Virus record (IMG/VR): IMGVR_UViG_3300030012_002628
Span: 1 to 52,184 of that record
DNA length: 52,184 nucleotides
Source of the DNA: a virus
Taxonomy: Duplodnaviria; Caudoviricetes
Reading direction: 5' to 3' (one strand)
A program made the translations under genes and the position numbers. Positions 1 through 52,184 of the stretch are shown piece by piece; positions within the stretch are counted from its first letter, which is position 1, and each line of letters opens with the position of its first letter. Below the pieces are notes generated by a model. That model was given only the letters and a program-made list of their open reading frames with translations, did no database searches and had not been told where the DNA came from.

Positions 1-2
1 CA

Positions 3-113
3 CCTTTCTCTTGTTCTAAAGATTCTTTTTATGTTGATTACATGTCAATGCATGCAGCAGCAAAAGATTCTAATATTAAATTTAAAGTTAATCGCAAACG
101 ACTAAGACACTAA
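3..113 (+). CDS. 3' fragment of a CDS truncated by the window start
   Basis: Open frame PFSCSKDSFYVDYMSMHAAAKDSNIKFKVNRKRLRH ends with TAA at 111-113, 1 nt before the ATG at 115. Confidence 0.55.
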   Translation, partial: PFSCSKDSFYVDYMSMHAAAKDSNIKFKVNRKRLRH

Positions 114-114
114 T

Positions 115-3100
115 ATGGCTACTGTAACTTCATCACAACGAAAACTTACGCACACTTCTGGGACTTATCAGAGCAGTGGTAATATTACTGTAGGTGGTCA
201 TATAATTGTATCTGGTAATGTAGACGGCAGAGATGTCGCTTCTGATGGTTCAAAGCTGGATGGCATTGCTGCTAACGCAAACAATTACTCGCTACCACTT
301 GCCTCTTCTTCTACTAGAGGTGGTGTTAAGATTGGGTATTCCGAGAACGGAAAGAACTACCCAGTCGAACTCTCATCTGAGAAGATGTATGTAAACGTCC
401 CTTGGGTTGATACCAATACAACTTACTCAGTAGGAGATGGTGGACTTACTGAAAACAATTTTACCGACGCACTTAAAAATAAATTAGATGGAATTTCCGC
501 TGGTGCAGATGTAACGCCTACTTGGGTTCCGTCTAGTAATCCTAGTTACGCTACTCAATCGTATGTTACGACACAGATAAACAATCTAGTTGATGGTGCT
601 CCAGCAGCTCTAAATACTCTTAACGAGTTGGCAGCAGCAATTGATGATAATTCAAGTTATGCTTCCTCAATAACTTCCGCACTTTCGGGTAAGTTAGGAG
701 TAAGTGCCAAAGCTGCTGATTCAAACCTTCTTGATGGTATTGATAGTTCTGCATTCTTGAGAAGTAATGCAAACGATGATTTCTCAGGAACATTAAACTA
801 CACCCCTGACACTGGAACCATTCTGGCTGTCGATGGGCAAGCTATCCTTCAGAGGATGACTGCTAATGGTGCTATCACGATTGGTCATGACGATGCCGTT
901 ATCATTGCAGGTGGAGACACATCAACAGTATTAAATTCTAATATCAACAATGCAGGCGAAACCGTTTTTGTTGGAGCAGAAGGTGGATTCATTGCTTATG
1001 CATTTCCTAATAACAATACAGCTTGGAGTAATAGGAAAGAATTAAAATGGAATGGAACCGATCTTTCTGTCTTGGGCTACAATGTTTGGCATAGCAATAA
1101 CGATGGATCTGGTTCTGGGTTAGATGCGGATAAACTTGATGGCTTACACGCCTCATCTTTCAATCAAACAATTGGAACAGACACCGATCTTTCTGCCTCT
1201 GGGGCTAGTGTTATTTCTAGCATTAATGTTACTGATGGCGTTATTACATCGATGGGTACTAGGTCACTGACTTTGGCAAACCTTGGTTACACTGGAGAAA
1301 CGAATGCAACCGCAGATCAAACAGCAGGTGAGATTAAGACACTTCTACAGACTGTTGATGGTAGTGGATCTAATATAGATGCCGATTTATTAGATTCCAA
1401 ACATTTAGCAGACATCATACCCAAGCCTTCTCAAAGTGACTTTGCTGATGGAACTCTTGTAACAACATCAATCGATGCCAGCGTCACTAACGGTGAATCT
1501 TTTGTTATTGAGGTATCTGGTAAAAGTTACAGCTCATCGGTTCCTCCGCACATGGCTATTGCCCAAGGGTACATATATAATAACACCATTATAAATTTCT
1601 CTGGTGTTAATATTACTGGGAATACCTTTACAACTATTAAGGCTATGAACAATAACGGTTACCTATCTTTCTGGTGGCCGAGACACGCATATTGGAATGC
1701 CTATAATGTTCATGTTCGAAAGATGAACGGAACATCAACAGGGGGTGATAATGAAGTTACTTCTATTGCTAACTCAACAGAACCATCTGGGGCTACAAAG
1801 AAAGTAACAATTAACTTAGCTAAGACTTGGAACTCTTACAGCGATGGTTCTGGTTCTGGGTTAGATGCAGACAAACTTGATGGTTTACACGCTTCATCCT
1901 TTAACCAAGTAATTGGAACGGACGCTGACCTCAATACTTCTGGTTCTGCTATTATAGATAACATTAATGTTACTGATGGTGTTATTACATCGATGGGTAC
2001 TAGGTCGTTAACTTTGGCAAACCTTGGTTACACTGGAGAAACGAATGCAACCGCAGATCAGTCTGCTAGTGAGATTCTTAATCTTCTCAAGACTGTCGAT
2101 GGGTCTGGGTCTGGATTAGACGCAGACACACTTGATGGAGCGCAACCTAGTGCTTCTGCAAGTAATTCCACTATCGTTAAAAGACACAGTAGTGGTTATA
2201 TTTATGCTAATTATTTTAATACAACAGCAAATGACGTTAGCTCTGGAGTGACGAAAGTCATGGTTGAAACAGGCAACGACGGATTCATAAGACACGGAAG
2301 TGCAGCAGCAATTAGATCATTTATTAATGTTGAGTCTGGTGCGACAGCAGATCAATCAGCTAGTGAGATTCTTACTCTTCTCAAGACTGTAGATGGAGCA
2401 GGATCTGGTTTAGACGCAGACACTCTGGATGGGATTACATCCGCAAGAATTCCTTATGCTCTTACTGGTAGTAATGGAACAACTAACACATATACTGTTG
2501 ATGGTGGAATAGGGGCTAACAACATTACACGTTCGATGTTCTTTAGGGACAACGCACAAACTTTCGGTGCTCTAGGTATGCACATTACACACGCTACTAG
2601 CACCGCCTATGCTTTCCAGTTTGTTAATAATAGTTACTCCACTCCAAGTGCTCTTAAGGCACGGGTCAAAAATAATGGCACTTGGTCGAGTTCCGTAGAT
2701 ATTTGGAATAGTGGGAATGATGGTTCTGGTTCTGGGTTAGATGCAGACAAACTTGATGGTCAGCATGGGTCTCATTACTTAAATTATAATAATTTTAGTA
2801 ATACCCCTACAATTCCTACTAACAATAATCAGCTTTCCAACGGTGCTGGTTATGTAACATCAAGCGGTAATACTGTTATCGGAACAGACTCTGACATCAA
2901 TACGTCTGGTGCTACGGTTATAGACCAGTTGAACATGACAGATGGTGTCATAACTTCACATTCTACAAGGACACTGACTCTTGCAAACCTTGGTTATACT
3001 GGAGCGACTAATGCTAATAATTATGTTTTGCCATCCAGCATATCTTTAAACTCGCTAACTGTTGATAACAACAAGATTGATACTGATGGAACATTTGGAA

Positions 3101-3882
3101 CATCCTATGGTTCCTATGGCATAGGAACAACGAATCTACAAAATGGACACCACAGGATTTTTGCGAAACCTAGTGACCATATGTATTTTGCTGCTGCTAG
3201 TAGTAAAGGTTTTCGGTTTAGACCGAACGGAGGAAGCTCTAGTGGTGGGGTGCAGAGTGCGATCACTAGTGCAGGAAACTTTGCGATAGGTGCTACAAGT
3301 GCTTCGAGTAAGTTAGCTGTTAATGGGGGTGTCGCTGTCGGAGGCAGTTACACTGGAGTTTCCGCTCCCTCTAATGGAATGGTTATTCAGGGTAATGTGG
3401 GTATAGGAACTAGTTCTGTATCGGGTTACTACGCCTTACAAGTTAATGGCAGCATTCAAGGTTCTTATAAGAGTTTTGTAATTGATCACCCCACCAAAGA
3501 GAAAAAGCAGCTTGTTCATGCCTCTCTTGAGGGGCCAGAGATTGGCGTATACTTCCGAGGTAAGAACACTACCGACACTATAACTATGCCTGATTATTGG
3601 GACGGTTTAGTAGACCTTGATTCTATGACAGTAGAGCTTACAGCTATTGGAGGCAATCAATCTCTATTTGTTGCATCTATGGAATCCAACGGAGATGTTG
3701 TTGTCGGATCAAATACCGATGAACCTTTGAATTATTACTACGTTATTTACGGAGAAAGAAAAGATATTGATAAGCTTGCAATAGAGGTTGACATTGAAGA
3801 AAATGAGGTTGAAGTAATTGAAACCCCCGAACCTGAAGTCGGGTCAGTTGATTACATAGACGCTGAATTATCTAATGCTTGA
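115..3882 (+). CDS. Long tail fibre protein with repeated modules
   Basis: 1255 aa and G/S/T/N-rich. Has repeated DGSGSGLDAD(K/T/L)LDG and VTDGVITS..LTLANLGYTG motifs, the fibre motif GAPAALNTLNELAAAI, and a C-terminal KSFVIDHP...LEGPE domain common at fibre ends. Confidence 0.9.
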   Translation: MATVTSSQRKLTHTSGTYQSSGNITVGGHIIVSGNVDGRDVASDGSKLDGIAANANNYSLPLASSSTRGGVKIGYSENGKNYPVELSSEKMYVNVPWVDTNTTYSVGDGGLTENNFTDALKNKLDGISAGADVTPTWVPSSNPSYATQSYVTTQINNLVDGAPAALNTLNELAAAIDDNSSYASSITSALSGKLGVSAKAADSNLLDGIDSSAFLRSNANDDFSGTLNYTPDTGTILAVDGQAILQRMTANGAITIGHDDAVIIAGGDTSTVLNSNINNAGETVFVGAEGGFIAYAFPNNNTAWSNRKELKWNGTDLSVLGYNVWHSNNDGSGSGLDADKLDGLHASSFNQTIGTDTDLSASGASVISSINVTDGVITSMGTRSLTLANLGYTGETNATADQTAGEIKTLLQTVDGSGSNIDADLLDSKHLADIIPKPSQSDFADGTLVTTSIDASVTNGESFVIEVSGKSYSSSVPPHMAIAQGYIYNNTIINFSGVNITGNTFTTIKAMNNNGYLSFWWPRHAYWNAYNVHVRKMNGTSTGGDNEVTSIANSTEPSGATKKVTINLAKTWNSYSDGSGSGLDADKLDGLHASSFNQVIGTDADLNTSGSAIIDNINVTDGVITSMGTRSLTLANLGYTGETNATADQSASEILNLLKTVDGSGSGLDADTLDGAQPSASASNSTIVKRHSSGYIYANYFNTTANDVSSGVTKVMVETGNDGFIRHGSAAAIRSFINVESGATADQSASEILTLLKTVDGAGSGLDADTLDGITSARIPYALTGSNGTTNTYTVDGGIGANNITRSMFFRDNAQTFGALGMHITHATSTAYAFQFVNNSYSTPSALKARVKNNGTWSSSVDIWNSGNDGSGSGLDADKLDGQHGSHYLNYNNFSNTPTIPTNNNQLSNGAGYVTSSGNTVIGTDSDINTSGATVIDQLNMTDGVITSHSTRTLTLANLGYTGATNANNYVLPSSISLNSLTVDNNKIDTDGTFGTSYGSYGIGTTNLQNGHHRIFAKPSDHMYFAAASSKGFRFRPNGGSSSGGVQSAITSAGNFAIGATSASSKLAVNGGVAVGGSYTGVSAPSNGMVIQGNVGIGTSSVSGYYALQVNGSIQGSYKSFVIDHPTKEKKQLVHASLEGPEIGVYFRGKNTTDTITMPDYWDGLVDLDSMTVELTAIGGNQSLFVASMESNGDVVVGSNTDEPLNYYYVIYGERKDIDKLAIEVDIEENEVEVIETPEPEVGSVDYIDAELSNA
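1101..1319 (+). repeat. Internal direct repeat, copy 1 (about 220 bp), in the tail fibre gene
   Basis: Largely identical at DNA level to 1842-2060 (offset 741 nt), e.g. cattaatgttactgatgg..ttattacatcgatgggtactaggtc..actttggcaaaccttggttacactggagaaacgaatgcaaccgcagatca. Confidence 0.9.
1842..2060 (+). repeat. Internal direct repeat, copy 2, in the tail fibre gene
   Basis: Matches copy 1. Further partial copies lie near 2345-2432, 2718-2760 and 2870-3003. Confidence 0.9.
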
Positions 3883-4567
3883 TACAATATTCTTAATACC
3901 CATAGACCACAGAGGAATACAAGGACAGTTATTTAAACAATATCTCGATCTCCACTCTTGGTGCAAAGAAAACAACTCTGATATCTTTTCGTGTGGTGGA
4001 ATGTTTCTTAATTTTGCGAGAAACTTCTTAGCTACTGGGGGTAAGGGAAATACTGATCCTAGGCCAATAGAGGCAGAGTGGTTGTTTTGGATTGATTCAG
4101 ATATTCAGTTCACTATAGATCAGATAAAACATCTCCATAGTATTAATCCCAAACACAAGTTTGTTACAGGTTGGTACAAATCTGATCTTTCTGATCAGAG
4201 CATGGTGGGTAAATGGAATATAGATTATTATAGGAAACGTAATCATATGCCTTTTTTGTCCGCTAACTTCTTGAACGAGAAAGCAGAGTCATCTCCCACT
4301 AAATTAATCGAGGTAGATTGGTGCGGGTTTGGGTTTACGAAAGTACATAGATCTATATATGAGCAGATGGATTATCCTTATTACCCCCTCAATTCTGTTA
4401 GGATAGAAGGTTGTAATGACCCCAAAAACAAAGGAGAAAAGATAGACATCGAAGACTTATCTTATGAAGATGTAAGCTTCTGTAACAACTGTTACGCCCA
4501 AACAGGAATCAAACCCTTAGTTGTGCCTAAATTAAAGGTTGGTCACCTGAAACCTTTTTTGTTTTAA
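3875..4567 (+). CDS. GT-A fold glycosyltransferase-like protein
   Basis: ARN motif, WLFWIDSD (DxD), VDWCGFGF, EDVSFC and C-terminal VGH. Confidence 0.75.
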   Translation: MLDTIFLIPIDHRGIQGQLFKQYLDLHSWCKENNSDIFSCGGMFLNFARNFLATGGKGNTDPRPIEAEWLFWIDSDIQFTIDQIKHLHSINPKHKFVTGWYKSDLSDQSMVGKWNIDYYRKRNHMPFLSANFLNEKAESSPTKLIEVDWCGFGFTKVHRSIYEQMDYPYYPLNSVRIEGCNDPKNKGEKIDIEDLSYEDVSFCNNCYAQTGIKPLVVPKLKVGHLKPFLF

Positions 4568-4572
4568 AAACC

Positions 4573-4601
4573 TTGAAAAACAATCGCGCCTCCTTTACTT
4601 T
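4573..4601 (+). promoter_or_regulatory. sigma70-like promoter with little or no leader
   Basis: TTGAAA-N17-TACTTT, 8 nt before ATG 4610. Confidence 0.6.
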
Positions 4602-4609
4602 GAAAGCAT

Positions 4610-4813
4610 ATGAAACAAATTGAATTCACCGATCCAGAAAGAGCAGCTATGATTCAACTTTTAGATCTCGCTGTAAGAAACGGAGGATTGAAAGTCTCTG
4701 GTGCTGCAAATTATTTAGCAGCTAAATTTGAAGATCCTGCGCCACAAGAAGAAGCACAACAGGCAGATTCAGACGAGGAACCGAAAATAGAAGTTGAAGA
4801 AGTAGAGCAGTAA
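4610..4813 (+). CDS. Small hypothetical protein, possibly a tail-fibre assembly factor
   Basis: 67 aa with LDLAVRNGGL core and acidic tail; TAATG-coupled to the next gene. Confidence 0.65.
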   Translation: MKQIEFTDPERAAMIQLLDLAVRNGGLKVSGAANYLAAKFEDPAPQEEAQQADSDEEPKIEVEEVEQ

Positions 4814-6105
4814 TGGCTGTACAGAGGAATCAACCCAGCCCTCAAAGGCAAACAGTCTTAACATTCGTATCCCCGAATGTACAGGACTTATTGTTTTTTG
4901 AAACAGTAGATGCCCAGAGGGTTGGGAAGAAGCCCCCTGCATACGGAACCGCGCATCCTGACACTGTAAATTTTCCCGATCATACCCTAGCGTATGTGAA
5001 GCAAGCTGATCCTAATGGTCAGTTTTATTATTACTATTACGCTAATACGAGAACTTCTCAGGACGATTACAATTTTGAATATTCTCAATCAAGTCTGGGG
5101 CAGACAAAGTTTAATACTGTTGTTCGTACTTATATTAGTCTGAGGTCTTCTTTTAAAGAAGACGACAGCACGTTGACCGCTGGATCGGCTATGCCCACCG
5201 CACCAGCAGCAGCTAATTTTGAAGGCAAAGGTTACGTTTTGATGGGGCGACAGCAGAAGAGGATTGGTGACCGAGAACTTGATGGTATCTTTGTAGTCGA
5301 GCAAAGAACTTATTTTGTTCGAGAAGATATCGAAACTCTCAAATGGGATGATCTTTCTCACAGGAACCTAAAGAGTACAATTAGTTATTACTTTACTGGA
5401 GAAACTCCTTCAGGGGCTGGAGCCACGATTGATGAACTTGTTGTAGATTCTGATAACGCTTGGTGGCAGACCACGTTGACTGTAGATGATTCTGCTCCCG
5501 ATCCCGATATAAAAGTAGCTTGTTATCGTGAAGGAAGACAGATTTCTTCTGATTGGTTTGAGGTAGTTAAGAAAGAAACGATAGCAGGGGAAGGTAATGG
5601 GAACATACTTAATGTGGATGAATACTTCACCACAATGGATCATACATTCCCCCCTGTTTTAGAAAGCATAAATGTTGTTGGATTTGAGAGGCATGATGGT
5701 CAGGTGTTAGCTTTTCCTGAATATCACATGAACCCTGAAGGTTACCGTGGGCCTTGTAAAACCAAAGTAACTGTACAATTTTCCCCTAACAAATTCACTG
5801 GTAGTAATGGAGGTGTGCCAGAAGCTAAAGCAATGATCCCCCAGTCATTTACTTTTGGCACACCTTATGTTCGTATATCTGTTCCTCCTTGTCTTATGGC
5901 TGGAGGAATTGTTCGTTGTTCGACAGGAACTGTAGATCCTGTTTACAAATATACTATCTATGAGAAAAAATTGCCCGAAACGAGACCCCCTAATCTAGTT
6001 GAAATAGCTGAAAAGGGTATCGTTGTTCGGGACAAACAAGAACCTGCTAGGGGTGGTTTTGTGCGGACTACTTGGACAGTTTTCCCACCTAAGTTTGATG
6101 ACTAA
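4813..6105 (+). CDS. Putative tail structural protein
   Basis: 430 aa, beta-rich, lies in the tail operon, stop/start overlaps on both sides. Confidence 0.55.
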   Translation: MAVQRNQPSPQRQTVLTFVSPNVQDLLFFETVDAQRVGKKPPAYGTAHPDTVNFPDHTLAYVKQADPNGQFYYYYYANTRTSQDDYNFEYSQSSLGQTKFNTVVRTYISLRSSFKEDDSTLTAGSAMPTAPAAANFEGKGYVLMGRQQKRIGDRELDGIFVVEQRTYFVREDIETLKWDDLSHRNLKSTISYYFTGETPSGAGATIDELVVDSDNAWWQTTLTVDDSAPDPDIKVACYREGRQISSDWFEVVKKETIAGEGNGNILNVDEYFTTMDHTFPPVLESINVVGFERHDGQVLAFPEYHMNPEGYRGPCKTKVTVQFSPNKFTGSNGGVPEAKAMIPQSFTFGTPYVRISVPPCLMAGGIVRCSTGTVDPVYKYTIYEKKLPETRPPNLVEIAEKGIVVRDKQEPARGGFVRTTWTVFPPKFDD

Positions 6106-8087
6106 TGGCTAAAGAAGGTTTCTTCCAAAAGATTAAGAGTCTCCTTACCCAAGGGTCAGAAGAGGCTATCGATGAATTTGCGGAGGCAGAAGTAGCCGAC
6201 ACTTCTATTCAAGATCCTGAAGTATCGGATCTTCCTTCTTTTGAATATAAGCCAATGGTAGAGGGTTTAGCTGAAGCTACGGCTGAGTTTTTTGATCGGA
6301 GTGTAGATGTTGGGAGAGAAGTAAATCATGTTGATATTAGGTATCGTCAAGAGCATGAACCATATAGGTATGAGCCAGATGGAGATAAAACTCTTTGTAT
6401 AACTAAAGCTCATCTTTGTGAGATACACCCGCAAGCTGGCCTTGCTGGGTTGGCTGCGGGTGCTCCAGATTCATCAGTAAGAATTTTTGACTTAACGCCT
6501 TTAAAGATAAAGGTGTTGCCAGATACAACAGTTATTTACACTACGTTTCATACGAACTCTCACGGTGCTATAATACCAGATCCAGAACATCCTGAGATTG
6601 ATAACCCAAATTATGATGCGGATAATCCCGACCCTGCTGAACCTGCGAAGATTCCTGATCCCGATTATGGAATCTATAGGCTAGACCAAGGAGAAGCACT
6701 ACCTAGCTCAACGCATTTTATTTTGCCGTCTGAGGCAAAAACTGATGGGGTTAATGGTCAGTATTTTATACCGATAGTTTACATAAAAAATGGGAAGTTA
6801 GAGCGGAATTTTTGGAACGACGAAGAAACACCACCAAGACAAACTCAGCTATATGGAGGGTTGGACGGACACAGGGGGCCTTATTGGTGGCATAGAGGTT
6901 ACAATGCAATAAACAATTTAGGTGTAGGTAAAAACATATACAAAAATTACAACGCAACTTTTGACATAAAAAATTTCAGAAGTTTAGACGAAAGACCTTC
7001 TGTGGCACTTGGACAGTCTGATGAGGATGGTAATCCTATTACTACGGATAGAGAAGACGCAGAAGGCAATAATCTTGTAAACCCTCCCTTTTCTGGGGAA
7101 GCACAGGTTAAAGTACAGTATGCCGAGGGCGGTGATGAAATCCACATACAGGGAAACGATTACAATAAGCATTGGAAGATCGGAGGCCAAGGAGTAGGCA
7201 TCGTAGAGGATGGACTTGTTACCTGTTTATCGGATCTTAATTGCAAGGATTTTGCTACAAGCGATTTAAACACAACAACTGTTATATCCTCGGCCTCCTC
7301 ATATACTTCTGTTTTAAGTGGTAGCTCCACTGTCTCGGTTCCTAGAAACCCCGACATTAATAATGTGACAGCAGTTCTTACTAGTGCTGGGGTGGTCACG
7401 GTAGCCTTAGAACCCGAAGAATCTAACCTTGTTTCGGTTGTCTCTGCTTCGGCAGTAACAACTGCAGCAGCTCCTGTTACATCAGGAAACATGACTAGTG
7501 TAGCTCAAGGGCCTTCTAATTCAGATTTCGCTAATGATGTTTGGAGTGGGGGAACTGCTTCTGCGGGGGGTGGATTAACTGCTGTCAAAGTTGCTGGTTG
7601 TGGAAGCACGGGAGGCAGTGGAGATACTTGTTATTGGGTGTTAGGATATGAGGCGACAGGGCAGTATTCGTCTTCACCTCCTACATTCCCTTCTTTTATA
7701 ACAGGAGCGAATCAATCCACGCCTGTCATAAAATCGTTGTCAACAACTGATGTTGTCGAAACAACTACAGATTTGAGTGTAATTCAATCTTCTGGTTCTT
7801 CGGTATCTGTTATTGCTAGTTTGAGCACATCTGAGGTAGCTACGGCAGGAAATACTGTAAATGTGCTTATGTCCAATCTGACCCCAGTAGATGTTTTGAC
7901 GAGCACAGACACGGTAGCAGTGCTTTCAGCAGCAACAACTGTAGATGTCTTTGCCCCTACAGGGACGGCTCACACTACTGTTATTAGAGAAGCTACGAGC
8001 ACAGAATTAGAATCAGAGAATTTTTCTTCAATAAAAGTAGTTGAATGTCCTACAACTGCTTCTTGTCCTGCTCCTTCTTCGGAATAG
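6105..8087 (+). CDS. Putative virion appendage protein with Ser/Thr/Val-rich C-terminal half
   Basis: 660 aa; acidic Pro-rich N-terminal half, then quasi-periodic S/T/V strands. Confidence 0.55.
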   Translation: MAKEGFFQKIKSLLTQGSEEAIDEFAEAEVADTSIQDPEVSDLPSFEYKPMVEGLAEATAEFFDRSVDVGREVNHVDIRYRQEHEPYRYEPDGDKTLCITKAHLCEIHPQAGLAGLAAGAPDSSVRIFDLTPLKIKVLPDTTVIYTTFHTNSHGAIIPDPEHPEIDNPNYDADNPDPAEPAKIPDPDYGIYRLDQGEALPSSTHFILPSEAKTDGVNGQYFIPIVYIKNGKLERNFWNDEETPPRQTQLYGGLDGHRGPYWWHRGYNAINNLGVGKNIYKNYNATFDIKNFRSLDERPSVALGQSDEDGNPITTDREDAEGNNLVNPPFSGEAQVKVQYAEGGDEIHIQGNDYNKHWKIGGQGVGIVEDGLVTCLSDLNCKDFATSDLNTTTVISSASSYTSVLSGSSTVSVPRNPDINNVTAVLTSAGVVTVALEPEESNLVSVVSASAVTTAAAPVTSGNMTSVAQGPSNSDFANDVWSGGTASAGGGLTAVKVAGCGSTGGSGDTCYWVLGYEATGQYSSSPPTFPSFITGANQSTPVIKSLSTTDVVETTTDLSVIQSSGSSVSVIASLSTSEVATAGNTVNVLMSNLTPVDVLTSTDTVAVLSAATTVDVFAPTGTAHTTVIREATSTELESENFSSIKVVECPTTASCPAPSSE

Positions 8088-8095
8088 ACCCCACC

Positions 8096-8124
8096 TTGAC
8101 TATTCAGGGTTTTTCCGTTAAGTT
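8096..8124 (+). promoter_or_regulatory. sigma70-like leaderless promoter
   Basis: TTGACT-N17-TAAGTT, 6 nt before ATG 8131. Confidence 0.7.
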
Positions 8125-8130
8125 TATGCT

Positions 8131-9087
8131 ATGGCTACTCTTACCGTAGCGGGAGTCGAAGAGGCCCTGTCTAAATTTAAATCAGTAGGTTCCTCCTTCA
8201 CGCAGGAACTAAACTTGGTATTACCCCGTCTATATGCAATGGGTATGTGGAGAGATCTTCTGTATGAGACCACAATCTCCACGACAGATGGTAATTTTAC
8301 ACTACCTGATGATGCTGAGGCGATTGTGTCAGCTTTGATAGATAACGATCCAGCAAAAGCTCAGAGTCAATTTCATGATTACAGGATAACAGGGAGGAAT
8401 AGAGACGGGACTACTTTGGCAGGATTTGGTATAATTGATGATGGTCTTGTCCCCACAGTTAATGAACTAGAGGAGGGGAAGGATTATGTTATCCTTGTAG
8501 AGCCTATAAAACCTGAAACAAGTATCGCGAGGACTAGCAATAACTTCATAACAGTCACTGGGTTAGATAGCAGCACAACCCCTGAACCCAAAAAGTTTAC
8601 CCCCGCTTTCGACACCGCAGGTACTGGAATTTCTTCTTCATTTACTTTTACTAAAGTTACTGAGATCAGGAATGGAGACTCAACATTAAGTCATCCCGTA
8701 AAAATAGTGGCTATGAATGCCTTAGATAATACGGAAAAACTTGAACTTGGCACGGTTCAGGAAGCAAACAAAGTTAACTCTTATAGGAGATACAGGATTG
8801 CTAACAGGGATAGTATTAAAAAGACTATGCGTGTCTTAGTTAAAAGGAAGTTTAAGCAACTTATAAACCCATATGATGTCGTAAGACCGAGCAATCTTAA
8901 CGCTATTAAGCACGGTCTATTGGGTAACGTAGCCGAAGAGAATGCAGATTTAGAGAGGGCAAACTACCACTGGAATGTTTGCCGACAACTTCTCGATGAA
9001 GAGTTAGATGCTTATCGTGGAGAAGCCAAACCAATTTTGAAGTTCGATCCATCTGGATCGGGAAGCCGAGTAATTAATTTAACCTAA
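8131..9087 (+). CDS. Putative head-tail adaptor / tail tubular protein A-like
   Basis: 318 aa. Helical N-terminus, then W..L..TTISTTDGNFTLPDD, and a C-terminal helical hairpin (AIKHGLLG..ANYHW), resembling podovirus adaptors. Confidence 0.5.
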   Translation: MATLTVAGVEEALSKFKSVGSSFTQELNLVLPRLYAMGMWRDLLYETTISTTDGNFTLPDDAEAIVSALIDNDPAKAQSQFHDYRITGRNRDGTTLAGFGIIDDGLVPTVNELEEGKDYVILVEPIKPETSIARTSNNFITVTGLDSSTTPEPKKFTPAFDTAGTGISSSFTFTKVTEIRNGDSTLSHPVKIVAMNALDNTEKLELGTVQEANKVNSYRRYRIANRDSIKKTMRVLVKRKFKQLINPYDVVRPSNLNAIKHGLLGNVAEENADLERANYHWNVCRQLLDEELDAYRGEAKPILKFDPSGSGSRVINLT

Positions 9088-9093
9088 TTTAAT

Positions 9094-9282
9094 ATGACTG
9101 AATTTATACAGTACCTTAGTGACAACAGAGACAGCATAATCGCAACACTGACAGCTATTGTTGCAGCAGCGTCTGCTCTTTGTGCTTTAACGCCAACTCC
9201 TAAAGATGACACCATTGTTCGCAAAATTTACAAGGTAGTCGAATGGTTGGCACTAAACGTAGGAAAAGCCAAAGATAAATAA
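9094..9282 (+). CDS. Holin-like small membrane protein
   Basis: 62 aa; hydrophobic helix then ALTPTPKDD..LALNVGKAK; first gene of the lysis cassette. Confidence 0.6.
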   Translation: MTEFIQYLSDNRDSIIATLTAIVAAASALCALTPTPKDDTIVRKIYKVVEWLALNVGKAKDK

Positions 9283-9497
9283 TGCGCTTCATGCGTTTAC
9301 TAACCACTGCACTAGAAGCTTTTGTAGCTTATATAAACCTAAAGAATAGACGTTATATAGATGAGATCGAAGATGAAATTGATGAGCTTGCCCGTGATGG
9401 CTCTCCTTCTGCAAAGCTGCGGATTGAAAGACTGGGCAAGAGACTCAGTCGTGAACGACAGCGCACTTTACGATCCACCGACAATAACGCTGATTGA
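9282..9497 (+). CDS. Putative i-spanin (Rz-like)
   Basis: N-terminal moderately hydrophobic segment, then charged helices; overlaps a lipoprotein gene in the +1 frame. Confidence 0.5.
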   Translation: MRFMRLLTTALEAFVAYINLKNRRYIDEIEDEIDELARDGSPSAKLRIERLGKRLSRERQRTLRSTDNNAD

Positions 9498-9603
9498 AGG
9501 CCAACAATATAATTTTGTTGAGGGTGTTTTGACTGGGAGGAAGAAACACAAATTCCATAGCGACTATTCATATTTAAGAGCAATTACTATTGGAAATAAA
9601 TGA
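9361..9603 (+). CDS. Putative o-spanin lipoprotein (Rz1-like)
   Basis: Signal peptide ends in lipobox LLQSC; starts inside the upstream gene; exact start Met uncertain. Confidence 0.55.
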   Translation: MRSKMKLMSLPVMALLLQSCGLKDWARDSVVNDSALYDPPTITLIEGQQYNFVEGVLTGRKKHKFHSDYSYLRAITIGNK

Positions 9604-9773
9604 ACTCCTCCAAATTGATAGACACCCTTTTAGGGACTATAACCCCCACGATAGCTATAGCTGCTTCAATGCAAGAGCAAATAGAATACTGGCTCCGTGT
9701 AATTTCACTAATACTAGGTATATGTGTCGCAGCCGTATCTCTATACAGATTAATTTTTAAATATAAAAAATGA
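9600..9773 (+). CDS. Holin candidate, 57 aa (not in the ORF track)
   Basis: MNSSKLIDTLLGTITPTIAIAASMQEQIEYWLRVISLILGICVAAVSLYRLIFKYKK; transmembrane helix and basic tail; ATGA overlaps at both ends. Confidence 0.7.
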   Translation: MNSSKLIDTLLGTITPTIAIAASMQEQIEYWLRVISLILGICVAAVSLYRLIFKYKK

Positions 9774-10318
9774 TAGGTTTAGCGATAGGACATTCAAGAA
9801 GAGGAGATTCAGGAGCTTACACTGTTGGCAAACCAAGCGTCAGTGAGAAAAAGTTCAATACTGAATTGTTACCTCTTATAACTCCTAAGCTAAAAGTTCC
9901 TTTTAAAATATACGATGACTACAAAGCCTCCAGTTATGTAGGGGCGATGAATTATGTTTCTCGTAAAATGAGGGAAGATTTGGTGGACGCATGTATCGAG
10001 TTCCACTTTAACGCAGCAGGGCCAAGAGCAACAGGACATGAATGGTTGCATTGGGAAACTAGCCGAGGCGGGAGAAGACTTGCTAATAAATTAAAAGAAG
10101 CAATGGATAAAGAATATCCTGATCTAGCTTCTAGAGGAGTTAAACCCAGAACTAAAGGACAGCGAGGAGCTTTGTTTCTTCGCAAGACTCCTTGCTATGC
10201 TTGCATAGCGGAGCCTTTCTTTGGGTCAAACTTATCTGATGTTGAACTAATACAATCAGATTTAAATAAACTAGCATCAGTTTACGCCAAAGGGATAAAT
10301 GACTTCTATGGCAAATGA
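9770..10318 (+). CDS. Endolysin, N-acetylmuramoyl-L-alanine amidase (Amidase_3)
   Basis: AIGH...SE...EFHFNA...IAEPFF, the Zn-amidase H/E/H/E pattern. Confidence 0.9.
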   Translation: MIGLAIGHSRRGDSGAYTVGKPSVSEKKFNTELLPLITPKLKVPFKIYDDYKASSYVGAMNYVSRKMREDLVDACIEFHFNAAGPRATGHEWLHWETSRGGRRLANKLKEAMDKEYPDLASRGVKPRTKGQRGALFLRKTPCYACIAEPFFGSNLSDVELIQSDLNKLASVYAKGINDFYGK

Positions 10319-10614
10319 TTATACCAAAGAGCATACGGATAGCGGGGCAAACAATAAAGATTCGTTTTGCCGATCTTAGCGACGACGATCTGTATGGTTA
10401 TTATAGTCATGAGCGTAAAACTATTTTTATCTCTGAAGCTTTAGAGGGTAAGCCCCTTTTAAACACGGTTCGACATGAACTGATGGAAGCATCACTATGT
10501 CTTTCTGGAGTAGGATTCTGTGAAACCTTCGAACAGGAAGCTGTGGTGCGGTGTATGGATGAAGTCTTTTTCCCTGCCTACGAGCGTTTTTTAAAACGAG
10601 TAGGTGAGGGATGA
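10315..10614 (+). CDS. Small zincin-like protein
   Basis: GYY....TIFI...TVRHELMEA...E, an HExxH-like motif with H replaced by E. Confidence 0.6.
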   Translation: MIIPKSIRIAGQTIKIRFADLSDDDLYGYYSHERKTIFISEALEGKPLLNTVRHELMEASLCLSGVGFCETFEQEAVVRCMDEVFFPAYERFLKRVGEG

Positions 10615-11147
10615 GCAGAAGAAAATTACCCCAACACTTTAAAAGATCTAACGGTATGTTGGTCTTTACGCCTACTAGTGACCATGTCAAAGAGGCTTTT
10701 GAGCGTAGTGAAAAGCTAGGAGTTCTACCTAATTCTTTCACCAGAGGAGCGGGGCGTATGACTGGTTTCTTGGGTGAGGTTGCTTTTGAGTGTTTGTATC
10801 CTGAAGCTGTTTATGAAGGGGATGTGGCGTATACTCATGACTACGTGCTTGGTAAAAAGACGATAGACATAAAATCAAAAAGCTGTGCGGGAGTTCCTCA
10901 ACCCCACTACACAGCTTCTGTGAATTGTCCTGAAGGAAAGAAATTACCTGCTAAAGCTTATTTCTTTGTTCGCGTTCGTAAAGATTTCCAAAAAGCTTGG
11001 CTACTTGGGTGGGCCACAGCTCTTACTATTCAAAAAAGAGCTGAATACAAACTTCGTGGTGAGCCAGATGATTATGGGTTTACTTACAAAGTTGATGGAT
11101 ATCATCTTCCAATAGCTGCACTTAGAAAGGCTGGTTCTCTAAAGTAG
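10611..11147 (+). CDS. PD-(D/E)XK nuclease-fold protein
   Basis: GFLGEVAF...HD..LGKKTIDIKSK...YFFVRV...LLGW. Confidence 0.6.
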   Translation: MSRRKLPQHFKRSNGMLVFTPTSDHVKEAFERSEKLGVLPNSFTRGAGRMTGFLGEVAFECLYPEAVYEGDVAYTHDYVLGKKTIDIKSKSCAGVPQPHYTASVNCPEGKKLPAKAYFFVRVRKDFQKAWLLGWATALTIQKRAEYKLRGEPDDYGFTYKVDGYHLPIAALRKAGSLK

Positions 11148-13299
11148 TCTCCTCATAGTCAATGTCGAATGGGGAGGTAACATCTATTATCCATATCTTG
11201 CCACTTCCTTTACCCACAGACTTTATAGGTCTAGTAGTTTTACTATGCTTTCCAACATCCTCTAGATGAGATAAACCATTTCTAATAAAGTCAATCTTGT
11301 TGGATGCTCCTAATGGACGGCCACCATTATATGAGTGCAGAGCTACTTGAAGTTCTAATATTGTTCCCCGCCATGTAGCCATCTTTTCGTTCTGCTCTCT
11401 ACACGCTTTCGCGAAAAAGTCTATGAGTTCAGATACTTGAGATCGACTAGAGTTATCAAAGGCAGCGTAAGAAATACTCTTATCGATAAAGCTCTTAATA
11501 CCAAATCGATCATCGTCTAGTATCTCTACAGGAGGCTTCCACTCCATAAGCCATTTAGCAAAATGGGGTAACTCCTGTTCGATGATAGCTTCTAACTCTG
11601 CCTTTTTAGGAAAGTCAAAAGGTTTCTTGCAAACCTTAAACGCCATAAGTTTATCTTTGTTGCTAGAGTCCATAGTCGGCAGCACACTCATAGAGTTGGG
11701 ATCATCGTTAAGACTAACGATTATCCTGCCCGCCCAAGGAAGAGTAACTGCATCTGCATACTTGGCCATGAACTCGATTCTTGGATTAGCAACTCCACGC
11801 TTAATAAGCTCTGTAGCTTTACGTTGATCTTGGAAAGAAGCAGCACTAACTGTGTCATCAATAACCCAGCAAGCAGCTCTACCTAAGTCTTTATTAAACT
11901 TTGTTCCACCAGACAGGTAGTCACTTGCATCTGCGAATCCCCCCACAAGGGCTGCAATAATCTTATTAGATACAAGTGTTTTACCTCTTTTGGCAGGGCC
12001 AACTAAAATACAAGCCTGACCTTGATCCTCTTGGTTGTTGTAGAAAGCTTTGTAGTATCTTTGTAACCACCCAAAGAAATAATACTTACTCCGAATCTTC
12101 GTAGAATCTACAAAGAACTGATCGAAAAACATATTAAGCCAAGGCCACTTGTCAGGATCTCCATCAGATGCAGGTTCTATCGGACACACTGTAGCTGAGT
12201 TGAGGATCTGCAAACCGTTGTAGGAAACAATCCTTTCGTTTCTTCTAAAGACTACGGGGGCGATCTCATCAATTCTGTTCGTATTACTTATAAGAACAAT
12301 AGCTGCTTCAACTTCAGATACGTTTTCTCCTTTCTTGGGTCTCCCTCCTTTGAATCCTCTTTGCTTTAACTCTAATACCAATTGATCTCTAGGTATAGGT
12401 TTCGCTGTTCCATGTAACAGTTTAAAGAACTGTCTACCGTTAAACCAATACTCATCAAGAAGATCGCCCATCTTTTGCTCTTCAAAGTCTTTGACAAAGT
12501 CAGGGCCAAAAATATCTCTCCATGTTTTCCAAGCTGCGTCACGATCTGAATAAACAATCATGCCATCTTCAAATACCTGACAACCTTCTCTCTCAATCCC
12601 GTCATCGATCCAGAAGAGAGGGCCTCTTGAACCTACTTCAAAGTCTCCTATCCATCTGTTGGGGAATCTCTTTTCTACCTCCTCTGCAATAATATCAATC
12701 GGAATAGATGTATCCTTTGATTCTGGGGGCTTCTCTTTAGCTGCTTTAAATAAAGCTGTTTGAACAATAGAGCTAGGAATCTTACCACCCATCTTTACCC
12801 AATCTGTTCCTATCTCCATCAACTGAGAAGGGGCTTCTGACTTTTTGTCATACCCAGCGAAGATCTTGTGGTATTGAAGCATCTGCTTTAGATGCTTAAA
12901 GAATGGAGTTACTAGTGTGTAGTGGATAGACAGCGTCTCTTCTAATTCAAAGAACAACCGTATGTATCCACTATATGTCCTGCAATACCATGCTGGAAGA
13001 GCTTTCGGACACTTCGCATTGATGATGTCTTTTACATTCGGCCAATCAGGTGGGGCATCGAAGTCTGCTGGGATCGCGTGGATCTTACATATTTTGTTTT
13101 CCCCTTCAATTCGTGCATTTGGATTTATGCCCTCGAACCCTGTTAAGAAGGCATGATCTGTATCACTCTTAGCACACCATTCTCTATATAAAGCTTTTGA
13201 TTTAAAGTGGGGTATTGGTTTTACTTCGATCTCTGTTGGATCGTTTACTGTTATTAAAGCGTCTTTTGATTTTAAGTTTTTAAGGTATTTAATTTTCAT
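11122..13299 (-). CDS. Primase-helicase (primpol-like N-terminus plus P-loop NTPase)
   Basis: N-terminal ADFD and RTYSGYIRL; Walker A GPAKRGKT; Walker B VIDD; adjacent to the DNA polymerase. Confidence 0.75.
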   Translation of the reverse strand: MKIKYLKNLKSKDALITVNDPTEIEVKPIPHFKSKALYREWCAKSDTDHAFLTGFEGINPNARIEGENKICKIHAIPADFDAPPDWPNVKDIINAKCPKALPAWYCRTYSGYIRLFFELEETLSIHYTLVTPFFKHLKQMLQYHKIFAGYDKKSEAPSQLMEIGTDWVKMGGKIPSSIVQTALFKAAKEKPPESKDTSIPIDIIAEEVEKRFPNRWIGDFEVGSRGPLFWIDDGIEREGCQVFEDGMIVYSDRDAAWKTWRDIFGPDFVKDFEEQKMGDLLDEYWFNGRQFFKLLHGTAKPIPRDQLVLELKQRGFKGGRPKKGENVSEVEAAIVLISNTNRIDEIAPVVFRRNERIVSYNGLQILNSATVCPIEPASDGDPDKWPWLNMFFDQFFVDSTKIRSKYYFFGWLQRYYKAFYNNQEDQGQACILVGPAKRGKTLVSNKIIAALVGGFADASDYLSGGTKFNKDLGRAACWVIDDTVSAASFQDQRKATELIKRGVANPRIEFMAKYADAVTLPWAGRIIVSLNDDPNSMSVLPTMDSSNKDKLMAFKVCKKPFDFPKKAELEAIIEQELPHFAKWLMEWKPPVEILDDDRFGIKSFIDKSISYAAFDNSSRSQVSELIDFFAKACREQNEKMATWRGTILELQVALHSYNGGRPLGASNKIDFIRNGLSHLEDVGKHSKTTRPIKSVGKGSGKIWIIDVTSPFDIDYEETTLENQPF

Positions 13300-15089
13300 T
13301 TTTCATATCTGTCTTGTATTGATCCTTCTGCGTCTACGGGTATATCGTCAATCCATTTAGGGGGTTCCGACATAATTCTAATGACTTCTTCTAAAGTCTC
13401 TTGTGCTTTATCGGCATCCGATTCCACAACTAGTTCATCATGAACGTGCATAATTATTTTATGACCTGCTGCATCAACTCTTAGGAGCATATCAGAAAAG
13501 ATATCTCTCGCTAATGCTTGAGAGGCATTCTCTGCTACTAGACCTCCCCATAATCTGACGGCTGCATACTTGCCGTGACGAGGGACTTTAGCCGTGTATT
13601 GTGTGTTCTTTGGGTCTCCCCCTTTTTGCAGAGTCCCGTAATCTAAAACTCTCCCGCTTGGAAGTTTGACAGTGAATTCAGATTGAAGCTCATTGCCGTC
13701 TTTATCGTATCCTTTTGTAGCACGAGTAGATGCTGCAATATCTTCACTATAGGAGAACCAAAGATCCTTAATCTTCTTCATCTTGTTCCTGTAAGTATCC
13801 ACTCTTTTCTGAGCTTCCTTTTCTGTGATGTTAGACATACTCGCAAATCGTTTTGCTCCCGCCCCATAACCACAACCTAAGACCATCGCCTTAACAGCGT
13901 GTCGTTTTTCTGGGTCTTCTTTTTTAAGTATGCCATCCTCTTTATCCCACATCCCAAATCTGATGGCAAAGGCTTCGTAGATATCATCTGTGTTTTTAAT
14001 CTCCTCCATCATTTCGCGATCCTTAGCTAACCAGCAAAGTGTTCTTACTTCAATCTGAGAAAGGTCTACCACGATTAATTTTTTGTCAGGTTCGGGGCAA
14101 ATTAAATGGCGTAGGGTTACACCAAACATCTCATCCCTCGGTAAGTTCTGTAAATTGAGGTTACCCCCAGATCCACTAAATCTACCCGTGTGTGCTCCAA
14201 AATACATACATCCACCGTAATATCTACCGTCGGGCATGGTGGCGTAATCAAAGCTCTCTAGTTTCTTTTTGATGGAGTTTATTCTTCTCCAGTTCTTAAC
14301 AGCTCCTATCCACTTGTGTTGTTCGCTATGCTCCTTGATCCACTCTTGGGCATCTTCATCCGCTTCCGCGAGACTTACTGGTGGTTCAATACCAAGCAAT
14401 AAACACTGCTGATCAAAAGCTGCCCTACTAAGAAGGGGTTTCTCATCCAACCAAGGGATGTTTTCTTCGGCTTCAAATAAAGCTTTGTTGATTGTCTCTA
14501 ACTGTTTCTTTAGAAGTTCAGTATCAATTGGAATGCCTCTTTGAACTATCCTTCGATTTACCCGACTGATGTCCCTTTCAAACTGAGGCCATTTATCTTT
14601 AAGTGTCTCCCATAGCTTGAGACATAGTTCACTATCCTTGAGGGCATATTCACTGACCTCTTCTTTAAACTCTGGGGACATATCCTCCCATCGTTTACCA
14701 GACATATTGTCTCGTGTAGATTTGTCTACAGAGAGATTGAAGAGTTGAGCCGTGGATCCTTTTAATGATCTAGGTAACTTGCAATATGCTGCTAGGTCTG
14801 CAGTGCAGTGCCATTCTGCTGGTTCACAATTAGGCCACCAGTTACGGGATACACCATACAGGAACAAGGTTTCATCAAAGGAGGCATTGTGTGACAGCAC
14901 AATATTGCCATCCAACAAACTCCAATCAAAATCTTTCGGATGACCTACAAAGCTTGTCCCCTCTGTTCCAACGACGGATACCATGTAGGCATCGAAGTTG
15001 GGGTGACTAAAGTATCCCAAAACTCCTAGAGTTTTTATTGAGCATTCTTTGTCATAGTAGGTTTCGTAATCTAAAGCAAAAGTTTCCAT
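13296..15089 (-). CDS. DNA polymerase family A with 3'-5' exonuclease
   Basis: Exonuclease motifs DYET, HNASFD and YALKD; TGRFSG, NLQNLP, motif A DLSQIEVR, motif B R..VK...LGCGYG, motif C VHDE. Confidence 0.95.
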   Translation of the reverse strand: METFALDYETYYDKECSIKTLGVLGYFSHPNFDAYMVSVVGTEGTSFVGHPKDFDWSLLDGNIVLSHNASFDETLFLYGVSRNWWPNCEPAEWHCTADLAAYCKLPRSLKGSTAQLFNLSVDKSTRDNMSGKRWEDMSPEFKEEVSEYALKDSELCLKLWETLKDKWPQFERDISRVNRRIVQRGIPIDTELLKKQLETINKALFEAEENIPWLDEKPLLSRAAFDQQCLLLGIEPPVSLAEADEDAQEWIKEHSEQHKWIGAVKNWRRINSIKKKLESFDYATMPDGRYYGGCMYFGAHTGRFSGSGGNLNLQNLPRDEMFGVTLRHLICPEPDKKLIVVDLSQIEVRTLCWLAKDREMMEEIKNTDDIYEAFAIRFGMWDKEDGILKKEDPEKRHAVKAMVLGCGYGAGAKRFASMSNITEKEAQKRVDTYRNKMKKIKDLWFSYSEDIAASTRATKGYDKDGNELQSEFTVKLPSGRVLDYGTLQKGGDPKNTQYTAKVPRHGKYAAVRLWGGLVAENASQALARDIFSDMLLRVDAAGHKIIMHVHDELVVESDADKAQETLEEVIRIMSEPPKWIDDIPVDAEGSIQDRYEK

Positions 15090-15099
15090 AATTTAACTT

Positions 15100-15224
15100 T
15101 ACCCCGCCCCCAATTAGTGAGCAATGATGCTAATAGGGGACGGGGTATATGTTATTGGGCTTTTATGCGCTTACCCAAGGGCGGATGACTAACCAGTGTG
15201 ATATAAACACCGACGCATTACCAG
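15100..15224 (-). ncRNA. Candidate cis-regulatory structured RNA (pseudoknot plus hairpin) in the DNA polymerase leader
   Basis: Crossing stems AUGCGU/GCGCAU and UUGGGU/GCCCAA, inner stem CGGUGU/ACACUG, then a long GC hairpin 10 nt before the ATG. Confidence 0.6.
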
Positions 15225-15225
15225 A

Positions 15226-15447
15226 TTAATGTAGGCTGTTTCCTTCAACATAATCCTCTGTAGGAGCAAGTTCCAAAAAAGTCTCCTTATGGATATCCTG
15301 AAGATTCTTCTCAAGCCCTTGTAAAAGAATTTTATTAGCAGTCAAAGCAGTCTGTGAATTTTCCAGAACTGACTCTAACTCCTGAATCGTTTTCTTCATG
15401 GCTTTGATTTCAGCCTCATAAACTTCTTGGTGTGTAAGAGTAGCCAT
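15226..15447 (-). CDS. Hypothetical coiled-coil protein
   Basis: 73 aa with a heptad pattern, in the replication operon. Confidence 0.7.
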   Translation of the reverse strand: MATLTHQEVYEAEIKAMKKTIQELESVLENSQTALTANKILLQGLEKNLQDIHKETFLELAPTEDYVEGNSLH

Positions 15448-15448
15448 A

Positions 15449-16105
15449 TTACTGATTCATAAACCCTTCCACAAATGAGATTACTTCTTTGCTTGGCTCA
15501 TCTTGCGTAATAGCAAGAGAAGGTGCAAACCATGAATACTTACCTCTGGTGATAGCAGAGGAAGTAAGATTCCACAACCTAGTGTGAATTGGTGTAGTCT
15601 TGTTAAATACAGCAAAGGTAGTCAACCTTTTGAAGGTCTGCCTATAGGCATCCTTCGCTACATTAATGCGACCCATAGCGTAGTTCTTCTTACCTAGCGG
15701 AAGAGGGAAAGCCTCAACATCATCATCCCCCTCAAAGAGGAAAGTGATCTCAGCAAATTCAAGGAGGTTATACTCGCTATCCAAAGCTAGTTGATTCTTC
15801 TCTGCTTCAGACCCCGCAATTCTGGGGACATCGTCAGAGTCATAAGGGATATCCTCTCTCCATTGCTTTGTTGCAATCAAAGGAACAACTTTAATAGCCG
15901 TCTCTGGCTGGGCTAATACAATAGACTTATCTAGGACGATAGACCCGTAAGGAGCGGGTTCGCCATCGCGACAAGTAATGTCGCTAGTCTTTTGGACTAC
16001 GTTCACGCGAGGGATGTCAATATCCGAAGCGTCGATTGTGTCTGGCAGTGCTGCTGTTGACAGTGCATTGACAGGTTGGGTTGCTAGTTCAGTTTCTTTA
16101 CTCAT
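15449..16105 (-). CDS. Putative single-stranded DNA-binding protein
   Basis: 218 aa, DIDIPRVNVVQKTS motif, located between the exonuclease and the polymerase as phage SSBs usually are. Confidence 0.55.
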   Translation of the reverse strand: MSKETELATQPVNALSTAALPDTIDASDIDIPRVNVVQKTSDITCRDGEPAPYGSIVLDKSIVLAQPETAIKVVPLIATKQWREDIPYDSDDVPRIAGSEAEKNQLALDSEYNLLEFAEITFLFEGDDDVEAFPLPLGKKNYAMGRINVAKDAYRQTFKRLTTFAVFNKTTPIHTRLWNLTSSAITRGKYSWFAPSLAITQDEPSKEVISFVEGFMNQ

Positions 16106-16143
16106 GTTTCTAGTTTCTTGTTTCTAGTTTCTTGTTTCTTGTT
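16106..16143. repeat. Tandem heptamer GTTTCT(A/T), about 5.4 copies
   Basis: gtttcta gtttctt gtttcta gtttctt gtttctt gtt fills the spacer directly upstream of the SSB start codon. Confidence 0.9.
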
Positions 16144-16147
16144 ATCC

Positions 16148-17263
16148 TCAAGACAATGTATGCCTTGCGGGAGATTCTTCGATGATCCCTTGGTCATTGC
16201 ATCTCTGCATAAACTCATCGGATCTGTTTTGCTTTTGTCCCCTCTCGGCTTTGTCACCGATTGACTTCGCCACTTTCGCGAGAGGGATGGAAACTTGTTC
16301 TAAGACTTGATCGCTGTCCAATCCAAAGTCGTTAGCCAGCTTAATAAATTTCTTTTTGTCTGTAATGTTACGCCTACCCGCCATTTGTTTCAGGCGAAGG
16401 TTAGGGAACTCCAGACCTTCTTGAGCTAATTTGATTGCTCTTTTCTTAAATCCGTCCGCCCAATTGGTAACGATTTTTTGTATAGCCCACAGTTGCTCTA
16501 TAACTTCTGGGTCTTCCGTAGAATCGAGATCAACATCAGGAAGTTGTGGGTTAATTTTTTTAGCAACTTCTACAACAAGTCCCCCAAGAGCAGGGCAAAT
16601 GTCTTCAAACTTACAGAATCTACAATTAACCGTTGGCGTAAGCTCTCCCAATTCTGGAGTTCCATTATCCCACTTTGGCCTAACTCTTTCTGCTTCGAGT
16701 ATGACAGAAGAAAGATCGTCGATAAGGTCTTCTAATTCATCTCTACTAAAAGTGTCAGATAAGATTTCATTCCGTTGTGGGATGAAAAATACGAATTCAA
16801 TCTTTTCTAATTTAGGGAACCTCTGGAAACACCCTATTGTATAAGCACGAGCTTGATAATTATTTTTGGGAGTGTCGATCTTACTGATACCCGTTTTGTA
16901 GTCGATCAACACCCCCTCTGTTTCCCCATATATGCTGAGATGGTCACAGGTTCCAAAGGTAGAAGTTCCTTTCAATTCTATATCGAGGATAATTTCTGAG
17001 TGAGTCTCAGATAGATCTCTATCTTCGTAGTTCTTCAAATACTCAGTCTGGTCAGCAATGATTTCTTCGTAAATAGAAATCTCTTCTTCAGACTGTAGAT
17101 TAGATGGATCTAAAATTTCTATAGCTTCGTGGATACGAGTACCCATTTCAGCAGCAGCATTAGTACCTTCTCTACCTTTGTAGCCAGCGCAACCCGCACA
17201 GTATTTTAAGGAGGACGGAGAAAACTCAGCGTGTCCTCTGTCAGCGTGGTCTGGTATGTTCAT
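16148..17263 (-). CDS. DUF2800 / Cas4-like PD-(D/E)XK exonuclease
   Basis: HAEFSPSS..C, GT.IH, GTCD, IDYKTG, CRFC....CP; start set at ATG 17263 from promoter spacing. Confidence 0.85.
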   Translation of the reverse strand: MNIPDHADRGHAEFSPSSLKYCAGCAGYKGREGTNAAAEMGTRIHEAIEILDPSNLQSEEEISIYEEIIADQTEYLKNYEDRDLSETHSEIILDIELKGTSTFGTCDHLSIYGETEGVLIDYKTGISKIDTPKNNYQARAYTIGCFQRFPKLEKIEFVFFIPQRNEILSDTFSRDELEDLIDDLSSVILEAERVRPKWDNGTPELGELTPTVNCRFCKFEDICPALGGLVVEVAKKINPQLPDVDLDSTEDPEVIEQLWAIQKIVTNWADGFKKRAIKLAQEGLEFPNLRLKQMAGRRNITDKKKFIKLANDFGLDSDQVLEQVSIPLAKVAKSIGDKAERGQKQNRSDEFMQRCNDQGIIEESPARHTLS

Positions 17264-17270
17264 CAGACGC

Positions 17271-17299
17271 ACTGTGGAGCAAACCTAGAATTAGGTCAA
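17271..17299 (-). promoter_or_regulatory. sigma70-like leaderless promoter
   Basis: TTGACC-N17-CACAGT, 7 nt before ATG 17263. Confidence 0.5.
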
Positions 17300-17307
17300 T
17301 TGTTTTT

Positions 17308-17793
17308 TCAATTTTTTTGTGTGTCCCTGTAATAACGGGCAACAAGGAATGCATCGACCATTCCGTCATGGGGTTTACGACACCTTTTATTTTTTAACCA
17401 ACACTCTTTTGGGGCCAGCTCTTCTGCTTTGGCGATAGCAGCTTGCTTGGTCATTCCTTTCCCAATGAATCCCAACATTTTCTTTTGCCATTTATGAACA
17501 GATATTCGTTGGACATCATATTCATTTGCTTCCGCCATTCCCACAATCTTTCCAAAAGACAACGCCATAGACCTTACAGCTTGAGAACTCTTTGCATGAG
17601 CTAGTGGCTCTTCGATGGCAATAGTAAAAGGTGTGTTAAGAAACAGAATCCATTTCTTTAAAGCACGAGTATCTACTTCTCTCTTTTTGAGAACCCATTT
17701 TGTGGGCATTACAATCTTGTCTATAACCGACCCATCGAATTTAGATACAGCGCAAAGTCCTCCGTCTAATCCGTTGTCTATTCCTATGATCAA
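17308..17793 (-). CDS. RuvC-like Holliday junction resolvase
   Basis: IIGIDNGLDGG, IAIEE, SFG, KWQK and DGMVDAFLVA. Confidence 0.85.
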   Translation of the reverse strand: MIIGIDNGLDGGLCAVSKFDGSVIDKIVMPTKWVLKKREVDTRALKKWILFLNTPFTIAIEEPLAHAKSSQAVRSMALSFGKIVGMAEANEYDVQRISVHKWQKKMLGFIGKGMTKQAAIAKAEELAPKECWLKNKRCRKPHDGMVDAFLVARYYRDTQKN

Positions 17794-18023
17794 AATAAAT
17801 TTAAAGTAATGATTAAACCGTCCCCTTCTGCGGGAGCGTATATAAATACATTCTTGGGGAGAGCTTGTAAAAAGAAAACTTCTTTTGCAGTGGATGGTAG
17901 AACTCTATAGAACGCTCCTTCTAGTTGTTTGATTGAGAAACTAAAGTCTTCCTTCAAAGGATCATCTTTTCTTATGATCACTTTGGGGTTGTGAATAAGC
18001 TCTTTGTCTCTGAACAACGTCAT
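17790..18023 (-). CDS. Hypothetical protein
   Basis: ORF within the operon; start moved to the TAATG-coupled ATG at 18023. Confidence 0.6.
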   Translation of the reverse strand: MTLFRDKELIHNPKVIIRKDDPLKEDFSFSIKQLEGAFYRVLPSTAKEVFFLQALPKNVFIYAPAEGDGLIITLNLF

Positions 18024-18361
18024 TACTTTTCTACTATACTTGTGTCCAAAAAGCACGGAGCTGCGGGGCCTAAGTCGCAGTCGATTAGTTGAGACAAAGC
18101 AAACCCTGCGTCTTCTTCAGATAAACCGTGTTCCTCTTGTAATATTGCTTTCGCAATAGAGCTGCTATAACACGCAACAGGAGGCCCGTTTGCTAGTTCC
18201 ACTATACCAACTAAAGCGTCTTCTAGTTGATGAAAGAAGATGACCTCCGCAAAACTTTGTTCTTTCCCATTACTGGGAGTCAGACTCCTTTTATTATAAG
18301 GATCTTTTTTGGGGTCATAATGCCAAGAGAAGTTGTCAAAATTATTTATCATTTGGTTCAA
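18023..18361 (-). CDS. Conserved-looking phage hypothetical protein
   Basis: LEDALVGIV...VACY...LGP.AP.F pattern recalled from other phage proteins. Confidence 0.6.
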   Translation of the reverse strand: MNQMINNFDNFSWHYDPKKDPYNKRSLTPSNGKEQSFAEVIFFHQLEDALVGIVELANGPPVACYSSSIAKAILQEEHGLSEEDAGFALSQLIDCDLGPAAPCFLDTSIVEK

Positions 18362-18935
18362 TGTCTATAATGGTTCCTTCTCCTCTATCGGCTTTCTTGT
18401 TATTAAGAATAGATATATCTATCTGCATTTTACTAGATGCTCCCCCTCCTGTTTTAGAATTTAATCCTAAATTTCTTCTTATGAGTTGATCTAACTCAGA
18501 TAGTTCTCTCACTGTCTTAGGCCCTTTTAAGTTGTTCATATTGTCCCTTAAAAGTTTAATTCCCGCAGCAGCGATGTAGTGCTGATATTTATCAGCGGGA
18601 CTACTTTGACTATCTGCGATCTCCATCATCGTTTGATCTTCTTCCATGCGAGCATCATGCTTTGCTCTAAGAACAGCTTCGTCGGTCATGTTCTCTAAGT
18701 TTTGCTCTATGTCTTGCCCTAATTTATCTTGGCATTGTTGTGCTACAGGTTCATGTTGCACTTTCTCCGACATCTCCAGACCATTTTTTCTGGCTGGTAT
18801 CCCCCTTTTTTTAAACCAACGTCTTACTGTTCCTGCATGAACACCCAACTCCTTCGCAATCGAACTTGTCTTCCAGTCTAAATTATACAATTCGACTGCA
18901 CGTTCTTGAATTTCTTGTTTGGAATTGATACCCAT
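18342..18935 (-). CDS. HTH protein, probable terminase small subunit
   Basis: N-terminal HTH (SIAKELGVHAGTVRRW), helical oligomerisation region, C-terminal QIDISIL; adjacent to TerL. Confidence 0.55.
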   Translation of the reverse strand: MGINSKQEIQERAVELYNLDWKTSSIAKELGVHAGTVRRWFKKRGIPARKNGLEMSEKVQHEPVAQQCQDKLGQDIEQNLENMTDEAVLRAKHDARMEEDQTMMEIADSQSSPADKYQHYIAAAGIKLLRDNMNNLKGPKTVRELSELDQLIRRNLGLNSKTGGGASSKMQIDISILNNKKADRGEGTIIDIEPNDK

Positions 18936-18964
18936 TTTTTTCTGATTTATTGTTTATAATAATT

Positions 18965-20752
18965 ATGGCTTTAAACGAACAAAGGAGCAAGCAGTTACTG
19001 GAACCAAGAATAGATCCTACAACCAAAAGTATGGATGTCGGTGGTTTTAAAATTCCACCAACTAGCTTGCTTACTGCACTTCTATACGGGTTTGCAAACC
19101 ACGAAGTTGTCGCAGCGAGGGAGTATTATTTTTGGAGAATATGCGATGAGCTATGGAATAATGATGAGTTGCCAGAAAAATTAATGGTTCGTCATCCTTG
19201 GGCTACGCTCATGATTCGCGCAGCTCTAGAGAATAAATACCTTGCTGTTGGTGGATCTGCTTCTTCTGGTAAGTCTCACACTATGGCAGCTTGGGGTATC
19301 ATTAACTGGTTATGCCAACCACAAGATACACTGGTTCTAATGACATCCACCACGCTTCGCGAAGCCCGTAAACGAATCTGGGGTAGTGTAATGTCTTTGC
19401 TGTCTGTGATTGATGATGCACCAATCAAGATTCGGGATTCAATTGGAAACGCAGCTTACATTAATGAGAAAGGAACACTCATCGAAAGAGCGGGGCTTTC
19501 CTTGATTTCCGCAGAAAAGAGCAAGACTAAAGAAGCTGTCGGAAAATTTATTGGTATCAAACAGAAAAGAGTGATCCTGATAGGGGATGAGCTTTCAGAA
19601 CTTTCTGAAGCTATCTTAAATGCAGGACTTACAAACCTTTCTAAAAACCCATCATTCCAGATGATAGGAATGAGTAACCCTAATAGCAGGTTTGATGCAT
19701 TCGGTATTTGGTCTACGCCCAAAGATGGTTGGGATAGTGTGGATACAAACCTTGATGATGAATGGGATACAAAGTGGCAAGGGAAATATCTACGCTTAGA
19801 CGGGGAAAAATCTCCGAATATTCTGGCGGGGGAAACTGTTTATCCTTGGCTACCAACGGAGGAAAAACTCGTTGAAGACAAAGCTTTACTGGGAGTCGAA
19901 AGCAGGGGGTATATGCGAATGGTCAGGGCGGTCTTTTTCGACAGTGATGAGACCACAGGCATATATACTGAGAATGAGATCACATCTAGTGGAGCCATGA
20001 AGAAAGTAGAGTGGCAAGGGACACCTGTAAATCTATGTGGTATTGACCCTGCTTTTACAAACGGTGGAGATAGAACAATTTTATACACTGCTAAATGTGG
20101 CTATGATACTGGCGGTCAATATGTTATAGAGTTTGGTGAGGCCATTCACTTAAACGACGATGCCACAAACAAAGCAGTTCCAAGAACTTATCAAATAGTT
20201 CAGCAGATAAAAGATAAGTGCTTGAAACTAAAGATCTTGCCAGAGAATGTAAGCGTTGATGCCACGGGAGCGGGTGCTCCTTTCTGTGATGTTCTGGCAG
20301 GAGAGTGGTCAAACAAGTTCATGCGTATTTCGTTTGGGGGAAAAGCGAGTGATAAACGTGTTAGTGCTAATAGCCCAAAAGTTGGTTTAGATTTGTATGT
20401 AAACCGAGTGTCAGAGCTTTGGTTCGTGGGAAAAGAATTGATGAGAACAAAGCAAATCTTCGGAATCAATTCAGATCTAGCCCAAGAAATAACTGAAAGA
20501 AACTACGACATGGTAAAAAGTGGAAGTCTCCGCATGAAGATTGAATCAAAGCCAGAGTTCAAAGCTAGATTTGGTAGGAGTCCTGACTTAGCAGACGCAG
20601 CCTTTTTAGCCTTAGATTGTGCAAGGCAAAGGCTGGGATTAGTAGCGGTTGACCCACCCGACACGACAAATTCTGCAATGCCTTATAGAAGAACGACTAT
20701 AAAAACTTTAAGTAGTGCTTTACAAAACGCTGAGGCTACCCTCATCGATTGA
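18965..20752 (+). CDS. terL: Terminase large subunit
   Basis: Walker A GSASSGKS, Walker B LIGDE, MSNP coupling motif, nuclease motifs GIDPA..GGD, VDATG.G and SPDLADA. Confidence 0.92.
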   Translation: MALNEQRSKQLLEPRIDPTTKSMDVGGFKIPPTSLLTALLYGFANHEVVAAREYYFWRICDELWNNDELPEKLMVRHPWATLMIRAALENKYLAVGGSASSGKSHTMAAWGIINWLCQPQDTLVLMTSTTLREARKRIWGSVMSLLSVIDDAPIKIRDSIGNAAYINEKGTLIERAGLSLISAEKSKTKEAVGKFIGIKQKRVILIGDELSELSEAILNAGLTNLSKNPSFQMIGMSNPNSRFDAFGIWSTPKDGWDSVDTNLDDEWDTKWQGKYLRLDGEKSPNILAGETVYPWLPTEEKLVEDKALLGVESRGYMRMVRAVFFDSDETTGIYTENEITSSGAMKKVEWQGTPVNLCGIDPAFTNGGDRTILYTAKCGYDTGGQYVIEFGEAIHLNDDATNKAVPRTYQIVQQIKDKCLKLKILPENVSVDATGAGAPFCDVLAGEWSNKFMRISFGGKASDKRVSANSPKVGLDLYVNRVSELWFVGKELMRTKQIFGINSDLAQEITERNYDMVKSGSLRMKIESKPEFKARFGRSPDLADAAFLALDCARQRLGLVAVDPPDTTNSAMPYRRTTIKTLSSALQNAEATLID

Positions 20753-20777
20753 CTTTTAATACAAAATACATTAAATT
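20749..20777 (+). promoter_or_regulatory. sigma70-like leaderless promoter
   Basis: TTGACT-N17-TAAATT, 6 nt before ATG 20784. Confidence 0.7.
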
Positions 20778-20783
20778 TAGGCT

Positions 20784-21629
20784 ATGTCGGTTACTTCTCT
20801 TGCCAATTCTCTTGTCTTTGATTCGTTAAAACGAAATAAACCTGTACTTGATTTATACAAATCTTTTATAGAAGGAAAAAGTTCTCCAAATCCTGCTTCA
20901 AGTGGGGTCAAAAGATTTTTAGGCATCGTAGATTCTCAAGACGAAGAGGAAGATGATATCACTAAGAACTACATGGATCTATCACAGAACCAAGCAGAGA
21001 TCGATGCCAATTTGGAAGCAGCGGGGTTTGAATCAAATCCTCAAAGGGAAGCTCGGTTAGCCGAACAAGAGAGAAAAGCCGAGTTAGCAGCTTCAGATAA
21101 TCTAGAGCAAAGGAAAATGCTCAGGGGAAGAATCACTGAGGCTTTTGGTAGAGGTCTTTCTAGAAAAAACTTAGCCAAAGAAATAGGTATCCTCAGAGGA
21201 GAAGCAGCAAATCTTGATATTGATCCTACCGCTTTCGAGAGGGAAGTAAAAGAAGAGCGTGGAATCTTTAACGAAGAAGCAAAACGTAAAAGAGATTATG
21301 ATAATTTCTTTGCGCGAGCGAATGACCCAAATAGAACTTTGGGTTCTGGGTCGAGACGAGAAGTATACTCTAGGAGGAAAAGATTGAAGTTAGCTAAACA
21401 ACTACAGAAAGATGGATTCACTAGAGCTGCTGAAGCGGTTGCTCTTGATTATGCGCGTTCGCCAGAAGCAATGGCCCCCGCAATTTCAACCCCTGCTTTA
21501 CGCAGACAGATGGAAGAAGACTCAAGTAGAGCTAGGGAAATAAGAGATATGAACAGAGGATTGACTCAGCTCTTGATTGCTAAAACACAGCAGGAACTTA
21601 AAGATCCAGAATTTAAACTCTTCACATAA
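20784..21629 (+). CDS. Putative internal virion (ejection) protein 1
   Basis: 281 aa, helical and charged; first of three genes of increasing size. Confidence 0.5.
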   Translation: MSVTSLANSLVFDSLKRNKPVLDLYKSFIEGKSSPNPASSGVKRFLGIVDSQDEEEDDITKNYMDLSQNQAEIDANLEAAGFESNPQREARLAEQERKAELAASDNLEQRKMLRGRITEAFGRGLSRKNLAKEIGILRGEAANLDIDPTAFEREVKEERGIFNEEAKRKRDYDNFFARANDPNRTLGSGSRREVYSRRKRLKLAKQLQKDGFTRAAEAVALDYARSPEAMAPAISTPALRRQMEEDSSRAREIRDMNRGLTQLLIAKTQQELKDPEFKLFT

Positions 21630-22741
21630 TGTCTGAATCTCTCTTTGACTTTGAAAGGGACATTGCTCCCGAAAGAAATAACTTTGGTTTTACAAGAACC
21701 GAGTCAGCATTTCTTAATGCTAAGGCTGATCAACAGATCATGCCCCAATTAGATTTGATGGTAAAGTTGCGCGGGCAACTCCAAAAAGAACGGGCTTCTG
21801 ACCTTGCTTACGAGACAAGTGTTTTTGAATTTAAGCAGAGAAAGAAAACCCTCCGAGAGCAGAGAGACAGCGATATACGAGCAGAAGAATTATTGAAACC
21901 CATTCAAGACATTGTGGAGAATGATCAACTGAATGAGTTTGAGAGAGTAGAACAATTGAATATCCTTCAACTTCAGAACCCTGAAGTGTTTGCCAACAGT
22001 AAAGTTGCACAACAATCCGCTGCTGCTGCGAATAGATTCCTCGCTTCTAAGATGAAACAGAGAGACGAAAAGTTGGTCAAAGAACGTAAGGAAGAAGAGG
22101 AACAAAAGAAGAGGTTGGATACCACAGGCTTTGATATTAATTCGCTATTTAGCTATGAAACAGATGAGCAAGTTCAGGAGCTAGAAGATTTTTACAAAAG
22201 TCCTGACTCAGATGATGGGGAAGACTTTTCTCCAAGAGAACAAGCTAATGTTAGAACCGCTCGTTTTGCAGCTAAGAAAAACCAAGCTGAAAAATTAGAA
22301 CGGGAAAGGAAAGAAAAGGAATCCTTAACTAAACAAATGTTTAGTAACCAGTTTGAGGCTGGGAAGCTATCTCTAAATGATCTGGATGACATTCAGAAAA
22401 GAGTAGGAGATGCTGTAAAGAGTGGTACATACATGACTAACCAAGAGAAAGCCAAGGCACTAGAGCCATTCCAAGGTTTGGTTGTTGGAGAAGGAACAGA
22501 TGCAGAAGCAACACTTAGTGGGACAACTAGGGAAGAGCTAGATAAAAGCATTAATGATGCTCGTTCTAATCTTATTAAAAAACTTACTAAACTGAGGATG
22601 GATCAGAATAAATTTTTGAATGCTAGGTTTAGAGAACTGGGGGGAGTACCCGCAACTTCAAAACCCAAACGGCCAACTTCTAAAAAAGAACAACAAAAAG
22701 ATTCAAAAAGATCAGAACTAAAAAACCTTATAAATCCTTAA
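21629..22741 (+). CDS. Putative internal virion (ejection) protein 2
   Basis: 370 aa, coiled-coil-rich, TAATG-coupled. Confidence 0.5.
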   Translation: MSESLFDFERDIAPERNNFGFTRTESAFLNAKADQQIMPQLDLMVKLRGQLQKERASDLAYETSVFEFKQRKKTLREQRDSDIRAEELLKPIQDIVENDQLNEFERVEQLNILQLQNPEVFANSKVAQQSAAAANRFLASKMKQRDEKLVKERKEEEEQKKRLDTTGFDINSLFSYETDEQVQELEDFYKSPDSDDGEDFSPREQANVRTARFAAKKNQAEKLERERKEKESLTKQMFSNQFEAGKLSLNDLDDIQKRVGDAVKSGTYMTNQEKAKALEPFQGLVVGEGTDAEATLSGTTREELDKSINDARSNLIKKLTKLRMDQNKFLNARFRELGGVPATSKPKRPTSKKEQQKDSKRSELKNLINP

Positions 22742-22771
22742 CAATAAAACACTCAACATATTGCTTCTGCT

Positions 22772-25700
22772 ATGTCAGACCCAAGCGAAACCAAACCGAC
22801 AGGCTCATTTAACCCAACGCCATACGATATATGGGCCACTCAAAATTCCTTTGAAAATGAATTAGAGGGGAGGACTAAACACCTAGATCATCTCCGCTTA
22901 GAGTATATCAAAGCAGGGAAGTATGATGAGGAAATGGAAGGTCTTTTCCAAGAAGAGTTTGAAAACTCTTTGATCGACAATAAAATATTAGACCCCCTCA
23001 ACGAAGCAGAAGTTGGTGAAGCTGTTCTAAGTTTTTCAGGTGTTCTCCCTTCTAATGATAAAGACGTTCTTTTTATTAAGGACAACATGGCTGAAGGAAG
23101 TTCAATTATGGACTTTGAAGAAGGGGAACAGGAAAAAATTCTACGATATGCAAAAGCTTTAGAGACAGGACAGGAGATACCTGAAGACATTAATGTTAAC
23201 GAAGTTCATGAAATTGCTCGTCAAAAAAGACAGAACTTCATTACAGAATTATACGAAAACGATCAGCTAGGGGCAGGTGTTTATTACACTAAAGAAGGAC
23301 AGCGTATTTTTCTTGGTGGGAAAATTGACGAGAATTCTACGGAAGCGGATGTCCTTGAGCAAGGTAGAGATTTCGGTGTAGTCCCTAGAGATGTTTTTAC
23401 TCTAAGAAAATTTAAAGAAGTCCAAGCAGATAAGAATGGCTTGGAGTTTTATCAAGTAGATCAAAGGCAGAGGGCAGAACAAAAAATTCTTCCTTTTCTA
23501 GACCCTAAAGATGATCTCAGAGATGAAAAGATTAGAGCACGGTTTGATGCTCTCGCTACTAGCTTGGGGAAAGAGAAGTCTTGGGGTATGCTCCGCAAAG
23601 GCTTTGATTCTACTGGTGAAGTATTAACTTGGGCAGGATCAAATATAAGAGAGGGTTGGAACTGGTTGACTTTTGATGAGGAAGAAAAGAAAGAGTCTGA
23701 GGATTACCAAAGATATGAGGCTTTGCGGGAAGAATATGAGGATGAGGTAGAAGAAACAAGACAAGAACTTATAGCAGAATTATCTGAGAGAACGGGTATC
23801 CGTGGAGAAGTCTTAGAAGATGTTGTTGATGATATGGTTGTAGAGATTGCAGCCAATGGATCAGAAACTTTAGACCCTACTCTTATCTTTACGGATGATG
23901 AAGATGATCTAAAACAAAATGTTATTCGAAGAAACTACAAGGGGACTTTTGTTCAACCAGCTATGGCTCTCAAGCCAGAGATGTTTAGAAAAGCTCTTAA
24001 ACAGTCTGGATTTAGTGAGGAAGAAATTGAGATAGAGGACACAAAAAGACAGGCGGAAAACGAATTGTTAGCTTCCACTCGCAGTAAAATTTTAAGGGAA
24101 GACGAGAATTATCAAGACAAGTTTGAAGCTGCTGAATTGGATGGAAGACAAGCAGGGCTTACTCAAGCAGAGATACTTGAGAAATTTGTAAAGGAAGAAG
24201 ATCCCAACTTGGGGTTGGCGGGTATTGGTCAAAGTATTGGGCAAAGTTTTTCTACTCTATTTTACGGGGTGGGTGCTTTGTTTGGTTCGGAGTATGGAAA
24301 AGAAGGACTCCTACAGAATGCCAAAGACCAAGCTCATCTAAATCAGATGAGAGAAATCTTTGGTCAAGATGCAGGAATGGGGCAACAAATATTAGAGCAG
24401 GTTGCCCCACTTATAGTTGATGGTGCGATTACCTTTACGGCAGGGCTTCTTGCCGTTCCTTCAGGTGGAACTTCGGTAGCTGCAGCAGCGGGTTACTTCA
24501 CGGCAAAAACAAGTGCGACTGCCACAGCTAGAGCGGTATTGAAAAATACTTTTAACACTGCTTTGAAGCAGCAAATCAAACGAGATGCTTCAGGTAAGCT
24601 AATCAAAGAAACCACAGGACAAGCTGTAAAGAGATTACAGGCAGCAGGAACATTAAAAGGTTTGTCTAACCGTGAAATGATTTCTGCGGTTAAAAACTAC
24701 AACAGTAAACTAGCTAAGTCACTGGGAATTGGAACGGCTACGTTTGTTCCCGCAGCCATGCGTTCAGGTAGTATGACGTATGGTGCTGTCTACAAAACTA
24801 TAACTGATGACTTTACAAATAAGTATCAAGTTAATGGTGAATGGGTAGAGGGTTGGAGTGAAGAAAGGGTAAAAGAAGAAGCCCACAAAGCAGGTTTTGA
24901 GGCGATGATAACTGCGGGTACAACTACAGGTCTTATAACCGCTGCAATGGGTAAGATAGGTAACGGTATGTTCGGGGGTGTTGAGAATGCGTTCCTTGCA
25001 GGAGTCAGCCTTAAACAACTAAAAGTAGCTACCGATAGAATGGTGAGTCGAGTCTCTTCAGACGAGGCTTTCTTAAAGGCGATGACCGATGCTGTTGCAT
25101 CAACAATGAAAACAGGTTTGATCGGTACATCAATGCGAATAGGTAAGAGTGGTATTGGTGAAGGAATAGAAGAAGGTATTGATGAATTTGCGAACACAAT
25201 CATCCAAGACGCTTGGACAGACAAAGATACTTCTTTCTTAGAAAAAGCAACGGGTGCTTGGCATGGTGCTAAGATGGGTTTCTTTTTAGGAGCTGGTGCT
25301 CCCGCTATCAGTAAGGGTGTAAAAAACTTAGCTCCTGTAAGGGGGGTAGATGCTCAAGCTATGCAAGAAGCAGAGCAAACAGTTGATACTGAGTTCAGGA
25401 AATTGTTAAAAGCATCGGGTGATCTAGAGCGTTTTGAAGAACTAGAAGCGACAGCTCCTAACACTCATGCGGAGGTTATTAGGCAAGTTAGAGCTAAGTA
25501 CGCAAAAGAAGAAGAGGCTGAGACTGAGACAGCTCCAGACCCTGAAGAAGCGAAACCAACTGAACAGGAAGTTGCAGAAGAAGCAGAGCAGCTAAAGAGA
25601 GATCTTGAGGCAAATCAAAAAGAAGATGACAACCAAAAGATCATCAATGATTCTAAAGAAGAGGGAAGAACTAAAGCCGAATCCTCTCCTATAGTCACGG

Positions 25701-28700
25701 CTAGTGAGGCTGTTAATAGCGTTACCGAAACCGACACTAATCAGGCTTCCGCTAATGCTGATGTCACCAACAGCAATCCATCTGCTAGGCCCCCAAGAAC
25801 TCCTCAACAGAAGTATCAAGACACAGTCAATGACATAGAAGTTTTAGAAAGAAGATACAACGTACAGATGGCAGCTCTTGAAGAGCTTCCGCCAGAGTTA
25901 CGAGACAAGAGGCGAAACGAAATTGAAGCAGCAGTAAAAGCTGGTCGTATGCTTGACCCAGACACAGCAGGTGAACTTATTGCTCAAGCAAACAAAGACA
26001 GGGAAAAAGAAATAGCGGAAGAAGCTAAACCTGCCAAGGTAACAAAGAAAGATTTAGATAAGTTAGAAGAGGTAATTGAACAAGGATTCCCAGTTGCTGA
26101 TATTAAAAATCACCTAGAACAATTGGGTCTTAACCTCGAAAGAACAGATGAGAAATATCTTCGAGCTGTAGAAAAAGTAATCAAAGAACGGATTGCCGAA
26201 AGATACCCGACATTAAACCCCAAAAGACAACAAGGTGGGGTAAGACTACCAAACACTTTAGCTCCTTCGGGGACAGTCGTAATTGATAAAGACGGGCGGG
26301 GTGTATTTAATAATGATCCTGCAGGGATGCTTACTTTGTTGCAAAACAATGTTGCTATTCCTTTAACTGAAGATCAAGCGACGAACCCTAATTTAAACAA
26401 ATCATTTGTAGTAGAACAAATAGGAACTGATTACTTTGTTTCCGATATCATGATCCCTGTAAAAGGAGGACTGGTCTCGGCTAAGACTCCAGTAACAAAG
26501 ATCGCGGTTCACGAAACAAATTACACACCAGTTAAGGACAAGATAAGAAGAGTAAACACTCTTAAAAACACGGTAGATTTAAATGATGTCAAAGACATTA
26601 AGATCGTAAGCCCGTTCCGTGTTGCTTCAGGAAAGAAGCCGACAAAGATAAGTTTGGGTGAGCTTCTCGTAGAGGCTAAAAATTTACCAGCACTTAGAAA
26701 GTTTTTAGCTCAAGATTCTATACCTACTTTAAGTAAAGATTATTTAGACGCTGCTGCTATAACGATGAGTTTAGATCTGCAAGAGCAGATTTATAACCAA
26801 GCCAAATCTCTCTCCCAAACTCAACCTACCACCTCATTAAAGAAGGAGGAGAATGCACTAGCCTTTGTAAGAGAGGAATATGGATCACTATATCCTGAGT
26901 TGATAAAGGATAAGTCGATATCAGAGATTATAAATATAGGTAATGAGGTTGATGCAGGGGCAGTTCCTTTTGAGAATCTTAGTAAAGAACAAAGAGGAGC
27001 ACTCGAAATAAGAAACGCATACCTTAGATTGACTGAGCAAAGTCCATCTTTTGTTTTAAATTTAGAAACATCTGCTATCAAGAATGCTAGTTTCTTTAAC
27101 AAGGTAGAATCAGAAAGGAACTCAAAATCTATTCGTGATGTAGCCACTCTAATTGATCCCGATTCAGATATTCATAAGCGTCCAGACTTGATGGATGCAG
27201 AGAAGCAAAAAGAAGATCACTTTATCCCCCCCGCTGTTACAACGATCCCACCTATTGCGGAATCAAAACTAGCTGCTTTTATCTCTTCCAAAATTGATGA
27301 CGTAGCAACCGCGATTAGGTTAGATAGCCGTCTCCGAAGAGATGTAAAAGATCTGCTTAACAATGAGTATCATAATGGGAAGAAGGTAGCCACCAAATAT
27401 TCAGCAGAACAAGTAGCCGTAGAGCTTGTTCATTTCTTAGCTTCAAGGGGTGGAACAAATAAACCAGCATCAGTTCTAGAACAGAAACTCAGTAGCCGTA
27501 ATCTGGATGTCATTAACCCTGAATATAAGTTAGGGCAGGACATGAAAGATGCTCTTACTTTGTTGGGTGTTACCAGTCCTTCATTGCAGGGTTCGTTAAA
27601 TACCGATGCTTCCTTCTACACTTTAATAGAGTCTCAACTACAAGGATTAGTTGGGCCAGATGTCATGCTTTCGTATGGGGATGTTAAGGCTTTCTATACG
27701 CAAGTTAGAAAAGGAGCTGCTGCTTACAAGAAGAGAGCGATAAATGACGGACGCAGCAGAAGAAAGATCATCAAAGATAACCTCGAAGAGATAGATGAGT
27801 TAGGATTGCGAGATGATGATCCTCAATCTGTAATTGATGCTCTCGAAGAGATTGCTGAGTCAGGTGTTAAACCACTTAGGGTTTTAGCAAAAGCTCTACT
27901 TCGGAATAAAGACTTCATACGCTCAATAAAATTCGTCATAGACGGCACTCCTGCGGACTTTTCGGGGCTATATTATGTTGATGGTAACGGGAATAGAACT
28001 GTACTAATTAATACAAATAGGTCTGGAGCAAGAGGTGTAGCGGATACTTTAATCCACGAGTATCTCCATGCGTTTACTAATGACATTCTCAATGCACCAC
28101 CAGAAAGTAGAACACCTGCTCAGAATGAAGCAATTGCCAACCTTGAAGAGATACTGAGGCTCGCAAAAGAGAAAGCCCGTAAGTCTGGTAAAGCTAACTT
28201 AGAATATGGTACTTCAAACCTAGATGAGTTCTTAACTCATATATTAACTGATCCTCAGTTCCAAAGATTTCTCAATGGCATCATACCTGCGAAGGGTAAA
28301 CTCAACCTCTTCCAAAAAGCTATTGATGCTTTAGCTAAATTGATTCCTTTCGTTAAGAGGAAAGAATTAAAAATAGCTCTTGGGCAAGCACTTGATCTTA
28401 CTCAAAGGGCAGATATCCCACAGCCCTCAACTAAATCAGGGTTTGCGAGTCAGGTTGCAGGAAGCATTCACAGGGGTCAGTCTGAACTCCACGATATGTC
28501 TAAGGACATGGGCATGGCAGAGCAATCAGCCATCAACGAAAAGTTGGAGGAAAGGGCTAAAGAAGTTATTGAGTTTGCTATGGGTTATGTCCCAAGCGAA
28601 CTCAACATCGTTGTTGATGAAGCAAACCCAGAGATTGCTAGTGTTGATAGCACTACAGGAGCTATCGTTTTAAATCCAAAAAGAGCAGCACTCTACTTAG

Positions 28701-31700
28701 CCGAGCAAGGGGCAGATGGGATGGATGCTCAAAGGAGACAACACGCCCTTGGAATTATTATAAATAAAGCAGTCGGTAGAGCAGCAGCAGATGCGATGAT
28801 TACTGATGCTCAGTATGCAGACATAACTAAGTCCATGACGGACTCAGAATTCGAGGCAGAGATTAGAGAAAACTATCCCTTGGATCAGCAAGAAGCAGCT
28901 TTTCAAAGACTTAGAAGTTCCGACCCAGAGGTCTCTGCTACAGAGAGGTTCGACTTAGCAAAGAAAGCGATTGCTAGGCACACAGAGCTGTCCACTACGG
29001 GATCAACAACAGCTCAACAGATTGCTTTCCTTAGAACGAATCCTTCTTTGATTCCTCTATTCATAACTTACATGAAAGCCTTCCTCAGTAAACTCACATA
29101 TCACAGGACATTGAAAGATGTTTCTCCTGAGATGAGGAAAGCAGTTAATAATACTGTAAGAGAGATCAGGGCTTTGTCTCTGAACTACAGGCCCGCTGAC
29201 AGTATCATGACCCACAATCCTCGCAACCCTTATGCAGTTGTGGAGCAACTTATGCAGCAAGCTATTGATACTAATATGCTAGAGCCGACTGCTAAAACTG
29301 ATAGTGCTAGTTTACGAAATAGATTAATAGAACAAACCTCTCCTACCCCTGTTGTTTTAGGACAAGAGAGTGAGGCTCCTACCCCCGATACACCCTCTCA
29401 ATTTAGTCAAGACTCTAAGATTCCTTCTTTCCTCAACGAAGTTGAGATGCAAGAAAAGGATATTAATAACTGGCTTGAGGTGCTTGATGTCCCTCTGACT
29501 GAGTTCAGTGAAGACTACGAGTTTGATAAGATGGGCAAGATACGAAGAGGGTTATACAAAACCTTTGTGCGTAAAGCTGACAAAAGAGTTGTTAACTTCT
29601 ACGACCAGAACAAAGCCTTTGTTAGGGAGACAAAAGGTCTCGTTGAAAAGCTGCAACAGAAGCACAACAGAATACTTAAAAGAGAAAACGAAAGACTCAG
29701 CACTGTAACAGGACAAGAAACAGGGAACATCCCTGCCGAACTTATAGCTAGAGCTTCAGGAACTAACGAGGGATCAAACTTAACAGAACCTCAAAAAGAT
29801 ATTGTTGATGCAGAGTATAATGCAGCTATCGCTGAAGCTAATAGAAAGTCGGGTGCTGAAAAAGATGACGCACTTGCTCTGGCTCAGATTAAGAAAGATA
29901 AAAAGATTTTAGAACTACGGGAAAAGAATCGTAAACAACAGTTCGCTAGGAGAGATGCAGCTCTTGATGATTTGTTAAAGATATCTCCCGATATGTACAA
30001 CCTCGTTTTAGAAATGAGGCAACTTCAAGATCAGCTCTCAAAGAAGGCGATGGAAATCTTCGGGCCTACTATGAAAGAAGGAGATTTGAAGATGGCTTTT
30101 GATTTCAACAGAGGTCTGTACCTGACTAGGTCATATAGAATGTTTGAAGACCGTAACTTTGCCAAACAAGTTAAAGAGTCTGATGAATATGCGGATGTTC
30201 GTGAACGAGCAGCAGCTTACTTCTTTGAGCAATTGAAGAAACAAAGAGTTCAGCAGTTGCAGGATACTGAAGCTCTAACTAAAGAGCAAGCTGAAGCTAA
30301 AGTGAGGGATGAAATGGTTGCTAAAAATACTAAAATGCAATCACAAGCCTCCGCTATGGTGGACGATTTCATCGACGGATATGCACGGGCGGAAGCCAAA
30401 AAGAAGTTTGAGCAATCGCAACGAACATTCGGGGAGCAGGATTTAGTGTTACAGGATGCAGGATTCAGTGAAACCGATCCCCTTAAAAAGATTGTCGAAT
30501 CAATCAATGATAAGAAAAACATACCTGAACCCATCAGGGAATTACTCGGAGAGTATGGAGAAGACACAGGCATTTATAATCTCAGCTACTCTCTGAACCA
30601 CACAGCTAGTTTACTTTCTAATCAGGCGTTCTTTAATAAACTCAAAGCATTAGGGACTGGCGTTAATCCAGAGACTGGGGAAGTCGAATCTGATAATCCT
30701 TGGATGGTTAGTTCAGAACAATATTTTGAAGACAGAGCGAGACCAAAAGCAGATAGAAAATATTCTGGTTGGGTAGAGCTAGTTGATCTAAGTAGTGAAA
30801 CTAATCCCCTAGCAGGGATGTATGTCCCAGAACAAGTGGCCTCCAACATAACAGATCTTTTGGGTGGCAAGAAGAAAGCGGACATCACAGATCCACTGAA
30901 TGAACGGGCAGAATTGCAGGGGAAAATAATGCGAGGAACTAAAAAAGCGGTGGGTCTATCCCTTGCTTACAAGACGCTTGGGTCTCCTGCTTTCTACATA
31001 AGAAACATAATTGGTAACGCTTTGTTCTTCGGGCCTATGCAAGGGTATCCTGCTCATAGAGTTATGGGAGATCTCTTCAAGGATGTTAAAGGAGCTAATG
31101 TTCCTTACCTTACTAAAAACCCTGACTCTATTTTCTACCAAGTAGGGGGGTCAGAGTTGAGTTTCAAACTAATGGAACTTAGATCTAGAAATGTTTACGG
31201 TGATGAGCTTGAAGTTTCACAACTCCAAGACCTGTTGGAGGGAAAGACATCCTACGCAAGTTTGCAAAAGGATCTGGATAAAGTAGCAGCAGCCTCTAAT
31301 TTTATTGCGGGTCTTAATAAGAAGAAAGGGCCTATCAAAGTTCCAGAGGAACATATCGAAACCTTGGCAAAGTTGGGGGTCAATGTGACTTCAGCGGGGC
31401 TTCTTCCATTCAAAGCAATTAAAGAAGCGAACGCAATACTTCTACAAACAGGTGGAAAACTTGCTTCTGCTGCTGATGGTTTCTTCAAAGTTGGTCTCTA
31501 TGATTTCGAGATGCAGACTTTAACTAAAGCTGCAAAGCACGAGATAGAAAAGGGTGAGATTAACGGAAAGTATGCAAAGCTCTTAGATGAGAATGGGGAA
31601 CCTACTAACACCATGAAGGACATGGCTGCGAATATCGTAAAAGATACAGCTCAGTCATACAGTAGGGCCTTACCGATTATCAAAGATTTAACAGATAGTA

Positions 31701-32833
31701 ACATCGCAATTGCCATCGCTCCTTACGTTCGATTCGCAGCAGATATCCCAAGAGTTTTTGTTAACGGAATCTTTAGAGGAGCTAAAGAAGTTGCGAGTGA
31801 TAACCCCGAAATTGCGAAGAGAGGACGTAGGCGGATGAGGGGATTAATCACAACAACAACACTTAACATCGGCCTTACTAAAGGAACCCAGATGCTTCTT
31901 TGGGGAATAGATGACGAAGACGAAGCCAAAGCATTCCGTTCAATGGTTCCTAAATGGATGAAAGATGCGGGTATTCTTGTATGGAGAGATGATGATGGGG
32001 CAACATGGTCAATTGATATGACTTACCTAAATCCGTTTGCCATCATCCAAGATCCTGCTGTTAGAGCTTTTGAAATGTTAATGAGAGGAGAGGGAGCTGG
32101 AAAGGCTTCACTCGAATTCATGAAACTATTCTTAAAGCCTTACTACAGTGAGCAAATTTTAACGGGGGCTATGGTTGATGCCTTCACAAATGAAGACCAA
32201 TATGGTAGACCAATCGTATTGGATGGAGAGGAGGACTGGCTCAGTAGAAAAGCTAGTTACGTCTTTGAGAAAGCATTTTCTCCTAGATCTCTCATGTCTG
32301 CTGATCAGGCGTATGATGCTTTCCTGTCCAAAGAATCAACAGGGAACTTCTTTGATACAGCTTTCGGTCACTTGATGAAATCGATAGTCCCATTTCGAGC
32401 GCACAAACAAGATTTCGTAACTGGATTTAATAGATTCCTGATTGCACATCAGGAGAACTACAGGAACAACAACAATATGTTTAGTAACAAAGTGGGGCAG
32501 CAAGGAATTCTATCAGACAAGGCTTTGTATAAAGCCTATGATAGATACTACAACAGTAGGATGCTCTCAAACAATGAGTTCAAACAAATTGTAAGAGGCT
32601 TTGAAAAGCTAGGGCTTGATCAAGGACAGATCGAACGCCTAGCTAAATCAAAAGGGGTAAGCAAAGAAAGACTACAGCTAAACCGCCAAGGTTATATGAA
32701 CCGCCCTATATTATCTAAGCCTCTTGAGAGAAGGTTGGTGGAAGAAAACCCTAACGGGTTGAGTAGGCTAAGAAAGCTAAGGGCGTATATAGAAAAAAAG
32801 AACACAGAACCATACATCAACATAGATAAATGA
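22772..32833 (+). CDS. Giant internal virion / large polyvalent protein with zincin metallopeptidase domain
   Basis: 3353 aa; Gly/Ala-rich membrane-type helices and GEGIEEG motif in the N-terminal third; TLIHEYLH...NLDEF...DPQFQ. Confidence 0.75.
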   Translation: MSDPSETKPTGSFNPTPYDIWATQNSFENELEGRTKHLDHLRLEYIKAGKYDEEMEGLFQEEFENSLIDNKILDPLNEAEVGEAVLSFSGVLPSNDKDVLFIKDNMAEGSSIMDFEEGEQEKILRYAKALETGQEIPEDINVNEVHEIARQKRQNFITELYENDQLGAGVYYTKEGQRIFLGGKIDENSTEADVLEQGRDFGVVPRDVFTLRKFKEVQADKNGLEFYQVDQRQRAEQKILPFLDPKDDLRDEKIRARFDALATSLGKEKSWGMLRKGFDSTGEVLTWAGSNIREGWNWLTFDEEEKKESEDYQRYEALREEYEDEVEETRQELIAELSERTGIRGEVLEDVVDDMVVEIAANGSETLDPTLIFTDDEDDLKQNVIRRNYKGTFVQPAMALKPEMFRKALKQSGFSEEEIEIEDTKRQAENELLASTRSKILREDENYQDKFEAAELDGRQAGLTQAEILEKFVKEEDPNLGLAGIGQSIGQSFSTLFYGVGALFGSEYGKEGLLQNAKDQAHLNQMREIFGQDAGMGQQILEQVAPLIVDGAITFTAGLLAVPSGGTSVAAAAGYFTAKTSATATARAVLKNTFNTALKQQIKRDASGKLIKETTGQAVKRLQAAGTLKGLSNREMISAVKNYNSKLAKSLGIGTATFVPAAMRSGSMTYGAVYKTITDDFTNKYQVNGEWVEGWSEERVKEEAHKAGFEAMITAGTTTGLITAAMGKIGNGMFGGVENAFLAGVSLKQLKVATDRMVSRVSSDEAFLKAMTDAVASTMKTGLIGTSMRIGKSGIGEGIEEGIDEFANTIIQDAWTDKDTSFLEKATGAWHGAKMGFFLGAGAPAISKGVKNLAPVRGVDAQAMQEAEQTVDTEFRKLLKASGDLERFEELEATAPNTHAEVIRQVRAKYAKEEEAETETAPDPEEAKPTEQEVAEEAEQLKRDLEANQKEDDNQKIINDSKEEGRTKAESSPIVTASEAVNSVTETDTNQASANADVTNSNPSARPPRTPQQKYQDTVNDIEVLERRYNVQMAALEELPPELRDKRRNEIEAAVKAGRMLDPDTAGELIAQANKDREKEIAEEAKPAKVTKKDLDKLEEVIEQGFPVADIKNHLEQLGLNLERTDEKYLRAVEKVIKERIAERYPTLNPKRQQGGVRLPNTLAPSGTVVIDKDGRGVFNNDPAGMLTLLQNNVAIPLTEDQATNPNLNKSFVVEQIGTDYFVSDIMIPVKGGLVSAKTPVTKIAVHETNYTPVKDKIRRVNTLKNTVDLNDVKDIKIVSPFRVASGKKPTKISLGELLVEAKNLPALRKFLAQDSIPTLSKDYLDAAAITMSLDLQEQIYNQAKSLSQTQPTTSLKKEENALAFVREEYGSLYPELIKDKSISEIINIGNEVDAGAVPFENLSKEQRGALEIRNAYLRLTEQSPSFVLNLETSAIKNASFFNKVESERNSKSIRDVATLIDPDSDIHKRPDLMDAEKQKEDHFIPPAVTTIPPIAESKLAAFISSKIDDVATAIRLDSRLRRDVKDLLNNEYHNGKKVATKYSAEQVAVELVHFLASRGGTNKPASVLEQKLSSRNLDVINPEYKLGQDMKDALTLLGVTSPSLQGSLNTDASFYTLIESQLQGLVGPDVMLSYGDVKAFYTQVRKGAAAYKKRAINDGRSRRKIIKDNLEEIDELGLRDDDPQSVIDALEEIAESGVKPLRVLAKALLRNKDFIRSIKFVIDGTPADFSGLYYVDGNGNRTVLINTNRSGARGVADTLIHEYLHAFTNDILNAPPESRTPAQNEAIANLEEILRLAKEKARKSGKANLEYGTSNLDEFLTHILTDPQFQRFLNGIIPAKGKLNLFQKAIDALAKLIPFVKRKELKIALGQALDLTQRADIPQPSTKSGFASQVAGSIHRGQSELHDMSKDMGMAEQSAINEKLEERAKEVIEFAMGYVPSELNIVVDEANPEIASVDSTTGAIVLNPKRAALYLAEQGADGMDAQRRQHALGIIINKAVGRAAADAMITDAQYADITKSMTDSEFEAEIRENYPLDQQEAAFQRLRSSDPEVSATERFDLAKKAIARHTELSTTGSTTAQQIAFLRTNPSLIPLFITYMKAFLSKLTYHRTLKDVSPEMRKAVNNTVREIRALSLNYRPADSIMTHNPRNPYAVVEQLMQQAIDTNMLEPTAKTDSASLRNRLIEQTSPTPVVLGQESEAPTPDTPSQFSQDSKIPSFLNEVEMQEKDINNWLEVLDVPLTEFSEDYEFDKMGKIRRGLYKTFVRKADKRVVNFYDQNKAFVRETKGLVEKLQQKHNRILKRENERLSTVTGQETGNIPAELIARASGTNEGSNLTEPQKDIVDAEYNAAIAEANRKSGAEKDDALALAQIKKDKKILELREKNRKQQFARRDAALDDLLKISPDMYNLVLEMRQLQDQLSKKAMEIFGPTMKEGDLKMAFDFNRGLYLTRSYRMFEDRNFAKQVKESDEYADVRERAAAYFFEQLKKQRVQQLQDTEALTKEQAEAKVRDEMVAKNTKMQSQASAMVDDFIDGYARAEAKKKFEQSQRTFGEQDLVLQDAGFSETDPLKKIVESINDKKNIPEPIRELLGEYGEDTGIYNLSYSLNHTASLLSNQAFFNKLKALGTGVNPETGEVESDNPWMVSSEQYFEDRARPKADRKYSGWVELVDLSSETNPLAGMYVPEQVASNITDLLGGKKKADITDPLNERAELQGKIMRGTKKAVGLSLAYKTLGSPAFYIRNIIGNALFFGPMQGYPAHRVMGDLFKDVKGANVPYLTKNPDSIFYQVGGSELSFKLMELRSRNVYGDELEVSQLQDLLEGKTSYASLQKDLDKVAAASNFIAGLNKKKGPIKVPEEHIETLAKLGVNVTSAGLLPFKAIKEANAILLQTGGKLASAADGFFKVGLYDFEMQTLTKAAKHEIEKGEINGKYAKLLDENGEPTNTMKDMAANIVKDTAQSYSRALPIIKDLTDSNIAIAIAPYVRFAADIPRVFVNGIFRGAKEVASDNPEIAKRGRRRMRGLITTTTLNIGLTKGTQMLLWGIDDEDEAKAFRSMVPKWMKDAGILVWRDDDGATWSIDMTYLNPFAIIQDPAVRAFEMLMRGEGAGKASLEFMKLFLKPYYSEQILTGAMVDAFTNEDQYGRPIVLDGEEDWLSRKASYVFEKAFSPRSLMSADQAYDAFLSKESTGNFFDTAFGHLMKSIVPFRAHKQDFVTGFNRFLIAHQENYRNNNNMFSNKVGQQGILSDKALYKAYDRYYNSRMLSNNEFKQIVRGFEKLGLDQGQIERLAKSKGVSKERLQLNRQGYMNRPILSKPLERRLVEENPNGLSRLRKLRAYIEKKNTEPYINIDK

Positions 32834-33051
32834 AAAAGAAAGACTTCAAACCACACAAAATGTACGACCCGAAAACGGGTAAAGCATACACTGCAAAAAC
32901 ATACGAACAACACCTAGCCATGAAGAAAAAAGGATACGGCCACAGCAAACCTGACAAGAAGAAATCCGCTAAGAAGAAAACAGCTAAGAAGAAAAAGAGC
33001 AGAAACTCTTTTACTGAAGCTGTTGCAAAGCGGATGGGTGGAGGATACTAA
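32830..33051 (+). CDS. Small Lys-rich protein
   Basis: FKPHKMYDPKTG...HLAMKKKGYGH followed by a histone-like Lys-rich tail. Confidence 0.7.
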   Translation: MKKKDFKPHKMYDPKTGKAYTAKTYEQHLAMKKKGYGHSKPDKKKSAKKKTAKKKKSRNSFTEAVAKRMGGGY

Positions 33052-33458
33052 AGTATCTTCTGCTTGATGACTTCGGTCATCTCCTCTTTGAGAGCCTTGT
33101 AGTTCTCATCAGAGCAAGCTCCCTCAATAGGGGGCTTTTCTTGTTGTCTCTCTTGACGGAACATTGCCTTCGCTAAGATGGCATAATTAATGATGTCTTC
33201 ACACGCATCATCCACCGTCTCTCCTGATACTGATAGTTGTCCATCGTTCGTGAAGGTTTTGATACGTTGGATCTTATCCATTACACGCATCATGATTCCA
33301 GTTACAGGATGCACATCCAATATGGTTGAGCAACGGAAGTTAGCAAACACATCGTCCGCCTCCTTTCCCCCTGTATAATCATTGTTCTTTTGCTCCATTA
33401 TCTGACGGCATCTATCCGTAGTTTTTTGATGCAGTTCTAGTAGTTCCGTAAGGGTCAT
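33048..33458 (-). CDS. DUF1599-like (nucleotide-modification-associated domain 1) protein
   Basis: KNNDY...FANF...G..MRVMDKIQRI...ETVDD.CEDIINYAIL. Confidence 0.75.
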   Translation of the reverse strand: MTLTELLELHQKTTDRCRQIMEQKNNDYTGGKEADDVFANFRCSTILDVHPVTGIMMRVMDKIQRIKTFTNDGQLSVSGETVDDACEDIINYAILAKAMFRQERQQEKPPIEGACSDENYKALKEEMTEVIKQKIL

Positions 33459-33533
33459 AGTTCGTATTTTATTAAGGTGATTAGTATTATGAATAAAGAT
33501 ATCAATAGAAACACACTAGCTTGTATCTCTCTG

Positions 33534-33812
33534 TCATTTATTATCTCCGTTAGCATGGGTTTTTCTATAGAGTTTAGTTAAATTAACAGCCACTCTGTTA
33601 CGCATCTTCTGTTCATTTGCAGATTTATTGGAGCTAGTTATTTCTGGCCCCACTAAATCTTCCCCTTTATCATTCTCACACAAAAAGAAAACTTTTACTG
33701 TGTCAGGGGATACATAATCCTTGTTATTAACCTCACCTTGAAAAAGGTATCTAGTTACTGCGTGGGGAATAGGAGATCTACTTGTGTCTACGATCTGTCT
33801 GATTATTTTCAC
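33534..33812 (-). CDS. Hypothetical protein
   Basis: 92 aa ORF, ATGA-coupled. Confidence 0.6.
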   Translation of the reverse strand: MKIIRQIVDTSRSPIPHAVTRYLFQGEVNNKDYVSPDTVKVFFLCENDKGEDLVGPEITSSNKSANEQKMRNRVAVNLTKLYRKTHANGDNK

Positions 33813-34114
33813 TTGTATTCTTTCTGTCTATGATCAAACACGCCACCAGTGATTCTGTGGATAGTATCCAAAACAAGTTCATAGTGCGTATCAACCATGT
33901 GTGTGTCCCCGACAAGGGCCAAGATGCTTTTTATAAATAAATCAAGATGGTTTATTTGATGCGCTCTGACACAACGAATACTTGCGGACGGGGCAAAGGC
34001 TATGATGCTCCACCCCGATGGGTTCATTTGGTTTTCATCTGGTCTGGCTTTTAATGATAGACTGAAATCATTAATATCTAGTACGGCTGCGGTTGTATTT
34101 TCTGGTTCTTTCAT
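33809..34114 (-). CDS. Hypothetical protein
   Basis: 101 aa ORF in the operon. Confidence 0.6.
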   Translation of the reverse strand: MKEPENTTAAVLDINDFSLSLKARPDENQMNPSGWSIIAFAPSASIRCVRAHQINHLDLFIKSILALVGDTHMVDTHYELVLDTIHRITGGVFDHRQKEYK

Positions 34115-34117
34115 ATA

Positions 34118-35500
34118 TTAAAATGTGTTTTTTCCTGTGTAATATGAGGAGGTAAACTCCCCGACTTGTGAGTGATGTATCTTGTTCATGTTGTCCATCT
34201 TGCGACTGATTGCCTTCATGACATATTGTTCAATCGAACCACCTGAAATCATCACCTTTTGTAGTGCGTCTGACTTAGCTCCATTCCTATGAATCCTACC
34301 AAGCACTTGACTGAATTCTTTGGCGTTGAAACTAGGGCTAATCAAAGACAAGCGAGGACGATTTCCAATAGTGTCGTGAAGTGATATACCCGTACCACCA
34401 GTAGCAGCATTGATTACCACACAGTTTGTCTTGTCCTCTTGGAAGTCTTGTATGATTTGATTACGCTTTTCTTGTTTTACTGAACCGTCAATGTATTCAC
34501 AATCAAGTAAGGTCTTTGTTTCCATAAGACTTTCTTGGAAGTTCATAAACACTACGACGTTGTATCCTTCTGCGACTCCGTCTTGAGCCATTGTTACGAT
34601 GTCTCTTACTTTATAGGACTCGCACTCTTGTCTGGCCCGTAAGATCTTTACGAGGATTGTCATCTCGTCCGCTTCATCAAGCCATTCAACGGGTAGCTTC
34701 CCGTCTTCAATGTATTCCTTAACGCTTTCTGCGGTCATCTTGAGGGCCTTGTAACTCTTCACAATCTTGTCATTGTTGTGAAATTTAATGGGGTCAACTA
34801 GCACTCGGTTGGATCTGAAAGAATCAGGGAAGTCTGCAACAGTAAGACCGTGTGTGTTCTTGCCATACATTGTTCTCCTCAATTCAGACAAAGCAAATTT
34901 TGGATCAGACATTTCATAGCCCCCAAAATAACCCGCCTTAACTTTCAGATAACGCATCCATTGAAACCAGTTGAGCTTGTTCCCTCTAGCCTTGTCATTG
35001 CTATGAAGACCAAGCATATATCCAAGGGGTCTCATCTCCATCGGAGATTCACAAGGGGTTCCACTCATGCCATGAATACGATAACCATATCTAGTTAGTC
35101 CTACTAATAGGTTGGCATTCATTGTCCAAGGCCCCTTTGCTTTATGTATCTCATCAAATAAAACAAAAGTTCCTTTCGGGAGCTTCCACTTGAATGTCTT
35201 CTTTCCCACCTTACTAACCCACTCGGACTTGCCAGTGCGTAGCTTTTCAAGGTTCGATATAAACAATGGGTCAATGCCTGTTTCTTTTAGCTCGTTCTCC
35301 CATGAGGGGAACACAGCTTTAGGACAAACAACAGCAACACCAGTAATATTGCCCTGCTCTAAAAGAGTCTTGGCAACTTGTGCTCCTACCACTGTCTTGC
35401 CAGTCCCCATGTGAGAGCTGTCCAAGGTGTTCTGCCCTTCAGACAAACAGCTTACAAAGAAATCGTGTGCTGCTTTTTGCTTCGGGTATAATGTCTTCAC
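34118..35500 (-). CDS. Superfamily 2 helicase (SNF2/DExH-like)
   Basis: MGTGKT, VVCP, FDEIH, SGTP, GGTGISL and QVLGRIHR. Confidence 0.9.
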   Translation of the reverse strand: MKTLYPKQKAAHDFFVSCLSEGQNTLDSSHMGTGKTVVGAQVAKTLLEQGNITGVAVVCPKAVFPSWENELKETGIDPLFISNLEKLRTGKSEWVSKVGKKTFKWKLPKGTFVLFDEIHKAKGPWTMNANLLVGLTRYGYRIHGMSGTPCESPMEMRPLGYMLGLHSNDKARGNKLNWFQWMRYLKVKAGYFGGYEMSDPKFALSELRRTMYGKNTHGLTVADFPDSFRSNRVLVDPIKFHNNDKIVKSYKALKMTAESVKEYIEDGKLPVEWLDEADEMTILVKILRARQECESYKVRDIVTMAQDGVAEGYNVVVFMNFQESLMETKTLLDCEYIDGSVKQEKRNQIIQDFQEDKTNCVVINAATGGTGISLHDTIGNRPRLSLISPSFNAKEFSQVLGRIHRNGAKSDALQKVMISGGSIEQYVMKAISRKMDNMNKIHHSQVGEFTSSYYTGKNTF

Positions 35501-35772
35501 GTTCCTAACTCAGATGCTGCTGCCCAAGTCTCAATGACTGTAAGACATTCCTTCAGTGTTTTATTATCATCGAGATAAACCCACTCACCTTCTGATTGCT
35601 CATAGATACACCATCTCCCGTGGAGGATAGTTCGTGGATTAGGACAAGCTAACTTTGATTGATCGATCAGTCCGTTTGGTTTTTCCGCCCGCCTCTGATC
35701 TTCGATTCTGTAGTTGTTGTTCTGGTCATCTATAACTTCATAGAAACCCTTCTCTATTTTTCTAACTAACAT
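35497..35772 (-). CDS. Hypothetical early protein
   Basis: 91 aa ORF, coupled to the helicase. Confidence 0.6.
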   Translation of the reverse strand: MLVRKIEKGFYEVIDDQNNNYRIEDQRRAEKPNGLIDQSKLACPNPRTILHGRWCIYEQSEGEWVYLDDNKTLKECLTVIETWAAASELGT

Positions 35773-35774
35773 GA

Positions 35775-36164
35775 TTAAAGATTCAGGGTTCGGGATTCAA
35801 GTTCATCTTCGATTGCCGTGAGGTCATCGATTGCTTTGAGCACCTCGACCTTCAGCTTGTAATCCATATCGGAAACAGCGAGCTTTGCTTTGATCTCACT
35901 TGCAGTCCAAGCGGGGTCAGTTGCCATTACTCTGGCATGAGTTGTCCTCTTTACCCCTTTTGGAGCAACGGTTACTGTGTCTGGTTTGAACTCTGGTTCT
36001 GGTGAAGAATCAAGTTCCTTTACTAGGCTTGCCATACTCTGACGGTAAGTAGCCTTGTGTCTCTTTTTACGAAGTGTAAATTCAAGAGACGGATCAAGAG
36101 AAGCAATGAAGTCTTCTCCGTTTATTGTCACCTCACGGTGAACTGGTTTTTCTAGTCTGGTCAT
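35775..36164 (-). CDS. Hypothetical early protein
   Basis: 129 aa ORF with its own promoter. Confidence 0.65.
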   Translation of the reverse strand: MTRLEKPVHREVTINGEDFIASLDPSLEFTLRKKRHKATYRQSMASLVKELDSSPEPEFKPDTVTVAPKGVKRTTHARVMATDPAWTASEIKAKLAVSDMDYKLKVEVLKAIDDLTAIEDELESRTLNL

Positions 36165-36196
36165 ATTCAGTTTTGTTATTCAGTTGTTGAAGCCCT

Positions 36197-36224
36197 AATA
36201 TACAGGCTATGTTTTATTTGTCAA
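36197..36224 (-). promoter_or_regulatory. sigma70-like promoter
   Basis: TTGACA-N16-TATATT in the intergenic gap. Confidence 0.65.
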
Positions 36225-36232
36225 TTATTTTG

Positions 36233-36589
36233 TCAGTAGCCTCTCGGTAAATAGTCGTAAGGGTTCTGTTGCATTTCATCAAGGTCGGTCAGATACGGCT
36301 GCCCGTTCTTTCCTTTATCGTAGAAACAACGCTCACAAAATATAGCGTCCTCCCATTCGTGAATGTATCCTTCATCGAACCAAGAAGAAGCATCAGGGGA
36401 GAGAACATTCTCTTTGCCACAGCGGTGACACTCTTCTATCTCCCAATCGAGGTAATCTTCCTCTTCATCTTCTTGTTCTTCAAGTAACAGGTCGAATGGA
36501 TTGTCGTGTGGCTTACAAGATACTGCAAAGAATCTAAGCACCAAGATGATAGCGATGATCCAAGAGAGTATTACTACTGTCAGTATCAT
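36233..36589 (-). CDS. Membrane-anchored zinc-finger protein
   Basis: N-terminal transmembrane helix, acidic linker, CxxC...CxxC. Confidence 0.65.
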   Translation of the reverse strand: MILTVVILSWIIAIILVLRFFAVSCKPHDNPFDLLLEEQEDEEEDYLDWEIEECHRCGKENVLSPDASSWFDEGYIHEWEDAIFCERCFYDKGKNGQPYLTDLDEMQQNPYDYLPRGY

Positions 36590-36747
36590 TTCTCGTAAGC
36601 CGATTCTAACTGCTCCTCTATCTGTCCTTTCATGAACATGAGTTGAGATCTCATCTCTTGAGATAAGTCTTTATCATTCTCCTCATTGATCATTTCCATG
36701 ATGTTATTGATGTGTTCGTCCAGTATTTCTAGTATGTCTTCTTTCAT
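36586..36747 (-). CDS. Small hypothetical protein, 53 aa (not in the ORF track)
   Basis: MKEDILEILDEHINN...AYEK; ATGA overlaps at both ends. Confidence 0.6.
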   Translation of the reverse strand: MKEDILEILDEHINNIMEMINEENDKDLSQEMRSQLMFMKGQIEEQLESAYEK

Positions 36748-36890
36748 GAGTATTGCTTTTGGTATTCTAAGTCTTCGTCCATAGCTTGTTGAGCTTCTAA
36801 TGCCCTCTCATCAAGCCACTTGTTGTATGCTTCTAGCTCCCGCTCCAGATCAGCGTCCGTCCAGTTTGCGTAAGCTCGTTTGCCATCCAT
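36744..36890 (-). CDS. Small acidic hypothetical protein, 48 aa (not in the ORF track)
   Basis: MDGKRAYANWTDADLERELEAY...KQYS; ATGA-coupled to the next gene. Confidence 0.6.
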   Translation of the reverse strand: MDGKRAYANWTDADLERELEAYNKWLDERALEAQQAMDEDLEYQKQYS

Positions 36891-36907
36891 GATTAAGGAT
36901 TCAATGT

Positions 36908-37345
36908 TCATTGTGCGCCCTCCAAGATATTATTTTCCAAATGCATTTCAAAAAATAACGAAGGTGTTGAAACTTTATGCACGGGGTAGTGAGAGGAGAG
37001 AGGACGGGGTTGTCCCCATCTTCCATACTTTTCATCTCCCATGCAGATCGTCGAGTGAGATTCGGTTGTCCATCCAATGGTTGATACCCCCTCCCTTGCT
37101 AGGTCAGGCATTTGATCTCGAAACTCGTCAACAGTAGATCGATCACCCATGTCTAACCACGCTACGATTCTCTCCTCATCTCCCTCCTTGTTAGCAAAGG
37201 GAAGTACAATCTTATCCATCCATTCGATGACATCCTTGATGCGGGGGCTGTCACTCTCAACAATATAGATCTGATCGACGTAGCGTTCAGGATCATTAAT
37301 GTATTGGTTCTTACCTCTGGTGAAAATCTTGTGATAATATTTCAT
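36908..37345 (-). CDS. Hypothetical early protein
   Basis: Start moved to the ATGA-coupled ATG at 37345 (MKYYHKIF). Confidence 0.55.
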   Translation of the reverse strand: MKYYHKIFTRGKNQYINDPERYVDQIYIVESDSPRIKDVIEWMDKIVLPFANKEGDEERIVAWLDMGDRSTVDEFRDQMPDLAREGVSTIGWTTESHSTICMGDEKYGRWGQPRPLSSHYPVHKVSTPSLFFEMHLENNILEGAQ

Positions 37346-37641
37346 CGGATAGATCCTTTCCTCATTGTAATGAGTAATGCCTTGGCATCTCTTCGTGAGA
37401 CATCGATACATTTAAAATCTGTGTCTGATACTAACACTGTTGCAAATGCTGTTCGTTCTTTATCTTTGGGTATGATCAAACCCAACTGCTCATTATCGTA
37501 ATGGTTAGCGTGATCGTATCTTGTTATTCGGATATTCATTTTATTGAAGGTGACTCTGCCCCAAAGATGTTCTAACCCCACAGAAAGAACATCCCCCTCC
37601 ATTGAGGGCAGAGTCGAATTGTTATAGTTTGATGTCGGCAA
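37342..37641 (-). CDS. Hypothetical early protein (start uncertain)
   Basis: ORF in the co-oriented early array. Confidence 0.45.
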   Translation of the reverse strand: MPTSNYNNSTLPSMEGDVLSVGLEHLWGRVTFNKMNIRITRYDHANHYDNEQLGLIIPKDKERTAFATVLVSDTDFKCIDVSRRDAKALLITMRKGSIR

Positions 37642-37927
37642 GGGGTTTTCCTAGTGCAGTTTGGTGAACTTTTTTGGGGCGGTTCAGCCAATCAACGAAG
37701 CATCCTAGTGGAGCAATAACCATAGCGGGGAGATAAGTAATCGCCATGAAATGCAACAGGTTGAACGAGTGAAAGTGAACGATACCATTGTCTTGTATAA
37801 CATGGTATCCGCTTACATTACTAAGGGCCTGTTCAAGGTCTGAAAAGTACCACATCAGACCGAAGAAAATGAGGATGGCCGTGTGTGTTACAAGAACGAT
37901 TGTGATGAAGTGAGAAAGGTATCTCAT
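37622..37927 (-). CDS. Two-TM membrane protein
   Basis: Two hydrophobic segments in 101 aa. Confidence 0.6.
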   Translation of the reverse strand: MRYLSHFITIVLVTHTAILIFFGLMWYFSDLEQALSNVSGYHVIQDNGIVHFHSFNLLHFMAITYLPAMVIAPLGCFVDWLNRPKKVHQTALGKPLADIKL

Positions 37928-38127
37928 GATGATACCTCCTCGACTACTTTTTTACCTGCCTTCTCAAGTTCATCAAGGTGAACTCCCATCTTTATAAACT
38001 CCTCTTTTGCGAAGTTTACATTGTCAACTTTATCGCTCTGCATAAGAACGATTAACATTTTAGCCATGCCTTCCCATGTAGGTTTTACTGACACGACTTC
38101 TCTATTCACGTTATTCATAATATTCAT
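37924..38127 (-). CDS. Hypothetical early protein
   Basis: 67 aa ORF with a PTWEG motif. Confidence 0.6.
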   Translation of the reverse strand: MNIMNNVNREVVSVKPTWEGMAKMLIVLMQSDKVDNVNFAKEEFIKMGVHLDELEKAGKKVVEEVSS

Positions 38128-38169
38128 GGTGTTTATTTACTTCAATTATTTTGTCCAGTCAAGGACTAT

Positions 38170-38397
38170 TCATTTCTGTTTGGTTGTATTAATATTAAAT
38201 GGCATTCCGATTTGGTTACCGTGTGCCATTCCAAGAAGATAAAGGTTATCTAGCTCCTTGTGTAATTGTTCCTTGTTCCATTTTCTTTTAGCCACATTAG
38301 TTATGATATGCTCCTGCAGATCTGATAGCTCTGTGGCCTGTTTGAAGGTTACTTCTTTAGCTTCTTCAGCGTTCATTGTTCGGGGTTCGGGGTTCAT
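38170..38397 (-). CDS. Hypothetical early protein
   Basis: 75 aa ORF; N-terminus is encoded by heptamer repeats. Confidence 0.55.
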   Translation of the reverse strand: MNPEPRTMNAEEAKEVTFKQATELSDLQEHIITNVAKRKWNKEQLHKELDNLYLLGMAHGNQIGMPFNINTTKQK

Positions 38398-38615
38398 TCT
38401 TCTTGTTGCTTGTTTGTTACTACAAAGTGAATGTCTATTGTAAGATCCTCTTTACATTCAGGACAATAACCGTGTCGGCCTTCGTCAATAAAATGGTCGT
38501 TATTTTCTGTGGCATCTTGAAAAAGATCTTCGTCCATGCCATCAAGTAAATAATGTCTCGGCTTGTCACAAGAGCATCCTTCTCTAATCGTCTCAACAAC
38601 AAATCCTGTTCGCAT
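38394..38615 (-). CDS. Small Cys-containing (zinc-ribbon-like) protein
   Basis: CSC...CPEC. Confidence 0.55.
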   Translation of the reverse strand: MRTGFVVETIREGCSCDKPRHYLLDGMDEDLFQDATENNDHFIDEGRHGYCPECKEDLTIDIHFVVTNKQQEE

Positions 38616-38616
38616 T

Positions 38617-38916
38617 CTAAGCCTCCATTAACTTGGTTGAGTTAATAAAGGTATCCCCGTGATGGTCTACGTAGATCTTGTTTGACTCTTTTAAATACTT
38701 CTCAAGCCAATATTGACGGGCATCGTATGCCTTTTCGTTCAATTCGTCCTCGTCCATTCCTTCTTTGTTGAAGATGTCGAGCGGGGAATGTTCCCAATCG
38801 TTTGCTTTGTCCCATTCTTTTTCAATGAAACTCATGTTCTCATCGATCAGTTCATGAAGCCCACCGTCTAAATAATGGTATTCGTTGCCGTCTATATTTA
38901 TAATTTCTTCTTTCAT
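38617..38916 (-). CDS. Acidic hypothetical early protein
   Basis: 99 aa, D/E-rich. Confidence 0.6.
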   Translation of the reverse strand: MKEEIINIDGNEYHYLDGGLHELIDENMSFIEKEWDKANDWEHSPLDIFNKEGMDEDELNEKAYDARQYWLEKYLKESNKIYVDHHGDTFINSTKLMEA

Positions 38917-38941
38917 GTATTCAGTTATTTAAGTTCAAATT

Positions 38942-39178
38942 TTATTGATCGTTTAATTTTTTTACACGAGTTACTAGTTCTTCTACTACTGCATTCCTCT
39001 CGTCTAATCGATCGATAGATTCCACGGCCCCCAGTGCATTGTCTGCCCATCCTCTAAGGTTTTCGGCATCAGGCCCAAGCCTCCCGAAAGAGGCTAATTC
39101 TTCTAAGCTGTAACTTGTCCATGATCTGAATTGCATTACTTTGTCGGCCTGATCTTGGATTGATTTATCTGCTGTCAT
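38942..39178 (-). CDS. Hypothetical early protein
   Basis: 78 aa ORF. Confidence 0.55.
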   Translation of the reverse strand: MTADKSIQDQADKVMQFRSWTSYSLEELASFGRLGPDAENLRGWADNALGAVESIDRLDERNAVVEELVTRVKKLNDQ

Positions 39179-39211
39179 TTTTTCGTTTAGTTTAAGGTTC
39201 GTTTATAATGT

Positions 39212-39598
39212 TTAGTTATAGATTAATTTGCTGATTTGATTCGCCATGAATACCCAATAATTAGATATTACTTTTTCCTCTTCTTTGTCTGTCATAACAG
39301 GCGATGCACTGCCCATTGAAACAGATAGCTCCAAAATTTCTTCATGGTAAAAAGGCAGATCGAGGGCTAAACCTTGGAGCCAGTCGGCTATGCTGTCGAT
39401 TCTTGTTGATGCCCTTGAACCTTCCCGCTCAAATCGGGTTTTGATGTAATCGATTCGGCCTTGTTCGGAATCAGGAAAACCCCGCTCTTCAAGCTCGTCC
39501 GCTTCTATTGATTCAAGAATGAACTGCCTGTAATTAGCTTGGTATTTTTGCCAATTTAATTTCTTTCCGTTCGGTGGATTTGGTATTGATGTATTCAT
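39212..39598 (-). CDS. Hypothetical early protein
   Basis: 128 aa; IADWLQGL.LD.PFY..EIL...NYW.FMA pattern recalled from other phage early proteins. Confidence 0.65.
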   Translation of the reverse strand: MNTSIPNPPNGKKLNWQKYQANYRQFILESIEADELEERGFPDSEQGRIDYIKTRFEREGSRASTRIDSIADWLQGLALDLPFYHEEILELSVSMGSASPVMTDKEEEKVISNYWVFMANQISKLIYN

Positions 39599-39631
39599 TT
39601 AATTTAGTTTTGTGTTGATGGTTTATATTAA

Positions 39632-39646
39632 GGGGGCAAAGCCCCC
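39632..39646. terminator. GC hairpin between early genes (terminator or processing site)
   Basis: GGGGGC-AAA-GCCCCC with only a weak U tail. Confidence 0.4.
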
Positions 39647-39651
39647 GCTAG

Positions 39652-39888
39652 TCAATTATTTTGTTCAATTATTTTTTTGGTGCTGTTTGTTCTGTTTTGC
39701 CACTTGTATTTCATGACCTTGGCAATCGTAAGGCAGAGGCTTTGCCTTGTTGGAAGTCCATTGTCGGCCATGTATTCTTGAACCGTCTCGGCAATTTCAG
39801 GCAGTCGAGATGCGCTTGTTAAATTGAATTCAAAGTTTATTAACAGCTCGTTCGAAATCTCTTCTATTTTTTCAGGTGTTATAAACAT
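39652..39888 (-). CDS. Hypothetical early protein
   Basis: 78 aa ORF. Confidence 0.55.
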   Translation of the reverse strand: MFITPEKIEEISNELLINFEFNLTSASRLPEIAETVQEYMADNGLPTRQSLCLTIAKVMKYKWQNRTNSTKKIIEQNN

Positions 39889-39895
39889 GATCTAA

Positions 39896-40162
39896 TTATT
39901 TTGAGGTTACAAATATGCCTGTAATTTCTGAACCGTATCCAAGTATCCAAGTCTGTTCTTTGGGGCTTGGAGTTTGGCCGTCTGTTAAATTAACTTTTGC
40001 CGTGAATCTTTTTAAATGGCCCGCTGGGAAGTAAATCTCGTGTATTTCGCCATTGTCTAGATATTTGATATCCATTACAGGCTCCCCATGATATCCGTAT
40101 CTGTTGAAGTTTGGTAAACTATCAAATAGATCTGTAACTTTTTTCATTGTTGAGTAATTCAT
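39896..40162 (-). CDS. Hypothetical early protein
   Basis: 88 aa ORF with an A-rich leader. Confidence 0.55.
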   Translation of the reverse strand: MNYSTMKKVTDLFDSLPNFNRYGYHGEPVMDIKYLDNGEIHEIYFPAGHLKRFTAKVNLTDGQTPSPKEQTWILGYGSEITGIFVTSK

Positions 40163-40213
40163 TTTATTTATTTATTTATTTATTCAGTGTTTAATTCAGA
40201 TCGTCTTTTTGAC

Positions 40214-40258
40214 TCCCTGATTCCTGCCCCCCTCATTGAGAGGGGCAGAGGATCAAGG
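40214..40258. other. Long stem-loop downstream of ardC
   Basis: CTGATTCCTGCCCC-CCTC-ATT-GAG-AGGGGCAG-AGGATCA; no U tract, so more like a processing or stability hairpin. Confidence 0.5.
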
Positions 40259-40266
40259 TTCAAGGT

Positions 40267-41235
40267 TTAGGATTCAGGAATCCATTCCTGCAAGGGGCAT
40301 CCAAGAATATGCTCACAAGCTCTTTGAGCTTTGCCCCCTGCAATCAAGAGCATTTTAGGATCGTCTTTTAATTTAGAAATCCATCCTTTCACATATGCTG
40401 CACTGTTGTTCTGTTCATCTTCTCCCCAACATCCTGTAATTAGTGCGAGCATTGCAGCGCCTAATTCAGCGACAAGTTCCTCCCTTGAATAGCTTTGAGT
40501 TCCAAAGCCTTTAATATCTGTAATCTCTTTTCTGGCCAATCTCTTTTCATGGCCTGTTGAATGAACCAATTCATGGAATAAAGTTTTATAAAAAGACTCC
40601 GAATTTTTCCATTGTTCCATTAAGGGCATTTCAACAAGGTCTCTTGACGGGGAATAACAAGGGCTTTGACCGTCTCTTTTTAGCTTCATTTCAAGGGCGG
40701 GCGGGTTTTCGAAATTAGTCCAAACTTGCTCAGCTCTTGCAATTGCCTGATTTTTGCGCTCGGTCTCGGTCAATTCAGGGGCGGGGGCTTCATCGGGAAA
40801 GTCAATTCCTTCGATTTGTTCGGCATTCCAAACAACGAATTTTGACACGTAAAAGACTTTGGAATGAATGGCGGGGTTTTCTTTGCCTTTAGAAACGGGC
40901 TTGCCGTTTTCATCTTTCCACGCAATTCCCCATTTCAAACACTTTGTACCCTTTTCACCTTTTCTTACTTTGCCCCCTAATTTCTTGATCCCGCCCCATG
41001 GCAACCAATATCTTGAACTATAGCCTTGCATCAAGAGGATGAAGATATTCCCGCCCTCGTATTCTTTGCCCGTGTCAAAGTTCATCGGAATTGCAAAGAC
41101 TGAACCGATGTTCTTACTTGAACCGATCCATTTTTTAGACCATGGAACAAGGTTTTTATCTTGCATTTTATCTGTGATGATTTCCATCACTTCATCTTGC
41201 GGGGAACTTTTTTTTGCTTTGGTTGCTGTATTCAT
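40267..41235 (-). CDS. ardC: ArdC-like antirestriction protein (ssDNA-binding plus zincin domain)
   Basis: PW, Y.G.N..LL, GGKVRKGEKG, WNAEQIEG, FHELVHSTGH..RL.R, YSREELVAELGA and SAAYV.GW. Confidence 0.9.
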   Translation of the reverse strand: MNTATKAKKSSPQDEVMEIITDKMQDKNLVPWSKKWIGSSKNIGSVFAIPMNFDTGKEYEGGNIFILLMQGYSSRYWLPWGGIKKLGGKVRKGEKGTKCLKWGIAWKDENGKPVSKGKENPAIHSKVFYVSKFVVWNAEQIEGIDFPDEAPAPELTETERKNQAIARAEQVWTNFENPPALEMKLKRDGQSPCYSPSRDLVEMPLMEQWKNSESFYKTLFHELVHSTGHEKRLARKEITDIKGFGTQSYSREELVAELGAAMLALITGCWGEDEQNNSAAYVKGWISKLKDDPKMLLIAGGKAQRACEHILGCPLQEWIPES

Positions 41236-41285
41236 TTTTTTGGTATTCAGTTTTTTGTAAGAAATTCGTTCTCTTAACTGCCTTT

Positions 41286-41314
41286 ATTAAACGGCCTTTT
41301 CTCTATTTCTTCAA
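41286..41314 (-). promoter_or_regulatory. sigma70-like early promoter
   Basis: TTGAAG-N17-TTTAAT upstream of ardC. Confidence 0.5.
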
Positions 41315-41412
41315 GTCTTTTTTTCAGAATAAAATACGATTCCTTATAACTGATTCAAGGTCAATAGATTACAAGGCAAAGTTTTTTTGATTCCGCCCCC
41401 TTTTTTCGGAAT

Positions 41413-41428
41413 TGTTCCACATGGAACA
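41413..41428. promoter_or_regulatory. parS-like 16-bp palindrome
   Basis: TGTTCCACATGGAACA, one mismatch from the common parS variant TGTTCCACGTGGAACA. Confidence 0.65.
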
Positions 41429-41506
41429 GGGGGCAAGATTCAGGAATCGGGGGGCCGTAAACTTCGAACCGTCTCCGCCATTTCGTCAACTGGGGCCGTG
41501 CAATTT

Positions 41507-41569
41507 TTGGGAATCGTGCAAAATGAATCCTTGTTCATGAATCGGGGTTCATGTTTCAGGAATCGGGGG
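41507..41569. repeat. Degenerate 7-bp periodic repeat tract
   Basis: ttgggaa tcgtgca aaatgaa tccttgt tcatgaa tcggggt tcatgtt tcaggaa tcggggg; tcaggaatcgggggg recurs at 41440. Confidence 0.65.
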
Positions 41570-41716
41570 GCGGGTTCTTGATGAAATGGCCTTGGCCACT
41601 GGATTTTCTAGGGCTTGGCCTGTTGCACGATGCCTGACGCTTGCGACACGCCACGGGTGGGGGTGCTACTTTTTGTGTGGAGCTGTGTGTGTATGTGTAT
41701 GTGCGCGGGAAAAAAC

Positions 41717-41745
41717 TTGACAAAAATGGTAGCCGATTGAAGAAT
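41717..41745 (+). promoter_or_regulatory. sigma70-like rightward promoter
   Basis: TTGACA-N17-AAGAAT, 8 nt before ATG 41754. Confidence 0.5.
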
Positions 41746-41753
41746 CAAACAAT

Positions 41754-42008
41754 ATGGAAACAGAATTAGACTACTATTCACGCAATAAACAGGCGCGAAA
41801 AGAATACCAACGTAAATATTACGAGAAGAACAAGGAGCGTATTCAAAGGAGAAGGAAGCTTGACGAGATTGCAGATCCAGAAAAGTTTGAAGCAAGAAGG
41901 AACTACAACAAATCGTATTATCAGAAAAACAAAGAGAAGATTCTAAAAAAGAGGGCGGAAGCGTATGCAGCAAAAAAGGCAATCAAGAAAGCCCAACCAC
42001 AGTTGTAA
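41754..42008 (+). CDS. Small basic helical protein with YY.KNKE.I repeats
   Basis: YYSRNKQ, YYEKNKERI and YYQKNKEKI. Confidence 0.7.
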   Translation: METELDYYSRNKQARKEYQRKYYEKNKERIQRRRKLDEIADPEKFEARRNYNKSYYQKNKEKILKKRAEAYAAKKAIKKAQPQL

Positions 42009-42045
42009 CACATAAACTCAAATACAAAGTATTCTAGAATTCTAT

Positions 42046-42074
42046 ATCTATAGTAGTAAATTACTATTATAGAT
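42046..42074. promoter_or_regulatory. 29-bp AT-rich palindrome, copy A
   Basis: ATCTATAGTAGTAA-A-TTACTATTATAGAT, one mismatch between arms. Confidence 0.75.
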
Positions 42075-42141
42075 ACTAATTACAGAAATAGTTTTAGATA
42101 AGGTTTTGCTAAAACTGCATCCCACAGATCTTGCGCTCAGA

Positions 42142-42169
42142 TTGACTAAACCGCTAATTATGGTAATGT
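42142..42169 (+). promoter_or_regulatory. sigma70-like leaderless promoter
   Basis: TTGACT-N16 with extended TGn-TAATGT, 7 nt before ATG 42177. Confidence 0.6.
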
Positions 42170-42176
42170 CTTTGCT

Positions 42177-42449
42177 ATGGCAGATAAGGCTAGTCTCAGA
42201 AAACGCTTACTTAAACAAGCTGGGGTATCAGGTATGGGAAAAGCCAAAAGAACACCCAATCATAAAACAAAATCTCATGTTGTTGTAGCTAATTGCAATG
42301 GCAAGCCAAAGCTAATCAGATTCGGGCAACAGGGTGCAAAAACCAATCAAAACGCTAAACAAAGGAAAGCGTTTAAAAGTAGACACCGTAAAAATATTGC
42401 TAAAGGCCCATGTTCCGCTGCTTATTGGGCAAACAAAGTTAAGTGGTAA
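42177..42449 (+). CDS. Small basic phage protein
   Basis: KLIRFGQQG...RKAFKSRH...SAAYWA.KVKW, a family recalled as common in aquatic phages. Confidence 0.75.
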   Translation: MADKASLRKRLLKQAGVSGMGKAKRTPNHKTKSHVVVANCNGKPKLIRFGQQGAKTNQNAKQRKAFKSRHRKNIAKGPCSAAYWANKVKW

Positions 42450-42631
42450 TGAAAAAGAAGAGTAAGTCTAGAGTAAACGAAGCAGGTAACTACACCAAGC
42501 CAACTATGCGTAAAAGATTGTTCCAACGCATAAAGGCGGGTTCTAAAGGAGGCCCTGCTGGAGTTTGGTCGGCTCGAAAAGCACAGATGCTTGCTCGCGA
42601 ATACAAGGCAAAGGGAGGAGGATACAGGTAA
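42449..42631 (+). CDS. Small basic protein resembling the N-part of DUF5872-containing proteins
   Basis: YTKP.MR......IKAGSKGG..G.WSARKAQMLA.EYK.KGGGY. Confidence 0.7.
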   Translation: MKKKSKSRVNEAGNYTKPTMRKRLFQRIKAGSKGGPAGVWSARKAQMLAREYKAKGGGYR

Positions 42632-42897
42632 TGGCACTCAAGAAATCACAGAAGTCTCTAAAGAACTGGACTAAGCAGAAGTGGAGAACGAAAAGCGGGA
42701 AGAAGTCTTCTGAGACTGGAGAGCGTTATTTACCCGAAAAAGCCATAAAATCTTTATCCGCTTCAGAATATGCTGCGGGAACCAGACGTAAGCGTGAAGC
42801 AATGAGAAAGGGTAAGACTAGAGCTAAGTATACCGAGGCAGAAGCAAGAGCGTTTTTGAGAGCTACTAATCGCAAGAAAAAGCGCAAGAGCAAATAA
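42631..42897 (+). CDS. Small basic DUF5872-like protein
   Basis: SQKSLKNWTKQKW.T...ERYLPEKA..SLS; TAATG-coupled start. Confidence 0.7.
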   Translation: MALKKSQKSLKNWTKQKWRTKSGKKSSETGERYLPEKAIKSLSASEYAAGTRRKREAMRKGKTRAKYTEAEARAFLRATNRKKKRKSK

Positions 42898-42914
42898 CTC
42901 TTCAATAATAATCA

Positions 42915-42943
42915 ATCTATAGTTGTAAATTACAACTATAGAT
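42915..42943. promoter_or_regulatory. 29-bp perfect palindrome, copy B, overlapping a promoter
   Basis: ATCTATAGTTGTAA-A-TTACAACTATAGAT; overlaps TTGTAA-N16-TACATT, which ends 5 nt before ATG 42956. Confidence 0.8.
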
Positions 42944-42955
42944 ATACATTTGGGT

Positions 42956-43444
42956 ATGAACAAATATATGAAGATACCCAAAGGTTTCCAAGAAATCCCT
43001 AGAGCAGCAGACAATTACGTTGTTTCGGCTTCAGGATTCGTGTTCAATCTGAAAACAGGCCGATTGCTCAAGCAGCATTGGAACGGATACAACACTTACA
43101 CAATTATCCGCGATAAAGAAGGTAGGCAGTTTCGGTTTTGCTTTGAGAAGATGCACCGACAAAACTACACCCCTCTTACCAAAGATTGGGTTTTGAATGA
43201 GGATAAAGCTAAAATTATCCCTGAATACCCTGACTATGCTGTTTCTTCATATGGGGCGGTCTACATAATTAACCCAAGGAAGAAAGGCCCTCGTGCTGGG
43301 GAGGTATACATGATTAGTGAGCAAATGAAACAGGGACATCCTTATGTTCGGTTGGGACATCCCGAAACCAAAAAACCCAGAGATGTAAGGCTAGATAAAC
43401 TAACCAAACAACTCTGGGGTGATGAGAGCACGTATATGCCCTAA
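42956..43444 (+). CDS. Tandem NUMOD4-like domain protein without an HNH nuclease domain
   Basis: Two copies of IP...Y.VS..G.V...GY/PY..L; no HNH His/Asn motif. Confidence 0.6.
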   Translation: MNKYMKIPKGFQEIPRAADNYVVSASGFVFNLKTGRLLKQHWNGYNTYTIIRDKEGRQFRFCFEKMHRQNYTPLTKDWVLNEDKAKIIPEYPDYAVSSYGAVYIINPRKKGPRAGEVYMISEQMKQGHPYVRLGHPETKKPRDVRLDKLTKQLWGDESTYMP

Positions 43445-43644
43445 CCTTTTGGAGCAGGTCGTGGGATCATTTCTAATCCAACACCTGCTTTGAATGGCAT
43501 CGGTTGCACCTTAATCGTTCCTTCAAGATTTGAAGCAGGATTAGTGAATGGGATAGGCACATTCCCTGACAAGTCAGTCGAGGAACATGATGCACCAAAC
43601 ATGATACAGGATGCCGTTGCTATAATAATGGCAAGTCGTTTCAT
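43441..43644 (-). CDS. Small lipoprotein
   Basis: MKRLAIIIATASCIMFGASC signal with lipobox; antisense to neighbours; TTGAC boxes upstream. Confidence 0.6.
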   Translation of the reverse strand: MKRLAIIIATASCIMFGASCSSTDLSGNVPIPFTNPASNLEGTIKVQPMPFKAGVGLEMIPRPAPKG

Positions 43645-43692
43645 AACCATATTAGCGTAAGGACGCGTTAGTCAATGTCAACTTCTAAACCA

Positions 43693-43721
43693 TTGACTAA
43701 AATGAAATTGACAAGTATTGT
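43693..43721 (+). promoter_or_regulatory. sigma70-like portal promoter
   Basis: TTGACT-N17-TATTGT, 9 nt before ATG 43731. Confidence 0.6.
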
Positions 43722-43730
43722 ATTCTGATA

Positions 43731-45956
43731 ATGAACCGTGACCACCCTTTAGAAATTGATGGGTTAGAATTAGATGCTCTCAATGAGAAGGGTAAACCCG
43801 TGGAAACTCGTCTTAAAGACGTAAAAAGCGCAATATCTATATTCAGAACTTTATTCAAAGCAGATGAAAAATCAGCAGTCAACCGAGCAAGAGTCGATGC
43901 GATGTTCGATGGGGCAGCCCCTTATAATCAGGGAAGTCTCACGACGAGCGGGCAAGGACTCAAAACAAACCTCAATTTTGGCGAAGCTCAAAGACTCCTC
44001 GATATTTCACTTTCTGCTTATGTGGATCTTTATAGTTCTCTTGAGCGTCTTGTTGATGTTAAAGGAACTCTAGGAGAACAGAGTGAAATCACTCCACTTG
44101 AAGATATTGTTAGTGATGAGTTAACTCACTTGATGCGCTCATGGCCTGAGTTCCATAGTGCATACCTTAGACTTTGCACCACGTTCATTAAGCATGGAGT
44201 ATCTATCGCTTACTTTGATTCTCCAGACGATTGGAAGTTTAGGGTTGGTGGTTTTACTGACATCCTGATTCCGCGACAGACTCCTGCATCTGAAGAGTGT
44301 ATCGACATCGCTATCGGGAGGCGTGAATATTTGTTGCATGAGCTTCATGCGTTTATCAAGAATGAGGAAGCAGCTACCAAGGTTGGTTGGAATATTGATG
44401 AGGTAAAGCGAGTCATTCAGAAGAATGCTAAGACTACGGGTCGTTCAACAGCTACTAATAGTTTGACTGAGTTCGAGGCTCTTCAATCAGAGTTAAAGAA
44501 CAACGATATCTATTCAGGAATCCAGAATCCTACAGTATCTGTATTGCATTACTGGGTAAAGGAGATGGATGGAACAGTTAGTCATTATATCTCTTGCGAG
44601 AATATGCCTAAAGATTTCATGTATAAGAAAGTTTCTCGCTATGATAGTGCGGAACAAGCTTATGTAATGTTTACTTATGGTGTTGGTTCTAATGGAACTT
44701 ACCATTCTATTCGTGGATTAGGGCAGCGTATCTTCTCTCACATACAAACTAGCAACCGTTTACGTTGTCAGCAGATTGATGGAGCTATGTTAGCTTCAGC
44801 AGTTATGATTCAGCCAGAGAACCAGCGTTCTTTGGATGAGCTACAGTTTACGTATTATGGTGCATATGCGGTGATGTCACCGAATGTAAAGATTGTTGAG
44901 AAGGCTATACCTAACTTGGGGACTGCCGTACAGCCCGCTTTGCAAGACATCACTAATCAATTGCAATTGAACACTGATACAGTCAGCACATATGGCCCGA
45001 ATCAGAGTTCACCATACAGGAATCAAATGCAGGTTGCTTCTGATATTGATGTAACTAGTAGATTGTCTGGTGCATCCTTGAACCTGTTTTATGCATCATG
45101 GAGCCGACTCCTGAAAGAGGTAGTTCGTAGAGTTGTAACAACTAAGAAGAGAGACAAAGCGGTAACAGATTTTTACGAGCGTTGTGCGAAGCGTGGGGTT
45201 CCTGAACAGTTTATCAAGACCTTGGATGTTGACCGCACAAAAGCTGTTCGTTCTATTGGCAGTGGTTCCCGTGCAGACCGAGTGACATCACTTCGTGAGT
45301 TGCAGGGGATTAGTGGTCAGTTTGATGAAGTGGGTAGGCGTAATCTTACTAGGGACATTGTAGCTACTCGTGTAGGTCATGACTTGGCTGACAGGTATGT
45401 TCCTGCAAATGTTGAGAAGCGTCCTACTGTAGATGTGAAGATTGCGTTCTTTGAGAATCAGCAATTGCAAGAAGGGCAGAATGTTCCTGTCATTCCGAAT
45501 GAGATGCACGGAACACACCTTGAGGTTCATGTTCCTGTGTTGAATCAACTGATTCAATCTCTCAACGAGGGACAGGCAGATCCGATGCAGGTGTTGCCTA
45601 TGCTTCAGTCCTTCTATCAGCATATTAGTGATACTGCTCAATTGGCAGCGGGAGATCCTGCGTTGGAAGGATTGGTCTCTCAGACTAAGCAAGTTCTTCA
45701 ATTTGCTGAAGAAGCAATCAATAACACTATGAAAGCTGTGCAGAAGATGCAGCGTGAGCAGATGGAGCAACAAGGAGTTGAAGGGCCACAGGCAGAAATG
45801 ATGCAACAAGACTCTAAATTGCAGGAACATCAGGTTAAAATGCAGATTGCACAGGAAAAAGCTGAATTGGACATGGCTATCAAACAGAAAAAACATGAAC
45901 AAGAAATGGCTATACGAGATGCGAAGGCTGCGCTAGAGTTCAGAGAGAATTCTTAA
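43731..45956 (+). CDS. Portal protein
   Basis: 741 aa, helical, with a Q-rich C-terminal barrel; precedes scaffold and capsid genes. Confidence 0.8.
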   Translation: MNRDHPLEIDGLELDALNEKGKPVETRLKDVKSAISIFRTLFKADEKSAVNRARVDAMFDGAAPYNQGSLTTSGQGLKTNLNFGEAQRLLDISLSAYVDLYSSLERLVDVKGTLGEQSEITPLEDIVSDELTHLMRSWPEFHSAYLRLCTTFIKHGVSIAYFDSPDDWKFRVGGFTDILIPRQTPASEECIDIAIGRREYLLHELHAFIKNEEAATKVGWNIDEVKRVIQKNAKTTGRSTATNSLTEFEALQSELKNNDIYSGIQNPTVSVLHYWVKEMDGTVSHYISCENMPKDFMYKKVSRYDSAEQAYVMFTYGVGSNGTYHSIRGLGQRIFSHIQTSNRLRCQQIDGAMLASAVMIQPENQRSLDELQFTYYGAYAVMSPNVKIVEKAIPNLGTAVQPALQDITNQLQLNTDTVSTYGPNQSSPYRNQMQVASDIDVTSRLSGASLNLFYASWSRLLKEVVRRVVTTKKRDKAVTDFYERCAKRGVPEQFIKTLDVDRTKAVRSIGSGSRADRVTSLRELQGISGQFDEVGRRNLTRDIVATRVGHDLADRYVPANVEKRPTVDVKIAFFENQQLQEGQNVPVIPNEMHGTHLEVHVPVLNQLIQSLNEGQADPMQVLPMLQSFYQHISDTAQLAAGDPALEGLVSQTKQVLQFAEEAINNTMKAVQKMQREQMEQQGVEGPQAEMMQQDSKLQEHQVKMQIAQEKAELDMAIKQKKHEQEMAIRDAKAALEFRENS

Positions 45957-45959
45957 TTA

Positions 45960-46256
45960 ATGCCAAAACACCCGACTCCACCTATAGCTGTATCCAACTG
46001 GTTTCAAGATTTAGCTTCTGTTCAAGAACTAAGAGAAACACTACATAAACCTAGCTTTAAACAAGCTGTAGCTATCTTAAAAGAAATAGCAGGGCCTACT
46101 TTTAATACTCTTCAGCAAACTGATCAAGATGCACAACGTCTTGCTTGGTATGCGGGGTATAGAGATGCATTTAATGATCTTGAAAAATTGACAAAATTGC
46201 CTGAAGATAAGAGAAGTAATACAACAACTCTTAACGAGTGGACACATATAGAATAA
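45960..46256 (+). CDS. Hypothetical head-associated protein
   Basis: 98 aa between portal and scaffold; AGY..A...LE.L motif. Confidence 0.65.
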   Translation: MPKHPTPPIAVSNWFQDLASVQELRETLHKPSFKQAVAILKEIAGPTFNTLQQTDQDAQRLAWYAGYRDAFNDLEKLTKLPEDKRSNTTTLNEWTHIE

Positions 46257-46260
46257 AATA

Positions 46261-47472
46261 ATGAGTGAAGAAACTGCTGTAGAAGCAACCGACCCTGTAG
46301 AAGCACTGCCAGAAGAGCAGCAAATGGATTTTAGTTCAGCACTAGATGCTGCGTTTGCAAAACTTGAAAATCCAGAACCTGATCCAGAACCAGAACCAGA
46401 GGCAGAAGTAGAAGTAGAAGCCGAGGGTGAGGAAACTCCTGAAGCAGAGGTTGAAGAGGTTGAAGAATCTAATGAAGAGGAAGCAGCGGAAGAAACTTCA
46501 GAGACTACAGAAGAGGAGGAGAAGTCTGAATCCTTTGACCCGACCGATGATCTTGAAGCCGAAGTCGGGGATGATTGGACACCCAAAGCAGCATCACGTT
46601 TTAAAAAGCTCAAAGCAGAATTAAAAGCGTCCACAGATGAATTAGAATCGTTGCGTCAGCAATTAGCTGAAAATGAGAGCAAGGTTAAAGAACTGACTGG
46701 GGCTGTAGAATCAAACGATATTGAATCTCTTCAAAAAAAGTTAGCTGAGTATGAGAGTGAAAAAATGTTTACGAATCTTGAAGATACGGAAGCATATAAG
46801 ACTGCAGTTACGGAGCCTTTAGACAAACTTATTGATACGACTCGTGAAATTGCGGAGAAGTATGATGTTAGCCCTGATGAGTTGGTAGATGCTCTAGCCA
46901 TTCAAGATGCTTCTGAGCAAGACGAAAAGCTAACTGAGCTATTAGTGGATGCTACTGATAGAGATCGTGCAAAGGTGTATCGTGTAATTGAAGACATTTC
47001 CCCTATCCTTGAGAAAAGAGCCTCTATGATGGAGAATGCTTCAGAGGCTTTGAATGAGGCAAATGCTGCGAAAGAAAAAGAAATTGAAGTCCAAGCTGCG
47101 GAAAGGGCTAAAGAAAGGCAGAATGCAGCTAGAAACGTAGTTGCTAGGGTTCAAAAGAAGTTACCTTTCTTGAGTGGTATTGAGGGTTTGGACATGAAAG
47201 CCATTCAAGAAAAAGCAGCAGAAGTAGATCCTTCTGTAATTCATCCTGTGGACTACACTTACAATTCAGTAAGTGCTCAGATTTTACCCGCCATAATTAA
47301 AGAATATGTAGGTATGAGGAAAGAAAATGAGGTTCTTACAGATAGATTGGCTGAATATGAGGAGGCAGAACCATCTATGTCAGGCTCATCACCGTCTACT
47401 AAGACCGTTGACGATAAACTTTCTTTTGAAGATAGGATCGAAGCTGCTTTTGCAGGTGCTCTGGGGCAGTAA
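46261..47472 (+). CDS. Capsid scaffolding protein
   Basis: Very acidic N-terminus plus coiled coils, directly upstream of the major capsid gene. Confidence 0.75.
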   Translation: MSEETAVEATDPVEALPEEQQMDFSSALDAAFAKLENPEPDPEPEPEAEVEVEAEGEETPEAEVEEVEESNEEEAAEETSETTEEEEKSESFDPTDDLEAEVGDDWTPKAASRFKKLKAELKASTDELESLRQQLAENESKVKELTGAVESNDIESLQKKLAEYESEKMFTNLEDTEAYKTAVTEPLDKLIDTTREIAEKYDVSPDELVDALAIQDASEQDEKLTELLVDATDRDRAKVYRVIEDISPILEKRASMMENASEALNEANAAKEKEIEVQAAERAKERQNAARNVVARVQKKLPFLSGIEGLDMKAIQEKAAEVDPSVIHPVDYTYNSVSAQILPAIIKEYVGMRKENEVLTDRLAEYEEAEPSMSGSSPSTKTVDDKLSFEDRIEAAFAGALGQ

Positions 47473-47483
47473 ATATTCGTGCA

Positions 47484-47512
47484 TTGACAACTATAGATAT
47501 TTAAATTATTCT
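47484..47512 (+). promoter_or_regulatory. sigma70-like capsid promoter containing one palindrome arm
   Basis: TTGACA-N17-TATTCT; 47487-47500 ACAACTATAGATAT is identical to 42932-42945. Confidence 0.75.
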
Positions 47513-47517
47513 AAGTT

Positions 47518-47682
47518 TATAGTCACAGTTGGTTGCTCTAGCCATAAATAGTTCTATTACCTGTTTCTATACCAGATCGAGCTGAGTCTCATCGAACAAA
47601 CCGTTAGGTTGCTCTAACCTTAACTAGTTCTATCGCGGTTTGCCTAAGACAATTTAGCAAGTCCCACTTTTTTTTGGGGCTT
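47518..47682 (+). ncRNA. Candidate structured 5' leader RNA with two repeated units
   Basis: 27-nt direct repeats at 47531-47557 and 47607-47633, each enclosed by a different outer stem; extra hairpin at 47659-47682. Confidence 0.65.
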
Positions 47683-47715
47683 AAATCTATTAACAAAACT
47701 TAACTATTATTTATT

Positions 47716-49089
47716 ATGGCTAGAAATGCAGTAGCGGGCGATTTCGCATCAGCGAGTAATGTCGCCATTAATACTATCCTCGCAGAGGAAGCAAATCGTA
47801 TTGGAGCTGATGTGCATACACGTATGATGCACACATCTCCTTGGATCGATCTTGTTAAAAAATCAACATTCCCAGAGGGAATGGGATATCAACTCACTAC
47901 TCTTATTTATGATCGTAGTCTCCCGACTACTGATGTCACAGGTAATGCAGTGGGTGTAAACTGGAACAACATCGCAACACTTCAAACTGGAGCAAGCGCA
48001 CTCGGAACATCAGTATTGGATCAGCCTCTTGATACTACAGCCGACAATGTGCAAGCTGCTAACGGAGGAGCCACCAACACAGCAGGAGACAGTCTTTCTG
48101 GTCTTGGTGGAACTGATGCTCGTAACTTTGTAAACTTCGGTAAGAAGCTCAAAGCATACAGCATTCAGCGTGCGATCATCGAATCACCCCGTATCAATGT
48201 TGACGATCTTCGTTATGCAGCACATCGTCAGGAGCAGCTTCGCGCTATCCTTGATAGTCTTGCAGAGTCTACTCGTCATTCATGGGCCGAGCGTTATCGT
48301 GATGAGTATGACCGTCTTGTAGATAACACTGTTATCTGCCGTGGTGATGCGACTAACGATGCTGGAAACCCAACTGAGTTCCTTGCTTCCAACGAAGGTC
48401 AGACTACTGATGCCCTTGGTGCAGCAGGAGGAGATCTCGACGGTGGTGGGGCATCTAAAGTTAAGAGTGACATTTCTAATGCCGTTCTTGATAAGATCTA
48501 CTTCAAGATGATCCGTGGTGGAGCATCAGCAGATGCGTATGGCCGTGAGAATGGCCGTCCAGTATTTGCACTTGTTTGCTCTTCTGAGGCATCAAACACC
48601 ATCATGAAAGAAGATGGGTTCCGTGACGATATTCGTTACAACAACGCTCGCGTTGGCGACCTTATCGCTCCACTTGGTGTTGAGAAGTCCTTCCGTGGTT
48701 TCTACCACTTGATCGACGATCTTGCACCTCGTTACAAAGATGGAAATGAAGGAGATCTTGTCCGTGTTGAGCCTTACACAAGCTCAAACGGTATTGCTAC
48801 TCCTAACGCTGAATATGACAATGCAGCTTATGAGGTTGCTTACGTTCTTCACCCATCAGTGTATGAGTCCCAGATTCCTGCACCATTCGGTGGAGCTAAC
48901 GGAGTGACCTTCAGCCCAGTTGATTATTCTGGTGAGTTCAAGTGGACTAACATCCTTAGTGAGACAACTAACCCAGACGGCACAATCGGATTCTTCCGTG
49001 GAATCCTCGCTGCTGCTTCCAAGCCAATTAAGACTGAGCTTGGTTACGCTATTGTTTACAAGCGTACTGGACTTCCAGCGAAGGTATAA
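47716..49089 (+). CDS. Major capsid protein
   Basis: 457 aa; follows portal and scaffold; strongly biased codons (CGT, CTT, TTC); terminator downstream. Confidence 0.85.
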   Translation: MARNAVAGDFASASNVAINTILAEEANRIGADVHTRMMHTSPWIDLVKKSTFPEGMGYQLTTLIYDRSLPTTDVTGNAVGVNWNNIATLQTGASALGTSVLDQPLDTTADNVQAANGGATNTAGDSLSGLGGTDARNFVNFGKKLKAYSIQRAIIESPRINVDDLRYAAHRQEQLRAILDSLAESTRHSWAERYRDEYDRLVDNTVICRGDATNDAGNPTEFLASNEGQTTDALGAAGGDLDGGGASKVKSDISNAVLDKIYFKMIRGGASADAYGRENGRPVFALVCSSEASNTIMKEDGFRDDIRYNNARVGDLIAPLGVEKSFRGFYHLIDDLAPRYKDGNEGDLVRVEPYTSSNGIATPNAEYDNAAYEVAYVLHPSVYESQIPAPFGGANGVTFSPVDYSGEFKWTNILSETTNPDGTIGFFRGILAAASKPIKTELGYAIVYKRTGLPAKV

Positions 49090-49109
49090 TTATTAATATA
49101 AATATTAAC

Positions 49110-49151
49110 AGCGGGGGTGGCGGTCTACGGATCTCTGCCCCCGCTTTACTT
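49110..49151 (+). terminator. Intrinsic terminator after the capsid gene
   Basis: AGCGGGGGTGG...CTGCCCCCGCT stem followed by TTACTT. Confidence 0.7.
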
Positions 49152-49159
49152 ATAAAACA

Positions 49160-49651
49160 ATGGCTAATATAGATGAGCTTGAACAGCAAGTTGACGAAGC
49201 AAAGAAACGCCTCGCAGAGATGGAGGCTGAATTACAAAACGCCAAAGGCGGTGCGGAGCCACCTATGGAAGATCAAGAACAAGATGTTGCAGGAGAAGAA
49301 GAAGTTCCTGTTCCGCCCGAAGAGCAATCGTTTGCTGACAGAGTAGAAGAACGCATGAGTCCTGCAGAGGAAGTCATGGAGAAAGAAGCTGCTCCTCAAG
49401 TAGATAAGGTTATGGTCGGCATTAAGATGTCTGAACCACCGCCAGTTCAAGAAACTGCTGAAGCTCCTGACATGGACAAACTGTATTCAGTTGTATATGA
49501 CGAAACCTTTGATGCGTCTGATGTTCAATCAGAGGGCCGAATGCGGATGATGCAAGAGGCTATGGAAGATCCTAGTGTTAGACAAATGGCTATGGAAGAT
49601 CCAGAGAAGTTTGCTTTGTTTATGTATGGCAGGACTTCAGCTATAGGGTAA
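49160..49651 (+). CDS. Acidic hypothetical protein
   Basis: 163 aa, E/P/M-rich, N-terminal coiled coil. Confidence 0.65.
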   Translation: MANIDELEQQVDEAKKRLAEMEAELQNAKGGAEPPMEDQEQDVAGEEEVPVPPEEQSFADRVEERMSPAEEVMEKEAAPQVDKVMVGIKMSEPPPVQETAEAPDMDKLYSVVYDETFDASDVQSEGRMRMMQEAMEDPSVRQMAMEDPEKFALFMYGRTSAIG

Positions 49652-50402
49652 TTTCTATTTGTTTGTTACCATCAGCATCCAAGCCAGCTACGCCTTCTTT
49701 GATAGATTTGGCGAGCTGTCCTTGGAAGCTGTGTATGCCGTAGTGGGTAAGAGCTGCTAGGGTATCGCAGTATATTTCGCCACCCGCGTCTATCCATCTT
49801 TTGCAGAATGAAATATCTTCTCCAAGAGAGCCTTGATCTTTATCTACAATACAGTCAAAAAAGTTCATGTAGTTTTCTGTAGTTACTGTTTTACCCGCTT
49901 TTAAGTGAACCATTTTTGTTGTACATTCGGGATACGCCTTTTTCATTTTATCAAAAACGCTTCTATCAAGCATCATAAAACCCGCAGGGCCAGAAGTTAC
50001 CTTCACAAATCCGTCTGAATCTACTTTTAGGTCTTTATCTCCGAATGAGAGGATGAACCGTGTATCCTCCATCCTGTTTAGTGATTTTGTAACATAGGGA
50101 GCTATAGCGAATTCCACATCTTTTCTAAGTAGTCTCCATACATTTTCAGGCCCGAATCCTATATCTGCATCAATAAACAAAAGCTTGGTGCAGTCGGTTG
50201 CTAAGAATTTCCTAACGCATTCATTTCTGGCGTAGCTAATCAACGCGCCTCCTGCGTGGATATGGAAGTTAAATGAGTATGATAAGTCTTTGGGTTGTTG
50301 TGCTCCTATTGTAGAGAGGATTCCATTTACATAGTTTATATATGTTTGGAATCCAAATGCTGGGGTAGCTACGAATATTTTATGGTGTTTTGATTCTGGC
50401 AT
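49641..50402 (-). CDS. GT-A fold glycosyltransferase-like protein
   Basis: IFVATP, ISYARN, LLFIDADI (DxD), GFMML.R, GEDISFC.RW and LTH.G; start set at ATG 50402 (TTGACT-N17-GAAAGT 6 nt upstream). Confidence 0.8.
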   Translation of the reverse strand: MPESKHHKIFVATPAFGFQTYINYVNGILSTIGAQQPKDLSYSFNFHIHAGGALISYARNECVRKFLATDCTKLLFIDADIGFGPENVWRLLRKDVEFAIAPYVTKSLNRMEDTRFILSFGDKDLKVDSDGFVKVTSGPAGFMMLDRSVFDKMKKAYPECTTKMVHLKAGKTVTTENYMNFFDCIVDKDQGSLGEDISFCKRWIDAGGEIYCDTLAALTHYGIHSFQGQLAKSIKEGVAGLDADGNKQIEITL

Positions 50403-50473
50403 TGGCTGACTTTCTTCTATTTTTTTCTTCAAGTCAAACAAAACAACGCACCCTGCACCCTTCTTACCGAGGC

Positions 50474-50502
50474 TTGTAATTTGGTTGACAAGACTGTATA
50501 GT
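50474..50502 (+). promoter_or_regulatory. sigma70-like leaderless promoter
   Basis: TTGTAA-N17-TATAGT, 5 nt before ATG 50508. Confidence 0.65.
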
Positions 50503-50507
50503 TAGGA

Positions 50508-51140
50508 ATGCCTACTTCTATAAATGGGACAGTACGTCTTTCTTATGGGAATCACATTCATACTGAGAATTTTGATTCTACAACAACAGCATATGGTGCA
50601 ACTAATCAAACTGGAAATTATTCCGCAGGGGGTGCAAGAGCTGTATATAGTGCAACTACGGGAGTTACTATTGATTTAGGAACCATTGATTCTGATGAAG
50701 GATTGCTTCTTATTAAGAATGTAAACACCGCGGGATCTCTACTGGTTAGTATGGATGGCGGGTCTAACTGGGATATTAAGATTCATGCAGGACACGCGAA
50801 TCTTATTTCTGTAGGCCCTGATCACCCTGTTCATGTAAAAACCAATGCTGCTGACGCGGACATTGGAGTTAACTCTGTGTCTACATCAGGAGCAATCACC
50901 TTTGATTCTAATATATCTTTTGCAGGAACATATGTAATGAATGCAAAAACAAGCCCTGATCACACAAGTGGCCCGTTTTACATTGTAAAGACTACTTCGA
51001 ATAATGTTTCAACTGGGATTGCTTATGCACTCGACGGAACTACTAAGAAGGATTTAGCCACAGGCAATGTATATACTGAAAATACCACAGTAACTTTAAA
51101 AGAAATTGCTGACTATAGGTTTACTTTAACTGAAGGATAA
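50508..51140 (+). CDS. Putative structural protein (beta-rich)
   Basis: 210 aa, T/G/S/N-rich, first gene of the tail operon. Confidence 0.55.
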   Translation: MPTSINGTVRLSYGNHIHTENFDSTTTAYGATNQTGNYSAGGARAVYSATTGVTIDLGTIDSDEGLLLIKNVNTAGSLLVSMDGGSNWDIKIHAGHANLISVGPDHPVHVKTNAADADIGVNSVSTSGAITFDSNISFAGTYVMNAKTSPDHTSGPFYIVKTTSNNVSTGIAYALDGTTKKDLATGNVYTENTTVTLKEIADYRFTLTEG

Positions 51141-51142
51141 GT

Positions 51143-51583
51143 ATGGCAAATATTCAACTACAGAGAGGACAACAACAAGCAATTGAAGTTACTTTCAAAT
51201 TGGCTAATGGGGACATCCCTAATTTCAATTCCGAAAACGACAACAATGCTAGTGCGGGGACTTTTGACGCAGAATTAGTAATAAGGAAAAAAAGAGGGGA
51301 TAACTTTCAAGGACAGATTATTGATGTTCTTAGGCATGGTGTCACATCAGGCTTTGCGGTCTCTGAGGCAGATAGTAGGATTTCTTTTACAGGCACTGGA
51401 GGTGCAGCTTCTACAACACTAAGTAGTGGGCATAATATAGTTCTTAATTGGAACACTGCTCAAGCTACGCTTTTGCCGAACGAAGCGATCACTGTTTTTG
51501 GAGACCTCAAAGTCACTAAGTCATCCGAAGTCGTACATCACATTCGACTTGCGTTTGATATACTACCCGAAATTACAGCATAA
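51143..51583 (+). CDS. Putative tail-fibre-associated structural protein
   Basis: 146 aa, beta-sandwich-like pattern, coupled to the fibre gene. Confidence 0.5.
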   Translation: MANIQLQRGQQQAIEVTFKLANGDIPNFNSENDNNASAGTFDAELVIRKKRGDNFQGQIIDVLRHGVTSGFAVSEADSRISFTGTGGAASTTLSSGHNIVLNWNTAQATLLPNEAITVFGDLKVTKSSEVVHHIRLAFDILPEITA

Positions 51584-52184
51584 TGGCGAACGAAACAGTC
51601 ACAGTAAACCAGTCTACAAACTCTATAACAGTAACTCAATCGACGAATAACGCTTCGGTTGTTGCTGTTAACCCGCGAGCGGGGTTGGGGTCAGGGGGGA
51701 CTGTTCAAGGAAGTCTAGATATAACACAAAACCTAGACGTTGATGGTATTTTAGAAACTGATGCTTTAACTATAAACGGAGTTTCTCTTGCGGAAACAGT
51801 CCAAGATGTAGTTGGAGCTATGGTAGGTAGCAATACTGAAACAGGTATTGCTGTGTCTTATGATAATACCGATGGCACTTTAGACTTTGTGGTCTCTTCT
51901 CAGACCGACAATAACTTTACTACAGCCTTAAAACAAAAACTTGAGGGCATAGATGCTGGAGCTAAAGACGACCAGACACCAGCAGAAATCCTCACCGCGC
52001 TTCTGACAGTTGATGGGGTGAGTTCTGGCTTAGATGCAGATTTACTTGATGGGCAGCACGCATCAGCCTTTCAAGCTGCTGGTACATATAATACCAACAT
52101 TGGTACAAGTGATGACATAAGTTTAACTGGCACTGGAGTTATTGACGGCCTAACACTTACAGATGGTGTTATAACTGATTCCTC
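51583..52184 (+). CDS. Second tail fibre protein, truncated by the window end (not in the ORF track)
   Basis: MANETVTVNQ...NNFTTALKQKLEGI...DQTPAEIL..L.TVDG.SSGLDADLLDGQHASAF...LTDGVIT, the same repeats as 115..3882. Confidence 0.85.
   Translation, partial: MANETVTVNQSTNSITVTQSTNNASVVAVNPRAGLGSGGTVQGSLDITQNLDVDGILETDALTINGVSLAETVQDVVGAMVGSNTETGIAVSYDNTDGTLDFVVSSQTDNNFTTALKQKLEGIDAGAKDDQTPAEILTALLTVDGVSSGLDADLLDGQHASAFQAAGTYNTNIGTSDDISLTGTGVIDGLTLTDGVITDS

What the first reader, a model, noticed from the sequence alone, without database searches (positions are those of the whole stretch)
1..52184. Pro-Gly dipeptide missing from the proteome: apparent loss of CCNGG sites
Seen: I found no PG dipeptide in the large proteins I read through (3353-aa protein, fibre, polymerase, primase, TerL, portal, MCP, helicase, ArdC) and noticed no CCNGG in the DNA. 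Established: Pro-Gly (CCN GGN) always creates CCNGG, so synonymous change cannot remove the site. Motifs I recall as containing PG are altered here: RuvC GIDPG reads GIDNG (near 17775), DUF5872-type GGKPGQW reads GGPAGVW, and DUF2800 CPG reads CAG. Rough expectation at 40% GC is about 80 sites. Inference: a host ScrFI/SsoII-type CCNGG restriction system has selected strongly enough to change protein sequence.
Basis: partly seen in the sequence, partly recalled or inferred. Interest (0 to 1): 0.85.

Follow-up and report, generated by a model that had tools for sequence, protein, structure and literature searches.

The report
Phage clade that bans Pro-Gly
This marine phage and its relatives have removed every CCNGG site from their DNA, so their proteins cannot contain proline followed by glycine, which suggests that pressure from bacterial DNA-cutting enzymes can rewrite protein sequences across a whole viral lineage.

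Summary
The 52,184-base contig, an uncultured marine phage, has 0 CCNGG where 93-100 are expected, and 0 Pro-Gly where about 45 are expected. The selection acts on DNA. CCNGG is also absent in the two codon phases that do not spell Pro-Gly: 0 against 42 in synonymous shuffles. Near-cognate words occur at expected levels.

Relatives support CCNGG as the target. Loci that keep 10-26 CCGG sites still have 0 CCSGG and 0 CCWGG. Across 31 loci of the clade there are 6 CCNGG against 1289 expected and 4 Pro-Gly against 495. Of the 10 residual sites, 8 are Pro-Gly codon pairs. A Pro-Gly kept by all seven outgroup loci in the terminase small subunit became Ala-Gly or, in other lineages, Pro-Ala, each by one base change.

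The window also lacks CCGG, GGWCC, GCSGC, CGSCG, CYCGRG, GGYRCC and GRCGYC. Relatives carry different sets.

No host or enzyme was identified. Restriction avoidance is known. I found no report of it removing a dipeptide from a proteome.

The parts
1..52184 (.). Whole phage contig free of CCNGG, CCGG, GGWCC, GCSGC, CGSCG, CYCGRG, GGYRCC, GRCGYC and CCTNAGG, and therefore free of Pro-Gly in every reading frame
   Evidence: Counts. Expectations. Pro-Gly 0 against 45.6 expected.
18831..18836 (-). Ala-Gly (GCA GGA) in the helix-turn-helix of the terminase small subunit-like protein (gene 18342-18935), at the position where the outgroups have Pro-Gly
   Evidence: VHPGT (CCN GGN) in L025, L027, L030, L031, L033, L034 and L035. 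VHAGT in the window and 17 relatives. VHPAT in L021, L022 and L039. HTH_23 and Terminase_5 Pfam hits.
17183..17188 (-). Ala-Gly in the CAG motif of the DUF2800 / PD-(D/E)XK nuclease (gene 16148-17272)
   Evidence: PF10926, E = 9e-22. CPG in L025 and L027, CAG or CSG in the CCNGG-free clade, CGG or CSG in L029, L033 and L034.
42548..42568 (+). GGPAGVW motif of a conserved 60-62 aa protein (ORF 42443-42631, phrog_17747); non-avoiding cultured phages read GGKPGQW
17770..17784 (-). GIDNG at the N-terminus of the RuvC-like resolvase (gene 17308-17793); this is family-wide and is not evidence of Pro-Gly loss
   Evidence: phrog_1770, E = 1.7e-13..
40267..41235 (-). ArdC-like protein (ArdcN plus zincin peptidase), a possible further anti-restriction function; context only
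   Evidence: PF08401 E = 3.6e-19; PF18818 E = 1.5e-29.
13296..15089 (-). Family A DNA polymerase, used as the marker to fetch and place relatives

Best explanation
The bacteria this phage lineage infects carry a restriction system that cuts unmethylated CCNGG, most simply a single ScrFI/SsoII/DsaV-type type II enzyme. Every CCNGG site in incoming phage DNA risks cleavage, so the lineage has purged them all and keeps purging new ones. Sites in codon phases 1 and 2 were removed by synonymous changes. Sites in phase 0 are Pro-Gly (CCN GGN) and have no synonymous escape. They went last and only by amino-acid replacement, typically one base change to Ala-Gly or Pro-Ala. The result is a Pro-Gly-free proteome across a clade whose polymerases have diverged to about 70% identity. 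The window's own lineage later met further systems (CCGG, GGWCC, GCSGC, CGSCG, CYCGRG, GGYRCC, GRCGYC and others) and escaped them synonymously. Shown: the counts, the phase pattern, the clade distribution and the substitutions. Inferred: that the selecting agent is a restriction enzyme, and that it is a single one.
For: 1. DNA-level selection. CCNGG in phases 1 and 2 is 0 against a mean of 42.4 (lowest 27) in 200 synonymous shuffles. Phase 0 is 0 against 45.1 in codon-order shuffles.
2. Specificity. CCNGC, GCNGG, GCNGC, CTNGG, CCNAG and other near-cognates occur at 0.87-1.35 of expectation.
3. CCNGG rather than CCGG plus CCWGG. L002 has 25 CCGG but 0 CCSGG (13.4 expected) and 0 CCWGG. L022 (23 CCGG; 10.7 expected) and L039 (26; 11.5) show the same pattern.
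4. Clade-wide. 31 loci, 523,482 bases: 6 CCNGG against 1289 expected, and 4 Pro-Gly against 495. 30 of 37 tree rows score as avoiding.
5. Residual sites. 8 of 10 are phase-0 Pro-Gly codon pairs: L037 has 3, L007 1, L030 1, L031 1 and L035 2. The 2 in L024 are phase 1.
6. Two different one-base escapes at one ancestral Pro-Gly.
7. Synonymous escapes wherever one exists. 27 of 27 Gly-Pro pairs use GGG or GGC. 118 of 118 Ala-Ala pairs start with GCT or GCA. No TCC, ACC or GCC precedes Gly.
8. Intermediate states in cultured phages. In HMO-2011 CCWGG is 0/65 and all 28 Pro-Gly use CCG or CCC. In CRP-1 CCNGG is 12/79 and Pro-Gly 12/44.5; in CRP-345 the figures are 7/73 and 7/39.6. CRP-9 and CRP-603 encode a C5-methyltransferase and keep CCWGG.
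9. A mirror case. In L037 GGNCC is 9/65 and 7 of the 9 are Gly-Pro codon pairs.
Against: No host is known, and no CCNGG endonuclease or methyltransferase was examined. No tRNA was found, TerL has no relative in genome contigs, and the genome search draws no relatives for a virus record.

In the window itself CCNGG cannot be separated from CCGG plus CCWGG, because CCGG is also 0. CCWGG-only avoidance (HMO-2011) and CCSGG-only avoidance (L028, L029, L034) both exist among the marine phages examined, so two systems could add up to CCNGG.

The loci are overlapping orthologous regions of related phages, so the clade totals are not independent counts. The polymerase tree has no true outgroup, and phage mosaicism may decouple it from the flanking genes. 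The RuvC example did not hold.
Confidence: 0.8

Rival explanations
1. Two separate restriction systems add up to CCNGG: a CCWGG-specific one (EcoRII/BstNI-type) plus a CCSGG-specific one (NciI/BcnI-type), or plus a CCGG-specific one in the window's own lineage. Pro-Gly is lost only where both act.
For: HMO-2011 has CCWGG 0/65 while CCSGG is 30/19. L028, L029 and L034 have CCSGG 0/17-19 while CCWGG is 6. CRP-1 has CCGG outside CCSGG at 0/33 and CCWGG at 11/61, and its 12 CCNGG sites match its 12 Pro-Gly pairs, 11 of them on CCT or CCA. The window has CCGG outside CCSGG at 0/42.
Against: Among the 30 tree rows scored as avoiding CCNGG, none keeps one half of the motif at a normal level. Other avoided motifs flip 3-6 times on the same tree. 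A single determinant is the simpler reading.
Confidence: 0.3
2. The agent is not a classical type II enzyme. It could be a methylation-dependent (type IV) nuclease in one host acting on CCNGG sites methylated in a previous host, or some other DNA-targeting defence with this word as its target.
For: Passages of Rusinov et al. 2018 (PMC6286503) note that the type IV site SCNGS overlaps CCNGG. The phage encodes no methyltransferase among the ORFs scanned.
Against: The other words of SCNGS are not depleted: CCNGC 92/91.5, GCNGG 135/113.6, GCNGC 140/103.9. All the other purged words are the short, often degenerate palindromes that I recall as typical type II sites.
Confidence: 0.08
3. Selection is on the protein: Pro-Gly itself is harmful, for example as a target of a host protease or a cause of ribosome stalling, and the lack of CCNGG is a by-product.
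For: Pro-Gly is 0 against 45.6 expected.
Against: CCNGG is equally absent in phases 1 and 2, where it does not encode Pro-Gly: 0 against 42.4 expected. HMO-2011 keeps 28 Pro-Gly and only switches codons.
Confidence: 0.01
4. Mutational decay rather than selection: host methylation of CCNGG followed by 5-methylcytosine deamination erodes the sites.
For: None specific.
Against: The expected products are not enriched: CTNGG 160/169 and CCNAG 132/146. The replacement at the ancestral Pro-Gly is C-to-G or G-to-C, not C-to-T, and no Pro-Gly to Leu-Gly appears among 22 aligned cases. Decay would not give an exact zero or override a conserved residue.
Confidence: 0.02

Closest known systems
Restriction-site (palindrome) avoidance in phage genomes (Sharp 1986; Karlin 1992; Rocha 2001; Rusinov et al. 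2018, PMC6286503)
   Same: Short palindromic words typical of type II enzymes are depleted far below compositional expectation in a double-stranded DNA phage, and the set of words differs between lineages.
   Different: Here the purge is absolute for at least nine words at once. For CCNGG it goes beyond synonymous change and removes a dipeptide from the proteome of a whole clade. The passages I read treat avoidance as synonymous (Callens et al. 2021, PMC8410138) or do not mention amino acids at all (PMC6286503: 0 occurrences of 'amino acid', 'synonymous' or 'dipeptide'). The older papers are recalled, not read.
ScrFI / SsoII / Ecl18kI / DsaV-type CCNGG restriction-modification systems
   Same: The recognition word matches the purged word, including indifference to the central base.
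   Different: No such enzyme or host was identified here. The enzyme names and specificities are recalled from memory, not taken from a call.
Cultured marine phages of SAR116 and RCA roseobacters (HMO-2011, CRP-1, CRP-345)
   Same: They share the small conserved protein. They show intermediate states of the same conflict: CCWGG is purged, and Pro-Gly is either kept on CCS codons or reduced to the few remaining sites.
   Different: They are not close relatives. TerL and the primase find no match among named phages, and the polymerase hits listed there are under 31% identical. These phages still keep 7-28 Pro-Gly. The passages read from the RCA phage paper (PMC6918029) do not discuss site avoidance.
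Total loss of AGCT in clade A pandoraviruses (bioRxiv 10.1101/712018)
   Same: A short palindromic word is absent outright from a large viral genome under stringent selection.
   Different: That is a eukaryotic virus, the authors tested and rejected a restriction model, and 'dipeptide' does not occur in the text (passages read).

Membership tests
Type II restriction-site avoidance by a phage | The word is a short palindrome depleted far below compositional and codon-aware expectation | tested here: met
   CCNGG is 0 against 93-100 expected. It ranks first of 992 palindromic motifs.
Type II restriction-site avoidance by a phage | Depletion is independent of reading frame (a DNA-level signal, not a protein-level one) | tested here: met
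   Phases 0, 1 and 2 are all 0. Phases 1 and 2 together are expected at 42.4 under synonymous shuffle.
Type II restriction-site avoidance by a phage | Depletion is specific to the word and does not extend to one-base neighbours | tested here: met
   Twelve one-base near-cognates occur at 0.87-1.35 of expectation.
Type II restriction-site avoidance by a phage | The host encodes a cognate endonuclease and methylase | not testable with these tools
   The host is unknown. No tRNA, no relative in genome contigs, and no relatives drawn for a virus record.
Target is CCNGG (ScrFI/SsoII-type) rather than CCGG plus CCWGG | CCSGG and CCWGG are both absent where CCGG in other contexts is present | tested here: met
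   Met in relatives: L002 has 25 CCGG, 0 CCSGG and 0 CCWGG, and L003, L004, L006, L011, L020-L023 and L039 show the same. It cannot be tested in the window itself, where CCGG is 0.
Target is CCNGG (ScrFI/SsoII-type) rather than CCGG plus CCWGG | A single determinant rather than CCWGG plus CCSGG systems | tested here: inconclusive
   No clade member avoids only one half, but single-half avoidance exists outside the clade: L028, L029 and L034, and HMO-2011.
Forced amino-acid replacement by site avoidance | An ancestral Pro-Gly is replaced in avoiders and kept in non-avoiders at the same column | tested here: met
   TerS helix-turn-helix: Pro-Gly in 7 of 7 outgroup loci, Ala-Gly in 18 clade rows (window included) and Pro-Ala in 3. 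RuvC: not met. DUF2800: mixed.

The most novel reading that the evidence does not exclude
Restriction pressure imposes 'forbidden dipeptides' on phage proteomes as a general rule: CCNGG bans Pro-Gly, GGNCC bans Gly-Pro, and GCNGC would ban Ala-Ala. Here a ban has persisted across a whole abundant marine phage clade while its polymerase diverged to about 70% identity. The ban forced repeated, convergent amino-acid replacements. If the rule holds, a phage's protein sequences would carry a readable record of the defence repertoire of its uncultured hosts.
Probability: 0.55. Interest if true: 0.8.

Novelty: new variant of a known kind. Interest (0 to 1): 0.7.

Why it matters
Restriction avoidance is usually treated as a matter of silent codon choice. 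Here one defence specificity is associated with the loss of about 45 Pro-Gly pairs per genome, and about 495 across the sampled loci. Pro-Gly is a common turn-forming dipeptide (recalled), and the state has held through long divergence. That gives a natural measure of how strong restriction selection is compared with protein constraint.

The mosaic of at least 15 purged words among close relatives points to a very diverse restriction repertoire in the hosts of an abundant marine phage group. It also suggests a practical use: zero counts of specific words and dipeptides could predict host restriction-modification specificities for uncultured phages. The cultured phages CRP-1, CRP-345 and HMO-2011 offer hosts in which this can be tested.

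Tried and rejected
1. My first reading was that CCNGG is only the sum of CCGG and CCWGG avoidance (after). I dropped it as the main reading when relatives with many CCGG sites showed 0 CCSGG.
2. RuvC GIDPG to GIDNG as evidence: rejected. All 29 relatives with the stretch aligned and 117 of the 120 listed homologues have G[IV]DNG. The search listed only close family members (64% identity or more), so the wider RuvC consensus was not tested. GIDPG is recalled.
3. PDB sequence search with the RuvC-like protein gave only chance hits (E = 0.38).
4. Host search failed: no tRNA, TerL has no relative in genome contigs, cluster look-ups gave no organism names, the sequencing-run search gave only marine metagenomes plus one coded organism, and the genome search does not draw relatives for a virus record.
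5. Named-phage searches with window 1-25000, TerL and the primase found nothing.
7. The assembly-artefact, protein-level and deamination readings were considered and rejected (see the rival explanations).
8. A cyanobacterial host crossed my mind because I recall CYCGRG, GGWCC, GRCGYC, RCATGY, GDGCHC and TTCGAA as sites of Anabaena and Nostoc enzymes. That is recall only, with one sub-threshold Pam3_Gp34 hit, so I do not claim it.
Full report
What the window is. The window is the whole record held for this genome: 52,184 bases in one contig, 41.5% G+C. A greedy ORF set of 62 genes covers 96% of it.

Pfam and PHROG scans identify a tailed phage. They find:
- a family A DNA polymerase (13296-15089, minus strand);
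- a DUF5906 primase-helicase;
- a DUF2800 / PD-(D/E)XK nuclease;
- a RuvC-like resolvase and an SNF2-type helicase;
- an ArdC-like protein and an amidase_3 lysin;
- TerS-like and TerL proteins, and tail fibre proteins;
- an unannotated 3353-aa ORF.

No DNA methyltransferase appeared among the ORFs scanned. No tRNA was found. Named phages hold nothing close: there is no DNA match and no TerL or primase match, and the polymerase hits listed are under 31% identical. The stretch 11001-21000 is held in marine metagenome runs from several studies, so the sequence is real and marine.

The observation. CCNGG occurs 0 times. Expectation is 96 from base composition, 100 from a first-order Markov model, and 93.0 from codon-order shuffles, where the lowest of 200 shuffles gave 72. 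Among 992 palindromic motifs scanned, CCNGG is the most extreme (p <= 1.5e-42).

Pro-Gly occurs 0 times in 16,714 residues against 45.6 expected, while Gly-Pro occurs 27 times. Two cultured marine phages that do not avoid CCNGG give a baseline for Pro-Gly of 48 observed against 50.2 expected and 24 against 30.1.

Is it DNA or protein? Synonymous shuffles keep the protein sequence and therefore cannot create Pro-Gly. They still give on average 19.1 and 23.2 CCNGG sites in codon phases 1 and 2, a total of 42.4 with a minimum of 27. The genome has none. The selection therefore acts on the DNA word, and the absence of Pro-Gly follows from it.

One-base neighbours of the word occur at 0.87-1.35 of expectation: CCNGC, GCNGG, GCNGC, CTNGG, CCNAG and others. 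This rules out a broader SCNGS-type target. It also argues against decay by deamination.

Which word? The window also has no CCGG at all (expected 60-96). Inside the window, CCNGG therefore cannot be told apart from CCGG plus CCWGG. The relatives decide it.

The polymerase retrieved 41 loci from viral contigs, at 96% down to 58% identity. Many of them keep CCGG yet have no CCSGG and no CCWGG:
- L002 has 25 CCGG, and 13.4 CCSGG would be expected given that count;
- L022 has 23 CCGG (10.7 expected);
- L039 has 26 CCGG (11.5 expected).

A two-system alternative (CCWGG plus CCSGG) cannot be excluded, because each half is avoided alone elsewhere. L028, L029 and L034 have CCSGG at 0 of 17-19 expected with 6 CCWGG. 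HMO-2011 has CCWGG at 0/65 with CCSGG at 30/19. However, none of the 30 avoiding rows keeps one half at a normal level, while other words flip 3-6 times on the same tree. That favours a single determinant.

Extent in the clade. I built a quick maximum-likelihood tree of the polymerase with 37 of 42 rows. L032, L036, L038, L040 and L041 were left out because their fragments are under 550 aa. The root was placed arbitrarily on L028, L029, L033 and L034. The tree has a 27-row clade with support 100, in which CCNGG counts are 0-3.

I pooled 31 loci for the clade totals: the window, the 26 other rows of that clade, and four partial loci (L032, L036, L038, L041) assigned by similarity and not by the tree. 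Together they hold 523,482 bases with 6 CCNGG against 1289 expected, and 4 Pro-Gly against 495 expected in ORFs of 100 aa or more. These loci are overlapping orthologous regions, so the totals are not independent counts.

Nucleotide identity between the window and its nearest relative L001 is only 87%. Silent positions have therefore turned over, and sites would have reappeared without continuing selection.

Order of loss. In near-complete avoiders, 8 of the 10 residual CCNGG sites are phase-0 Pro-Gly codon pairs: L037 has 3, L007 1, L030 1, L031 1 and L035 2. The 2 sites in L024 are in phase 1. Sites that can be removed silently go first. Sites locked by the dipeptide go last.

Forced amino-acid change. 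The clearest case is in the helix-turn-helix of the TerS-like protein.
- All seven outgroup loci read VHPGT with CCN GGN: L025, L027, L030, L031, L033, L034 and L035.
- The window and 17 relatives read VHAGT with GCN GGN.
- L021, L022 and L039 read VHPAT with CCN GCN.

These are two different single-base solutions to the same problem. Over all aligned positions where a relative has Pro-Gly, the window has Ala-Gly in 9 of 22 cases. These cases include repeated columns.

- RuvC GIDNG is not evidence. All 29 relatives with the stretch aligned, including tolerant ones, and 117 of the 120 listed homologues read G[IV]DNG.
- DUF2800 is mixed. It reads CPG only in L025 and L027.
- The small protein is supported. 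It reads GGKPGQW in MEP402 and HTVC033P, GGAPGQW on CCC GGT in HMO-2011, and GGPAGVW here. Among the 120 best homologues, 46 keep Pro-Gly.

Other purged words. With first-order Markov expectations, the window has:
- GGWCC 0/55
- GCSGC 0/30
- CGSCG 0/20
- CYCGRG 0/23
- GGYRCC 0/19
- GRCGYC 0/16
- CCTNAGG 0/11
- RGCGCY 1/21
- RCATGY 3/41

Each of these has a silent escape, and the codon data show it being used. All 27 Gly-Pro pairs use GGG or GGC. All 118 Ala-Ala pairs begin with GCT or GCA. No TCC, ACC or GCC precedes Gly. Of the 8 GCSGC sites of L001 that align to the window, 7 differ there by synonymous changes.

Relatives carry other sets of purged words: GTAC, GCWGC, GDGCHC, TTCGAA and ACRYGT. 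The minimum number of changes on the polymerase tree is 2 for CCNGG, 3 for CCGG, 5 for GGWCC and 6 for GTAC.

L037 shows the mirror case. GGNCC is 9/65, and 7 of the 9 sites are Gly-Pro codon pairs. Gly-Pro is 7 against 21 expected.

Cultured comparators. The small protein occurs in phages of SAR116, RCA roseobacters, SAR11 and OM43. These phages display the steps of the same conflict.
- HMO-2011 avoids CCWGG and keeps 28 Pro-Gly, all on CCG or CCC.
- CRP-1 has CCNGG at 12/79 and Pro-Gly at 12/44.5, so essentially every remaining site is a Pro-Gly.
- CRP-345 has CCNGG at 7/73 and Pro-Gly at 7/39.6, with the same implication.
- CRP-9 and CRP-603 encode a cytosine-5 methyltransferase and keep CCWGG.

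Mechanism and confidence. The best explanation is avoidance of a CCNGG-cutting restriction system in the host population, maintained long enough to strip Pro-Gly from the proteome. I put confidence at 0.8 for restriction-type selection on this word, and lower for a single enzyme. The agent itself is inferred, because no host or enzyme was examined.

Literature. Seven searches and passages of five papers gave no report of a dipeptide lost through restriction avoidance. Callens et al. 2021 (PMC8410138) state only that a contribution of nonsynonymous changes cannot be excluded. Subscription journals and supplements were not searched.

Verdict. This is a known kind of process (restriction-site avoidance), seen here in an extreme and apparently undescribed form.

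Noticed in passing
window 22772-32833 (+): A 3353-aa ORF with no Pfam or PHROG match at E <= 0.001. It lies downstream of TerL and two unannotated ORFs. Relatives in 21 loci align to part of it.
   Followed up: no
window 51583-52182 (+) and 115-3882 (+): The last ORF is tail-fibre-like and runs off the 3' end of the contig. The first large ORF is also a tail fibre protein. No terminal direct repeat of 10-400 bases was found. The contig may be incomplete, or broken inside the fibre region.
   Followed up: partly
window 33048-33458 (-): A DUF1599 protein ('nucleotide modification associated domain 1'; E = 1.7e-6). It hints at some DNA or nucleotide modification function alongside the site avoidance.
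   Followed up: no
L037 and L016 (IMG/VR loci): GCWGC is 0 of 34 expected in L037 and 0 of 8 in L016, while GCSGC is enriched (66/26 in L037). This is the reverse of the window, where GCSGC is 0 and GCWGC is 140/74. GGNCC is also nearly purged, with Gly-Pro depleted.
   Followed up: partly
L042 (HMO-2011), L044 (MEP402), L043, L046-L048 (CRP phages): Cultured marine phages show absolute gaps of their own. GATC is 0/129 in HMO-2011 and 0/103 in MEP402. GGCC is 0/40 in MEP402. CGCG is 0 of 24-54 expected in four CRP phages. GDGCHC is 1/89 in HMO-2011.
   Followed up: partly
L025-L027 (IMG/VR loci): The CCNGG-tolerant sister lineage still has only about half the expected CCNGG (33/64 in L027) and Pro-Gly (13/21.2). 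This would fit a recent release from avoidance, but the direction of change is not established.
   Followed up: no
window 42443-42631 (+): A 60-62 aa basic protein that is extremely conserved. At least 7998 database proteins match at E <= 0.001, and the top 120 are 82% identical or more. It is shared across phages of SAR11, SAR116, OM43 and roseobacters. Its function is unknown.
   Followed up: partly

Follow-up and report, generated by a model that had tools for sequence, protein, structure and literature searches.

RNA folds with two crossing helices and invariant unpaired bases are mostly ligand binders or catalysts, and they are rarely idle. One small H-type pseudoknot is the preQ1-I riboswitch (RF00522), whose 3' loop is rich in A. 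The 3' strand of its pseudoknot adjoins the ribosome-binding site or a terminator, and the folded state is off. The SAM-V riboswitch, like the element described here, is marine. Among phage RNAs, the operators of T4 genes 32 and 43 are structured leaders ahead of replication genes, each bound by the protein that it controls, and the gene 32 leader is a pseudoknot. The put RNA of phage HK022 acts in cis from a position between an early ORF and a terminator; it is formed by two plain stem-loops, and its known examples come from one phage group. Phages also frequently carry small ribozymes.

Here we describe an RNA motif of about 75 nt in the leader of a DNA polymerase gene on a viral record of 52,184 bp with an estimated completeness of 88% (the whole stretch analysed, hereafter the window). 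It is a new family of cis-acting structured RNAs, located almost only on viral contigs among the copies found. The motif occurs widely among uncultured marine phages and hardly at all in the cell genomes searched, and it stands once per record at the gate of replication or recombination genes.

With SAM-II (RF00521) and SAM-V (RF01826), the motif shares an H-type pseudoknot in a leader and an A-rich strand after the first stem. However, neither covariance model matches it. Its first loop holds a whole hairpin, a joiner of 10-14 nt and an extra helix (P0), its second stem varies freely, and no methionine or SAM metabolism genes were found downstream of it. The likeness to these two classes drawn in the preliminary description of the locus therefore extends to the H-type topology and no further. 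PreQ1-I has the H-type pseudoknot and the A-rich 3' loop in common with the motif, which may also resemble it in being off when folded. In contrast to preQ1-I, the motif is about twice the size and has a second crossing helix; the preQ1-I model does not match, and no queuosine genes lie downstream. The T4 gene 32 and 43 operators are likewise structured leaders before phage replication genes, but our motif also occurs in phages without the polymerase and ahead of three kinds of ssDNA-binding protein genes. HK022 put shares the cis position after an ORF and before a hairpin, whereas the motif is a double pseudoknot and is itself a terminator-like stem in many copies.

The motif in the window

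The replication module of the window runs on the minus strand from about 18935 down to 11122, and the motif sits in a 136-nt gap within it (Table 1). The 73-aa ORF upstream of the motif (15226-15447) matched no Pfam family. Sequence and strand layout are as first described, and the long GC-rich hairpin, separated by 10 nt from the ATG at 15089, is also present in the MFE fold. The motif has more parts than were first drawn: it has the additional 3-bp helix P0, a PK stem with a 14-nt loop and, in about a quarter of the unique copies listed, an outer helix. The P0 register in the window was set by eye and is one base off the covariance model alignment, which shows two non-standard pairs. The match to the covariance model R1 is the sole one in the 52,184-bp record.

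Table 1. Features of the motif and its surroundings in the window (all on the minus strand).
Feature	Position	Strand	Details
DUF2800 / PD-(D/E)XK nuclease	16148-17272	-	replication module
Protein with weak Pam3 gp34 likeness	15449-16105	-	replication module
73-aa ORF, upstream of motif	15226-15447	-	TAA stop 3 nt ahead of P0
Whole conserved RNA motif, ~75 nt	15150-15225	-	covariance model R1 match, 66.9 bits, E 4.9e-15
P0 5' strand GGU	15220-15222	-	pairs with GCC 15180-15182
P1 5' strand UGCGU	15213-15217	-	internal loop between P0 and hairpin
P1a hairpin CGGUGU-uuauauc-ACACUG	15194-15212	-	15212-15207 pairs with 15199-15194
Unpaired joiner GUUAGUCAUCC	15183-15193	-	conserved columns in alignments A1 and A2; consensus GUYA..CAUC
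P0 3' strand GCC	15180-15182	-	partner of 15220-15222
PK 5' strand UUGGG	15174-15178	-	pairs with 15155-15159
PK loop, 14 nt: UAA + GCGCA + UAAAAG	15160-15173	-	includes P1 3' strand
P1 3' strand GCGCA	15166-15170	-	pairs with UGCGU 15217-15213
PK 3' strand CCCAA	15155-15159	-	partner of UUGGG 15178-15174
GC-rich hairpin UACCCCGUCCCC..GGGGGCGGGGUA	15100-15147	-	MFE fold; followed by AAAGUUAAAUU, then ATG
Family-A DNA polymerase ORF, 597 aa	13296-15089	-	Pfam DNA_pol_A, E 2.1e-36
DUF5906 protein	11122-13299	-	downstream of polymerase

The polymerase leader of the window has an MFE of -45.2 kcal/mol (z = -2.57); of 200 shuffles, 3 were equally stable. This leader alone is only mildly unusual, and therefore the case rests on comparison with relatives.

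For positions 13300-17300 of the window, a search for RNA data sets holding the sequence listed none. Metatranscriptome contigs from four runs map only to positions 15675-15828 and 16105-16143 of the window and leave the motif uncovered, which says nothing on its expression. One of them, a 157-nt contig found in two marine metatranscriptome runs of one sample, equals the gp34-like gene at 15675-15828 with one difference; DNA carry-over is possible. Elsewhere, the window holds a single ORF of 3,353 aa (22772-32833, plus strand) without a PHROG match at E<=1e-5, flanked by a terminase-like gene (18950-20752) and a region of small ORFs.

Homologues and conservation

A search with the polymerase protein identified 41 viral loci with 58-96% identity. 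The RNA core was present in all 36 loci with a complete polymerase leader, and its 3' part in one leader cut by the contig end. The 14-nt PK loop was invariant across the 36 complete leaders. Since this set was found via the protein, the constancy of the core in polymerase leaders is not imposed by a search pattern.

Further copies were collected with RNA search patterns, which force part of the core to look invariant, and the samples are dominated by a few lineages. A 17-letter DNA pattern of the core matched at least 120 stretches, two strict full-length patterns matched 62 and 46, and a relaxed pattern, admitting copies without GG before UAA, matched at least 120. In total, at least 276 motif copies (157 + 119) lie on IMG/VR viral contigs, at least 195 of them unique. 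The covariance model R1 gave one match in each of 100 newer loci. Fifteen stretches that matched the 17-letter pattern and had no 5' half were chance matches, none of them below E 0.001 with R1 (one, L083, reached 23 bits and E 0.007). A sixteenth match without the 5' half, L010, is a genuine copy that is truncated where its locus ends.

Covariation supports a double pseudoknot

The motif is a conserved structured RNA, and each of its four helices covaries in both sequence sets examined. The first set, A2, is a MAFFT alignment of 88 unique sequences; the second, A3, holds 77 distinct sequences fitted to a covariance model without P1. In A2, 93.1% of cells were paired, compared to 35-48% with the partners slid by 1-3 columns, and the covariation score was 0.487 against at most 0.138 (0 of 500 shuffles reached 0.487). 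A3 gave 96.3% paired cells against 38-46% when slid, and a score of 0.542 against at most 0.110. RNAalifold, unaided, predicted P1a and PK.

P1 was paired in 99.5% (A2) and 99.7% (A3) of cells; the A3 count is independent of the model because P1 is absent from it. One P1 pair swaps between CG and UA (47/41 in A2, 44/32 in A3), and another was found as GC 56, GU 22, AU 8 and UG 2 in A2. PK was paired in 90.2% (A2) and 97.8% (A3), with both sides changed in 5 of 6 pairs. Thus, the crossing of P1 and PK first drawn from the window alone is real, and both helices covary in both sets. Of the six pairs first assigned to P1 (AUGCGU/GCGCAU), five are retained and the sixth, A-U, is found in only 32 of 88 sequences. 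The five inner PK pairs (UUGGG/CCCAA) also hold, while the closing U.G pair occurs in 80 of 88 and, because it never varies, is uninformative either way. The suggested extension of PK by GUUA/UAAC was dropped: it paired in 47.0% of cells against a shuffle mean of 47.2%, and 315 of 500 shuffles were as high.

P0 pairs GGN with NCC and was paired in 91.3% (A2) and 99.6% (A3) of cells. Its third pair varies widely, as UG 40, UA 17, CG 11 and GC 9 in A2, and as GC 23, UG 20, UA 19, AU 7, CG 5, GU 2 and one other in A3. P1a was paired in 91.5% (A2), with both sides changed in 4 of 6 pairs. Its conserved base pairs are C-G, G.U and G-C; its distal part ranges from short stems to long extended hairpins. 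The P1a G.U pair, which had been noted as working only on the coding strand, was invariant in both sets (88/88 and 77/77). This invariance, together with the frequent G.U pairs elsewhere, places the structure on the coding strand.

The strands follow the order a, b, (c c'), a', d, b', d', so that P1 (b/b') crosses both P0 (a/a') and PK (d/d'). Across the family, the PK loop UAA-YCRCA-UAAAAG pairs with UGYGG, which forms P1. In some copies the 5' flank additionally pairs with the bases just after PK. This outer helix has at least 6 bp in 44 of the 191 unique copies listed, compared to 3.9% when flanks were paired with the wrong partner, and is made of 23 different helix sequences; it is absent from the window. 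With the outer helix counted in, the fold is a three-way junction, and its two arms are joined by five base pairs that link an internal loop to a hairpin loop. With loops of 3 and 6 nt, P1 can form within one molecule. The covariation is also compatible with P1 forming between molecules, in the style of the phi29 pRNA ring, which we regard as remote.

The conserved bases concentrate where helices meet, and the distal parts of P1a and PK are free to vary. An invariant junction with variable distal parts is the usual pattern of an aptamer, which supports a riboswitch.

Two other proposals were examined and dropped. A helix GGCGG/UCGCC has G, A or C as its middle base against an invariant partner (by eye). 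Readthrough or frameshifting of the upstream ORF does not fit hairpin lengths that vary by non-multiples of three, and no extended frame is kept.

Genes around the motif

A family-A polymerase is the commonest downstream gene, following 60 of the 195 unique copies listed; for the other 135, blastx found none within 900 nt downstream. Nucleases (PDDEXK_14 and PDDEXK_5, of the PD-(D/E)XK kind) and ssDNA-binding genes (Enc34-type and DUF3127; three different ssDNA-binding families in all) also follow the motif, as do genes for an AAA_24 recombination ATPase, DUF2303, DUF1599, an FkbM methyltransferase and DUF7694. Further downstream genes are a weak Terminase_6N match, several small ORFs without assignment and, once, a tRNA. 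A replication/recombination theme is shared by PolA, Enc34, DUF3127, PD-(D/E)XK, AAA_24, DUF2303 and DUF1599. In 150 of the 195 unique copies listed, a same-strand ORF of 60 aa or more (or a cut one of 40 aa or more) starts within 400 nt, and these ORFs belong to many unrelated protein clusters.

The preliminary description had also considered an autogenous operator bound by the DNA polymerase. Its frequent place ahead of family-A polymerase genes, and its presence in every complete leader of polymerases that are 58-96% identical, are what such an operator would predict. However, PF00476 was absent from all five motif-bearing viral records examined (63-210 kb), each of which has exactly one motif copy, as does the window. 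Because motif-bearing records, three of them 99-100% complete, have no family-A polymerase, and given the 135 listed copies not followed by one, we reject the polymerase operator. It is contradicted as a general mechanism, and we give it hardly any credence.

The single copy per record, its usual place within the replication/recombination module and the repeat-rich or GC-rich non-coding DNA beside some copies could also be expected of an RNA with an origin-related or priming role in the replication module. Against this, start codons lie 4-25 nt away in many lineages, some copies stand directly before a terminase-like gene, and no sign of any origin was seen in this analysis. We consider an origin transcript very improbable.

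Upstream, 96 of 103 unique copies have a same-strand ORF ending within 200 nt. The ORF ends at most 20 nt from P0 in 82 of these 96, leaving no room for a promoter and suggesting a tie to the upstream frame; in the other 14 the gap is 24-168 nt. For the remaining 7 unique copies, no ORF was found in the 200 nt upstream, and five of these copies lie close to the end of their contig. In one large group, the motif follows an HTH-HNH endonuclease gene and precedes about 700 nt of non-coding DNA.

Candidate expression platforms downstream of the fold

In at least 46 of the 60 unique polymerase leaders, a hairpin of -15 kcal/mol or below starts 0-12 nt after PK, and 34 of these 46 have at least four U in the next nine bases. 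The ATG lies 8-16 nt beyond the hairpin, without a Shine-Dalgarno sequence. In the window, the tail of the hairpin at 15100-15147, AAAGUUAAAUU, is A-rich and has no U-run, and the terminator scan lists no site there. We found no conserved alternative pairing between motif and hairpin in the polymerase leaders, including the window (by eye). The sole candidate, GGGUA/UACCC, was missing in several lineages by eye.

A motif that immediately precedes a strong hairpin within an operon could be the binding site of a conserved protein or machine, such as RNA polymerase (with put-like readthrough) or a ribosomal or RNA-decay component, and would then need no alternative pairing. Conservation in phages of apparently different host phyla also fits a universal host target. 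However, an antiterminator contradicts itself where PK is itself the stem before the U-run, and no protein gene consistently adjoins the motif. Such a binding site is, in our judgment, an improbable explanation.

Outside the polymerase leaders, 133 unique copies with enough sequence were listed. Of these, 53 have a start codon at most 25 nt from the last paired base (start codons of ORFs of at least 60 aa, with spacings of 4-25 nt), 51 have a U-run directly after the fold, and 23 have both. PK or the outer helix abuts the U-run or the start codon in 81 of the 133. For copies of the PDDEXK_14 group, the last base of the outer helix is the A of the AUG, and the 5' strand of this helix contains the UAG stop of the upstream ORF. 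In a fused type, the U-run is joined to PK, which has 6-7 bp and the 14-nt loop; by itself such a stem would terminate only weakly, unless its loop were held by P1. Among the listed copies, 28 further non-polymerase ones have an ORF at a distance of 26-400 nt. For 24 non-polymerase copies and 1 polymerase copy, there is no ORF of 60 aa or more within 400 nt, which counts against a riboswitch.

These layouts also bear on a constitutive structural device without sensing, which would strengthen a terminator, protect the 3' end of the upstream message or couple translation. For coupling, a ribosome that arrives at the stop codon close by would open the outer helix along with P0 and P1. The short distance between upstream stop and P0 in most copies, the UAG stop in the outer helix of the PDDEXK_14 group, the U-run directly after the fold in 51 listed copies and the place of the HNH group at the end of a transcription unit all agree with such a device. 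But a plain hairpin would suffice for it, and the many invariant unpaired bases across unrelated phages demand more. One copy per record is ill-suited to a general terminator or insulator, and the 14 copies with longer upstream gaps, like the 7 without a near upstream ORF, do not fit. We consider the constitutive device unlikely.

Two contigs place the motif beside tRNA genes. In L089, a tRNA gene (2973-3044, minus strand; Rfam tRNA, 72 bits) starts a few bases after the motif U-run, and in L105 an apparent tRNA 3' end (~2552-2610, minus strand, by eye) lies about 15 nt upstream of the motif. In L141, two copies (1570-1645 and 2030-2104, minus strand; one of them divergent and found with R1) flank a 119-aa ORF and lie between a DUF3799 nuclease gene and a DUF3127 gene. 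Positions of this kind, intergenic whatever the genes, together with a compact double pseudoknot and many invariant bases, could belong to a new class of self-cleaving ribozymes that cut polycistronic phage transcripts, in line with the frequency of small ribozymes in phages. On the other side, no Rfam ribozyme family matches, and the tight spacing to start codons or U-runs across many gene clusters indicates expression control over cutting. We hold a ribozyme to be decidedly improbable, slightly more so than a protein-binding site. The HDV-like, twister and pistol layouts were set aside by eye, as their strand order differs.

A proposed riboswitch-like element, off when folded

Taken together, we tentatively propose a new riboswitch-like element that is off when folded, and we put this reading a little below an even balance. 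It starts from the fold, its conservation, the single copy per record and the surrounding layouts. The invariant core with variable outer parts, the one copy per record and the U-run or AUG set against the fold lead us to infer a sensor whose folded state is off; sensing, the off-when-folded logic and termination itself belong to this inference. The riboswitch-like character first proposed for the window thus gains from the conserved, covarying core, the variable outer parts and the several kinds of candidate expression platform.

In the fold, arm 1 consists of P0, the internal loop and the variable P1a hairpin, and arm 2 of the PK stem with its 14-nt loop. Five bases of the internal loop pair with five bases of the PK loop as P1, giving an H-type pseudoknot; the A-rich strand UAAAAG can lie along P1, and the outer helix closes the whole fold in some lineages. 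In the proposed mechanism, a small molecule or other universal factor may lock the core. PK, with the outer helix if present, would then form right up to the U-run or start codon, and the folded RNA would end transcription or keep the ribosome out. The polymerase leaders, that of the window among them, have a GC hairpin of their own behind the motif, with a tail rich in U and A.

Several candidate platforms behind one core, with ORFs in many unrelated clusters, speak for the riboswitch reading, and so do the two tandem copies about 25 nt apart in L150 (20-198, minus strand), the strong hairpins of the polymerase leaders, the replication/recombination theme of the downstream genes and the two MAG contigs described below. 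Against it, the mixed downstream set, including a terminase-like gene, a methyltransferase and a tRNA, points to no ligand; the polymerase leaders show no conserved alternative pairing of motif and hairpin, the window hairpin has no U-run, most copies stand close behind an upstream ORF, and the HNH group stands ahead of about 700 nt of non-coding DNA. The dominance of a few lineages in the samples, and the part of the core that the search patterns fix, count against it too.

A more specific version of the riboswitch reading is possible and more doubtful. In it, the motif would be a double-pseudoknot aptamer, present once per genome, that forms the first riboswitch class confined to viruses, senses a small molecule reflecting the state of the infected cell and shuts off replication and recombination genes. 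The signal could be, for example, a nucleotide-derived metabolite or signal.

If the motif is a sensor, it offers a route to what a phage measures before committing to DNA copying, and a new aptamer scaffold. If it is self-cleaving or binds RNA polymerase, it would be a new class of that kind.

Novelty and distribution

A scan of the whole window with the 4227 models of Rfam 15, which include SAM-II, SAM-V, preQ1-I/II/III, twister, pistol, hatchet, hammerhead, HDV-like and phage pRNA, gave no match at gathering scores. At E<=10, positions 14900-15450 had only five snoRNA/miRNA matches of 12-17 bits, against cut-offs of 40-171, and at E<=1 seven other loci had nothing at the motif. Literature searches with topic terms and sequence strings, judged by title and abstract, found no description of the motif. 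As far as these searches can tell, the element is undescribed, as first suggested.

A 2023 catalogue (PMC10690425) lists 10,006 candidate structured RNAs from viral sequences and screened IMG/VR. The passages of PMC10690425 examined describe the T4 gene 32 operator and no fold of the present kind, and the word 'polymerase' does not occur in its main text. Since IMG/VR holds the motif family, the motif may be among the unnamed entries of this catalogue.

In 50,697 records of cultured phages, blastn found no match to the motif region of the window or to a copy of the motif that scored highly, and tblastn with the polymerase in cultured phages yielded only relatives below 60% identity (best listed, about 26-30%). 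Among cellular genomes, one per species (185,579 species), the strict pattern gave 2 matches, in a Verrucomicrobiota MAG and in an Altibacter (Flavobacteriaceae) MAG. The latter lies on a 24.5-kb contig with the polymerase layout seen in the window. The relaxed pattern, searched in 401 genomes of the family of this Altibacter seed, found the seed only. The two MAG contigs hint at hosts from different phyla, and therefore at a universal partner.

Other features near the motif

Between outer helix and start codon, L195, L234, L257, L211 and relatives carry a perfect palindrome of about 16 nt, which has the look of an operator or of a second hairpin that covers the ribosome-binding region. Short GTTAG-type direct repeats stand just upstream of the motif in L046, L152, L058 and L066, and repeated shared-loop hairpins just downstream of it (phage contig of about 109 kb).

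The stretch of about 700 nt behind the motif in the HNH group is conserved in L047 (5280-6000, plus strand), L052, L096, L121 and others. It has a G-poor, C-rich start followed by long G-runs and C-runs; an origin, a site for packaging or one for Rho loading are possible roles. Small endonuclease genes often adjoin the motif, with HNH upstream in the L047 group and PDDEXK_14 and PDDEXK_5 downstream in the L201 and L246 groups. We speculate that the invariant motif DNA may serve as a target of free-standing homing endonucleases.

Follow-up and report, generated by a model that had tools for sequence, protein, structure and literature searches.

The predicted leader of the major capsid protein gene of this N4-like marine phage carries a tandem RNA element, and comparison with relatives shows that its 5' 125 nt comprise two homologous domains. 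Each of these, judging from covariation, almost certainly consists of a variable outer stem, P1, closed around an H-type pseudoknot. The element is compact and strongly covarying, with about a dozen invariant unpaired bases; all examined members of a large clade of ocean phages, none of them in culture, have it, and it precedes the gene that the phage must express most heavily. It probably helps to set the amount of capsid protein and, irrespective of what it binds or withstands, points to an undescribed level at which N4-like phages control their late genes. The features of the locus are listed below, in coordinates of the window, which is the whole stretch of 52,184 bases that was analysed.

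46261..47472, + strand: gene of a scaffold-like protein, 403 aa (ORF list)
47484..47512, + strand: putative sigma-70-type promoter, TTGACA 47484-47489, 17-nt spacer, TATTCT 47507-47512
47518..47571, + strand: unit 1 (model R1 match 47521-47568, 43.6 bits, E 6e-9)
47518-47522/47567-47571 and 47525-47528/47561-47564, + strand: outer stem P1 of unit 1, TATAG/CTATA and ACAG/CTGT (covariation)
47531-47533/47541-47543, + strand: S1 of unit 1, GGU/GCC
47534-47537, + strand: L1 of unit 1, UGCU
47538-47540/47549-47551, + strand: S2 of unit 1, CUA/UAG (covariation)
47544-47548, + strand: A-rich L3 of unit 1, AUAAA
47552-47556, + strand: invariant tail of unit 1, UUCUA
47579..47590, + strand: middle hairpin, GAG / CUGAGU / CUC (comparison with representatives)
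47597..47642, + strand: unit 2 (model R1 match 47596-47643, 31 bits; covariation as for unit 1)
47597-47604/47635-47642, + strand: P1 of unit 2, CAAACCG(T)/(G)CGGTTTG
47607-47609/47617-47619, + strand: S1 of unit 2, GGU/ACC, in which U-A replaces the U-G of unit 1
47610-47613, + strand: L1 of unit 2, UGCU
47614-47616/47625-47627, + strand: S2 of unit 2, CUA/UAG
47620-47624, + strand: L3 of unit 2, UUAAC
47628-47632, + strand: tail of unit 2, UUCUA
47659..47682, + strand: last hairpin, AAGUCCCA / loop CUUUUUUU / UGGGGCUU (dG -9.9, z -3.16)
47683..47715, + strand: AU-rich stretch without a Shine-Dalgarno sequence before the start codon (read from the sequence)
47716..49089, + strand: major capsid protein gene, 457 aa, predicted HK97 fold (AlphaFold2 and Foldseek)
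49111..49144, + strand: terminator-like GC-rich hairpin (GCGGGGG...CCCCCGC) followed by UUUACUU, just 3' of the capsid gene

At the core of the two units lies a direct repeat of 27 nt (47531-47557 and 47607-47633), identical at 24 of 27 positions (89%) and 76 nt apart, which at up to three mismatches occurs only twice in the window and never in 100 shuffles. In each unit, the final triplet of the loop pairs with the opening triplet of the second conserved block to form S2, a linker of 5-7 nt, rich in A, crosses S1, and the bases GCU (in L1) and UUCUA (3' of S2) are almost invariant, the whole domain measuring about 45-55 nt. The original prediction of a tandem two-unit structured RNA is borne out on the + strand by this repeat and by the covarying P1 and S2, as are the closing stems that it named (TATAG/CTATA, ACAG/CTGT and CAAACCG/CGGTTTG), with which RNA folding agrees. 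The outer stems, which it noted to differ in sequence, drift freely among homologues while their pairing is kept. The inner part has to be redrawn: the change from U-G to U-A in the inner hairpin stands, but GCUCU is no plain loop, supplying one side of a pseudoknot helix, and UAGUUCUA is not a free block, as the CUA of the loop pairs with UAG to give an H-type pseudoknot. GYUCUA does occur four times (as GYTCTA at 47535, 47551, 47611 and 47627), now as a by-product of CUA-UAG pairing. A supposed exchange of U-A for A-U at the stem base had to be dropped, since among 88 distinct units just 36 pair at this position, where base frequencies would predict 25.

Single-sequence folding energy alone is not significant (the whole gap has z -0.82, the individual units -1.4 and -2.5), and the support for the leader structure is therefore comparative. 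P1 has 7-8 pairs, every one of which is changed on both sides among homologues. Its cells are paired in 90.5% of cases versus 66.3% in shuffles, and its covariation score is 0.457 versus 0.114, with 0 of 500 shuffles reaching the observed value and slid controls scoring at most 0.115; the test was repeated on a second sequence set. Free of any alignment, duplexes between the real 5' and 3' flanks average -8.4 and -7.3 kcal/mol, compared with -4.2 and -4.4 kcal/mol for swapped partners. The S2 triplets are complementary in 118 of 122 units from 77 distinct capsid-anchored leaders and fall into six types, namely CUA/UAG (88), CUG/CAG (15), CCG/CGG (7), CCA/UGG (6), UUG/CAA (1) and UCG/CGA (1). 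In alignment A6, pair 10-1' is AU 77 times, GC nine times and GU once, and never unpaired. Where the two units of a leader differ (n = 5), S2 pairs within the unit in 10 of 10 cases and across units in 5 of 10.

S1 is likewise preserved in its pairing, through GAG/CUC, GGC/GCC and U-A variants. Its U-G wobble is conserved (80/88) and G-U pairs are frequent in P1, both of which fit the + strand only and so place the RNA on that strand. Position 4 tracks pair 10-1', with C4 accompanying G-C in 10 of 13 units and U4 accompanying A-U in 74 of 85 (Fisher p 5e-6, uncorrected for relatedness). On a MAFFT alignment, RNAalifold did not recover P1 and instead paired the two UAGUUCUA blocks with each other; this was rejected, since leaders with differing units lose one or two of its six pairs, whereas pairing within the unit always holds. 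A CRISPR-like mini-array or repeat mimic, in which identical repeats alternate with unrelated spacers and nothing pairs across a repeat, was also discarded, as the flanks of each unit pair and covary, the linker length varies inside the unit, and the number of units is always exactly two.

The strict unit is carried by 77 IMG/VR contigs and 5 MAG contigs, so that the homologous, covarying leaders by which the original prediction proposed to judge itself were found in large numbers. Exactly two units are present in 46 of 46 loci, with none elsewhere in 491 kb, and two again in 28 of 28 further loci; in relatives they always stand before the capsid gene. About 12 unpaired bases are invariant across phages whose capsid proteins are only 51-73% identical. 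In two leaders, L190 and L192, GCU has become GUU and UUCUA has become UCCUA, a paired change found in both units despite differences in stems, S2 and linkers. A loose one-unit DNA pattern returned mostly chance matches, and one of 55 matches to the two-unit pattern (L144) was set aside as coding-looking DNA to which the model had no match.

A search of the region 46500-48500 with Rfam 15 (4227 models, E <= 10), the check that had been proposed for the leader, gave two chance-level matches, neither in the + strand leader, and across ten homologous loci (33 kb, E <= 1) the only match fell outside the leader. A 13-mer of the unit was not found in a text search of the literature. Fremin et al. 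(2023; PMC10690425) predicted 10,006 candidate structured RNAs from IMG/VR, five of which lie upstream of a T7-type major capsid protein family. Those candidates share their data source and kind of object with the leader element, and the portion of that paper drawn on here names no such motif. The two-unit leader RNA is a new RNA family, which may be among the unnamed candidates of PMC10690425.

The element lies in an intergenic gap of 243 nt between the 403-aa ORF (46261-47472) and the 457-aa ORF (47716-49089). The product of the former appears scaffold-like from its composition, being very acidic (pI 4.17, D+E = 108 of 403 residues), and from its place between a portal-sized ORF and the capsid gene; Pfam and PHROGs gave no match for the portal-sized, 98-aa, scaffold-like and capsid ORFs. 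The putative promoter has the hexamers, spacing and conservation in relatives of a sigma-70-type promoter. It agrees with the consensus at 10 of 12 positions, and among 29 representative leaders the TTG is kept in 29, the following A in 28 and the C in 28, with a TAAnnnT-like -10 element 16-17 nt past the -35 element and a steady 45-56 nt from promoter to unit 1. Across the window this promoter pattern is not enriched (3 matches, 2.9 expected). Its position would put the transcription start near 47519, at the foot of P1, with the units directly downstream, and give a leader of about 196 nt, close to the roughly 195 nt that had been predicted.

A start downstream of both repeats, which would have spoken against the prediction, is disfavoured by an RNA-library contig (47584-47817) that runs through unit 2 and the last hairpin into the start of the ORF. 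A second contig starts at 47680, at the end of that hairpin, contig ends being unreliable. RNA-library contigs leave unit 1, 46502-47503 and everything beyond 49351 uncovered, and such absence of cover is no evidence. Behind the gene, the terminator-like hairpin region has a dG of -28.1 for a 79-nt stretch, and in 25 of 25 loci with a complete ORF an inverted repeat rich in GC comes after the stop codon, as judged by eye. By sequence comparison, the capsid gene has a putative promoter, a predicted leader of about 196 nt and a terminator-like hairpin of its own. A Shine-Dalgarno sequence is missing from most genes of the phage.

That the downstream gene encodes the capsid protein, as had been claimed, was confirmed at the level of the predicted fold. 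An AlphaFold2 model built on a 100-sequence alignment (pLDDT 81.6, pTM 0.80) gave 245 Foldseek matches in the PDB at E <= 0.001, the best being the phage N4 capsid (9e99_A, E 4.8e-10, prob 1.00), followed among the top matches by the capsids of the N4-like phages DEV, Moo19 and B2; all the matches listed are head structures of phages or archaeal viruses. On this modelled structure, the 457-aa ORF is an HK97-fold major capsid protein. An earlier model from 25 close relatives reached a pLDDT of 50 and no Foldseek match at E <= 0.001. Sequence profiles alone (Pfam, PHROGs and a PDB sequence profile) yielded nothing relevant for the capsid protein, nor did Pfam for 25 and 100 members of its family. 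When the leader, capsid and terminase were compared with 50,697 phage records by blastn and tblastn, no match was found, and the phage DNA polymerase matched at 30% identity or less. The capsid family numbers 1523 clusters at E <= 0.001 among 8000 candidates scored, and among the 120 listed, every annotation given by the source reads "hypothetical protein". A large family of unnamed marine proteins gains a fold-based identity as major capsid proteins.

As for what the element does, we tentatively favour a cis-acting, factor-binding leader that would control the translation or stability of the capsid mRNA. The element would work in cis as RNA, the invariant unpaired bases of its two domains offering two like surfaces to one trans-acting factor. 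This factor would most likely be a protein, either phage-encoded, such as an unassembled capsid or assembly protein, or a conserved protein of the host, and its occupancy would set the amount of capsid protein through mRNA stability or translation. The effect would not come from masking of the start codon, because the domains lie 80-190 nt from the AUG; simple occlusion of the start region cannot work, as the domains do not overlap the start and the spacing from unit 2 to the AUG varies between 45 and 122 nt among representatives. That the unpaired bases stay invariant in phages with such divergent capsids would favour factor binding, and the common change in both units of L190 and L192 is what two sites read by one partner might be expected to show. 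However, the invariant bases would be just as compatible with a pocket for a small ligand or with tertiary contacts alone, and the shared change could come from gene conversion between the units or from a swap that compensates internally (C.U to U.C). With pI values of 4.17, 4.99, 5.88 and 4.07, the neighbouring proteins are acidic and do not resemble RNA-binding proteins, which also speaks against factor binding.

A natural point of comparison is the pseudoknot in the gene 32 mRNA leader of phage T4, an autogenous translational operator, gene 32 encoding a single-strand-binding protein. There, as here, a pseudoknot lies well upstream of the start and is followed by an unstructured AU-rich stretch up to the start codon; the present leader differs in having two pseudoknots with invariant cores and a capsid gene downstream, and there is no sequence similarity. 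The T4 element is named in the part of PMC10690425 referred to above.

It is also conceivable, although unlikely, that no factor is involved and that the two 5' pseudoknots stop the 5'-to-3' exonuclease RNase J, if the host has it, or the scanning of 5'-end-dependent RNase E, as tandem xrRNAs do with Xrn1, the invariant bases then serving the tertiary fold of the RNA itself. The two pseudoknots follow one another right at the inferred 5' end of the transcript, how far they lie from the AUG seems not to matter for their function, the last leader hairpin is dispensable, and a strong hairpin 3' of the gene would leave both mRNA ends structured; the tracking of pair 10-1' by position 4 would fit U.A-U and C+.G-C triples that stiffen the fold. 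On the other hand, a simple hairpin at the 5' end is the usual protection of bacterial mRNAs, and a partner common to both units would more easily explain their identical change in L190 and L192. The xrRNAs of flaviviruses and plant viruses, as described in the portion of PMC5760640 used here, resemble the leader units in their tandem copies, pseudoknot-based compact fold, conserved tertiary bases, covarying helices and position upstream of the RNA kept. According to the same portion of PMC5760640, bacterial RNase J1 is likewise blocked by one member of a tandem flaviviral pair, and structures of this type may be more widespread; both points count in favour of a block. The leader units share the pseudoknotted fold, often in tandem, with xrRNAs, which are further defined by a ring around the 5' strand and by the stalling of 5'-3' exonucleases. 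They differ from xrRNAs, which belong to another kingdom and meet other enzymes, in matching no Rfam model and in being closed by P1, so that an exonuclease would first encounter an ordinary helix.

Alternatively, each pseudoknot could be a small-molecule aptamer and the leader a tandem riboswitch tuning capsid expression. Such an undescribed riboswitch class, reading a small molecule such as a nucleotide-pool or stress signal to time or dose the capsid in a widespread group of lytic marine N4-like phages, is rather improbable; if true, it would be without precedent among known riboswitches in controlling a structural gene of the virion. The preQ1-I and SAM-II/V riboswitches are small aptamers of the H-type pseudoknot kind, and glycine riboswitches have tandem aptamers. 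The leader units likewise have a short covarying S1 and S2, an A-rich strand that crosses S1 and unpaired bases that do not vary, and they too form a pair of similar domains in a 5' leader. Of the 26 representatives with a detected last hairpin, 19 have a GC-rich one downstream, its 5' arm rich in C and its 3' arm in G. In preQ1-I, the loop between the helices holds the ligand-pairing C; the leader units have the H-type pseudoknot with an A-rich strand across stem 1, but 0 nt between S2 strand a and S1 strand b, and the Rfam search found no match to that or any other riboswitch model. They also have an extra enclosing P1, for which no competing expression platform was seen, and the gene downstream is structural rather than metabolic. 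The last hairpin lies about 25 nt from unit 2, lacks a U-tract in 21 of 26 representatives and is absent from some relatives, there is no Shine-Dalgarno sequence to sequester, and the most conserved bases change in L190 and L192.

The last hairpin matters for several of these readings. Predicted as AAGTCCCA/TGGGGCTT, it is indeed present at 47659-47682 (dG -9.9, z -3.2), but optional in relatives: two further representatives (L115 and L040) have none and L127 has one of only -1.4 kcal/mol. Its end lies at a median of 32.5 nt from the AUG among representatives. It was rejected as a canonical intrinsic terminator, since its tail is AAAUCUAUU and at least five U within the 8 nt past the hairpin occur in only 5 of the 26 representatives.

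Its weakness as a terminator bears on the idea that the nascent tandem structure acts on its own RNA polymerase, or binds a phage antiterminator, so that transcription passes the leader hairpin, the terminator behind the capsid gene, or both, which we consider quite unlikely. The HK022 put RNA acts directly on RNA polymerase, and the lambda nut sites (boxA-boxB) are binding sites for antiterminators; they too are structured modules just downstream of a phage promoter, as are the two modules immediately past the strong, conserved promoter here, but the resemblance is in layout only. A universal partner such as RNA polymerase would explain the invariance across phages, the action would be independent of the AUG distance, and hairpins do follow both in the leader and after the gene. 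In contrast to those systems, the downstream leader hairpin is a poor terminator, which two further representatives lack altogether, and a conserved strong terminator after the capsid gene would be pointless if transcripts from this promoter ignored it. Likeness to boxA, the NusB-NusE site of nut and rrn leaders with the single-stranded consensus UGCUCUUUAACAA, also fails: only UGCUCU agrees, the next bases differ, and positions 8-10 are paired and vary in six compensated types.

A separate stable small RNA, freed by termination or processing at the last hairpin and acting in trans or in a structural role (as a sponge for a host factor or as an assembly or packaging RNA), seems highly unlikely. 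Promoter, two-domain RNA and hairpin do resemble an sRNA gene of about 165 nt, and one RNA-library contig starts at 47680 where the hairpin ends, subject to the unreliability of contig ends. Another contig, however, continues across the hairpin into the ORF, the stretch from hairpin to AUG shows no second promoter that could serve the capsid gene, and the element always accompanies that gene; in addition, the hairpin is absent or weak in some relatives, and U-tracts are rare. Many known small ribozymes occur in phages, and a tandem of small pseudoknotted motifs whose cores do not vary, carried by a phage, would suit a new pair of self-cleaving ribozymes trimming the 5' end of the mRNA, but this is very improbable, given that no Rfam ribozyme model matches and nothing points to a cleavage site. 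An element acting as DNA, whether as operators bound by a protein or as a single-stranded structure, is already disfavoured and hardly credible. Two identical blocks (13 and 8 nt) beside the promoter could be protein sites, but three helices covary while their sequences drift, G-U pairs (such as S1 U-G, 80/88) would be C-A mismatches on the other strand, and the units are situated downstream of the promoter and fall within an RNA-library contig.

Whatever their partner, the small domains (~45-55 nt) are well sized for structure determination, for ligand or protein fishing and as portable expression parts. Within unit 1, an 11-nt complement to the start-codon region (47537-47547 with 47714-47724) was considered and rejected as a pairing, for it is not conserved and measures 4-8 nt in 27 other representatives. 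Between the units, a hairpin of the form GRG-C(U)NNGN-YYC is present in 21 of 29 representatives and missing where the inter-unit spacer is only 27-32 nt; its stem alternates between GGG/YCC and GAG/CUC, with both-sided changes at two of its three pairs.

The window, a whole virus record of 52,184 bases that is rated 88% complete, holds a 243-nt gap between a 403-aa ORF (46261-47472) and a 457-aa ORF (47716-49089). The tandem repeat of two units that the original prediction placed in this capsid leader is recovered by a repeat search as a 27-nt direct repeat (47531-47557 and 47607-47633; 89% identical, 76 nt apart), and the 27-nt unit with up to 3 mismatches occurs in only these two places in the window (0/100 shuffles). 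The complements predicted to flank the units are present in the sequence and are used in minimum-energy folds, as is the hairpin that follows the units (47659-47682; z -3.2). The energies of single-sequence folding are otherwise unremarkable (z -0.82 for the 243-nt gap, -1.4 and -2.5 for the units), and the case for a structure is therefore made by comparison.

Two relatives from IMG/VR, retrieved by a protein-based search, have leaders with both units, the promoter, and flanks that are different yet complementary. A two-unit DNA pattern is found at 55 IMG/VR loci, 54 of which are homologous leaders, the remaining one (L144) being discarded as a chance match in coding-looking DNA. The strict one-unit pattern is present in 77 IMG/VR contigs (two exact copies in 51, one in 26) and also, in two copies each, in 5 short contigs (L173-L177; 3-29 kb) that are binned into MAGs of four unrelated phyla (Acidimicrobiaceae, Opitutae, Blastopirellula, and Verrucomicrobiales). 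Most likely, phage contigs were placed in these bins by mistake, and the bins are no clue to the host. The search of virome loci with a covariance model, envisaged from the start, was run with a model of one unit (R1). Each of 46 loci has exactly two hits, with no further hit in 491 kb, and two units are again detected in 28/28 further loci and in the window. A search anchored on the capsid, and independent of the RNA, returned 158 relatives, and 80 of them were retained. By a relaxed pattern, 51 of their 77 distinct leaders have two units, 17 have one, 1 has three, and 8 show none.

The outer stem of the unit, P1, was tested on a model-fitted alignment of 92 units (82 distinct), in which all 7-8 pairs vary on both sides. 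Paired cells amount to 90.5% versus 66.3% after shuffling, and the covariation score is 0.457 versus 0.114 for shuffled alignments, a value reached by 0/500 shuffles; with the partner slid by 1-3 columns, the score is at most 0.115. Since the alignment leans towards the model, an alignment-free test of the flanks was also run, in which real 5' and 3' flanks form duplexes that average -8.4 (43 distinct pairs) and -7.3 kcal/mol (38 pairs); exchanging the partners between phages gives -4.2 and -4.4. In 91 distinct units, the best contiguous helix of P1 is 3 to 11 pairs long. The inner stem, S1 (GGU/GCC), is nearly invariant, its pairing being kept in GAG/CUC, GGC/GCC, and U-A variants.

Within P1, the hairpin is numbered G1 G2 U3 U4 G5 C6 U7 C8 U9 A10 G11 C12 C13 and the second conserved block U1' A2' G3' U4' U5' C6' U7' A8'. 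In divergent leaders, positions 8-10 and 3'-1' vary jointly, and the triplets that they form (S2) are complementary in 118 of 122 pattern matches in capsid-anchored leaders, in six types (CUA/UAG 88, CUG/CAG 15, CCG/CGG 7, CCA/UGG 6, UUG/CAA 1, UCG/CGA 1); the other four matches look like pattern artefacts. These compensating types, together with the P1 score, supply the covariation among homologous leaders on which the original prediction depended. In the alignment of units (A6), pair 10-1' is AU in 77, GC in 9, GU in 1, and unpaired in none. Where the two units of a leader differ (five leaders), S2 pairs within the unit in 10/10 cases and across units in 5/10. A tail-to-tail pairing between units given by RNAalifold was rejected, some of its pairs being lost in leaders with differing units. 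Because the S2 triplets compensate within units, each unit is, as judged from these comparisons, P1 enclosing a predicted H-type pseudoknot, with the following parts:

S1: G1-U3 with G11-C13
S2: C8-A10 with U1'-G3'
L1, the loop: U4-U7
S2-S1 junction: 0 bases between the helices
Linker crossing S1: A-rich, 5-7 nt; a divergent group of leaders has 15-21 nt, including an inserted hairpin
UUCUA tail: conserved, running back to P1

G5 C6 U7 and U4'-A8' do not vary in any group, except in the leaders L190/L192, where both units have GUU with UCCUA, and in a few unit-1 variants that end in UUCAG, UUUUA, or UUCCA. Position 4 tracks the 10-1' pair, C4 going with G-C in 10/13 units and U4 with A-U in 74/85 (Fisher p 5e-6, uncorrected for relatedness), which could reflect either U.A-U / C+.G-C triples or an alternative closing pair. 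Only the + strand suits the structure, given the conserved U-G of S1 and the frequent G-U pairs of P1. The units had been described as hairpins with a GCUCU loop; the hairpin stem persists as S1, and the loop is not a plain one, its CUA being paired with UAG, so that comparison refines the structure from hairpin to pseudoknot. The four copies of GYUCUA are real and are accounted for by this layout, in which the first copy of each unit is L1 plus the first strand of S2, and the second is the last base of the other S2 strand plus the tail.

Promoter conservation was read from 29 representatives (clusters at ≤90% identity, drawn from 51 leaders). Of the TTGACA hexamer, TTG is kept in 29/29 and the A and C in 28/29 each, and a TAAnnnT-like -10 is found 16-17 nt after it. 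As 45-56 nt separate the hexamer from the unit-1 core downstream across representatives, transcription would start at the foot of the unit-1 P1. The promoter pattern has no enrichment across the whole window, and its support therefore comes from conservation. The transcript features of the window are:

47484-47489 and 47507-47512, + strand: promoter hexamers, by consensus and conservation in relatives
49111-49144, + strand: terminator-like hairpin, a strong GC-rich inverted repeat followed by the short U-run UUUACUU

Such a GC-rich inverted repeat stands right after the capsid stop codon in 25/25 loci with a complete ORF (read by eye). Given the conserved promoter and this hairpin, the capsid gene looks like a unit of its own, with promoter, long leader, gene, and a hairpin that looks like a terminator making it monocistronic. 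Two RNA libraries, both made from one sample, have contigs that cover the capsid ORF, and one such contig (237 nt, 2 differences, 47584-47817) runs from ahead of unit 2 across the last leader hairpin and past the start codon; ends, strand, and level are unreadable from contigs, and DNA carry-over is possible.

A small hairpin, GRG-C(U)NNGN-YYC, whose stem covaries, lies between the units in 21/29 representatives; short spacers lack it. The last hairpin of the leader is detected in 26/28 analysable representatives, beginning 24-34 nt past unit 2 in most of them and ending a median of 32.5 nt before the AUG; its 5' arm is C-rich and its 3' arm G-rich in 19/26. As at least 5 U within the next 8 nt occur in only 5/26, it was rejected as a canonical terminator, and it appears not to be essential to the units, since L115 and L040 are without it and that of L127 has only -1.4 kcal/mol. 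In the start regions of 39 ORFs, a Shine-Dalgarno sequence is absent from most genes of the phage, the capsid gene included. Many relatives have AACUUU or UUAACUU just upstream of the capsid AUG, which we take to recall the T7 gene 10 'epsilon' enhancer. An 11-nt perfect complement between the unit-1 core (47537-47547) and the capsid start codon (47714-47724) was dismissed as peculiar to the window, the pairing being 4-8 nt in 27 other representatives and not conserved.

Among 50,697 phage records, none matches the leader, the 457-aa protein, or the terminase-like protein. The 457-aa family is very large and comprises 1523 clusters at E≤0.001 among 8000 candidates scored, "hypothetical protein" being the sole source-given annotation among the 120 listed, and 547 representative clusters in a profile search; its homologues (P0001-P0270) have no Pfam domain. 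The AlphaFold model built on 25 close relatives is poor (pLDDT 50), and that built on 100 diverse relatives reaches pLDDT 81.6 and pTM 0.80. The latter has 245 matches to solved phage capsid proteins at E≤0.001, every one listed being a phage or archaeal-virus head structure, led by the capsid of phage N4 (4.8e-10) and followed by those of the N4-like DEV, Moo19, and B2. By predicted fold, the 457-aa ORF is an HK97-fold major capsid protein, so that the label "capsid leader" is right, and the whole family is identified in the same way as HK97-type capsid proteins.

The 403-aa protein upstream is extremely acidic (pI 4.17), and scaffolding proteins are often so. Inside this scaffold-like gene, short contigs from four sequencing runs stack at 46372-46407 with very high summed depth and 2 differences each, probably on a low-complexity Glu/Pro-coding repeat common to other organisms. 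Neighbouring structural-looking ORFs have no Pfam or PHROGs match, nor has a 3353-aa ORF (22772-32833, +), whose size, given that the capsid's best fold matches are in N4-like phages, presumably recalls the N4 virion RNA polymerase. An ORF at 40267-41235 (-) matches an ArdC N-terminal domain and a zincin-like metallopeptidase, as well as a PHROGs anti-restriction family.

The two-unit element is an RNA, transcribed with the capsid mRNA. Its units are placed at the 5' end of the leader, at a variable distance from the AUG; all loci scanned with R1 (46, 28, and the window) have two like domains; some twelve unpaired bases do not vary among phages whose capsid proteins are 51-73% identical; and the L190/L192 lineage has the same change of invariant bases in both units, although the rest of the units differs. 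Because of these features we favour, at a little short of even chances, a single trans-acting partner, most likely a protein, that would bind two like surfaces and set the stability or translation of the capsid mRNA. Rather unlikely is a self-contained block to nucleases or scanning, on the model of tandem xrRNAs, which are reported to halt bacterial RNase J1 as well (PMC5760640). Along with small pseudoknot aptamers, the T4 gene 32 leader pseudoknot, and put/nut sites, xrRNAs are the closest kinds, having the layout in common with the element, but in each case the likeness does not extend to the tests that define the kind. A tandem riboswitch and a put- or nut-like control of elongation are both improbable, a separate small RNA is distinctly more so, and a ribozyme or, for a structure fixed to one strand, a DNA site is hardly credible.

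The controlling leader that had been proposed is supported in part: the structured RNA holds on comparison of relatives, and its plain hairpin units give way to pseudoknots. Rfam 15, an intended check, has no family that matches the leader of the window or those of ten relatives, and the 13-mer of the inner hairpin was not found in the literature searched. The motif may already be among the unnamed candidates of an IMG/VR survey (PMC10690425) that predicted 10,006 structured RNAs; five of those candidates precede a T7-type capsid family. The two-unit element is a new RNA family of a known general kind, with a putative function, and is widespread in uncultured N4-like ocean phages.

The most distant capsid-anchored relatives have other leaders. 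A divergent group (L203, L206, L207, L215, L224, and similar), some 100-250 nt ahead of the capsid start, keeps unit 1, with the extra hairpin held in its 15-21-nt linker, and has in place of unit 2 a different pseudoknot-like module, GGCC(C/U)AUGCGCC ... (C)GUGUAUUCUU. In L210, the loop is complementary over 5 nt to a stretch further downstream.
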